NCBI GenBank assembly: GCA_044376465.1 | Contig: JBILKW010000001.1 | Coordinates: forward strand, 1-29,837 | Reading direction: 5' to 3' | DNA: 29,837 nucleotides | Source of the DNA: Sphingobacteriales bacterium | Lineage (GTDB): Bacteria > Bacteroidota > Bacteroidia > Sphingobacteriales > Sphingobacteriaceae | Part shown: piece by piece, positions 1 through 29,837 of the stretch | How the letters are laid out: every line of letters begins with the position of its first letter | Position numbering within the stretch: position 1 is the first letter of the stretch | The notes under the pieces: model-generated | Told to the model about the DNA's origin: nothing | Databases searched by the model: none | Seen by the model: the letters and a program-made list of their open reading frames with translations, nothing else | Program-made: the position numbers and the translations under genes

Positions 1-426
1 TTGTGTTACGCTCTAAACATACCACTTATAGCTTGTAATAGCTTAGAAACTTTGTATGAACAAGCGAAAATAAATCAACCTCACCATCATCTTTATATTC
101 CATTAATTGATGCACGTAGGATGGAGGTGTATACTTGCAGCTATTCTGAAGCAGGAAATATATTGGAGGAGATAAGAGCTGTAATTGTGGATGAACATAC
201 ATTTTTAGATTCATTAACAAAATCAAAAATTTTATTTTTTGGGGATGGTGCTGCTAAAATAAAGCAGATGTATGCACTACACAAAAATGCAGAGTTTTTA
301 GAAGAGTTGTATCCATCTGCTAAGTTTATGCAAACACAGGCACTCTCCTATTTTGAGCAACAAAGATTTGAAGATGTTGCTTATTTCGAACCCTATTATT
401 TAAAAGAGTTTTATTTCAATACATAA
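1..426 (+). CDS. tsaB: tRNA threonylcarbamoyladenosine biosynthesis protein TsaB, C-terminal part (5' end lies outside the window)
   Basis: Motifs 'CYALNIPLIA..SLE', 'PLIDARRMEVY', 'FFGDGAAK' and the Bacteroidota-type tail 'FEDVAYFEPYYLKEF'. The frame is open from base 1, so the TTG is not the real start. Confidence 0.9.
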   Translation: MCYALNIPLIACNSLETLYEQAKINQPHHHLYIPLIDARRMEVYTCSYSEAGNILEEIRAVIVDEHTFLDSLTKSKILFFGDGAAKIKQMYALHKNAEFLEELYPSAKFMQTQALSYFEQQRFEDVAYFEPYYLKEFYFNT

Positions 427-470
427 AAAAAACCGATTGCATTTTACAACAATCGGTTTTTTTATGTATT
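418..470. terminator. Bidirectional intrinsic terminator between convergent tsaB and the OmpA-domain gene
   Basis: AATACAT-A8-CCGATTG (418-439), 10-nt loop, then CAATCGG-T7-ATGTATT (450-470). The inverted repeat is perfect except for one bulged A and has A/T tracts on both sides. Confidence 0.85.
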
Positions 471-480
471 GGTTTGAGCA

Positions 481-2649
481 TTACTCAAGAATCGTAAATT
501 CTACTCTTCTGTTTTTAGCTTTACCTGCTGCTGTATTATTGTCTGCTATTGGTTTTGTTGGGCCGTATCCCTTAGCAGTAACACGTACTGCATCTACCCC
601 ATTATCTATAAAATATTGTTTAACAGCATCAGCTCTGGTTTGAGATAACTTCATATTTGATGCAGCTTTACCGGCATTGTCAGTATGTCCTTCGATTAAT
701 AATTTGAAAGATGGTTTTTTCAACAATAACTCATTTAACAATTTTAATGATTCGAATGACGATTCTGAGATCACAGATTTACCTATTTCAAAATTTAAAT
801 TAGTAAAGACTTTATTAATTACTTCTTGCTCTTCAACAGTAAGATCCACTTTCTGAGGAATTAAAGGGCAACCGTAGTTCTCAACCGGACCTTCAACATT
901 AGGGCATTTATCATCTTTATCAAAAGTTCCATCGTTGTCGGTATCAGCCCATGGGCAACCTTTATTTTCTATTGGTCCTACAGAATTTATGCAAGAGTCA
1001 ACATCATCAAAAATACCATCGGCATCTGTATCTGGGCACCCACTATTTATGAGTAAACCTGCAAGAGTAGGGCATTTATCATCCTTATCTGGAACACCAT
1101 CAGTATCTGCATCGGGCCATGGACATCCTTTATTTTCTGCGGGGCCAGCAGTCATTGGGCAAGCATCGTCTTTATCTAAGATGCCGTCTTTATCAACATC
1201 TGGCCATGGGCAACCTTTATTTTCTGCAGGGCCACTAAAATAAGGGCAATCGTCTATTACATCTAACACTCCATCCATATCAGAATCTGCTGGCAATGCA
1301 GCCAAGGGTTGAGCCTGTTTACGAGGGCACCTGCCAAAGCCCCAAGCAATACCAAAGTTAAAATCGGCACCTAAGCCTAAGCTAGGCTTCTTTGTATGGT
1401 CTGCTAACTGTTGTGTAACTTGGTATGTATTTAATATTTTTTCTGAACCAAAATACAAATCTAATCCTCTATTTCTCCATAAAAATTGACCACCAATCGA
1501 AGCAAAGCCTCCAGTATTATAACTTCCTAACGCAATGAAATTTATTCTTCTAAATACTCTAATATTGTTAATGAACACTAAATCTAAATTATCAACATAA
1601 ATTGGTTTAGATACAATAATAGTTTGGTGCAACCAATTTGACCAACGATATTGTGCCGAAAACTCTACTCTCGTTTGCAATCTTGATCTGTATGAGCCCG
1701 TAACGGTATCAAATGTAAAAGTTGAAAAATCTTTCAGAATAGAATCTTGTACCGCTGAATCTGCTAATGCCGGAATACCTGTATATCTTACCGTTTTACC
1801 TAATTTGTATGTCTGAGATTGATTGTTCCATGTGATGCCCCCTAAATCTAATACAGCGGCACTAATGGTTAATTTACGGCTAACATCTAATTGCAAACCT
1901 CCAGAAAATGCGAAACCTGTATTTTTCATCACATTGGTTGCAATTTGATCGGTATTATCAGGATCAACAGATGTCCTAATTTCACCATTTACCGTAATAT
2001 CAATTGTATCTCCTTGTGCTGAGGTTGTAAATTTGGTATCTTTTATGTCGAAGTCAACATTTGCAGCTCCTACTAAATAACCTACTTTAAACCCTCCGGA
2101 TAGATTTTTATAGATCTGACGGCGATAACCAAAACCTGTTTCAATATAAGCATTTGCTCCTCCACCTATATCCAAAAACCCATCAATAGATTTACCTCTA
2201 TATGGATAATTCCCCTGGGTAATAAAATTAAAAATACCATTGTTTATATTAAAACCGGCTTCCATTTTTAATTGTGAATACAGGGAAATTTCTCCTCCAT
2301 GCTTTTTACCCGCCCTAAACTTCAACATAAAAATATTGTAGTTTATTCTATTACTAAATGAATTATCAGCCCCATTTTCTAAACTCAATTTAGATAGGTT
2401 CTCACTTGCTAAAAAGGATTTTATGAAATCGTTTGCTTGTCCGGTTATGCTAAAATCAACTCCCATTGATGGGAAAATAAAAAAGTTTGTTGCCCAAGAT
2501 CTACATGAGTCTGTAGTACGATGATGGGGGTTTTGAATTCCATCATACAATGTTCTTGTATAATATAGAGAATACTTTTGTGCACTTACACTAGATGCTA
2601 TTACCAATAATAGCATAGGCAAATATATATATCGAATTTGTCTTTTCAT
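481..2649 (-). CDS. Outer-membrane protein: signal peptide, DUF5723-like beta-barrel, five thrombospondin type-3-like repeats, C-terminal OmpA-like peptidoglycan-binding domain
   Basis: Signal peptide ends VSA-Q. The N-terminal ~440 aa have amphipathic strands ending 'FNFGIAWGFG'. DxDxDG..D.CP repeats follow. OmpA_C motifs 'IEGHTDNAG', 'NMKLSQTRADAVK', 'GYGPTKPIADN', 'KNRRVEF'. The DUF5723 label is by recognition only. Confidence 0.8.
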   Translation of the reverse strand: MKRQIRYIYLPMLLLVIASSVSAQKYSLYYTRTLYDGIQNPHHRTTDSCRSWATNFFIFPSMGVDFSITGQANDFIKSFLASENLSKLSLENGADNSFSNRINYNIFMLKFRAGKKHGGEISLYSQLKMEAGFNINNGIFNFITQGNYPYRGKSIDGFLDIGGGANAYIETGFGYRRQIYKNLSGGFKVGYLVGAANVDFDIKDTKFTTSAQGDTIDITVNGEIRTSVDPDNTDQIATNVMKNTGFAFSGGLQLDVSRKLTISAAVLDLGGITWNNQSQTYKLGKTVRYTGIPALADSAVQDSILKDFSTFTFDTVTGSYRSRLQTRVEFSAQYRWSNWLHQTIIVSKPIYVDNLDLVFINNIRVFRRINFIALGSYNTGGFASIGGQFLWRNRGLDLYFGSEKILNTYQVTQQLADHTKKPSLGLGADFNFGIAWGFGRCPRKQAQPLAALPADSDMDGVLDVIDDCPYFSGPAENKGCPWPDVDKDGILDKDDACPMTAGPAENKGCPWPDADTDGVPDKDDKCPTLAGLLINSGCPDTDADGIFDDVDSCINSVGPIENKGCPWADTDNDGTFDKDDKCPNVEGPVENYGCPLIPQKVDLTVEEQEVINKVFTNLNFEIGKSVISESSFESLKLLNELLLKKPSFKLLIEGHTDNAGKAASNMKLSQTRADAVKQYFIDNGVDAVRVTAKGYGPTKPIADNNTAAGKAKNRRVEFTILE
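865..1287 (-). repeat. Five intragenic TSP3-like Ca-binding repeats (29, 29, 27, 29, 27 aa)
   Basis: Units DSDMDG..GCPWP, DVDKDG..GCPWP, DADTDG..GCP, DTDADG..GCPWA, DTDNDG..GCP total 141 codons. Confidence 0.9.
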
Positions 2650-2678
2650 AAGTAGTCTGATTTGCTATTATTAGTACT

Positions 2679-4322
2679 TTATTTGATTGGTTTAGCGGTT
2701 ACACCTAGCCTAGCTTTTGTATCAAAACCTAATTTGTAATCTGTATAGATTTTAGGACTGATACCTGGTGCAGTGTTTAGCTTAGCTTTTACTCCAAGTT
2801 TTTTGGCAACCTTTATTTTTTCTAATAAATTAGCAGACAAGCCCACGGTAAAAGTTGACTTAGTAGGACTAACAACTTTAATTTCTCCTCCAACTAATCC
2901 TGTAGTGCCAGCAGCCAATCTTATTTGAGCTAATTTAGCAACAGAATCTAATGCTCCATTTAATGCATTTAAATCTAGATCAATTTCATATGGGAAACCA
3001 TTAGAAATGGTAAAGAATAATGTTCCAGTATCTAATCTTGCAATATTGCTATCTAAGTTTGCTTGAGCGAATAAATCGAAATCATAATTTGACTCTAATC
3101 GTAACTGATTAAATGATATTGCAAAGGGAATTGTAGCATCTACGGTTAATTGCAAGTCGCTATTTTGATGAAAAAAATAACCGTAAGGATCTGGATTATT
3201 AAATGTAGTAGCTACCCCAGCAGTAACTTTAATAGTGGTTGGAAAATTAGTTAACACATCAGCTAAATTACTGGTAGATTCATTAATAATCGTTAAATTA
3301 CTTTTAGAATTGGGCTCATTATTAGAGGCAATACTAGATTGTTGGATATTTAAATTTAAAGGGTTTAAGGCAACTTTTGCATTGGTTACTCCATTAGTAG
3401 ATTCTAAGACGATGTTCATCCCTAATGGTATTCCCATCTTACTAATGAAATCTAATTTAACATCAACATCCTCTAGGTTGAGGCTACCAGATTTAATTCC
3501 CTTGTAGGTTTCTTTAGGGACCAATGAAGTGGTATTGCTCGTAGATATTGTTGTAGATAATAATTGTTGTAATATCCCTGATTTACCTTGCCAGAACTTT
3601 AAGTTATAGCTCATAAATTCAACCTGAATAAATCCAGTTCCCCCTCCAGGCCCTACTATTGGAGTACCTGTGGTAGTTGTAAATGCCATAAGCACTTTAC
3701 TGGTATCTAAGCCAGTTTTTCCACTCAAATCCCAAATACAATTTGTTAAGGTAAATTCTTTCTCAAACGGAGTACCTGGTGTTGCCGAAACATTTATTGG
3801 TCCTGAAGAAAAAGAAGTACCGCCAGTGGTTAAACCCGGTATATTTACAATTAAATCATTATAAGCAAAACTGTGTGAGTTTGTTATGATTATTTTGAAA
3901 GTAAGTTCATTAAACGCCAATTTACGAACCATGCTTGTTCCTAAATTTAAGTTGATGTCTAGTAGTTCTTCCGAAGGAAATTGAATGTTTGCTCCTCCAG
4001 CAGAGGTAAATGATAATGTTTTTGGAACCGATGGAAAACCTACTTGTACGATTCTTAAAGCATCCGCCAAAGTTGTAGAATTTAATATTTCCAATGTGTC
4101 CAAAAATCCAACTTTTAAATATCCAGAAGGATCAGTTTTAATAAAACTGGTGTCTCTAACTAAATTTTTTAAGTCTAATTCACCATAAACTAAAGGAATA
4201 ATAAAGTCAGGAGAAAGCGTTGGCTTTGCCAAGTCTTCATCTATTTTACAAGAACTTAAGCTGAAAAAAATTGCCGTAAGTAATAGTAAAATATTCCTAT
4301 TTAGCGATCGTATTAAATACAT
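2679..4322 (-). CDS. Uncharacterised 547-aa lipoprotein, beta-rich, probably surface-exposed
   Basis: Lipobox 'LSSC' followed by K-I-D-E-D (acidic export-signal-like). Rich in T/S/G/N. Ends 29 bp before the DUF5723/OmpA gene on the same strand. Confidence 0.8.
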   Translation of the reverse strand: MYLIRSLNRNILLLLTAIFFSLSSCKIDEDLAKPTLSPDFIIPLVYGELDLKNLVRDTSFIKTDPSGYLKVGFLDTLEILNSTTLADALRIVQVGFPSVPKTLSFTSAGGANIQFPSEELLDINLNLGTSMVRKLAFNELTFKIIITNSHSFAYNDLIVNIPGLTTGGTSFSSGPINVSATPGTPFEKEFTLTNCIWDLSGKTGLDTSKVLMAFTTTTGTPIVGPGGGTGFIQVEFMSYNLKFWQGKSGILQQLLSTTISTSNTTSLVPKETYKGIKSGSLNLEDVDVKLDFISKMGIPLGMNIVLESTNGVTNAKVALNPLNLNIQQSSIASNNEPNSKSNLTIINESTSNLADVLTNFPTTIKVTAGVATTFNNPDPYGYFFHQNSDLQLTVDATIPFAISFNQLRLESNYDFDLFAQANLDSNIARLDTGTLFFTISNGFPYEIDLDLNALNGALDSVAKLAQIRLAAGTTGLVGGEIKVVSPTKSTFTVGLSANLLEKIKVAKKLGVKAKLNTAPGISPKIYTDYKLGFDTKARLGVTAKPIK

Positions 4323-4405
4323 AATTAATAATTTAGTTGTTAGTTATAATGAATAAATATAGCGAAATATTGAATAACAATACAAATATTATATGCTTTG
4401 AATGA

Positions 4406-7087
4406 TTACAGCAAATAATATATAATTCTGCCCTCTTTAGTGCCAATTACCATCTTTTTCAATTCATTGATAACCAAAAAAGAAGGACTTGCAGATGCTT
4501 TTATTGGAAAACCATTCTGCAATTTACCAGTTCGATTAAACAAATACACCTGTTGGGTTTCTTCAGAAAACACCCCAAGTAAATTCTCATTTTGTTTATA
4601 TTCCCATACAAATGGTGGATGTATCACATTAGAATTGAATTGATAAGTAAAGGCTAGAGTCGTATCATCTTGATACACCATTATCTGATTATTATCTACA
4701 AATACATAATCACTTTTTTCATCCCCTGTTACATCTGCGAACCTAAAAAAATGCTTATCTGTTAAATTGACTATGGTCTTATGCAAAAACTTACCATCAA
4801 TAAAAAAACTTTTTATCCTACCTTTTTGATCGGTACTTATAAATCTGTTTTTTGCAAACTCAAGATTTGCATCAAAATAAAATGGATTATGATATTCTGT
4901 ACCAATCGAATCTTTAAACTGCATTTGCATTTCCCCTCTTCTATTATATAAGTAAAAATAGCCTTGGTTATTTGCCACAAATAATAGGTCTTTACCATTT
5001 ACGTTTACATGTTGAACTCTATCCAAAGCCTGGCCAACACGCTTTGGATTCCATCCATCTAAGGGTCTTCCACTAATGTCATAACCATATACACTTTGGT
5101 TGTTACAGGCAATAAAAACTCTGTAATTCCTATCTTTTTCATAATCAAATAAGCTCAATCCACTACCGGCGGTTGCTGCTAATTTAATAGGGTAATTAGG
5201 CATCATTTGCCCACTCAAATTGATTGCATACAGGTAATTTGAGGTATTAAACAGCAATTGCGTTTCCCCATTTTTATAAAAATCAACTACTTCAATTTTT
5301 GAAATAATTTTCTGATTAATATTTTTCTTCCACTTAATTGTAGAACCCTCATCAATTAAATAAATTGTATTGGCATCATCTTGTGCAAATATGTACGTTT
5401 CATTCTTATCTATTGTAGTTATCCATTGAGGAGAATTGCTCAATTCAGTATCTAAAGTAATTTGCCATTTTTGCTCTAGAGAGATTTCATCTTCATCTGT
5501 TTTCAAGGGCATGTATATACTTGATATTAAGCCAACATCTGAACTCGTAACTTGGTAAGAAAAAACAGAGTAATTAGACCAGCCTGTACGGTCTAATAAT
5601 TTATCACTTCCTTTGGATGTTAATAAACTTTTAATACTGTTCTCGTACCCAGATATTCCTGCAAAAAACAAATAATTATATTGATCATTGATTGTACTTA
5701 TGTAATTCTGAAAATTTTGATTATTCTTTAATAATTGATCTGATTGAAAGTCGTTAATGTAATTTTTTAAATCGACTACATTTGCTGCAACAATTAATCG
5801 ATCTTCAATAACGGTGTAATAATTAGATTCTACCTCCTTAAATGGCAAACCCGCTGCCAAAAACATAAATTTCCTAAAAGGAAAACTCTTTATTTCTTGA
5901 CTGTTATACACCTCTATTCTAGGGTTCTTATTTAAACTTCGTAAGTTATCTTCAAATACATTCGCTTGTTTAAGAACCATCATCCCTACGTATCCGGTAT
6001 GTGTAAGGACAGAATAATTTGAATTGTATGATGCTATAAATTCGTCGCCAATTTGCTCGCTAATAAAAGACTTTATGTCTATGGAGTATTTTTTAGCAAT
6101 TAATTTTTGTTCTGCCTCATCTAGATAATCTTGAAGTAGCCTTTGTTGAATCTGCATATCTTTTCTAAACAGAATAGCATCAGACAGAATTAAATTTTGA
6201 AAAGACCAAGTATTATTAGATAAATAATTCAATAAGTAGCTTCTATTTTCAATTTGAGATTCTAGCAGATGAAAGTATTTTTTTTCTGATGCTTCAATTT
6301 CGCCATTTAATATCCAAGCATCCGATTTATAATTAAGCTCAGAAAAAGAATAATCTGCAAATTCTTCAGAAAAATATAATGATTTCTGAAAAGGAAGTTT
6401 AAAATATATGGAGTAAAATTCATTCAGCGAATGGTGGTTTATGTATACACTCAGCAAGGTTTTAGCATTCGCTTGTGTATCTTGCCATTTGTTAAATACT
6501 TGACTGCTTGAGTAAGTAGTGCCATTTGACTTCGCTCGTAATGCATCTTCAATTAATGTAGGGTATTTAGAAAGTAATAAATATGGACTATTATATACAT
6601 AGTAGTAATCTGTTGCCCCGTTTAAATAATGATAAATCGTACTTCCCTCAAAGCTTCTTGCTTTTGCATAAACAACGGGTTGATCATCTATATTAAACAA
6701 TGTTGAGGGTTCATCTATCTCAAAATTGTTCAAACTAGTTAAGTATAAACATCCTGCATTTTTTGAATTTAATTTCTGGCATGCGATGTATATTTCTTGA
6801 GCAATAACACTTTTATGAAGGCTAGAATTATGTTTAAGTAAGGATTCAACCTCGAGACTTTCATCTATAAAAGTCGAAAATAACAGACTTGGTATGTTCT
6901 GATCATTTTTAAAAATATCTTCAAGATCACTTTCGTATTTTAGACTAACCACGAGAGCATTGTTATTAGATATGTAGGAAAATATATCTTTGTTATTATT
7001 AAGTATTATAGAACTACGAAAGTAAAAATAAGCCATTGAAATAATTATCGTTAATAAGGCAGAAATTATCCAAATGGCTTTCTTCAT
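4406..7087 (-). CDS. Large N-terminally membrane-anchored protein, DUF3352-like, with a probable C-terminal beta-propeller
   Basis: 893-aa ORF with one N-terminal hydrophobic segment. The C-terminal third has repeated short strands and FG-GAP-like motifs ('VDFYKNGETQLL', 'ADVTGDEKSDYVF', 'GFPIK'). The domain name is by recognition only. Confidence 0.65.
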   Translation of the reverse strand: MKKAIWIISALLTIIISMAYFYFRSSIILNNNKDIFSYISNNNALVVSLKYESDLEDIFKNDQNIPSLLFSTFIDESLEVESLLKHNSSLHKSVIAQEIYIACQKLNSKNAGCLYLTSLNNFEIDEPSTLFNIDDQPVVYAKARSFEGSTIYHYLNGATDYYYVYNSPYLLLSKYPTLIEDALRAKSNGTTYSSSQVFNKWQDTQANAKTLLSVYINHHSLNEFYSIYFKLPFQKSLYFSEEFADYSFSELNYKSDAWILNGEIEASEKKYFHLLESQIENRSYLLNYLSNNTWSFQNLILSDAILFRKDMQIQQRLLQDYLDEAEQKLIAKKYSIDIKSFISEQIGDEFIASYNSNYSVLTHTGYVGMMVLKQANVFEDNLRSLNKNPRIEVYNSQEIKSFPFRKFMFLAAGLPFKEVESNYYTVIEDRLIVAANVVDLKNYINDFQSDQLLKNNQNFQNYISTINDQYNYLFFAGISGYENSIKSLLTSKGSDKLLDRTGWSNYSVFSYQVTSSDVGLISSIYMPLKTDEDEISLEQKWQITLDTELSNSPQWITTIDKNETYIFAQDDANTIYLIDEGSTIKWKKNINQKIISKIEVVDFYKNGETQLLFNTSNYLYAINLSGQMMPNYPIKLAATAGSGLSLFDYEKDRNYRVFIACNNQSVYGYDISGRPLDGWNPKRVGQALDRVQHVNVNGKDLLFVANNQGYFYLYNRRGEMQMQFKDSIGTEYHNPFYFDANLEFAKNRFISTDQKGRIKSFFIDGKFLHKTIVNLTDKHFFRFADVTGDEKSDYVFVDNNQIMVYQDDTTLAFTYQFNSNVIHPPFVWEYKQNENLLGVFSEETQQVYLFNRTGKLQNGFPIKASASPSFLVINELKKMVIGTKEGRIIYYLL

Positions 7088-7107
7088 TTTATGAGTATTA
7101 ATTCACA

Positions 7108-7115
7108 CAAAAATA
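7108..7115 (-). promoter_or_regulatory. Bacteroidota sigma-70 -7 element (TATTTTTG) for the DUF3352-like gene
   Basis: Exact TAnnTTTG match ending 20 nt upstream of the ATG at 7087. Confidence 0.6.
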
Positions 7116-7197
7116 ATCTGAATAAGTGATACTCCTTCTTTATCAATTAATTCAGTTTTCAACAATTGTGATTCCGAAGATATCATTTTCAAATGAT

Positions 7198-7205
7198 TAT
7201 ATTTG
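7198..7205 (+). promoter_or_regulatory. -7 element (TATATTTG) for the DUF423-priA unit
   Basis: Exact TAnnTTTG match 16 nt upstream of the ATG at 7222, which supports that start over 7126. Confidence 0.6.
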
Positions 7206-7221
7206 TATTATAAAGTTAAAG

Positions 7222-7614
7222 ATGAAAAAATTAGTATTATTAGGCAGTATAATGGCTGCTATGGCTGTTGTTTTTGGTGCCTTCGGTGCACATGCCTTAA
7301 AAGCATTGTTAAGCACTACACAACTGCAAAGTTATGAGACAGGTGTGAAATATCATTTAGTGCATAGTTTAGGAATGATACTCATTGCCATTTTATACCA
7401 TCAAACTAAAATAAAATTATTTAAAACTGCCGGAATGCTAATGTTTATAGGCCTTTTTCTATTTTCTTTTTCTATTTATTTACTTGCAACCAAAGATTTA
7501 TTTGGCATAAGTTCATGGACATTCTTAGGACCTATAACCCCTATGGGTGGTTTGTTATTGATTTCTGCTTGGGTATTAATTTTTATTGGTGCTTTTAACA
7601 TTAAAAATGACTGA
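7222..7614 (+). CDS. DUF423 family small membrane protein (130 aa)
   Basis: 'AVVFGAFGAHALK', 'YETGVKYHLVHSL', 'FSFSIYLLA', 'LGPITPMGGLLLISAW'. Start reassigned to ATG 7222 (MKKLVLL). Confidence 0.9.
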   Translation: MKKLVLLGSIMAAMAVVFGAFGAHALKALLSTTQLQSYETGVKYHLVHSLGMILIAILYHQTKIKLFKTAGMLMFIGLFLFSFSIYLLATKDLFGISSWTFLGPITPMGGLLLISAWVLIFIGAFNIKND

Positions 7615-10078
7615 GTTAAGTTTTTCAAAGTACGATGCTTATGCTGATGTAATTTTACCATTAGCCTTACCCCAAAGTTTCACGTATAGGGTGAGTATCG
7701 AAGCTATTGAAAGAATTAAAATAGGCTCAAGAGTAATTGTACCCTTTCAAGGAAACCGTCTGTACACAGCCATTGTTGAGCGAATACATACAAATGCACC
7801 ACAACACTATACGGCAAAATATATTTTAAATGTATTAGACGATGAGCCAATTTTACATTCTAAACAATTAGAACTGTGGAATTGGATTGCTAAGTATTAT
7901 GCTTGCCACGTTGGTGAAGTAATGAATGCAGCCTTACCAAGCGCTTTAAAATTAACAAGTGAAACAAAAGTTGTAATTAATAAACAAGTAGAATTTGATA
8001 TAGATGAACTACATGACAAAGAATATTTACTTATTGAGGCCATCCAAATTCAAGGTTCTATTACTATACAAGACATTCAAAAAATACTCGATCAGAAAAC
8101 AGTGATGCCCCTAATCAAACAAATGATTCAAAAAGGGTATATCTATTTAGAAGAAGAAATACAAGAAAAATACAAAGCCAAAACGCTTAAACACATAGTA
8201 CTCAAACCTTTGTATTTAGAGGAAAGAATGATAAAAATTCTGTTCGAAGAATTAGAGAAAAGGCCGAAGCAAATTGAAGTTTTGCAAGCGTATTTGAGAC
8301 TAAAAAAAGAACATGAATTTGTAAGCCCCAAATTAATTACTGATTTAGGGGCAAGTGCTTCTGCATTGCAAACTCTAATTAAAAATGAGGTATTCGACTT
8401 AGAAGAAACGGAAATTAGCAGAATAGAGAGGAGCATTATTGAGGAACAAAATGCATTTATTTTAAACAACGAGCAACAAGATGCATTAGTAGAAATTAAA
8501 GAAGCCTTTGAGTTGCGAATGCCTGTTTTGCTATATGGCATTACTTCATCTGGCAAAACAATTGTGTTTATAGAGCTTATTAAAGAGCAGTTGTTAAAAG
8601 GGAAACAGGTTTTAATTTTAGTTCCAGAAATTGGCTTAACCGCTCAGCTTATAGAGCGCTATAAAAAACATTTTGAAGAAGAAATTGGGGTTTATCACTC
8701 CCGCTATACCGAGAACCAACGTGCAGAAGTTTGGCAACAAACCTTAAAAGGAAACTTTAAAATAATTTTAGGAACCAGGTCTTCCATTTTTTTACCTTTT
8801 GAAAACCTAGGATTAATTATTGTAGATGAAGAACACGACCCATCTTACAAACAAAACGAACCAAACCCAAGGTACAATGCCCGCGATGTGTCTATTTATT
8901 TGGCACACCATTATACAGCAAATGTAATACTTGGATCGGCTACACCGTCTATAGAATCTTACTACAATAGCATTCAAAAAAAATACAGACTAGTAGAATT
9001 AAAAAACAGATTTGGTGCTGCTCAATTACCTGAAACAACTATTGTTACCTTACAAAACGATTTAGAGAAGGACTCCTCTCAACAATTATTTGGAAAAACA
9101 TTGTTGCATGAGATAGAGCTGAGATTGGCTAAAAAAGAGCAAGTAATATTGTTTCAAAACAGAAGAGGATATGCTCCATTTTTACATTGCTACCAGTGCG
9201 GACACAGTCCACAATGCACGCAATGCGATGTGAGTTTAACCTACCACAAATGGAAAAACGAACTCCGTTGCCATTACTGTGGTTACCATACACCGGTTAT
9301 AAAAGCATGCCCTAGTTGTGGTTCCGCTCATTTACAAATGATGGGTTTGGGTACGGAAAAAATTGAAGAAGAATTACAAGTATATTTTCCGGAAGCACGC
9401 ATTGCTAGAATGGATTTAGATACTACTCGTAAGAAAAACACCTTACAAGAGTTAATAAACGATTTTGAAAACGGGGAAATAGATATTTTGGTGGGCACAC
9501 AAATGGTTACAAAAGGATTAGATTTTGAAAAGGTAACTTTAGTGGGCATTATACAAGCAGATAGTTTAATTAATCACCCAGATTTCAGATCACATGAGCG
9601 TGCCTTTCAATTAATAGAACAAGTGAGCGGCAGAGCTGGCAGAAGAACTGAACGAGGGAAAGTTATCATACAAACTAGTAAACCTGATCATCCAATTTTA
9701 CAATTAGCTTCAAGGCATGATTATGATAGTTTCCTTCGGCAGCAGCTTACAGAACGTAAACAATTTTATTATCCACCTTTTGTACGCTTAATAGAAATTA
9801 CCTTAAAACATAAAGACTCACATAAAGTACAAAGAGCAGCACAACTTTTAGCTAAAGAGTATATACAACTGTTTACAGCAAAAAGTGTACTCGGGCCAGA
9901 ATTCCCAGTAATAAGTAAAGTACGCAATCAATACATTCAAAAAATAGTATTAAAATTAGATCGCCTAACACTAAACCTAGAAAAAAGCAAAGAAATTGTT
10001 CGAGTTAAAATTACTGAACTTAAAAGCAATAAAGAATTTAGTGCATGCACAGTGTTGATTGACGTAGACCCAATCTAG
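7607..10078 (+). CDS. priA: Primosomal protein N' (replication restart helicase)
   Basis: Walker A 'GITSSGKT', 'IVDEEHD', 'LGSATPS', two Cys-cluster Zn sites (CYQC..CTQC, CHYC..CPSC), 'GTQMVTKGLDF', 'QVSGRAGR', terminal 'DVDP'. The ATG at 7607 overlaps the DUF423 stop. Confidence 0.97.
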   Translation: MTELSFSKYDAYADVILPLALPQSFTYRVSIEAIERIKIGSRVIVPFQGNRLYTAIVERIHTNAPQHYTAKYILNVLDDEPILHSKQLELWNWIAKYYACHVGEVMNAALPSALKLTSETKVVINKQVEFDIDELHDKEYLLIEAIQIQGSITIQDIQKILDQKTVMPLIKQMIQKGYIYLEEEIQEKYKAKTLKHIVLKPLYLEERMIKILFEELEKRPKQIEVLQAYLRLKKEHEFVSPKLITDLGASASALQTLIKNEVFDLEETEISRIERSIIEEQNAFILNNEQQDALVEIKEAFELRMPVLLYGITSSGKTIVFIELIKEQLLKGKQVLILVPEIGLTAQLIERYKKHFEEEIGVYHSRYTENQRAEVWQQTLKGNFKIILGTRSSIFLPFENLGLIIVDEEHDPSYKQNEPNPRYNARDVSIYLAHHYTANVILGSATPSIESYYNSIQKKYRLVELKNRFGAAQLPETTIVTLQNDLEKDSSQQLFGKTLLHEIELRLAKKEQVILFQNRRGYAPFLHCYQCGHSPQCTQCDVSLTYHKWKNELRCHYCGYHTPVIKACPSCGSAHLQMMGLGTEKIEEELQVYFPEARIARMDLDTTRKKNTLQELINDFENGEIDILVGTQMVTKGLDFEKVTLVGIIQADSLINHPDFRSHERAFQLIEQVSGRAGRRTERGKVIIQTSKPDHPILQLASRHDYDSFLRQQLTERKQFYYPPFVRLIEITLKHKDSHKVQRAAQLLAKEYIQLFTAKSVLGPEFPVISKVRNQYIQKIVLKLDRLTLNLEKSKEIVRVKITELKSNKEFSACTVLIDVDPI

Positions 10079-10109
10079 TGTGCTAGCATACTAACACACT
10101 AGCACACTA
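10075..10109. repeat. Octamer array with inverted arms at the priA / sugar transferase convergent junction
   Basis: In-phase units CTAGTGTG, CTAGCATA, CTAACACA, CTAGCACA. TAGTGTGCTAG (10076-10086) and CTAGCACACTA (10099-10109) are perfect inverted repeats. Confidence 0.8.
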
Positions 10110-10110
10110 C

Positions 10111-11526
10111 CTACTTCCCTCTTCCTTCTATTACCGTTGCGATGGTAAAAAATAGAATTTTAAAATCAACAGCAAGGCTCATGTTTTCGATATAAATGAT
10201 GTCGTATTTTAAACGCTCTAACATTTGTTCAACATTTTCTGCATAGCCATATTTTACTTGCCCCCAAGAGGTAATTCCAGGGCGAACTTTTTGTAAGTGT
10301 TTATAGTGTGGAGCATACTCCATAATTTGATCAATAAAAAATTGACGTTCGGGACGTGGACCAACTAAGGACATGTCGCCGATGAGTACATTATAAAATT
10401 GTGGAATTTCGTCGAGGCGTGTTTTGCGCATAAACCTTCCGAATGGAGTAATACGCGAATCATTTTCGCTAGAAAGTTGTGGGCCTAGTTTTTCTGCGCC
10501 CACCACCATAGATCTAAACTTTATAATTTTAAAAGGTTTACCATGAATACCAATACGTGTTTGACTAAAAAACACTGGACCTTTGGACGTAAATTTTACA
10601 ATACATGCTGTAATGAAATAAACTGGAGAAAGAAATAATAAAAATCCAAGCGAAACAAATACGTCTATTATTCTTTTCATATTTAATTGCCATGCAGGCA
10701 TTAAATCTGTTTTAATTTGAATTAAGGGTACACCAAATAAATGATTCATTTTTACAGAACCCGTAATGATGTCGTACATATCTGGAATTATTTTAACATC
10801 AGCTTTAGAATTTTCTAACACTTCAATTATCTTTTTTAAATCGTCATGTTCTGAGGATTCAATTGCAATAATTACTTCTTGAATGTTATACTTTTTAACA
10901 ATATCTGCTACTTCCTCATATTTTCCTAACTGAGGAAGATGTTGTGCTAATTCATTTTGATGGTTTACATCACCATTTACAAATCCTATAAATTTAAAAC
11001 CAACAGATTCTTTTTCAGATTCCAACTCTTTAAATAGCTTATATGCTTTAGTATTACTTCCAACTATTAAGGTATTGAAGCCAATTATTCTGCGCTTTAT
11101 CTTAGACTTTGTACTTGATGTAATAATTAGTCGGGGTGTGGCCGTTGCAAAAAAATGTAGAACAACTAGTGTTAAAAAAGATTTGTAATAGTTGGTATAA
11201 TTTGCCACTTCATCGTCTAGAATTAGAGCGAAAAACAGAACCAAAACCCCAATAAATGTTTGTGAAGCTGTTTGTAAAACTTCTTTGAGTCTGGATTTTT
11301 TATATATATTTCTATATGTACCACTTACGGTATATATAATAAGCCAATAAAACGGAATAATTAACAAACCAAGATAGAAATTTCGGTCGAAATCGATGGG
11401 AACATCAAAACCGAATTTTAAAGGTTCTACATAAATTTTACGATATGCAAAAAAACAAACCCATACGATTATTGAGGTTGAATAATCTGTTATAATGTAT
11501 TTAAGTGTTTGTTTAAATTTGTTCAT
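10111..11526 (-). CDS. Priming glycosyltransferase (polyprenyl-phosphate sugar phosphotransferase, WcaJ/WbaP-like)
   Basis: N-terminal TM helices, CoA-binding-like middle region ('TLIVGSN'), and a catalytic domain with 'KRIIDV', 'KIIKFRSM', 'DSRITPFGRFMRKTRLDEIPQFYNVLIGDMSLVGPRPE', 'RPGITSWGQV'. Confidence 0.92.
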   Translation of the reverse strand: MNKFKQTLKYIITDYSTSIIVWVCFFAYRKIYVEPLKFGFDVPIDFDRNFYLGLLIIPFYWLIIYTVSGTYRNIYKKSRLKEVLQTASQTFIGVLVLFFALILDDEVANYTNYYKSFLTLVVLHFFATATPRLIITSSTKSKIKRRIIGFNTLIVGSNTKAYKLFKELESEKESVGFKFIGFVNGDVNHQNELAQHLPQLGKYEEVADIVKKYNIQEVIIAIESSEHDDLKKIIEVLENSKADVKIIPDMYDIITGSVKMNHLFGVPLIQIKTDLMPAWQLNMKRIIDVFVSLGFLLFLSPVYFITACIVKFTSKGPVFFSQTRIGIHGKPFKIIKFRSMVVGAEKLGPQLSSENDSRITPFGRFMRKTRLDEIPQFYNVLIGDMSLVGPRPERQFFIDQIMEYAPHYKHLQKVRPGITSWGQVKYGYAENVEQMLERLKYDIIYIENMSLAVDFKILFFTIATVIEGRGK

Positions 11527-12443
11527 TTATACATTACCCTGAAGTTATCTATCAACACCTGAGTACTGGACTTATTGGTATCATGCGCGGCTTTAAAATA
11601 TACTCTGTATTTAGAATTTGAGTACCTAGAAACTGTGGATGTAAGGTTTAAATATAATTTTTTCCATTCATTATTGGTTGCGAGCATGGTTATTACACTG
11701 GCTTCGGTTACTTCAACTCCGTTGTTATTAATTACATACAATCCAATATTTAAATTCACATCAGATCGGTAATTTACCTCAAGATATACAGGGCGAGAGT
11801 TATTGGGAAGTGAGTATGCTTTCTCCGTTTCAAATTCCATAAAATCTTTAGTAGCATTCATTTCCATTAACATAGAGAAATTACCATCAAACACTAAAGC
11901 CGGATTATCTGTTCTTAAAATAGTATCCACGTCAGAGTTTAGTGTAGTTCTAAAAAGAGTACCTACCCCTTCAAATTCCTCTGGAAATTGCCCAACAGCC
12001 TCGGAAGGAAATTTAACAGAAAATGGATCATAAGAAATCCTCACAGCTAAAGTATCCGTTTTACCTAACTCTGCATTTATGGTTGTACTGTAATTTGTGA
12101 AAAAGGGATAAATTCTGCGCTCGCCATTTTGTGCACTCATGAGTATACCAGGAGAAACTGTTATTTTACGCTGGCCTGCGCCACTAAATACCGGAACATG
12201 TGCAGGTAATTCAAATGTGCCTATGTAAATACCATCCACATATATCCAAGCATCTTTAATTTGATGTACCCCTGGTTTAGCAGCAATTGCAGGTATTTTT
12301 GTAGAATCCATAAAACTTATGGAATCAATTCTCAAATAGAATGGGATATCTTCGCTAGGATTTATAATTTCGCAAGATGAAACTGCAATAAAAACCGATA
12401 TTAGGGATATAAAATAAGTGGTACTTCGTAAAAGTTGTTTCAT
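11523..12443 (-). CDS. Uncharacterised 306-aa lipoprotein
   Basis: Lipobox 'VSSC' followed by EIINPSED. ATGA overlap with the sugar transferase start indicates translational coupling. Confidence 0.8.
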   Translation of the reverse strand: MKQLLRSTTYFISLISVFIAVSSCEIINPSEDIPFYLRIDSISFMDSTKIPAIAAKPGVHQIKDAWIYVDGIYIGTFELPAHVPVFSGAGQRKITVSPGILMSAQNGERRIYPFFTNYSTTINAELGKTDTLAVRISYDPFSVKFPSEAVGQFPEEFEGVGTLFRTTLNSDVDTILRTDNPALVFDGNFSMLMEMNATKDFMEFETEKAYSLPNNSRPVYLEVNYRSDVNLNIGLYVINNNGVEVTEASVITMLATNNEWKKLYLNLTSTVSRYSNSKYRVYFKAAHDTNKSSTQVLIDNFRVMYK

Positions 12444-12526
12444 GTATGAATTAAAAATTGTTCGAAAATAAGGAATTCCACTGAAAACTTAAGGATTAAA
12501 CGTTAAAAGCGAAAAGCTAGTATTTA

Positions 12527-13204
12527 ATGCAAATGAAAATTAAAGAATTAACTGATCAATTCATTGATAGTTACAAACATAAAGGGGAGCGTAAAATTCT
12601 TATAGAGCACTTGCGTAAACGAGGCATAACGAACGAACAGGTATTAGAATGTATGATGTTAGTTCCTAGACATTTTTTCTTTCACAAAGATTTTTGGGAC
12701 CATGCATATGAAGACAAAGCATTTCAGATAGGCGCTGGACAAACCATTTCTCACCCTCATACCGTTGCATATCAAACTGAATTATTAGGCATTACAGAAA
12801 ATGATAAGGTGTTAGAAATTGGCACAGGTTCAGGCTATCAAACATCAATATTATTAGAGTTGGGAGCCATAGTTTATACCATCGAACGGCAAAAAGAGCT
12901 TTTTGATAAAACTAAAAAGCTATTGAGTGCCCTTTCATATAAGCCCAAATACTTTTTTGGCGATGGCTCTAAAGGCATCCCTGCATTTGCTCCATTTGAT
13001 AAAATAATATGCACGGCAGGCTCACCAAGTATTCCAAACACCCTACTGGCTCAGTTAAAAATAGGAGGTCGAATGGTGATTCCTGTAGGAGATGAAAAGT
13101 CTCAAAAAATGAACTTAGTTGAGCGCATCACTCATTCAGAATTTCATACGGAAGCATTAGATTCTTTTCGCTTTGTGCCAATGATTGGAGAACAAGCCTG
13201 GTAA
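12527..13204 (+). CDS. pcm: Protein-L-isoaspartate O-methyltransferase
   Basis: 'VPRHFF', 'AYEDKAFQIGAGQTISHP', SAM motif 'VLEIGTGSGYQ', 'PFDKIICTAG', 'GGRMVIPVG', 'FRFVPM'. An alternative start is ATG 12533. Confidence 0.96.
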   Translation: MQMKIKELTDQFIDSYKHKGERKILIEHLRKRGITNEQVLECMMLVPRHFFFHKDFWDHAYEDKAFQIGAGQTISHPHTVAYQTELLGITENDKVLEIGTGSGYQTSILLELGAIVYTIERQKELFDKTKKLLSALSYKPKYFFGDGSKGIPAFAPFDKIICTAGSPSIPNTLLAQLKIGGRMVIPVGDEKSQKMNLVERITHSEFHTEALDSFRFVPMIGEQAW

Positions 13205-13251
13205 GATTATTGAGTATAAATACCAGCCCAACAAAGAGTTACGGACTCCCA

Positions 13252-13294
13252 TGTTTATGAACTTTGTGGATAAGTTATAAACAAATGTTAATAA
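13252..13294. promoter_or_regulatory. Cluster of DnaA-box-like 9-mers
   Basis: TGTGGATAA (13265-13273) is the perfect reverse complement of TTATCCACA. TTATAAACA (13275-13283), TGTTAATAA (13286-13294) and TGTTTATGA (13252-13260) fit or nearly fit TTATNNACA. Confidence 0.5.
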
Positions 13295-13344
13295 ATACAA
13301 GGTGCTCTAGCCCTTATATCCGAAAATGCCTGAGCAAATTTAGT

Positions 13345-13352
13345 TAGATTTG
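13345..13352 (+). promoter_or_regulatory. -7 element (TAGATTTG) for the beta-barrel gene
   Basis: Exact TAnnTTTG match 43 nt upstream of the ATG at 13396. Confidence 0.5.
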
Positions 13353-13395
13353 ATAATACAATATTTATTTTACTTTAAACCTAAAACAAAAAAGT

Positions 13396-14070
13396 ATGAA
13401 AAAATTAATGTTAATCGCAGTATTTGCTGGAGTAGCAACCATTGCATCTGCACAATTTAAACCTGAAGCTGGTCAAAAGACTTTAGAAACTAAATTAGCA
13501 CCGTTAGGCGGAACACCGCTTAGCATCGATGGAATTAGACTCAGAATGTTTAATGACGCTACTACTGCCTACAGATTAGGCCTGAACTTAAATTATTCAA
13601 ATTCGAAATCTAGAACTGGCACTACAGCTGATGGTTCAACCGAATTGTATGATAAAAATTCGGCTTTAGGTATTAGTTTAAGCCCAGGTATTGAAAAACA
13701 CATGGCAGGAACAAATAGATTATCGCCATATATGGGGGCTGAATTAAATATCGGTTTCCGAACAACCACAGAAGTATCTGAATTTGAAAGCACAACTACT
13801 GCTAACAAAGTGGAAGAACAAACCATTAAAGGTAACGGTGGCTTTTTCAGTGTAGGCGCAAATGTTGTAGCTGGTGCTGATTATTATATTTCGAGCAAAC
13901 TTTACATGGGGGTTGAACTAAGTTATGGACTTAACTTAGTAAATAGTGCAACCATTAAAGAAGAAACTACTGTAGCTGGTGCACCAACAGTTAAAGATCA
14001 AAAACCAGGAAATTCATTTAACTTTAGTCCTGGTGTAATGGGTCAGTTCCGTATAGGTTATGCGTTCTAA
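13396..14070 (+). CDS. Small outer-membrane beta-barrel protein (OMP_b-brl-like, probably 8 strands)
   Basis: Signal peptide ends ASA-Q. Alternating strands 'YRLGLNLNY', 'LSPYMGAELNIGF', 'LYMGVELSYGL', and a terminal BAM-type signal 'FRIGYAF'. Confidence 0.85.
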   Translation: MKKLMLIAVFAGVATIASAQFKPEAGQKTLETKLAPLGGTPLSIDGIRLRMFNDATTAYRLGLNLNYSNSKSRTGTTADGSTELYDKNSALGISLSPGIEKHMAGTNRLSPYMGAELNIGFRTTTEVSEFESTTTANKVEEQTIKGNGGFFSVGANVVAGADYYISSKLYMGVELSYGLNLVNSATIKEETTVAGAPTVKDQKPGNSFNFSPGVMGQFRIGYAF

Positions 14071-14090
14071 TTTGCATCCATAACTTCCTT

Positions 14091-14138
14091 TATACTAAAT
14101 AAAAAATGCCCCAAATGGGGCATTTTTTATTTAGTATA
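14091..14138 (+). terminator. Intrinsic terminator of the beta-barrel gene (perfect 22-bp inverted repeat)
   Basis: TATACTAAATAAAAAATGCCCC, AAAT loop, GGGGCATTTTTTATTTAGTATA. Confidence 0.9.
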
Positions 14139-14142
14139 TTTG
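14135..14142 (+). promoter_or_regulatory. -7 element (TATATTTG) for smpB
   Basis: Exact TAnnTTTG match ending 7 nt before the smpB ATG. It overlaps the right arm of the upstream terminator. Confidence 0.6.
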
Positions 14143-14149
14143 CAATCCC

Positions 14150-14596
14150 ATGGCAGAAAACATCAGCATAAAAAATAAGAAGGCTTATTTCGAATATCAT
14201 ATTTTAGATAAATATGTTGCTGGGATTGAATTGCTCGGCACCGAAATAAAATCGATACGTGCCGGCAAAGCGAACTTAAGCGATGGCTTTTGCACTTTTG
14301 TAGGCAACGAATTATTTGCCTTCAACATTCACATCTCCGAATACAGCATGGGTTCTTTCTACAATCACGAACCCAAACGTAATCGCAAGTTATTACTCAA
14401 CAAAAAAGAATTACGTAAGCTTCAACAAAAATCACAAGATAAGGGAACAACCATCGTACCCTTGCAAGTTTTCTTTACCGATCGTGGTTTTGCAAAAATG
14501 GAAATAGCCTTGGCTCAAGGTAAAAAATTGCACGATAAACGCGACACGATGAAAGAACGCGACGCAAAAGTTGAACTTGGTAGAGCTATTAGATAG
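14150..14596 (+). CDS. smpB: SsrA-binding protein SmpB
   Basis: 'NKKAYFEYHILDKYVAGIELLGTEIKSIR', 'HEPKRNRKLLL', 'AQGKKLHDKR'. Confidence 0.98.
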   Translation: MAENISIKNKKAYFEYHILDKYVAGIELLGTEIKSIRAGKANLSDGFCTFVGNELFAFNIHISEYSMGSFYNHEPKRNRKLLLNKKELRKLQQKSQDKGTTIVPLQVFFTDRGFAKMEIALAQGKKLHDKRDTMKERDAKVELGRAIR

Positions 14597-14691
14597 TCGA
14601 ACTAGCGAATTTACGAATTAGCGAATTTGCGAATTTGCGAAGTGCATCGAGTTCGCAAATTCGCTAGTTCGCAAATTCGCTAGTTCGATTT
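14594..14691. repeat. Long palindrome built from octamers at the smpB / mntH convergent junction
   Basis: Left units CTAGCGAA, TTTACGAA, TTAGCGAA, TTTGCGAA, TTTGCGAA (14602-14641). Right units TTCGCAAA and TTCGCTAG alternate (14652-14683). 14597-14633 matches the reverse complement of 14652-14688 at 35 of 37 positions. Confidence 0.92.
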
Positions 14692-16558
14692 AACGTTCTC
14701 TTGCAATTAACACCGGTATTTTCACCCTGTGGCGTAATGAATCGAGTGTTGAGCCTAGTAACAAATCTTTTATCCCTTTGTGTCCGTGCGCTGCTATTAC
14801 AATTAAATCTACTTGTTCTGTAGTGGCAATGTCGGCAATTGCTTTTGCAGGGTTTCCGTAACCAATTATAGATTCTGTTTTGAAATTATTTTTCTTCAAT
14901 TCTGTTACAAATAATTCTAATTCTTCTTTATCAGTTCGAGTTTCTTGATCGTCGGATTGTTTACCAGAATACCTAGCCGCTACCGTTTCAACCACATGTA
15001 CCAACACATAGGTTGCAGCATTCCCTCCTATTTGTAGGGCTTGGTTTATGGCAATTTTATCAAAAGAACTAAAGTCAATAGGAATTAAAATACGTTCTGC
15101 CCTCTTAGGTAAATCAATTTCAAAGGAATTAAAACCTGCATGCGGCAAAACCAATGGTCGCATGTTTTTACTTATCCATGGTTGTAAAATAATATAACCC
15201 AACAAGAATGCAAAAAAAGCAATTATTGGCAATACGAAATAATAAATCACCCATGTGCTTTCTGCTGTTTGTATCCAATCATTTAAATACTCATACACTA
15301 ATTTTATATTTAAACTAATGATGATAATGGCACTCAGCCATGCTAAAATTTTCAACCAATTTTTAATCACAAACTCCTCCATTTGTTTTTTATCCGAAGT
15401 AAAATGTATTAGAGGAATAATGGCGAAACCTAATTGTAAACTCAACACAACTTGACTTAAAATTAATAATGTCCCCAGTTTTTCTTCACCAAAATATAAG
15501 ATGGTTATAAATGCTGGAGTAACTGCAATTAGCCGCGTAATTAATCTACGCAACCAGGGTCTAATTCTTAAATTTAAATATCCTTCCATTACTATTTGCC
15601 CCGCCAGAGTACCTGTAATGGTTGAACTTTGTCCGGCACAAATAAGCGCTATAGCAAAAAGTGTAGGTGCTAAATTTCCGAATATATCTGATAATAGTCT
15701 GTGTGCATCTTGTATTTCGGCAACCTGAAAAAAGCCATTTTTATAAAATGCAGTAGCTGCTAAAATTAAAATGGAGGCATTTACAAAAAAAGCCAGATTT
15801 AACGCAATGGTAGAGTCTATAAAATTATATTTCAACGCGTCTTTAATCCCTTTATACGTTTTATTGATGGAGCGAGTTTGTACCAAGGAGGAATGTAAAT
15901 ACAAGTTATGTGGCATTACCGTAGCTCCGATAATACCGATGGCAATATACAGTGCACCGCCATCTAAATTAGTGGGCATAAAACCAGTAATTATTTCTGA
16001 AATTTTTGGCTGCGAAATGTAAAGTTCGATTAAAAATGAAATGCCAATTACAAAAATTAAGGAGATGATAAAACGTTCTAAAATTTTAATTCCTCTATTC
16101 ATCAGAAATAATAAAAGCAAGGTATCAAACACGGTAATGCATATACCAAGAAGCAAAGGCATACCAAATAATAGTTGTAACCCAATAGCCATGCCAATTA
16201 TTTCTGCAAGATCGCAAGCTGCAATGGCAAGTTCTGCCAATACATACAAAGGTATATTTACCCATGATGGATAAATTTTACGTGATGCTTGCGCTAAATC
16301 TAAGCCTCTTACAATCCCTAACCGTGCACTTAAACTTTGTAGTAAAAGTGCCATTAAGTTCGACATTAATAGAACCCATAATAACTGATAGCCGAACATA
16401 CTACCGCCCGCAATATCGGTAGCCCAATTACCCGGATCCATATAGCCTACGCTCACTAAATACGCCGGACCAACAAATGCGAAAAACTTTTTCCATTTAT
16501 TTTTCCCTTCGGGTATTTGCACACTTCTGTGTACTTCGCTCAACGATTCTTCTTGCAT
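14690..16558 (-). CDS. mntH: Nramp-family Mn2+ transporter with a C-terminal universal stress protein domain
   Basis: 'VGYMDPGNWATD', 'GATVMPHNLYLHS', 'GQSSTITGTLAGQIVMEG', 'ILSQVVLSLQL'. C-terminal USP fold 'ILIPIDFS...LIVIAAHGHKGIKDLLLGST...PVLI'. Confidence 0.95.
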   Translation of the reverse strand: MQEESLSEVHRSVQIPEGKNKWKKFFAFVGPAYLVSVGYMDPGNWATDIAGGSMFGYQLLWVLLMSNLMALLLQSLSARLGIVRGLDLAQASRKIYPSWVNIPLYVLAELAIAACDLAEIIGMAIGLQLLFGMPLLLGICITVFDTLLLLFLMNRGIKILERFIISLIFVIGISFLIELYISQPKISEIITGFMPTNLDGGALYIAIGIIGATVMPHNLYLHSSLVQTRSINKTYKGIKDALKYNFIDSTIALNLAFFVNASILILAATAFYKNGFFQVAEIQDAHRLLSDIFGNLAPTLFAIALICAGQSSTITGTLAGQIVMEGYLNLRIRPWLRRLITRLIAVTPAFITILYFGEEKLGTLLILSQVVLSLQLGFAIIPLIHFTSDKKQMEEFVIKNWLKILAWLSAIIIISLNIKLVYEYLNDWIQTAESTWVIYYFVLPIIAFFAFLLGYIILQPWISKNMRPLVLPHAGFNSFEIDLPKRAERILIPIDFSSFDKIAINQALQIGGNAATYVLVHVVETVAARYSGKQSDDQETRTDKEELELFVTELKKNNFKTESIIGYGNPAKAIADIATTEQVDLIVIAAHGHKGIKDLLLGSTLDSLRHRVKIPVLIARER

Positions 16559-16559
16559 C

Positions 16560-17222
16560 TTATTTGTTAAATACTAAAAGATTTTTTGCAACTTCTTTAC
16601 TTATAAATAGTGGTTCGTTTTTTTCGATGCGTATCCAAAAAGAATTATCGTATTCATTCTTATCTTCTACAGATACTAATGCTCCTAGCCCTAGTCCTAT
16701 TTTCTCTAGGTGTTTTAAAAAGGTAGCACTGTGTTCGCTTACTCCAGAAATATTACCTACAAAACCAACAGGCATGTCGTATAATACTTCCATCTTTTTA
16801 TTCGTGAATACTCCTTTTTTACTCGGTATCGGGTCTCCGTGCGGATCATATTGTGGTGCACCTAAATAATCATTCAACTTTTCTATTAATTCATCTGATT
16901 CTATGTGTTCCATTTGCTCGGCAATATCATGCACCTCGTCCCACTTAAACTTTAACTTATTTACCAAAAAGGTTTCCCATAATCGGTGCTTACGAATTAT
17001 GTTTACTGCCACTTTTGAACCTGCATCTGTTAAACTTACTCCTTGGTATTTTTGGTAGTGAATGAGTGATTTTTCAGATAATCTTTTCAACATATCAGTA
17101 ACGGAAGCAGCCTTTGTGTTCATTTCTTTAGAGATTTCATTTGTACTAACCTCAGAATCTTGCTTCTCCTGCAATTTATAAATTGCCTTTAGGTAATTCT
17201 CTTCAGTATAGGAGTTCTTCAT
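16560..17222 (-). CDS. mntR: DtxR/MntR-family metal-dependent repressor with a FeoA-like C-terminal domain
   Basis: 'TEENYLKAIY', 'ASVTDMLKRL', 'IRKHRLWETFL', 'AEQMEH', 'DPHGDPIP'. Its stop is 1 nt from the mntH start. Confidence 0.9.
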   Translation of the reverse strand: MKNSYTEENYLKAIYKLQEKQDSEVSTNEISKEMNTKAASVTDMLKRLSEKSLIHYQKYQGVSLTDAGSKVAVNIIRKHRLWETFLVNKLKFKWDEVHDIAEQMEHIESDELIEKLNDYLGAPQYDPHGDPIPSKKGVFTNKKMEVLYDMPVGFVGNISGVSEHSATFLKHLEKIGLGLGALVSVEDKNEYDNSFWIRIEKNEPLFISKEVAKNLLVFNK

Positions 17223-17232
17223 CTAAATATTT

Positions 17233-17250
17233 TTTTTGACTCATCTAAAA
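17233..17250. promoter_or_regulatory. Candidate MntR operator (imperfect 18-bp palindrome)
   Basis: Minus strand reads TTTTAGATGAGTCAAAAA (TTTTnGA-N4-TCnAAAA). It lies between a TATTTTCG -7-like element (17253-17260) and the mntR ATG. Confidence 0.5.
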
Positions 17251-17396
17251 TACGAAAATATTCTTTTATCTGGCCATTAAGGCTTTGTGTATTAAAAAAA
17301 TTCAGGTATTCATGATGTAAGCATAAAAGCAATTTCAGTATTTATTGCTGTAAGAGTTAAGGGTGTTTAAGCCTAACAAATTAAAATAATATGGTC

Positions 17397-18068
17397 TTAC
17401 CAATTTATTGGGCTCTTACCGTGTTCTGTTAAATATAGGTTGGTTTTGGAGAAATGCTTACACCCAAAGAACCCTCTACTTGCAGAAAGTGGCGAGGGAT
17501 GATTAGCTTCTAAAATTAAATGCTTATTGCCATCAATTAATGGCTTTTTTGATTTTGCATAATTACCCCAAAGCAGAAATACAATATTAGTCAGCTCTTT
17601 GCTAATTTCAGATATAATGGCATCGGTAAATTCTTCCCATCCTTTTTTCTGATGAGAGCCTGGCAGGGATGTCTCAACCGTAAGTACCGTATTGAGCAAT
17701 AAAACTCCTTGATTGGCCCATGGAGTTAGATCGCCATGAATTGGGATTTCGACAGAAATATCGTTGTGCAATTCTTTGTAAATATTACGTAAAGACGCTG
17801 GAATTTTTTGTCCTCTATTCACAGAAAATGCCAGTCCATTTGCTTGATTTAATCCATGATACGGATCTTGCCCAATTATAACCACCTTGTATTGATTAAA
17901 AGGAATCATTTTAAATGCGTTAAAAATTGCAGATTCGGGTGGATAAATAGTTTTATTGAGACTAATCTCTTTATTCAAAAAATCGGCTAATCCTTGAGAA
18001 TATATAGACTCAAATGTATTTTTTAGCTTGTTTGTGAGACCTATACAAGTACTTATTTGTTCTAACAT
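17397..18068 (-). CDS. ung: Uracil-DNA glycosylase, family 1
   Basis: Catalytic motifs 'GQDPYH' and 'HPSPLS', plus 'GLAFSV' and 'QGVLLLN'. Start reassigned to ATG 18068 (MLEQ). Confidence 0.96.
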   Translation of the reverse strand: MLEQISTCIGLTNKLKNTFESIYSQGLADFLNKEISLNKTIYPPESAIFNAFKMIPFNQYKVVIIGQDPYHGLNQANGLAFSVNRGQKIPASLRNIYKELHNDISVEIPIHGDLTPWANQGVLLLNTVLTVETSLPGSHQKKGWEEFTDAIISEISKELTNIVFLLWGNYAKSKKPLIDGNKHLILEANHPSPLSASRGFFGCKHFSKTNLYLTEHGKSPINW

Positions 18069-18145
18069 TCTAAAAAAATTGAAAATAATTTTTGAAAATA
18101 TTATATTCGTCGTCAATTTAATAATACTCAAACAAAATTAAACAT

Positions 18146-18580
18146 ATGAATCATTTATTTTTACGATCATTATTAGTAATCGGAATCGCGTTTGGAATCG
18201 TATCATGTTCTGATGACGAAGTAAGCCCAGCTCCAACCATAATTGGCAAATGGAATGTAAACACATTTATCAATACTACAAAAATCGGAACAACAATCTT
18301 GTTGAATGATACTGCTAAATTTGACGCCGGTGAATTTACCATCGAATTTAGCGCCAATAAAGCATACAATACATTAGGGCCAGATAAGGATACGGTAGAA
18401 TATACTTTTAAAAACAATACCTTAACATTTTATGATTACGATCCAATTGATGGGTACGATACAACCGTGTTCAACTATGTAAATCTTACTAGCAATGGTT
18501 TAATAATTGCTTCGCGTGATACAACCATAACAACAGGTGGAGAACTGGTTTCTAACACTGAATGTAGAATGACTAAGTAA
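18146..18580 (+). CDS. Small lipoprotein, lipocalin-like fold
   Basis: Lipobox 'IVSC' followed by SDDE, and the motif 'IIGKWNV' typical of Bacteroidota lipocalin-like domains. Confidence 0.75.
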   Translation: MNHLFLRSLLVIGIAFGIVSCSDDEVSPAPTIIGKWNVNTFINTTKIGTTILLNDTAKFDAGEFTIEFSANKAYNTLGPDKDTVEYTFKNNTLTFYDYDPIDGYDTTVFNYVNLTSNGLIIASRDTTITTGGELVSNTECRMTK

Positions 18581-18587
18581 TTTCGAA

Positions 18588-18643
18588 AGTCAGAAAACTT
18601 AAAGACCGAAAGTTGATCATTCGGATTTTCGGTCTTTAGGATG
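18588..18643. repeat. Degenerate octamer array forming a hairpin (probable bidirectional terminator) at the lipoprotein / lysS junction
   Basis: TAAAGACCGAAA (18600-18611) pairs with TTTCGGTCTTTA (18627-18638). Right units TTCGGATT, TTCGGTCT, TTAGGATG. Left units AGTCAGAA and AGACCGAA. Confidence 0.7.
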
Positions 18644-18644
18644 T

Positions 18645-20363
18645 TTATTCGAACCACTTCATTACTTCTTCCTTGGCTGGAATCGCAATTTCTAGTTTCA
18701 TTTTCTTTCTCATACCGCCCATATCGTTAAATATTTTATTTGGGTTTGCAGCCTTTAATTCCTCAAGAGTATGTATGTTCATTTTATTTAATACAGGTAC
18801 CCACTCTGCCGGTACACCTGCTTCTACAAAATCATTTACACTTGTTACTTTTTGATTTTTTTCTGGACGCATTTGCGGGAAGAACAACACATCTTGTATA
18901 GATGCTTGGTTGGTCATGATCATAGTTAATCGATCAATGCCAATACCCATACCTGCCGTAGGTGGCATCCCGTATTCTAATGCACGTAAGAAATCATAAT
19001 CAATAAACATGGCTTCATCATCGCCTCGTTCCATTAAAGAAACTTGTTCTTCGAAACGTGCTCGTTGATCAATTGGGTCGTTTAATTCTGAATAAGCGTT
19101 TGCTAATTCTTTTCCATTTACCATTAACTCAAATCGCTCAACCAATCCTTCTTTACTTCTATGTTTCTTACATAATGGCGACATTTCTACTGGATAGTCG
19201 ATGATAAAAGTTGGTTGAATGTAATTTCCTTCGCACTTTTCTCCAAAAATTTCATCTACTAATTTACCCTTACCCATGCTCTCATTTACTTGTAAGCCTA
19301 ATGATTTGCATGTTTCTCTTAATTCCGTTTCACTCATCTCCGAAATATCAATTCCTGTAAATTCTTTAATAGAATCGTACATCGTAATTCTTTTGAATGG
19401 TCGTTGGAAATCAATCACATTTTCTCCAACTTGAACTTTGGTAGTACCGTGTAAATCGAGCGCTACTTTTTCTAACATCTCCTCGGTAAAATCCATCATC
19501 CAATTATAGTCTTTGTAGGCCACGTAAATTTCCATTACTGTAAACTCAGGGTTATGGGTTCTATCCATTCCTTCGTTTCTGAAATCTTTCGCAAACTCAT
19601 ACACTCCATCATATCCACCTACAATTAATCTCTTTAAATACAATTCATTTGCAATTCGTAAATACAAAGGAACATCCAACGCATTGTGGTGGGTAATAAA
19701 GGGGCGAGCAGCTGCACCACCCGGAATAGCTTGTAGAATTGGGGTTTCCACTTCTAAATAGCCTCTATCGTTAAAGGTATTTCTAAGTGATTGAATTATT
19801 TTTGTACGTTTTTTAAAAACTTCGCGTACATCTTGATTAATAATTAAATCGGCATAACGTTGGCGATACCTAAACTCTGGATCTGTAACCACATCATGCG
19901 CAGTTCCTTCTGCATCTATTTTTACAACTGGCAAAGGACGTAATGATTTACTTAATATTTTAAAGGAAGTAACGTGTATGCTAATCTCACCTACTTGCGT
20001 GGTAAATACATAACCTGTTAAACCAATTATATCTCCTATATCAACTAATTTTTTAAATACGATATTGTATAAAGTTTTATCTTCATCGGGGCATAAGTCA
20101 TCTCTTCTAAAGTACACTTGTATTCTACCAGTTGCATCTTGTATTTCTGCAAACGATGCATTCCCCATAATTCTGCGGCTCATTACTCGGCCAGCAATAC
20201 TAATGTTTTTATAAGCGGTTTTATCTCTATCGTAATTTTCTAAAATATCTGCAGCATTGGCATCTACTTCAAATAAATCTGCTGGGTATGGGTTAATGCC
20301 TAATCGCGTTAACTCTTGCATACTCTCTCTTCTTAAAAGTTCTTGTTCGCTTAATCCACTCAT
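18645..20363 (-). CDS. lysS: Lysine--tRNA ligase (class II) with the Bacteroidota C-terminal extension
   Basis: 'AGRVMSRRIMGNASF', 'YRQRYADL', 'EVETPILQ', 'YLRIANELYLKRLIVGG', 'FRNEGMDRTHNPEFT', 'GMPPTAGMGIGIDRL'. Confidence 0.98.
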   Translation of the reverse strand: MSGLSEQELLRRESMQELTRLGINPYPADLFEVDANAADILENYDRDKTAYKNISIAGRVMSRRIMGNASFAEIQDATGRIQVYFRRDDLCPDEDKTLYNIVFKKLVDIGDIIGLTGYVFTTQVGEISIHVTSFKILSKSLRPLPVVKIDAEGTAHDVVTDPEFRYRQRYADLIINQDVREVFKKRTKIIQSLRNTFNDRGYLEVETPILQAIPGGAAARPFITHHNALDVPLYLRIANELYLKRLIVGGYDGVYEFAKDFRNEGMDRTHNPEFTVMEIYVAYKDYNWMMDFTEEMLEKVALDLHGTTKVQVGENVIDFQRPFKRITMYDSIKEFTGIDISEMSETELRETCKSLGLQVNESMGKGKLVDEIFGEKCEGNYIQPTFIIDYPVEMSPLCKKHRSKEGLVERFELMVNGKELANAYSELNDPIDQRARFEEQVSLMERGDDEAMFIDYDFLRALEYGMPPTAGMGIGIDRLTMIMTNQASIQDVLFFPQMRPEKNQKVTSVNDFVEAGVPAEWVPVLNKMNIHTLEELKAANPNKIFNDMGGMRKKMKLEIAIPAKEEVMKWFE

Positions 20364-20379
20364 TTCTGTCTGTTTTGTG

Positions 20380-20387
20380 CAAAAATA
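20380..20387 (-). promoter_or_regulatory. -7 element (TATTTTTG) for lysS
   Basis: Exact TAnnTTTG match 16 nt upstream of the ATG at 20363. Confidence 0.6.
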
Positions 20388-20398
20388 ATATTAATTAG

Positions 20399-20434
20399 CT
20401 AATTTGCTAGTGTGCTAGTGTGCTAGTGTGCTAA
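20399..20434. repeat. Direct octamer array in the lysS / DUF962 divergent region
   Basis: CTAATTTG, then (CTAGTGTG)x3, then CTAA. The unit is identical to the one at 10075. Confidence 0.88.
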
Positions 20435-20473
20435 TAGTTGGTACATTTTCTTAAATTAGCTTAAAATAATAAT

Positions 20474-20779
20474 ATGTCGGAACGTATTAAAAGCTTTAAT
20501 GAATTCTATCAGTTTTACTTAACTGAACATTCAAATACAACAAGTCGCAGGTTGCATTTTATTGGCACCGCATTAGTGTTTATACAAGCAATATGCTTAA
20601 CTTATTTTGACACTTGGAATTTGTGGTATATACTTCCAATTACAGGCTACTTCTTCGCTTGGGTAGGACATTTTTTTTTCGAAAAAAACAAACCTGCTAC
20701 GTTTAAATATCCACTCTGGAGTTTAGCCAGCGACTTTAGGTTGTTTTTTGAAATTCTCTCTGGCCGAAGGCCAATATGA
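20474..20779 (+). CDS. DUF962 / Mpo1-like small membrane protein
   Basis: 'FYQFYLTEHSN...RRLHFIGT', 'GYFFAWVGHFFFEKNKPATFKYPLWSLASDF'. Confidence 0.9.
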   Translation: MSERIKSFNEFYQFYLTEHSNTTSRRLHFIGTALVFIQAICLTYFDTWNLWYILPITGYFFAWVGHFFFEKNKPATFKYPLWSLASDFRLFFEILSGRRPI

Positions 20780-20874
20780 AAATGCGTAAATGTGCAAATT
20801 AGCACTTAGGTCCCTTCATTTGCACATTTGCACATTTGAACATTTGAACATTTGCACATTTTCTAATTTACACA
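20773..20874. repeat. Octamer arrays in inverted arrangement at the DUF962 / proline dehydrogenase junction
   Basis: Left units AATATGAA, AATGCGTA, AATGTGCA, AATTAGCA (20773-20804). Right units TTTGCACA x2, TTTGAACA x2, TTTGCACA, TTTTCTAA, TTTACACA (20819-20874). Confidence 0.9.
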
Positions 20875-22043
20875 TTGGCTCTTCTTTTTTTCTCTTTCAA
20901 TATCAAACTCAACTCTCTACCCATTTGCCCTGCAATAGCTGTATTTTCTTGAGCTCTACGGAATAAATATGGGAGTACAGATTTTACTGGTCCGTAGGGT
21001 ACATATTTAGCAATATTGTAACCTGCTTTCGCTAGGTTGTAACTTAAGTTATCGCTCATGCCCAATAACTGTGAGAAATAAATACGATCATCATTAGCAG
21101 CAATACTATTTTTTGCCATTAAATCGATTAAATATTTCGAGCTGTTTTCATTGTGTGTACCTGCGCAAATAGCTATTCTATCTATATGTTCTACACAATA
21201 TGCTAAACCTAAATCGTAATCAACATCCGACGATTTTTTATCAGCTTGTATAGGCGAGGGATAATTATTTTCTGCAGCGCGTTTACGTTCTTTTTCCATG
21301 TAAGCACCTCGTACTAATTTAACGCCCAATAAAACACCTTCAGATTTCAATTGTGCATCAAACTCTTTCATGGCTTGTAAACGATCGTGGCGGTAAAACT
21401 GAAAAGTATTGTAAACAATTACTTTTTCTTTATTGAACAATCGCATCATATCCATAGATAAATCGTCGATGGTTTGTTGAATCCAACTTTCTTCGGCATC
21501 TATAAAAACACGAACATTTAAGTCATAAGCTGTTTGGCAAATTCTGCGCACTCTATCTTTTACCCGTTCAAATTCTTTTTTCTCCTCAAAACTGAGTTCT
21601 TCTTTAGCATCTAATTTTTCTAACAGTCCGAATCGTGCTAAACCAGTAACTTTAAATACAGAAAAAGGTATTGTTCCATCGCCTTTTGCACGTTTAATGG
21701 TGGCAATGGTTTCTTCGCAGGTAGCATTAAAAGCTTGTTCTGTAGATTCTCCTTCTACAGAATAATCCAAAATAGTACCTATGTTGTACTTCCCAAGCTT
21801 TATAATGGTTTTAGTGCAATCGCTTATCGACTCGCCACCACAAAATTGTTTGAAAATAGTAGCGCGAATAATTGGGGTAATAGGTAAGCCAATTTTTATG
21901 GCTGCAGTAGTTATTGGTGGACCAATTTTTACCAGAAAATTGATATTAATGACTTTGAATAACCAATAGGCTCTGTTTAAATCGGCATTACTCATTCCTG
22001 AGAAGGCGATTTCAGTATTATCAAAAGATATAGTGTTGCTCAT
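20868..22043 (-). CDS. Monofunctional proline dehydrogenase
   Basis: 'FKQFCGGE', 'ILDYSVEG', 'VFIDAEESWIQ', 'GVKLVRGAYMEKER', 'GTHNE', 'FSQLLGMSD', 'KYVPYG', 'YLFRRAQEN'. There is no P5C dehydrogenase domain. Start reassigned to ATG 22043. Confidence 0.93.
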   Translation of the reverse strand: MSNTISFDNTEIAFSGMSNADLNRAYWLFKVININFLVKIGPPITTAAIKIGLPITPIIRATIFKQFCGGESISDCTKTIIKLGKYNIGTILDYSVEGESTEQAFNATCEETIATIKRAKGDGTIPFSVFKVTGLARFGLLEKLDAKEELSFEEKKEFERVKDRVRRICQTAYDLNVRVFIDAEESWIQQTIDDLSMDMMRLFNKEKVIVYNTFQFYRHDRLQAMKEFDAQLKSEGVLLGVKLVRGAYMEKERKRAAENNYPSPIQADKKSSDVDYDLGLAYCVEHIDRIAICAGTHNENSSKYLIDLMAKNSIAANDDRIYFSQLLGMSDNLSYNLAKAGYNIAKYVPYGPVKSVLPYLFRRAQENTAIAGQMGRELSLILKEKKRRANV

Positions 22044-22061
22044 TGTTTGTTTAAGGTGCTT

Positions 22062-22069
22062 CAAAAATA
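22062..22069 (-). promoter_or_regulatory. -7 element (TATTTTTG) for proline dehydrogenase
   Basis: Exact TAnnTTTG match. The ORF-track TTG start (22064) lies inside it, which argues for ATG 22043. Confidence 0.6.
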
Positions 22070-22180
22070 GGAAAAAAGCGTAATTTTATTAATAAATAAT
22101 ACATTATTGAAAACCATTTTGTTTTTATTTGTTTTGTAATTGATGATTACCGAAAGGTATATTTTTTTGAATTGATATAA

Positions 22181-23269
22181 ATGACAACATCTATAAAATC
22201 AGACCAGTTAAATACTTGGTTAGACTCTAATTTAAAGACCTTTATAATTGCAGGCCCATGCAGTGTAGAATCTGAAGAACAGATTAACAAAACGGCAGAG
22301 GGATTAGCAGCCATTCAAGTTCCGGTGTTAAGAGGCGGAATTTGGAAACCTCGTACTCGCCCAGGCTCCTTTACTGGTATAGGAAATGTAGGGATTCAAT
22401 GGTTAGCTGATGCTGCAAGAGCACATGGCATGAAGAGTGCGGTGGAAGTGGCTAATGCCAAACATGTTGAAGATTGTTTAAAAGCAGGGATCGATATATT
22501 TTGGATAGGTGCAAGATCAACCGTTAGCCCATTTGTAGTACAAGAAATTGCCGATGCCCTTAAAGGCGTAAACATTCCGGTAATGGTAAAAAATCCAATC
22601 AACCCCGACATAGAGTTGTGGATTGGAGCAATAGAACGTATACACAATGCTGGCATTAATAAAATTGCAGCCATACACAGAGGGTTCTCTCAATATGAAA
22701 AAAATACGTATCGTAATACTCCCAATTGGAACATCCCATTAGAATTGAAACGCCTCATTCCAAACTTACCTGTAATTTGCGACCCTAGCCATATATGTGG
22801 AAGCATAGAACTAATTCCACACGTAAGTCAAAAAGCAATGGATTTAAATTTGGATGGATTAATGATTGAAGCACATTATAATCCAAGTTTAGCATTGAGC
22901 GATAGGGATCAACAACTTACTTCGTCAGCTGTTTCTGATTTAATTAAAAATTTAATTATTAGGAACACCGAATCAGAAAACGCAGAATTTAGAGACCAAT
23001 TGGTTCGCTTAAGAACAGACATCGATAAGATAGATTACGAAGTATTAGAACTCCTAGCATCTAGGTCTAAATTGGTTAATGAAATTGGCTTGTATAAAAA
23101 AGAAAATAACATCACCATTTTTCAACCCGAGCGCTGGTCGGAAATAGTGAATACCAGAAAAAAATACGGAAAAGAAATTCACCTTTCTGAAGAAATGATA
23201 TTAGATTTGGTTAAATTGATTCACCGTGAATCTATTTCTGTACAAACTAAAGTAATGCAAGATGAATGA
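22181..23269 (+). CDS. Bifunctional DAHP synthase (type I-beta-like) with C-terminal chorismate mutase
   Basis: 'IAGPCSVE', 'WKPRTRPGSF', 'IGARST', 'VKNPIN', 'IHRGF', 'DPSH', 'GLMIEAH'. C-terminal AroQ-like 'LVRLRTDIDKIDYEVLELLASR'. Confidence 0.92.
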   Translation: MTTSIKSDQLNTWLDSNLKTFIIAGPCSVESEEQINKTAEGLAAIQVPVLRGGIWKPRTRPGSFTGIGNVGIQWLADAARAHGMKSAVEVANAKHVEDCLKAGIDIFWIGARSTVSPFVVQEIADALKGVNIPVMVKNPINPDIELWIGAIERIHNAGINKIAAIHRGFSQYEKNTYRNTPNWNIPLELKRLIPNLPVICDPSHICGSIELIPHVSQKAMDLNLDGLMIEAHYNPSLALSDRDQQLTSSAVSDLIKNLIIRNTESENAEFRDQLVRLRTDIDKIDYEVLELLASRSKLVNEIGLYKKENNITIFQPERWSEIVNTRKKYGKEIHLSEEMILDLVKLIHRESISVQTKVMQDE

Positions 23270-24338
23270 TATTAGAAGCAGTTTTGGATACGATATATTT
23301 ATTGAAGACTCCATTGCATCTTTAGACACTTGGTTAGAAACTCAACAATACTCTAAAGTAGCAATACTTGGAGATACTCACACATTAGAAGTTTGCTTGC
23401 CCTATTTAAATTTATATTCTAAGCACAGCTCACAATATGATTTAATAGAAATTGACCCCGGTGAAGATAATAAAAACATTGATATCTGTATCGGAGTGTG
23501 GAGCATGATGCAAGAGTTTGGTTTGGATCGCAAATCATTACTCATAAATCTAGGAGGTGGAGTAATTACAGACATGGGTGGATTTGCAGCATCTACTTAC
23601 ATGCGAGGTATTGATTTTATTAATATTCCCACTACTCTACTTGCAATGGTAGATGCAAGTATTGGCGGAAAAACAGGGTTAGATTTACAGAATTATAAAA
23701 ATCATTTAGGTACCTTTCATCATCCAAAAGCAATTTTTATTATCCCCGAATTTCTCAGCACCTTACATGAATTAGAAATTAAATCGGGTTTTGCAGAAGT
23801 AATTAAACACGGCTTAATTGCCGACCATTTACATTTAAGAGATGCCATTAGCTTTTTAGAAAATGGAGAAATTGGACTAGAAGTTTTAATACCTCAAAGT
23901 GTAAAAATAAAATTAGCCATTGTAGAAAAAGATCCGTTTGAAAAAGACATTCGAAAGGCATTAAATTTTGGACATACCGTTGGTCATGCTATAGAAAGCT
24001 ACTATTTAAACAAAGGCAAACTTATTATGCATGGTAGCGCCATTGCATGTGGAATGATGGTGGAGTCTTTTTTAAGTGTTAGCAAATGCAAAATGCCTGA
24101 AACAGATTTAAAATATATTTTAGAAATAATTCCCAACTATTTAGAACCGGCAAAACTAAATGAAGAAATGATTTTAGATGTAATAGAGTTAATGCGAAAA
24201 GATAAAAAGAATGAATCGTCGGAAATTAAATTTTCATTATTGAGTGCCATTGCTAGCCCTAGTTTAAACATAAGATGTTCGGAGGAAGAAATATCGGAAG
24301 CACTTGTAAAATGCATTCACTATTTTAATTTTAAATGA
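23262..24338 (+). CDS. aroB: 3-dehydroquinate synthase
   Basis: 'NLGGGVITDMGGFAASTYMRGI', 'PTTLLAMVDASIGGKTG', 'GFAEVIKHG', 'LNFGHTVGHAIE', 'DKKN'. Overlaps the upstream stop by 8 nt. Confidence 0.96.
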   Translation: MNDIRSSFGYDIFIEDSIASLDTWLETQQYSKVAILGDTHTLEVCLPYLNLYSKHSSQYDLIEIDPGEDNKNIDICIGVWSMMQEFGLDRKSLLINLGGGVITDMGGFAASTYMRGIDFINIPTTLLAMVDASIGGKTGLDLQNYKNHLGTFHHPKAIFIIPEFLSTLHELEIKSGFAEVIKHGLIADHLHLRDAISFLENGEIGLEVLIPQSVKIKLAIVEKDPFEKDIRKALNFGHTVGHAIESYYLNKGKLIMHGSAIACGMMVESFLSVSKCKMPETDLKYILEIIPNYLEPAKLNEEMILDVIELMRKDKKNESSEIKFSLLSAIASPSLNIRCSEEEISEALVKCIHYFNFK

Positions 24339-25546
24339 GAATACTAAAACCAGCAACATTTACTAGTACAGAAATTATATTACCTGGTTCTAAGAGCGAG
24401 TCGAACAGAGCATTAATTATAAAAGCGCTCTGCGAAGATGAAATTACGATTCAGAATTTATCCAACTCAGACGATACAAAAATTATTGCCGATGCATTAA
24501 ACACTAAACAATCTGTAATAGACTGTGGGCAATCTGGCGCAGCCTTACGGTTTTTGTGTGCTTATTTTTCGACTATTAAAAACAATACCGTAATCTTAAC
24601 AGGTTCTCAGCGATTAAAAGAACGCCCCTTAAAAATATTAATTGATGCTTTAACAGAATTAGGTGCAGAAATAGAGTATATAGAAAAAGTAGGTTATGCA
24701 CCCATAAAAATTAAAGGGAGAGAATTAGTTTCTCATAAAGCGATTAATATACAAGCAAATATTAGCAGCCAATTTATTTCGGCCTTGTTGATGATTGCAC
24801 CAAAAGTGAAAAACGGATTACAATTACATTTAGAAAACGAACTAATTTCTGCACCCTATTTAAAAATGACGATGCAGATGATGCATGATGCAAAAATTCA
24901 CATCATAGAAAACGAAAATAGCATTATCATTCCGGAGCAAGAATATCAGGCTTGCAACATTAACATTGAAGCAGATTGGAGTGCTGCTTCATACTGGTAC
25001 GCCTTGGTTTCATTAGGAATTCCGGAGATAATATTAAAAAGTTTGCATAAAAATAGTTTACAAGGAGATGCAATTATTGCTACTTGGATGAACGATTTTG
25101 GAGTGCAAACTAGTTTCGAAGATGGAGGCATTAAATTAACAAAAACATCTAGCATAAAACTACAAAAAGTATATAATTTTATAAATTGCCCCGACATAGC
25201 TCAAACGCTAATAGTATTGGCTGCATTACATTTGAAGGAAATAGTTTTTACTGGCATAGAAAGTTTAGCAATAAAAGAAACCGATAGAATTGAAGCCTTA
25301 AAAAATGAATTACAAAAAATAAATATAACATGGCACAGCAATTCAGATACTCATTTCATAAAAATAAATCAACAAGATTATACAAGGGCAGTACACATAA
25401 ATACTTACCACGACCATAGAATGGCCATGGCATTTACAATGCTAGCCATGAAGTTTGATGAACTATACATTGACGATAAAGAAGTAGTAAACAAATCGTA
25501 TCCGAATTTTTGGATAGATTTAACAAAAATGGGATTTAGAATTTAG
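24335..25546 (+). CDS. aroA: 3-phosphoshikimate 1-carboxyvinyltransferase (EPSP synthase)
   Basis: 'PGSKSESNR', 'RLKERP', 'SSQFISALLM', 'CPDIAQT', 'IKETDRI', 'HDHRMAMAF', 'KSYPNFW'. ATGA overlap with aroB. Confidence 0.95.
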   Translation: MRILKPATFTSTEIILPGSKSESNRALIIKALCEDEITIQNLSNSDDTKIIADALNTKQSVIDCGQSGAALRFLCAYFSTIKNNTVILTGSQRLKERPLKILIDALTELGAEIEYIEKVGYAPIKIKGRELVSHKAINIQANISSQFISALLMIAPKVKNGLQLHLENELISAPYLKMTMQMMHDAKIHIIENENSIIIPEQEYQACNINIEADWSAASYWYALVSLGIPEIILKSLHKNSLQGDAIIATWMNDFGVQTSFEDGGIKLTKTSSIKLQKVYNFINCPDIAQTLIVLAALHLKEIVFTGIESLAIKETDRIEALKNELQKINITWHSNSDTHFIKINQQDYTRAVHINTYHDHRMAMAFTMLAMKFDELYIDDKEVVNKSYPNFWIDLTKMGFRI

Positions 25547-25576
25547 ATATTAGAATTTAGAATTTAGAATTTGTAA
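25535..25576 (+). repeat. Direct heptamer array at the aroA-aroC junction
   Basis: TTTAGAA, TTTAGAT, ATTAGAA, TTTAGAA, TTTAGAA, TTTGTAA in phase. The first two units encode the last codons (F-R-I) and the TAG of aroA. Confidence 0.88.
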
Positions 25577-25578
25577 AC

Positions 25579-26631
25579 ATGGCAGGAAATACATTCGGAG
25601 AAAAATTTAAAATAAGCACCTTCGGCGAATCGCACGGAGCGGCCATAGGTGTAGTAATAGATGGATGCCCTGCAGGCATAGTACTCGATTTAAAAAAAAT
25701 ACAACAGGAACTTAATCGCAGAAAACCAGGCCAATCTTCTATCACCACTAGTAGAGCAGAAGAAGATGAATTCGAAATTTTATCTGGAATTTTTGAGGGT
25801 AAAACCTTGGGAACACCGATCGCCATTATTGTTCGCAATACAAATGCGAAACCAACAGATTACGATTATTTAAAAGATGCTTATCGCCCGTCGCATGCAG
25901 ATTATACGTATGAGATGAAATATGGAATTCGCGATCATCGTGGTGGCGGACGATCTTCTGCACGTGAAACCATTGCCAGGGTTGCGGCTGGAGCCATAGC
26001 AAAACAGCTACTAGCAAAAGAGGGAATCGAAATTTCGGCATTTGTTAAACAAGTTGGAGAAATAAAAGTAGAGAAACATTATACCGAATTAGATTTAAGT
26101 AATACGGATGATAACATTGTTCGTTGCCCAGATGCCTCAACGGCACAAAAAATGATTGAAGCCATAGAACACGTAAAAAAAGATGGCGATACATTAGGCG
26201 GCGTTATACAATGTGTAATTAAAAATGTACCGGCCGGTTTAGGCGAACCAGTATTCGATAAATTACAGGCCTTGCTTGCTCATGCCATGATGAGTATTAA
26301 TGCCGTGCATGGTTTCGAATATGGATCGGGATTTGCAGGTGCTGCTAAAAAAGGTTCGGAGAATAACGATGAATGGGAAAATGTTGAGGGCAAGATACGC
26401 GCCAAAACAAATAATGCCGGTGGTATTTTAGGTGGTATAAGTACCGGAGAAGATATTTACTTCAACGTTGCCTTTAAACCCGTAGCTACTATTTTAAAAT
26501 CTCAACAAAGCGTAAATACCAAAGGCGAAGAAATAAAATTACAAAATGAAGGCAGACACGATCCTTGTGTATTACCTAGAGCAGTACCTATCGTGGAAGC
26601 TATGGCAGCTTTAGTAATTTTGAATTGTTAA
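25579..26631 (+). CDS. aroC: Chorismate synthase, possibly lacking the last ~10 residues
   Basis: 'TFGESHG', 'RRKPGQ', 'RPSHAD', '[11 protein letters not shown]', '[11 protein letters not shown]', 'FKPVATI', '[18 protein letters not shown]'. It ends abruptly at 'ALVILNC'. Confidence 0.95.
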
Positions 26632-26706
26632 TTGTCAATTGTCAATTAAGCAATGTTGTAACTGTAATGCTTAATTCACAATTGACAATTCACAATTGAC
26701 AATTTA
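26616..26706. repeat. Long palindrome built from heptamers at the aroC / E1 convergent junction
   Basis: Left units TGAATTG, TTAATTG, TCAATTG, TCAATTA, then AGCA. Right side TGCT, then TAATTCA, CAATTGA, CAATTCA, CAATTGA, CAATTTA. 26616-26652 pairs with 26668-26704 with 4 mismatches in 37. Confidence 0.9.
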
Positions 26707-29127
26707 TAACGGGAATCTACTCGGATCTGCTTCGTGCATCATTTCATAAATGCATTCTACTACATCATCGGCACTTGGTTTAGAGAAATAATCTCCATCG
26801 GTACCGTAGGCTGGTCTGTGAGCCTTTGCAGTTAAGGTTCTTGGAGCTGCATCTAAATGGTAATATCCTTTTTGTTCTTCCAACACTTGTTGCATCATGT
26901 ATGAACTTGCTCCTCCTGGAACATCTTCGTCGAAGAACAATACCTTATTTGTTTTCTTTAATGAATCAACAATGTGGTGATGTATATCAAAAGGTAATAA
27001 GGATTGCACATCAATTAACTCAACAGAAATACCCATTTCATTTAGCTCCAAAATTGCTTCTTGTGCAACTCGGCAACACGAACCGTAGGTTACCAAGGTA
27101 ACATCATTGCCTTCAACTAAAATTTCTGGATGGCCTAATGGTAAGGTAAACTCGCCAATATTATCTGGCAATGCTTCTTTCAATCGGTAGCCATTTAAGC
27201 ATTCTATTACTAATGCAGGTTCATCTGCTTTCAACAATGTATTGTAAAAACCTGCAGCTTGTGTCATGTTTCTTGGTACTAACACATGTATGCCTCGCAA
27301 CGCATGTAAAATCATTCCAATAGGCGAACCCGAATGCCAAATTCCTTCTAATCGGTGTCCTCTGGTTCTTATAATTAACGGTGCTTTTTGTCCGGCTTTA
27401 GTTCTGTATGATAAGGAAGCCAAATCATCACTCAAGGTTTGCAAACCGTATAATAGATAATCTAAATATTGTATTTCTGCAATAGGTCTAAGGCCACGCA
27501 TTGCCAAACCTATACCCTGCCCTATAATGGTAGCTTCTCTAATTCCTGTATCAGAAATTCTAACCTCTCCATATTTTTCTTGTAAGCCAGCAAAGCCTTG
27601 GTTTACGTCACCAATTCTACCAACATCTTCGCCAAAAGCTAATACACGCGGATCTCTGGCAAATGCTGCATCAAAACAAGCTTGTAAAATTTCTCTACCA
27701 TCCAACTGTTTTGCATCTTCGGAGTATTGTGCTTTTGTTTCTAAAATGTTCAATGCCGAATGTTCGGTATCGGTAAATAAATAGGAATTATAACGATCGT
27801 AGTTTTGGCTGTTGTAATGGTTCAACCAAATCTGTAAATCTCTTCTTGCCGCAGTATCTTCTGCACGTGTTAAGCGTAATGATTTACGCACTGCCACCAA
27901 AATATCTTTACGTATGGCATCAACCGTATTGCGTAAGTTTTGTATTAAATTAGTTATTTCTGATGATGCTGCCGATGTTGCGGCTAATTGCTCTAACATT
28001 GTGCATACCTCTGCAATCTCCGTTTTTATTGGCTGATTGAAAGCTTCCCATACTTCTTTTTGACAAGCGCGTACATATCTTTTTGCTTCTTGTTCTATCT
28101 CATCTAATTCTTCTGCAGTAGCAATGGCACTAGAAATCATCCAATCGCGCATTTGTTTTATACAATCAAATTCCATTTCCCATTCTAAACGCTCCTTCGA
28201 CTTGTAACGCTCGTGCGAACCCGATGTAGAGTGGCCTTGTGGTTGAGTTAGCTCTTGCACATGTATCATAACCGGAACGTGCTGCTCTCTACAAATTTTA
28301 ATCGCTTTCTCATAGGTATCGCAAAGTGCTGCATAATCCCAACCGTTCACTCTGTAAATTTCGAATCCATCTCCTTTTTCATCGCGTTGGAATCCTTTTA
28401 AAATTTCCGAAATATTTTCTTTGGTAGTTTGGTATTTAGCATGTACAGAAATTCCATAGCCATCATCCCAAACACTAATAGCCATAGGTATTTGCAACAC
28501 ACCGGCTGCATTAATGGCCTCAAAAAAATGGCCTTCGGAAGTGCTCGCATTCCCTATGGTTCCAAACGCTACTTCGTTTCCGTTTAGGGAGAAATTACTT
28601 AAGTGTGCTAGCTCCGTATTGTTTCTGTATAATTTTGATGCTTGAGCTAAACCCACTAGCCTTGGCATTTGCCCCGCTGTTGGAGAAATATCTGCCGATG
28701 AATTTTTCATGGCCGTTAACTCTTTCCAAGATCCTTGTTCATCTAAACTACGCGTTCCAAAATGTCCGTTCATGCTTCTGCCTGCCGAACACGGTTCTGC
28801 TTGCACATCGGGCATTGCATATAATTGTGCGAAAAACTCTTTCACATTACTCATGCCCGTTGCAAACATAAACGTTTGGTCGCGGTAATATCCTGATCTA
28901 AAATCTCCATCGCGAAAAACTTTAGCCATCGCAATTTGAGCAATCTCCTTACCATCACCAAAAATTCCAAATTTAGCCTTGCCAGTAAGTACTTCTTTTC
29001 TACCCAGCAAACTTGCTTGGCGACTTTCGTTAGCTACTTTAAAATCGTTTTTTACAACTTCTTTGAAATCTTCGAAACTTAAATTACCAGTAGAAGCTGC
29101 GACTTGCTCTTTGTTATTTGCTGACAT
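26704..29127 (-). CDS. Fused alpha/beta E1 component of a 2-oxoacid dehydrogenase (probably branched-chain type)
   Basis: 'GKAKFGIFGDGKE', 'RSGYYRDQT', TPP-region 'FGTIGNASTSEGHFFEAINAAG', 'GHSTSGSHERYK', and beta-part motifs 'FGEDVGRIGDVNQG', 'DTGIREATIIG', 'EIQYLDY'. Start reassigned to ATG 29127 (MSANN). Confidence 0.9.
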   Translation of the reverse strand: MSANNKEQVAASTGNLSFEDFKEVVKNDFKVANESRQASLLGRKEVLTGKAKFGIFGDGKEIAQIAMAKVFRDGDFRSGYYRDQTFMFATGMSNVKEFFAQLYAMPDVQAEPCSAGRSMNGHFGTRSLDEQGSWKELTAMKNSSADISPTAGQMPRLVGLAQASKLYRNNTELAHLSNFSLNGNEVAFGTIGNASTSEGHFFEAINAAGVLQIPMAISVWDDGYGISVHAKYQTTKENISEILKGFQRDEKGDGFEIYRVNGWDYAALCDTYEKAIKICREQHVPVMIHVQELTQPQGHSTSGSHERYKSKERLEWEMEFDCIKQMRDWMISSAIATAEELDEIEQEAKRYVRACQKEVWEAFNQPIKTEIAEVCTMLEQLAATSAASSEITNLIQNLRNTVDAIRKDILVAVRKSLRLTRAEDTAARRDLQIWLNHYNSQNYDRYNSYLFTDTEHSALNILETKAQYSEDAKQLDGREILQACFDAAFARDPRVLAFGEDVGRIGDVNQGFAGLQEKYGEVRISDTGIREATIIGQGIGLAMRGLRPIAEIQYLDYLLYGLQTLSDDLASLSYRTKAGQKAPLIIRTRGHRLEGIWHSGSPIGMILHALRGIHVLVPRNMTQAAGFYNTLLKADEPALVIECLNGYRLKEALPDNIGEFTLPLGHPEILVEGNDVTLVTYGSCCRVAQEAILELNEMGISVELIDVQSLLPFDIHHHIVDSLKKTNKVLFFDEDVPGGASSYMMQQVLEEQKGYYHLDAAPRTLTAKAHRPAYGTDGDYFSKPSADDVVECIYEMMHEADPSRFPL

Positions 29128-29150
29128 AAACGAGATATAAGGATGTGCGG

Positions 29151-29158
29151 CAAAAATA
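29151..29158 (-). promoter_or_regulatory. -7 element (TATTTTTG) for the E1 gene
   Basis: Exact TAnnTTTG match 23 nt upstream of ATG 29127, lying inside the ORF track's spurious N-terminal extension. Confidence 0.6.
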
Positions 29159-29195
29159 AGGAATCCGACGCAGACCAAGAAAAATTAATTTTCGC

Positions 29196-29213
29196 CTAAA
29201 ATATGTATTTTAG
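29196..29213. promoter_or_regulatory. Perfect palindrome CTAAAATA-TG-TATTTTAG in the divergent promoter region (candidate operator)
   Basis: 8-bp arms with a 2-nt spacer between the divergent E1 and PNGase-like genes. Confidence 0.35.
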
Positions 29214-29234
29214 AGCGCTTAATAGATAATACTC

Positions 29235-29837
29235 ATGTTAAAAAAGTTTTTCATCATTTTCATATTCCTGCAACTTAATTCCTTAATTAGCAATTCGCAA
29301 GAAATTGTGCATGTTCGTTCGCATAACGAGAGGCATTTAAATTGGTACGGCGACTTTTATGAAAAAGCAAAATTCCCCTCGGCAGATACCAGTGTAAAAA
29401 GAATTACGATGAAATTAACCATTGGTTGCCCAACGAATGGTTGTAGCGATTGGGACTATACGGTTAAAGTTTTTGCACGCAGAAAAATTGGATTGGATAC
29501 CGCAAATAAACCAATTTATGAATACATAGAATTTGCAAGGTATATTACCCCTTATTCTGGCGATAAAAACTTTGGATTTTACAGAGATTTTGAACTAGAT
29601 GTTACCGATTTTAGATCGGTACTAACCGACTCTGCAGAGATTGGCGTGAAGTATGAAGGATATTCTGATGGATTCACCATCAGCCTAGATTATTATTTAC
29701 ATTTAGGTATTCCGATTAGAGAAGCGTATAAAGTAGTACCTGTTTATTACGGTGGCTTCCCGTATGGCGATCCAGCTAATTCAATAGAAAATTATATAAA
29801 GCCATTTACATTTATACCCGATTCTTTAACAAACGAA
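29235..29837 (+). CDS. Secreted peptide-N-glycosidase F-related protein, N-terminal 201 aa (runs off the window; absent from the ORF track)
   Basis: My translation from ATG 29235 stays open to the edge: MLKKFFIIFIFLQLNSLISNS-QEIVHV...KLTIGCPTNGCSDWDYT...IEFARYITPY...FELDVTDFRSVLTDS. The C-x4-C-x-x-WD, 'E(F/I)ARYITPY' and 'DVTDF' motifs match PNGase F-like N-terminal domains. Confidence 0.75.
   Translation, partial: MLKKFFIIFIFLQLNSLISNSQEIVHVRSHNERHLNWYGDFYEKAKFPSADTSVKRITMKLTIGCPTNGCSDWDYTVKVFARRKIGLDTANKPIYEYIEFARYITPYSGDKNFGFYRDFELDVTDFRSVLTDSAEIGVKYEGYSDGFTISLDYYLHLGIPIREAYKVVPVYYGGFPYGDPANSIENYIKPFTFIPDSLTNE

Follow-up and report, generated by a model that had tools for sequence, protein, structure and literature searches.

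Many bacterial genomes have an excess of heptamer tandem repeats, for which, to our knowledge, there is no accepted explanation. We likewise know of no function for the PF05635 "intervening-sequence" proteins other than that within diversity-generating retroelements. The same Pfam family (23S_rRNA_IVP) is defined by the ORF of those 23S rRNA intervening sequences (IVS) that bear one, with cases in Leptospira and Coxiella. Heptameric SSRs have been described for Xanthomonas (GGGAATC) and Nostoc (GGGGAYT) (Rehm et al. 2015, PMC4692102), and the cyanobacterial heptanucleotide repeats, first reported in Calothrix and cited in PMC4692102, belong to the same class. The Xanthomonas and Nostoc heptamers are in excess in non-coding DNA, rare between divergent genes, and mostly located no more than 50 bp from a stop codon or over it, and each Xanthomonas genome contains 70-75 convergent inverted heptamer pairs (PMC4692102). 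Their copy number is variable with a small preferred number of units, most of them are transcribed, they were found to be unassociated with mobile elements, and a link to gene cassettes was not reported (PMC4692102). The TAACTGA direct repeats of Beggiatoaceae, cyanobacteria, and a few Bacteroidetes (MacGregor 2015, PMC4679880) form intergenic heptamer arrays that are often located a few nt upstream of start codons and differ between strains in 7-nt indel steps; a role in translational regulation was proposed for them, and a cassette link was not described (PMC4679880). Gramella and Aequorivita have long mixed heptamer arrays that their close relatives lack, and contigs ending in the repeats were also noted (PMC4679880).

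Arrays in the window

The window is the whole stretch of 29,837 nt that was analyzed, and it belongs to G000, the metagenome-assembled genome (MAG) of an uncultured freshwater member of Sphingobacteriales (fragmented into 240 contigs, 96% complete, with genes called as crude longest ORFs). Arrays in the window were checked by Tandem Repeats Finder (TRF), direct reading, a search for inverted arms, and RNA fold z-scores against shuffles, which gave the following features.

10076-10109, no strand: short hairpin of four TAGTGTGC-family octamers that fills the convergent priA / sugar-transferase gap
14597-14688, no strand: long smpB/mntH hairpin of alternating CTAGCGAA / TTTGCGAA octamers, with arms 14597-14641 and 14650-14688
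18598-18637, no strand: plain stem-loop with a perfect 11-bp stem at the convergent hyp144 / lysS junction, outside the array system
20398-20435, plus strand: lone direct octamer array, GCTAATGT / GCTAGTGT, period 8, in the divergent lysS / DUF962 gap
20770-20879, no strand: imperfect AAATGTGC / CATTTGCA octamer hairpin at the DUF962 / proline dehydrogenase junction
25534-25572, plus strand: lone direct heptamer array ATTTAGA, 5.6 copies, period 7, that fills the aroA-aroC operon spacer
26611-26709, no strand: heptamer hairpin with units AATTGTC / AATTGAC / AATTCAC at the aroC / E1 dehydrogenase junction

A previous inspection of the letters of this DNA (the sequence-only reading) had counted seven arrays. 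Six of them are indeed 7/8-nt tandem arrays, and the seventh (18588) is a plain stem-loop (fold z -4.3) with no TRF array and no family copies in G000; in congeners, the hyp144/lysS junction carries classic bidirectional A-tract/stem/T-tract terminators. Array hairpins therefore occupy four of the six convergent window junctions rather than the five that had been claimed.

The hairpin 3' of priA begins with the TAG stop of this gene and ends 1 nt short of the stop of the other gene; it has an 11-bp stem, a period-8 array at 10090-10109 (TRF and direct reading), a fold z of -5.0 (10070 site), and a unit family of 21 loci in G000. Both flanking stop codons are touched by the arms of the smpB/mntH hairpin, which have 37 nt, are 95% complementary, contain period-8 arrays at 14598-14641 and 14650-14687 (TRF and direct reading), and fold at -62 kcal/mol (z -11.4). 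The 20770-20879 hairpin (z -4.4) has a right arm (20817-20876, period 8) that is longer than its left arm. The hairpin downstream of aroC has arms of 42 nt that are 86% complementary (z -5.7), with period-7 arrays at 26615-26647 and 26673-26704 (TRF and direct reading), and its left arm is the source of the last aroC codons and stop. The pairing of arms suggested previously was confirmed, the arms being mirror copies, and the two arrays at non-convergent junctions are direct-only, as had been stated, with folds no better than shuffles (z -0.55 at 20398-20435 and -1.1 at 25534-25572). The latter overlaps the aroA end, stops 6 nt ahead of the aroC start codon, and belongs to a family of 36 loci in G000. 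The units were previously thought to differ by locus; in fact, six of the seven window loci fall in families of 21-59 loci each.

Array families and cassettes across the genome

In total, 469 non-coding 7/8-nt arrays (243 of period 7 and 226 of period 8) were found in G000, representing 20 kb of 183 kb of non-coding DNA, or 11% of the intergenic total, whereas chance would give about one array. The rule that the period is always 7 or 8, first noticed in the window, is strict in G000 by array counts: at TRF scores of at least 40 there are 207 arrays of period 7 and 170 of period 8, with only 2 of period 6 and 7 of period 9. Compared with composition-matched shuffles, intergenic arrays number 151 versus 0.2 for period 7 and 150 versus 1.0 for period 8, and periods 5, 6, and 9-12 remain at chance level in G000 intergenic DNA. 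The units form a few genome-wide superfamilies. The degenerate octamer YTWGCRMA, which the sequence-only reading had seen at several loci, is real and genome-wide, matching 99 of 211 octamer arrays versus 1.5 expected with letter-shuffled units, and AATTSWN matches 120 of 225 heptamer arrays. The G000 array units are 72% A+T, have no G-tracts, and are neither G-rich nor G-quadruplex-capable. Octamers that contain TTTG are similar to part of the Bacteroidota -7 box, and promoters within arrays are conceivable.

Array length peaks at 4.5-5 units for period 7 as for period 8, i.e. the preferred size is reckoned in units rather than bases. About 63% of the arrays in G000 have no inverted partner within 150 nt. 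BLAST comparison of hairpin loci aligned the arms only, with loops and flanks unshared, which is a poor fit to simple copy-and-paste of whole elements. The previous exclusion of CRISPR stands, since the 7-8 nt units run head to tail with no spacers, whereas CRISPR has repeats of 23-50 nt with unique spacers.

Arrays favour gene 3' ends. As many as 176 of 381 arrays (46%) are located no more than 5 nt from a stop codon, versus 72 expected, and the stop is included in 114. The occupancy of convergent, co-directional, and divergent junctions in G000 is 31%, 14%, and 11% for arrays and 10.7%, 3.8%, and 2.8% for hairpins, respectively. By number, however, occupied junctions comprise 169 co-directional versus 70 convergent ones and, with most arrays lacking a nearby inverted partner, the arrays are not specific to convergent gene ends. 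Some lone arrays are constant in strand and position: those of the TAGTGTGC family are found at stop codons, and those of the AATTCAC family 0-7 nt ahead of start codons, in gene sense. Of 102 lone arrays that abut a stop codon, 75 block all three reading frames in gene sense and 57 in antisense, a modest bias.

All nine PF05635 four-helix-bundle genes of G000 are flanked by arrays on both sides, and for most of them the two flanking units are reverse complements of each other. In addition, one GxxExxY/PDDEXK_3 gene is located between inverted GCAAAGGA arrays, so that both cassette types which the sequence-only reading had linked to such arrays are array-flanked in G000. PF05635 ORFs within pairing inverted flanks are thus a feature of the genome, and the window has gene-less forms only. 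Among 16 relatives, which are not phylogenetically independent, the number of PF05635 genes per Mb correlates with arrays per 100 kb (Spearman 0.84). Zero arrays were present in the 100 kb sampled from two relatives that have 7-8 PF05635 genes, and zero were also found in the sample of G015 (38.5% GC, no PF05635 genes), one example among PF05635-free relatives of similar GC. The literature searched, with subscription papers outside its coverage, contained no published link of four-helix-bundle/S23p genes to heptamer repeats.

Because arrays outnumber cassettes by about 40 to 1 in G000, most of them are not demonstrably cassette-derived. A motif located 5' of PF05635 genes, in which a CCTGCA..TGCAGG-like palindrome comes after GGATGATAAA, was tried as a marker of decayed cassettes and has at least 17 listed sites. 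About a dozen of the 17 listed sites have no nearby PF05635 gene, and only three of those adjoin arrays; this motif does not account for the bulk of arrays.

Junction states, turnover, and competing explanations

Alignment of orthologous junctions, a check advised by the sequence-only reading, revealed both unit turnover and the presence or absence of cassettes. The priA/sugar-transferase junction (10075) has a PF05635 cassette in G004 and G002/G003, and in G007 it is an 8-nt gap with the array absent; a 25-nt gap in G007 represents a second unoccupied state. At the lysS/DUF962 junction (20398), a PF05635 cassette between inverted arrays is present in G002, G003, and G006, and a 239-nt remnant with no gene in G001. 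The arrays of this cassette have the unit CATTAGCA, a reverse-complement rotation of the unit at 20398-20435, and the window array is homologous to the lysS-side arm of the cassette. The C24 site has a cassette in both G000 and G005, is an empty hairpin in G008 (with the same TAGTGTGC / CACTAGCA arms) and in G007 (with a diverged unit present in both arms), and contains a PemK/MazF toxin-antitoxin pair between related inverted arrays in G006. The suggestion that arrays could be empty cassette sites is therefore supported, both by the window junctions that are filled in congeners and by the filled, empty, and MazF states of C24. The DUF962/proline dehydrogenase junction has a hairpin of the same family in G004, G005, and G008, other units in G002, G003, and G006, and none in G001, and the aroA/aroC junction of congeners has the same superfamily in either orientation or as a hairpin. 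The aroC/E1 hairpin (26611-26709) is orthologous to a G005 hairpin 3' of a cupin gene that is absent from G000, and the two loops are near-identical.

Whole-unit indels of 7, 14, and 24 nt were observed in natural lake populations, as expected from the slippage proposed earlier. One lake population, about 99.7% identical, is without 80 nt (14613-14692) at the smpB/mntH hairpin, and the DUF962/proline dehydrogenase hairpin lacks 24 nt (3 units) in one population. Across eight congeners, with SmpB 88-99% identical, the units of the smpB junction are wholly different, and its architecture differs in each of them as well. The two arms of a hairpin change in concert between congeners, in line with the arm-to-arm templating that had been suggested. 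One 34-nt block, with its unit variants always in the same order, was found at 7 loci, versus 0-3 for permuted orders. Neighbouring genes are also affected: G000 has lost the cupin gene by deletion between two direct arrays, DUF962 was inverted between inverted arrays in G007, and the aroC tail was replaced by array-encoded codons.

The explanation that we favour, with some reserve, is that the arrays are probably arms or leftover arms of genome-wide, fast-evolving hairpin elements that bear a cassette at the apex in their full form, and that these elements are mainly selfish or neutral rather than dedicated terminators. The stems would be tandem runs of 7- or 8-nt units, and the small self-contained apex gene would encode a PF05635 four-helix bundle, GxxExxY/PDDEXK_3, or (in a congener) a MazF toxin-antitoxin pair. 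Where relatives have filled cassettes, hairpins with the same arms but no gene may have lost their apex or may represent the state that precedes insertion into a hairpin, and lone direct arrays plausibly result from the loss of one arm. The elements seem to settle in tolerant DNA, namely just 3' of stop codons, often over them, and in operon spacers. Whole units are gained and lost and, because the two arms change in concert, the elements stay self-complementary, presumably through intrastrand pairing or through selection that maintains the stem. On partial evidence, fixed blocks of about 4-5 units are the form in which at least some arrays spread. As side effects, neighbouring genes are deleted or inverted and gene ends are rewritten, and at the RNA level the elements would form at most 3' stem-loops.

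Arrays are almost certainly not assembly artefacts of a fragmented metagenome bin. Among the 240 contigs of G000, 23 arrays are located within 60 nt of a contig end, and public contigs often break off at arrays, but arrays are reproduced in contigs of three other lake metagenomes from different studies, several of them bridged with only whole-unit differences, and are present at the same junctions in eight congener genomes. The sequence-only reading had named such artefacts as grounds for abandoning its claims, and the recurrence in three independent assemblies removes these grounds. Its proposal of bidirectional terminators fared worse, given the lack of U-tracts, the many hairpins inside operons, and their absence in near-identical strains and congeners. 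At least 6 T in the next 8 nt follow only 3 of 78 hairpins in G000, which equals background (4.5%), and for 59% of those at co-directional junctions the distance from the hairpin end to the next start codon is below 25 nt, so that the downstream gene must be read through the hairpin. Intrinsic (Rho-independent) terminators were rejected on both counts, the U-tract and placement at transcription-unit ends. We also regard it as unlikely that selection keeps the hairpins as U-tract-independent bidirectional terminators or as stem-loops protecting 3' ends from exonucleases, with lone arrays as decayed versions. Such a role would agree with the highest occupancy at convergent junctions, the very stable folds, and the classic terminators found in relatives at the one window junction with no array-type hairpin. 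Canonical terminators are also nearly excluded where arrays are present (5.5% of gene 3' ends with arrays versus 15.2% without, and 1.7% versus 21% at convergent junctions; Fisher p = 3e-5), a scarcity that would likewise agree with arrays acting as terminator substitutes. The read-through and background-level U-tracts speak against it, as do the loss of the smpB hairpin from a 99.7%-identical population, the empty priA gap in G007, and the many arrays with no inverted partner. Public RNA consists of assembled contigs of one small metatranscriptome, with no strand or 3'-end information; one contig spans the whole aroC hairpin, which is weak evidence as DNA carry-over is possible. Overall, the terminator idea is weak.

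Ordinary slippage microsatellites, born locally in AT-rich spacers and only incidentally associated with cassettes, are disfavoured and very improbable. Whole-unit length polymorphism and the high unit turnover at fixed sites fit slippage, and no dedicated enzyme was found in the PF00078 and PF01797 searches of G000. What slippage alone leaves unexplained is the enrichment of periods 7 and 8 only (about 150-fold or more), the few shared superfamilies, the 34-nt block, the mirror-image arms, and the flanking of all nine PF05635 genes; moreover, similar-GC relatives with no PF05635 genes, such as G015, have no sampled arrays. A retroelement- or telomerase-like repeat-adding enzyme, as proposed earlier, and a REP/RAYT system were both dropped because searches of G000 (96% complete) found neither reverse transcriptase PF00078 nor Y1/RAYT transposase PF01797. 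REP/BIME copies had already been discounted in the sequence-only reading, in agreement with this result, with the lack of one conserved palindrome, and with an inter-locus similarity limited to arms. It is quite doubtful that the arrays are periodic sites for a putative protein that binds with one subunit per unit, in a system that acts at gene boundaries to regulate or process RNA or DNA, the best candidate being the cassette PF05635 protein as a pentamer. The sharp unit size with variable sequence and few superfamilies, the common peak at 4.5-5 units, and the lone families fixed in strand and position at stops and starts are consistent with it, as is the nearest solved PF05635 homologue (PDB 2RLD, E = 2e-30), whose entry has five identical chains. 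However, five chains in a crystal entry do not prove a pentamer, and the unit-number peak may stem from fixed-block spread or an optimal stem length. Wholly different units at one site among close relatives are hard to square with a conserved recognition code, and two genomes rich in PF05635 genes have no free arrays in the sample.

Returning to hairpin elements with apex cassettes, the genus is a compact natural experiment that links heptamer repeats with PF05635 proteins. One junction can be unoccupied or can hold a lone array, an empty hairpin, or a cassette with several gene types, with flanking proteins about 80-99% identical. The repeats have evident costs and effects: genes are deleted or inverted, protein C-termini are rewritten, canonical terminators are lost, and assemblies break. 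A speculative extension, to which we assign a low probability, is that array-armed hairpins are the docking platform of an undescribed bacterial cassette system. Small selfish genes (PF05635, GxxExxY nucleases, toxin-antitoxin) would be swapped at the apex, and arms of about five units would be read unit by unit by a putative pentameric PF05635 protein, which would explain the heptamer excess in many phyla. Unit counting, if true, would be a new mode of nucleic-acid recognition and would imply a new kind of cassette exchange.

Comparison with known systems

The constant-size tandem repeats of Subirana and Messeguer (20-21 or 52 nt) are a different thing. REP/BIME elements with RAYT and MITEs resemble the G000 elements as small intergenic palindromic repeats in hundreds of copies that are enriched at 3' ends and able to promote rearrangements. 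Unlike them, G000 has no single conserved palindrome and no Y1/RAYT, only the arms are shared, and the tandem-repetitive stems change by whole units. The classical IVS is inserted in 23S rRNA and removed from the transcript by RNase III. As in this IVS, the inverted flanks of the G000 elements make a long stem with a PF05635 gene at its apex, whereas the G000 elements are found between protein genes, their stems are tandem 7/8-nt arrays, and most copies are gene-less. A 23S (LSU) rRNA gene, sought for a classical IVS with the same arms, was found in none of five MAGs (G000 and four relatives). The AATTCAC family of G000 abuts start codons in sense orientation like TAACTGA; the latter differs in having one dominant unit and almost exclusively direct rather than inverted repeats. 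With the Xanthomonas/Nostoc type, G000 shares dispersed tandem 7-nt units at many loci, as well as an intergenic location near or over stop codons and depletion between divergent genes. In contrast to that type, the G000 units are AT-rich with no G-quadruplex possible, yet show the same unit-number preference; periods 7 and 8 are equally common, there are many unit families side by side, and the arrays are linked to cassettes.

Tandem arrays in the window and across the genome

Arrays, tandem runs of 7- or 8-nt units, were identified in the window by Tandem Repeats Finder (TRF) and direct reading, and inverted pairs by an inverted-repeat scan:

10090-10109, octamer array
14598-14641, octamer array
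14650-14687, octamer array
20398-20435, octamer array
20817-20876, octamer array
25534-25572, heptamer array
26615-26647, heptamer array
26673-26704, heptamer array
14597-14633 / 14652-14688, inverted arms of 37 nt with 95% complementarity
26611-26652 / 26668-26709, inverted arms of 42 nt with 86% complementarity
20770-20879, looser inverted pair

The arrays of the sequence-only reading are recovered here with the exception of one at 18588, which has no TRF call and no related copies in the window's own genome (G000); the same junction in congeners has a textbook bidirectional terminator. RNA folding of four array hairpins (two inverted arrays with a short loop) gave z-scores of -4.4 to -11.4 against shuffles, and the two arrays described earlier as direct-only indeed fold no better than shuffles (z of -0.55 and -1.1). 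The Pfam-confirmed genes of the window are priA, a sugar transferase, smpB, mntH, lysS, a DUF962/Mpo1-like gene, proline dehydrogenase, aroA, aroC, and an E1 dehydrogenase.

Two window genes without a Pfam match also stand out. The 144-aa protein at 18146-18580 has 30-49% identity among congeners, and LysS beside it 92-98%; this gene is unusually fast-evolving or replaced. The gene at 13396-14070 (224 aa) has the deepest metatranscriptome contig of the window (window 13373-14039; depth of 56 versus 4-7 elsewhere).

G000 is a fragmented MAG (2.16 Mb in 240 contigs, 34.8% GC, 96% complete), for which crude longest-ORF gene calling gave 1931 genes and 91.5% coding sequence. The window DNA is present in many lake-water metagenomes, and SmpB of Pedobacter and Mucilaginibacter (63-72% identity) ranks behind the nearest uncultured Sphingobacteriales MAG loci. 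The nearest public genomes are titled Sphingobacterium thalpophilum or Rhizobium sp. (stretches L177, L179, L180, L183, and L185); they are small freshwater Sphingobacteriales MAGs and look mislabelled.

We scanned the whole of G000 with TRF and, at a score of at least 40, counted 207 arrays of period 7 (192 non-coding) and 170 of period 8 (160 non-coding), the numbers for periods 6, 9, and 10 being 2, 7, and 13. In the comparison with shuffled intergenic DNA proposed by the sequence-only reading, strictly intergenic arrays number 151 for period 7 and 150 for period 8, versus 0.2 and 1.0 in composition-matched shuffles, and intergenic periods 9-12 are at shuffle level. The merged set of 469 non-coding arrays occupies 20,031 of 183,452 non-coding bp. 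The degenerate octamer YTWGCRMA, noticed at first within the window, extends genome-wide to 99 of 211 octamer arrays (1.5 expected), and AATTSWN matches 120 of 225 heptamer arrays (20.5 expected); the units are therefore not arbitrary. For six of the seven loci in the window, 21-59 related loci each occur elsewhere in G000, with likeness limited to the arms and never including loops or flanks. In both periods the most frequent copy number is 4.5-5 units. At seven loci a 34-nt TAGTGTGC block is found with no more than one mismatch and its unit variants always in the same order, and the eleven permuted orders occur at 0-3 loci each, which indicates that at least some arrays spread as copies.

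For 175 of the 469 arrays an inverted partner lies within 150 nt; these pair into some 78-88 hairpins with short loops, whose arms have a median length of 32 nt. The remaining arrays are lone and direct. The proposed concentration of palindromic arrays at convergent gene ends is real in terms of occupancy, at about 2-3 fold (31% of convergent, 13.9% of co-directional, and 10.8% of divergent junctions carry arrays; 10.7%, 3.8%, and 2.8%, respectively, carry hairpins), but by number most arrays are in spacers of co-directional genes. The stop codon is no more than 5 nt away for 176 of 381 arrays, versus 72 expected from random placement of each array within its own spacer, and lies inside the array for 114 of the 381. 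Some lone array families have a fixed strand and position: TAGTGTGC arrays begin with the gene's own TAG, and AATTCAC arrays finish 0-7 nt upstream of start codons, in gene sense.

Cassette genes and orthologous junctions

An array lies on either side of each of the nine PF05635 genes (23S rRNA IVS protein, a four-helix bundle) of G000, one of them at C6:11433-11798. In most cases the two units are reverse complements, as on contigs C6 (TGAGTTG x8.9 and AACTCAC x4.9) and C24 (TAGTGTGC x4.6 and CACTAGCA x6.6). Of three PDDEXK_3 (GxxExxY) genes, one is enclosed by inverted GCAAAGGA arrays, and contig ends truncate the remaining two. Neither a reverse transcriptase nor a Y1/RAYT transposase was found in G000. 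Among 16 relatives, each sampled at 100 kb, the density of arrays (per 100 kb) increases with that of PF05635 genes (per Mb; Spearman 0.84), although GC content co-varies and the sampled relatives lack phylogenetic independence. Arrays are absent from the 100-kb samples of the five genomes with at most 0.42 PF05635 genes per Mb, and also from those of two genomes with 7-8 PF05635 genes.

We observed the motif GGATGATAAA, with a CCTGCA..TGCAGG-like palindrome and then a T-run behind it, at G000 C24:6792-6850, C6:11351, C149:345, and roughly a dozen further non-coding sites. It precedes several PF05635 genes and is also found where no such gene is present; the region may serve the cassette as an insulator or promoter of its own.

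The suggestion that the window contains empty cassette sites is supported at 20398 and 10075, both filled with PF05635 genes in congeners (G001-G008). At lysS/DUF962 (20398), inverted arrays enclose a PF05635 cassette in G002, G003, and G006, and the arm nearer lysS is built of the same unit as the window's lone array; a gene-less remnant of 239 nt is found in G001, and a lone array in G000, G004, G005, and G008. In G007 the DUF962/Mpo1-like gene, and no other, has the opposite orientation to that in the remaining congeners (L122:1369-2054); it is flanked by inverted 9-nt arrays, CAATTTGGA and AAATTGTTC, the only clear period-9 case encountered. At priA/sugar transferase (10075), TAATTAGC arms enclose the cassette of G004, and TAAATTG arms enclose another PF05635 allele in G003 and G002; the hairpin of G006 is empty, its loop measuring about 55 nt, and G007 has an 8-nt gap with nothing inside.

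Similar variation was found at cassette sites outside the window. The C24 site contains a cassette in G000 and G005; in G008 a loop of about 9 nt joins the same TAGTGTGC and CACTAGCA arms, so that only the apex is missing, symmetrically. At this site G007 has an empty hairpin with a diverged unit, GTGTTAAT, in both arms, and in G006 (L148:2100-2790) inverted TTAATGTG arrays enclose a PemK/MazF toxin gene (Pfam E = 1e-27) together with a small upstream ORF of 76 aa. Occupancy of sites C6, C174, and C149 likewise differs among congeners, from filled to empty or unoccupied. The PF05635 proteins at C149 are 67-70% identical, versus 92-99% for flanking proteins, which points to cassette replacement.

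At smpB/mntH (14594), an array starts from the smpB stop codon in every congener examined, yet units, copy number, and architecture all differ despite SmpB identity of 88-99%: G005 has the right-arm type only, G004 2.5 units, G007 a ATATGCTA hairpin, and G002 a long GTCGAAGG array. Outside the genus, a lone TAATACT array is present in G013 of the same family; no array occurs at this junction in the more distant genera sampled, among which G009 has an ordinary terminator.

The array has also rewritten the AroC C-terminus. Comparison of L128, L129, L131, and L132 showed a longer, conserved tail (...LDFLLLSNK-type) in G002, G006, and G007, and last codons encoded by the array (...VILNC*, ...VNCKL*; window 26601-26633) in G000, G004, and G005. 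A 118-aa, weakly cupin-like gene lies between aroC and the E1 dehydrogenase gene in G004-G007 (L128:2650-3031 in G005) and is missing from G000 (between 26631 and 26704). In G005 a GTGAATT array follows aroC, and the window's 26616 hairpin, with a near-identical loop, follows the cupin-like gene. With breakpoints in GTGAATT-type direct arrays, its absence from G000 fits deletion between two direct arrays.

Population variation and the terminator question

Assembly artefact, raised as a possible source of the arrays, is contradicted by contigs of three independent lake metagenomes, which reproduce the window arrays. Many metagenome contigs break at arrays, as expected of multi-copy repeats. Bridging contigs show whole-unit differences: 7 nt at 26616, 24 nt at 20824, and, in one contig across 20841-26900, 14 gap letters. 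One contig lacks 80 nt (14613-14692), nearly the whole smpB hairpin, and has 23 other differences over about 7.2 kb.

The organism uses canonical terminators where arrays are absent. Textbook bidirectional intrinsic terminators, with perfect arms of 23 nt and 14-15 nt and A- and T-tracts, are located at 14091-14138 and 417-471, respectively. By a simple and insensitive rule (GC-containing stem, loop of 3-8 nt, at least six T in the next 8 nt), a canonical terminator was detected at 15.2% of gene 3' ends without arrays versus 5.5% with them, and at 21% versus 1.7% where the junction is convergent (Fisher p = 3e-5); arrays thus displace classic terminators. The sequence-only reading had the arrays retained as bidirectional terminators or 3'-end protectors. 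A U-tract follows only 3 of 78 hairpins, equal to background. At co-directional junctions 59% of hairpins end less than 25 nt upstream of the next start codon, at distances indistinguishable from those of lone arrays, so transcription of the downstream genes must pass through them. Hairpins are also absent from near-identical strains and from congeners. These observations combined speak against dedicated terminators, although the hairpins may have a modest effect as 3' stem-loops. One metatranscriptome contig covers 26520-26731, the entire aroC hairpin, but DNA carry-over is possible, making this weak evidence of read-through.

Proposed mechanism and known repeats

The arrays make up a class of repeats that is found throughout the genome, is restricted in period, and is tied to gene boundaries, and they form stems around small self-contained genes. 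The same sites are filled, empty, one-armed, or unoccupied in close relatives; array length changes by whole units, with both arms changing together; and genes are deleted or inverted, and their ends rewritten, through arrays. A gene-less hairpin could result from apex loss or, equally, a cassette could enter a pre-existing hairpin at its apex, and a lone array would be left by loss of one arm. Intrastrand pairing or selection for the stem may keep the arms homogeneous, and the elements may persist because they are tolerated immediately after stop codons. A closely related solved PF05635 homologue (PDB 2RLD) has five chains in the entry; with the preference for about five units in both periods, this suggests, as a lead only, a pentamer reading one array unit per subunit.

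In the library searched, no published link between such repeats and PF05635 or GxxExxY cassettes was found. Mixed heptamer arrays are described in Gramella and Aequorivita (MacGregor 2015, PMC4679880). Dispersed G-rich heptamers in Xanthomonas and Nostoc lie near stop codons, form 70-75 inverted pairs per genome, and favour a certain number of units, a preference ascribed to G-quadruplexes (Rehm et al. 2015, PMC4692102). The arrays described here share these placement and unit-number habits but are AT-rich and without G-quadruplex potential, which weakens the G-quadruplex explanation.

Follow-up and report, generated by a model that had tools for sequence, protein, structure and literature searches.

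Heptamer arrays code for a shortened C-terminus of chorismate synthase in a Sphingobacteriales genome

Dispersed families of tandem heptanucleotides within a single bacterial genome have been known for some time, the short tandemly repeated repetitive (STRR) heptamers of cyanobacteria being reportedly described by Mazel et al. in 1990. The arrays analyzed here resemble them in their dispersion and tandem organization, but belong to a different phylum and are built from different units. To our knowledge, no recoding of protein C-termini has been reported for STRR elements. They are mentioned, as the Calothrix heptanucleotides, in a study of the GGGAATC heptamers of Xanthomonas and the GGGGA(C/T)T heptamers of Nostoc (Rehm et al. 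2015, PMC4692102), which are over-represented and mostly intergenic, occur within 50 bp of stop codons with some of them overlapping the stop, and frequently form convergent inverted pairs with the potential to fold into stem-loops. An earlier survey of long simple sequence repeats (Mrazek et al. 2007) is cited in that study and in PMC4679880. The latter (MacGregor 2015) reports TAACTGA direct repeats in marine Beggiatoaceae, cyanobacteria and some Bacteroidetes, with long arrays in some of the latter. TAACTGA repeats contain stops in all three frames, so that open reading frames necessarily end in them, and 13 ORF stops were found overlapped by repeats (PMC4679880).

The genome considered here (G000; 2.16 Mb, 34.8% G+C, 240 contigs), whose nearest relatives are MAGs of uncultured freshwater-lake bacteria carrying the label Sphingobacteriales or Bacteroidota, contains 207 arrays of period 7 and 172 of period 8 at a TRF score of at least 40, versus none of either period at the same score in a third-order Markov simulation of this genome used as chance control. 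They are mostly located at the 3' ends of genes: of the 379, 250 fall between genes, 95 contain or touch the stop codon of an ORF of 150 aa or more, and only 11 overlap a 5' end; some form direct-only runs or stand just upstream of start codons. Sixty-one inverted array pairs were identified. Stop triplets are present on both strands in the units of 48% of the arrays, against 20-24% for random genomic 7-8-mers. Moreover, since a unit of 7 or 8 nt cycles through all three frames and AATTGTN produces TAA or TGA if N is T, A or G, an ORF entering such an array ends within it. The arrays thus share with the Xanthomonas and Nostoc repeats their tandem 7-nt organization, over-representation, intergenic or stop-adjacent position and inverted pairing, but their units are rich in A+T and do not form quadruplexes, several unrelated families with units of 7 and 8 nt exist side by side, and an effect on the C-terminus of a conserved enzyme can be traced across species. 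They share with TAACTGA repeats the property of being heptamers whose stops end ORFs; the latter are however mainly found just upstream of starts, in direct orientation and with a single unit sequence, whereas the present arrays are chiefly found at 3' ends, frequently come in inverted orientation and comprise many types of unit. Contigs of this assembly often start or end in arrays (e.g. C39:2-44, C150:14-49, C26:73-105 and C74:108-141), and the arrays are therefore probably the cause of much of its fragmentation.

The window, i.e. the whole analyzed stretch of 29,837 nucleotides corresponding to contig C139 of this genome, carries aroA and aroC of an aroB-aroA-aroC cluster (Table 1), aroB being found directly upstream of aroA on an independent contig of the same locus. 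AroC matches the chorismate synthase profile PF01264 with E = 9.9e-146 over positions 1-324 of 327, including the GRHDPC motif, so that what is missing is confined to the final 3 positions of the profile and the variable tail; matches to chorismate synthases of the PDB reach E-values down to 1e-111. The next gene, encoding a fused E1 component, is convergent with aroC and begins 72 nt past its stop. In G015, a member of a related genus (locus L029), the stop codons of aroC and E1 overlap, with no intergenic spacer.

Table 1. Coordinates of the features discussed in the text (positions in the window unless a contig is given)
Feature	Position	Strand	Basis or remark
aroA (EPSP synthase)	24335-25546	+	ORF list, Pfam; upstream gene of aroC in the aroB-aroA-aroC cluster
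ATTTAGA heptamer array	25534-25572	+	Reaches into aroA over its four terminal codons plus stop; 6 nt separate it from the aroC start
aroC (chorismate synthase), 350 aa	25579-26631	+	ORF list; Pfam PF01264; PDB matches
Hairpin left arm, AATTGTN heptamer array	26611-26652	+	Overlaps the last 7 codons of aroC
Putative junction of the ~0.49-kb deletion	26617-26628	+	Approximate within the repeat; L002 2542-2559 and L002 3033-3105 compared with the window
Array-coded aroC end	26623-26631	+	AAT (Asn349, in place of the conserved Asp), TGT (Cys350), TAA stop
Hairpin loop, 15 nt, without ORF	26653-26667	n/a	
Hairpin right arm, reverse-complement heptamers	26668-26709	+	Holds the stop and last codon of E1
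Fused E1 alpha/beta 2-oxoacid dehydrogenase component	26704-29178	-	Convergent with aroC; Pfam E1_dh, Transket_pyr, Transketolase_C
Array-bracketed PF05635 loci	C149:274-846, C6:11254-11839, C24:6725-7349, C101:3446-4117, C46:3270-3846, C164:7-590		

A hairpin with arms of 42 nt, 86% complementary, occupies the space between aroC and E1. TRF delineates a period-7 array at 26615-26647 in its left arm, with 3.6 copies over 26623-26647, and 4.6 copies in its right arm (26673-26704), in keeping with the three or more head-to-tail units that characterize LSSR/STRR-like arrays, and the corresponding RNA folds at -35.9 kcal/mol (z = -4.7), a stability reached by none of 200 shuffled sequences. A sequence-only reading of this DNA had placed the end of aroC in the left arm and the opposing stop of E1 in a heptamer unit, and both placements are correct. 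The codons TTG AAT TGT TAA (26620-26631) lie inside the left arm, AAT (Asn349) being the first codon of a heptamer unit, and TAAATTG, the outermost unit of the right arm, opens with the triplet that stops E1 (26704-26706, minus strand). Despite this array-coded stop, the E1 tail (HEADPSRFPL) is the same in the window and in the sister species G005, and lacks just 2 residues relative to G015 and G017 from other genera; a meaningful truncation of E1 was consequently rejected. The region 25400-27000 contains no intrinsic terminator, the stem being AT-rich and followed by no T-run on either strand, and the whole window gives no match to Rfam 15 at the gathering score. On the minus strand, an array unit at 26617-26645 contains TTGACA, which accounts for promoter-like sites obtained in the hairpin by a scan with the sigma-70 consensus; these sites most probably just reflect the unit sequence and have no meaning as Bacteroidota promoters.

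Comparison of the AroC C-terminus drew on 29 orthologues found in related genomes and on 120 cluster representatives. Counted after the G of GRHDPC, the window protein has 26 residues, versus 33-40 in all 23 orthologues from other genera, nearly all of which end in ...ALVLADHLLRNKxxxx. The sequence-only reading would have been contradicted by close array-free orthologues ending at the same position, and they do not: those of G007, G006, G002 and P0016 (L132) are full length, and every array-free orthologue runs on with D-(F/H)-L-L for 7-12 residues beyond the end of the window protein, the same-genus tails being ...DFLLLSNKN in G007 and G006 and ...DFLLLSK in G002. Conversely, the AroC of G005 (93% identical) and G004 (91% identical) end in ...VNCKL and ...VNCKW, respectively, while running into AATTGTA/AATGGTG units, and that of G001 ends in ...VDLFT at a TCGTTAG hairpin. 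Among the cluster representatives, 27 of 120 have tails of at most 29 residues, and 24 of these 27 carry Asn instead of Asp; the Asp is kept in all 96 representatives without an Asn tail, so the Asn is confined to the 24 with heptamer-coded tails. The tails NC, NCEL, NCKL, NCKW, NYEL, NAEL and NYQLLIVNC of these relatives are direct translations of consecutive heptamers. The 31 nt coding for D-F-L-L-L-S-N-K-N and the stop in G007 align with array units of G004, with homologous flanks on both sides; the sharing of alignment columns looks like a replacement in place rather than a simple insertion. These comparisons confirm that the AroC tail has been replaced by array-coded residues and shortened.

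The extent of the loss was evaluated on an AlphaFold2 model of a full-length orthologue (P0036; monomer, mean pLDDT 73.9, pTM 0.80), in which the last helix comprises residues 332-355. The window AroC is native through 348, residues 349-350 are recoded (Asp to Asn and Phe to Cys) and 351-357 are missing, so that about the last quarter of the predicted helix (~7 of 24 residues) would be recoded or missing. The conserved Asp is therefore lost as had been proposed, but the statement that the C-terminal helix was overwritten went too far. Asp349 is presumably not the catalytic Asp, which belongs to the RHD motif and is still present in the protein. A rescue of the tail by frameshift or readthrough was also considered and rejected, none of the three downstream reading frames offering a D-x-L-L continuation, in agreement with the earlier remark that no shifted frame restores it.

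Array-coded tails are neither unique to this gene nor to this event. In the same genome, a 308-aa protein (C227:1087-2013) and a 201-aa protein (C6:10665-11270) have the array-coded ends NCEL and SCEL, and their counterparts in sister species end in NCKL, NC, SCEL, KWVMGSE and others; these differences among species show the recoding of C-termini by arrays to be general in the genus. For AroC itself, a tree of 89 sequences with tails removed requires the tail state to have changed three times or more along well-supported branches, which makes a single origin of the Asn tail too simple. In particular, the full-length, array-free P0016 (L132) is sister to the NAEL-tailed P0008, a nested position implying either several origins of the Asn tail or the recovery of a full tail through recombination. 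A second lineage, P0045, has an NC tail at a different array of TnGTTnG type. In G013, a member of another genus (L007), a near-perfect hairpin built from different units supplies the tail GGFHAKSAE through its left arm; here too, and independently, a hairpin arm is translated into protein. The common boundary after ...ALV(I/L)(L/V) suggests either a limit of tolerance of the enzyme or an effect of microhomology.

Variation is also observed between conspecific strains, in the seventh-position bases of the aroC array and in the unit number of the aroA/aroC array. In the left arm of L092, two seventh positions are G where the window has T and C, which gives AAT TGT GAA TTG TGA and places the stop two codons further along (NCEL versus NC in the window), and the ATTTAGA array between aroA and aroC has exactly one 7-nt unit fewer in L092 and in G005 than in the window. 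The earlier description of the arrays as actively mutagenic can be upheld in a limited form only, since the changes between conspecific strains amount to a stop moved by two codons and a difference of one 7-nt unit.

The neighbourhood of aroC in sister species points to a further event. In G005, aroC (...VNCKL) is followed by a direct array and then by a cupin-like gene of 118 aa, which a hairpin separates from E1. The cupin-like gene (L002 2676-3032 in G005), which shows a weak match to Cupin_2 below the Pfam cut-off, directly follows aroC in the G004, G005, G006, G007, P0006 and P0016 genomes, and a search for it in G000 found none. The hairpin of the window is orthologous to that located between the cupin-like gene and E1 in G005, both being near-identical, loop included, with three substitutions and two extra right-arm units in the window. 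The sequence to the left of the junction corresponds to the aroC tail of G004 and G005, and that to the right to the left arm of the post-cupin hairpin of G005. About 0.49 kb including the cupin-like gene were thus apparently deleted between two AATTGTN arrays (L002 2542 to 3033), and on the simplest reading this deletion fused an already short aroC to the cupin/E1 hairpin, giving the present TAA. The palindrome now standing at the end of aroC would accordingly differ from the array that first cut the tail: the sequence-only reading was right that an array had entered coding DNA and shortened AroC, but had attributed this to a palindrome which was apparently brought there by the later deletion. 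The aroC-tail arrays of G005 (L002 2585-2620, starting with ctcgccccgaatgtag) and P0006 (L093 2590-2625, starting with gcttgccccgaatgtag) additionally contain a G+C-richer insert of ~40 nt, absent from that of G004, which may be another small repeat element.

Taken together, we propose with a probability of about 0.8 that an array replaced the aroC tail, that this was tolerated, and that an array-array deletion and continuing change followed. An AATTGTN/AATGGTN array would have replaced the last ~30 nt of aroC in the ancestor of G000, G004 and G005, where they had presumably coded for D-F-L-L-L-S-x-K-x and the stop, at the end of the last alpha-helix. Each 7-nt unit shifting the frame by one, the ORF would then stop within about three units, yielding the tails NC, NCEL or NCKL. 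The shortened enzyme would have been functional and under strong purifying selection since. Recombination or slippage between the aroC-tail array and the array behind the cupin-like gene would be the probable mechanism by which ~0.49 kb were lost and aroC was joined to the hairpin that precedes E1 in the sister species. Substitutions at the seventh position and gains or losses of single units would have continued thereafter.

Among the other explanations, those denying the truncation or its maintenance fare poorly. A collapse of the repeat or a mis-joining of contigs, leaving the true gene longer, would fit with the fragmentation of the assembly and its many contig ends in arrays, and had been named beforehand as the outcome that would overturn the claim. 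It is nevertheless practically negligible, as the identical 350-aa AroC is found on nine contigs, the hairpin DNA is base-identical in the independent ENA, JGI and Logan assemblies obtained from different samples, and the same aroC/hairpin layout occurs on a 2.34-Mb contig of a conspecific strain; this agreement makes misassembly very unlikely. That a short tail is ancestral to the lineage, or simply normal in it, the array abutting the gene without having replaced anything, is extremely improbable. The full-length tails of the genus, with 31-33 residues after the G of GRHDPC, are indeed 2-4 residues below the 35 usual in distant relatives, but they keep the D-(F/H)-L-L motif and further residues in all array-free orthologues and are homologous to the outgroup tails, which marks full length as ancestral, whereas the short forms finish in residues that translate heptamer units. 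An inactivation of the enzyme in a decaying gene, with aromatic compounds being imported, could be envisaged from the small size of the genome and from the loss of the conserved Asp and helix end. We consider it very improbable considering the pairwise dN/dS of 0.064-0.092 at dS 0.47-0.98 between the aroC of G000, G005 and G004, the lack of internal stops in aroC, the intact aroB and aroA alongside, and the presence of a chorismate-binding enzyme and, at 23009-23245 of the window, of a chorismate mutase domain. This low dN/dS shows that the shortened AroC has been kept under strong purifying selection since its truncation and, with the intact pathway context, suggests that it is functional. 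G000, G004 and G005 form one clade (support 100/99) and have the Asn-Cys tail in common, which, together with the low dN/dS, indicates an old and tolerated truncation rather than fresh damage and argues against a broken gene.

The other alternatives concern the deletion and the nature of the arrays. The hairpin could have been inserted or have grown between aroC and E1 without any deletion, the cupin-like gene being a separate insertion in the sister species. Such an arrangement is suggested by the aroC of G013, G015 and G017, from other genera, which are convergent on E1 with almost no spacer, and by the right-hand neighbour, which varies among relatives between E1 and a C1 peptidase. It is however unlikely, given that the cupin-like gene comes right after aroC in all six genomes listed above, that G000 is nested with G004 and G005, and that the loop and arms of the window hairpin match the cupin/E1 hairpin of G005 almost base for base. 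Another proposal, compatible with the account favoured here, is that the arrays are selected elements, such as hairpins ending transcripts from both directions where convergent genes are tightly packed, the replacement of the tail being a by-product of selection for this structure and not of a neutral spread of repeats. The predominant location of arrays at 3' ends, the 61 inverted pairs and the stability of the fold lend it some appeal, as do the overlapping stops of aroC and E1 in G015, a hairpin between such genes having to overlap coding DNA. The lack of a U-tract or any terminator-like site, the fast turnover of unit sequence and copy number, the occurrence of arrays that are direct-only or just upstream of start codons, and the absence of an Rfam family match speak against it, leaving it as a tentative possibility. 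It is more doubtful that the arrays, instead of being passive products of slippage, derive from a mobile hairpin cassette of S23p type, either as its arms or as forms without ORF, which would prefer gene 3' ends and bring a three-frame stop. The genome contains nine PF05635 genes (S23p, the 23S rRNA intervening-sequence protein family), six of which are bracketed by arrays of matching unit family, inverted where inspected, and the C149 cassette has AATTGTN arms like the aroC hairpin. PF05635 cassettes carry an ORF between their arms, whereas the 15-nt aroC/E1 loop holds no ORF and in particular no small one coding for a four-helix bundle. A descent of ORF-less hairpins from S23p cassettes may be envisaged. 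If this reading were true, the repeated replacement of AroC at the same codon would reflect a target or microhomology preference combined with the tolerance limit of the enzyme, and the arrays would constitute a natural C-terminal deletion scan over the proteome.

Repeats of this class, and their overlapping of stop codons, had already been published, and the current understanding is not overturned by the present analysis, in which the short AroC tail emerges as a tolerated side effect of such repeats. The AroC case is a clear instance, traced through a phylogeny, in which heptamer arrays between genes have remodelled both proteins and gene order: arrays recode and shorten C-termini and supply their stops, single base changes shift the stop, and the arrays apparently mediate the deletion of a whole gene. 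In these genomes, annotated tails such as -NCEL, -SCEL and -NCKL should be read as repeat-derived. Moreover, the natural AroC variants mark residue ~348 as the tolerated C-terminal limit of the enzyme, and indicate that the otherwise invariant Asp349 can be Asn, or precede almost anything.
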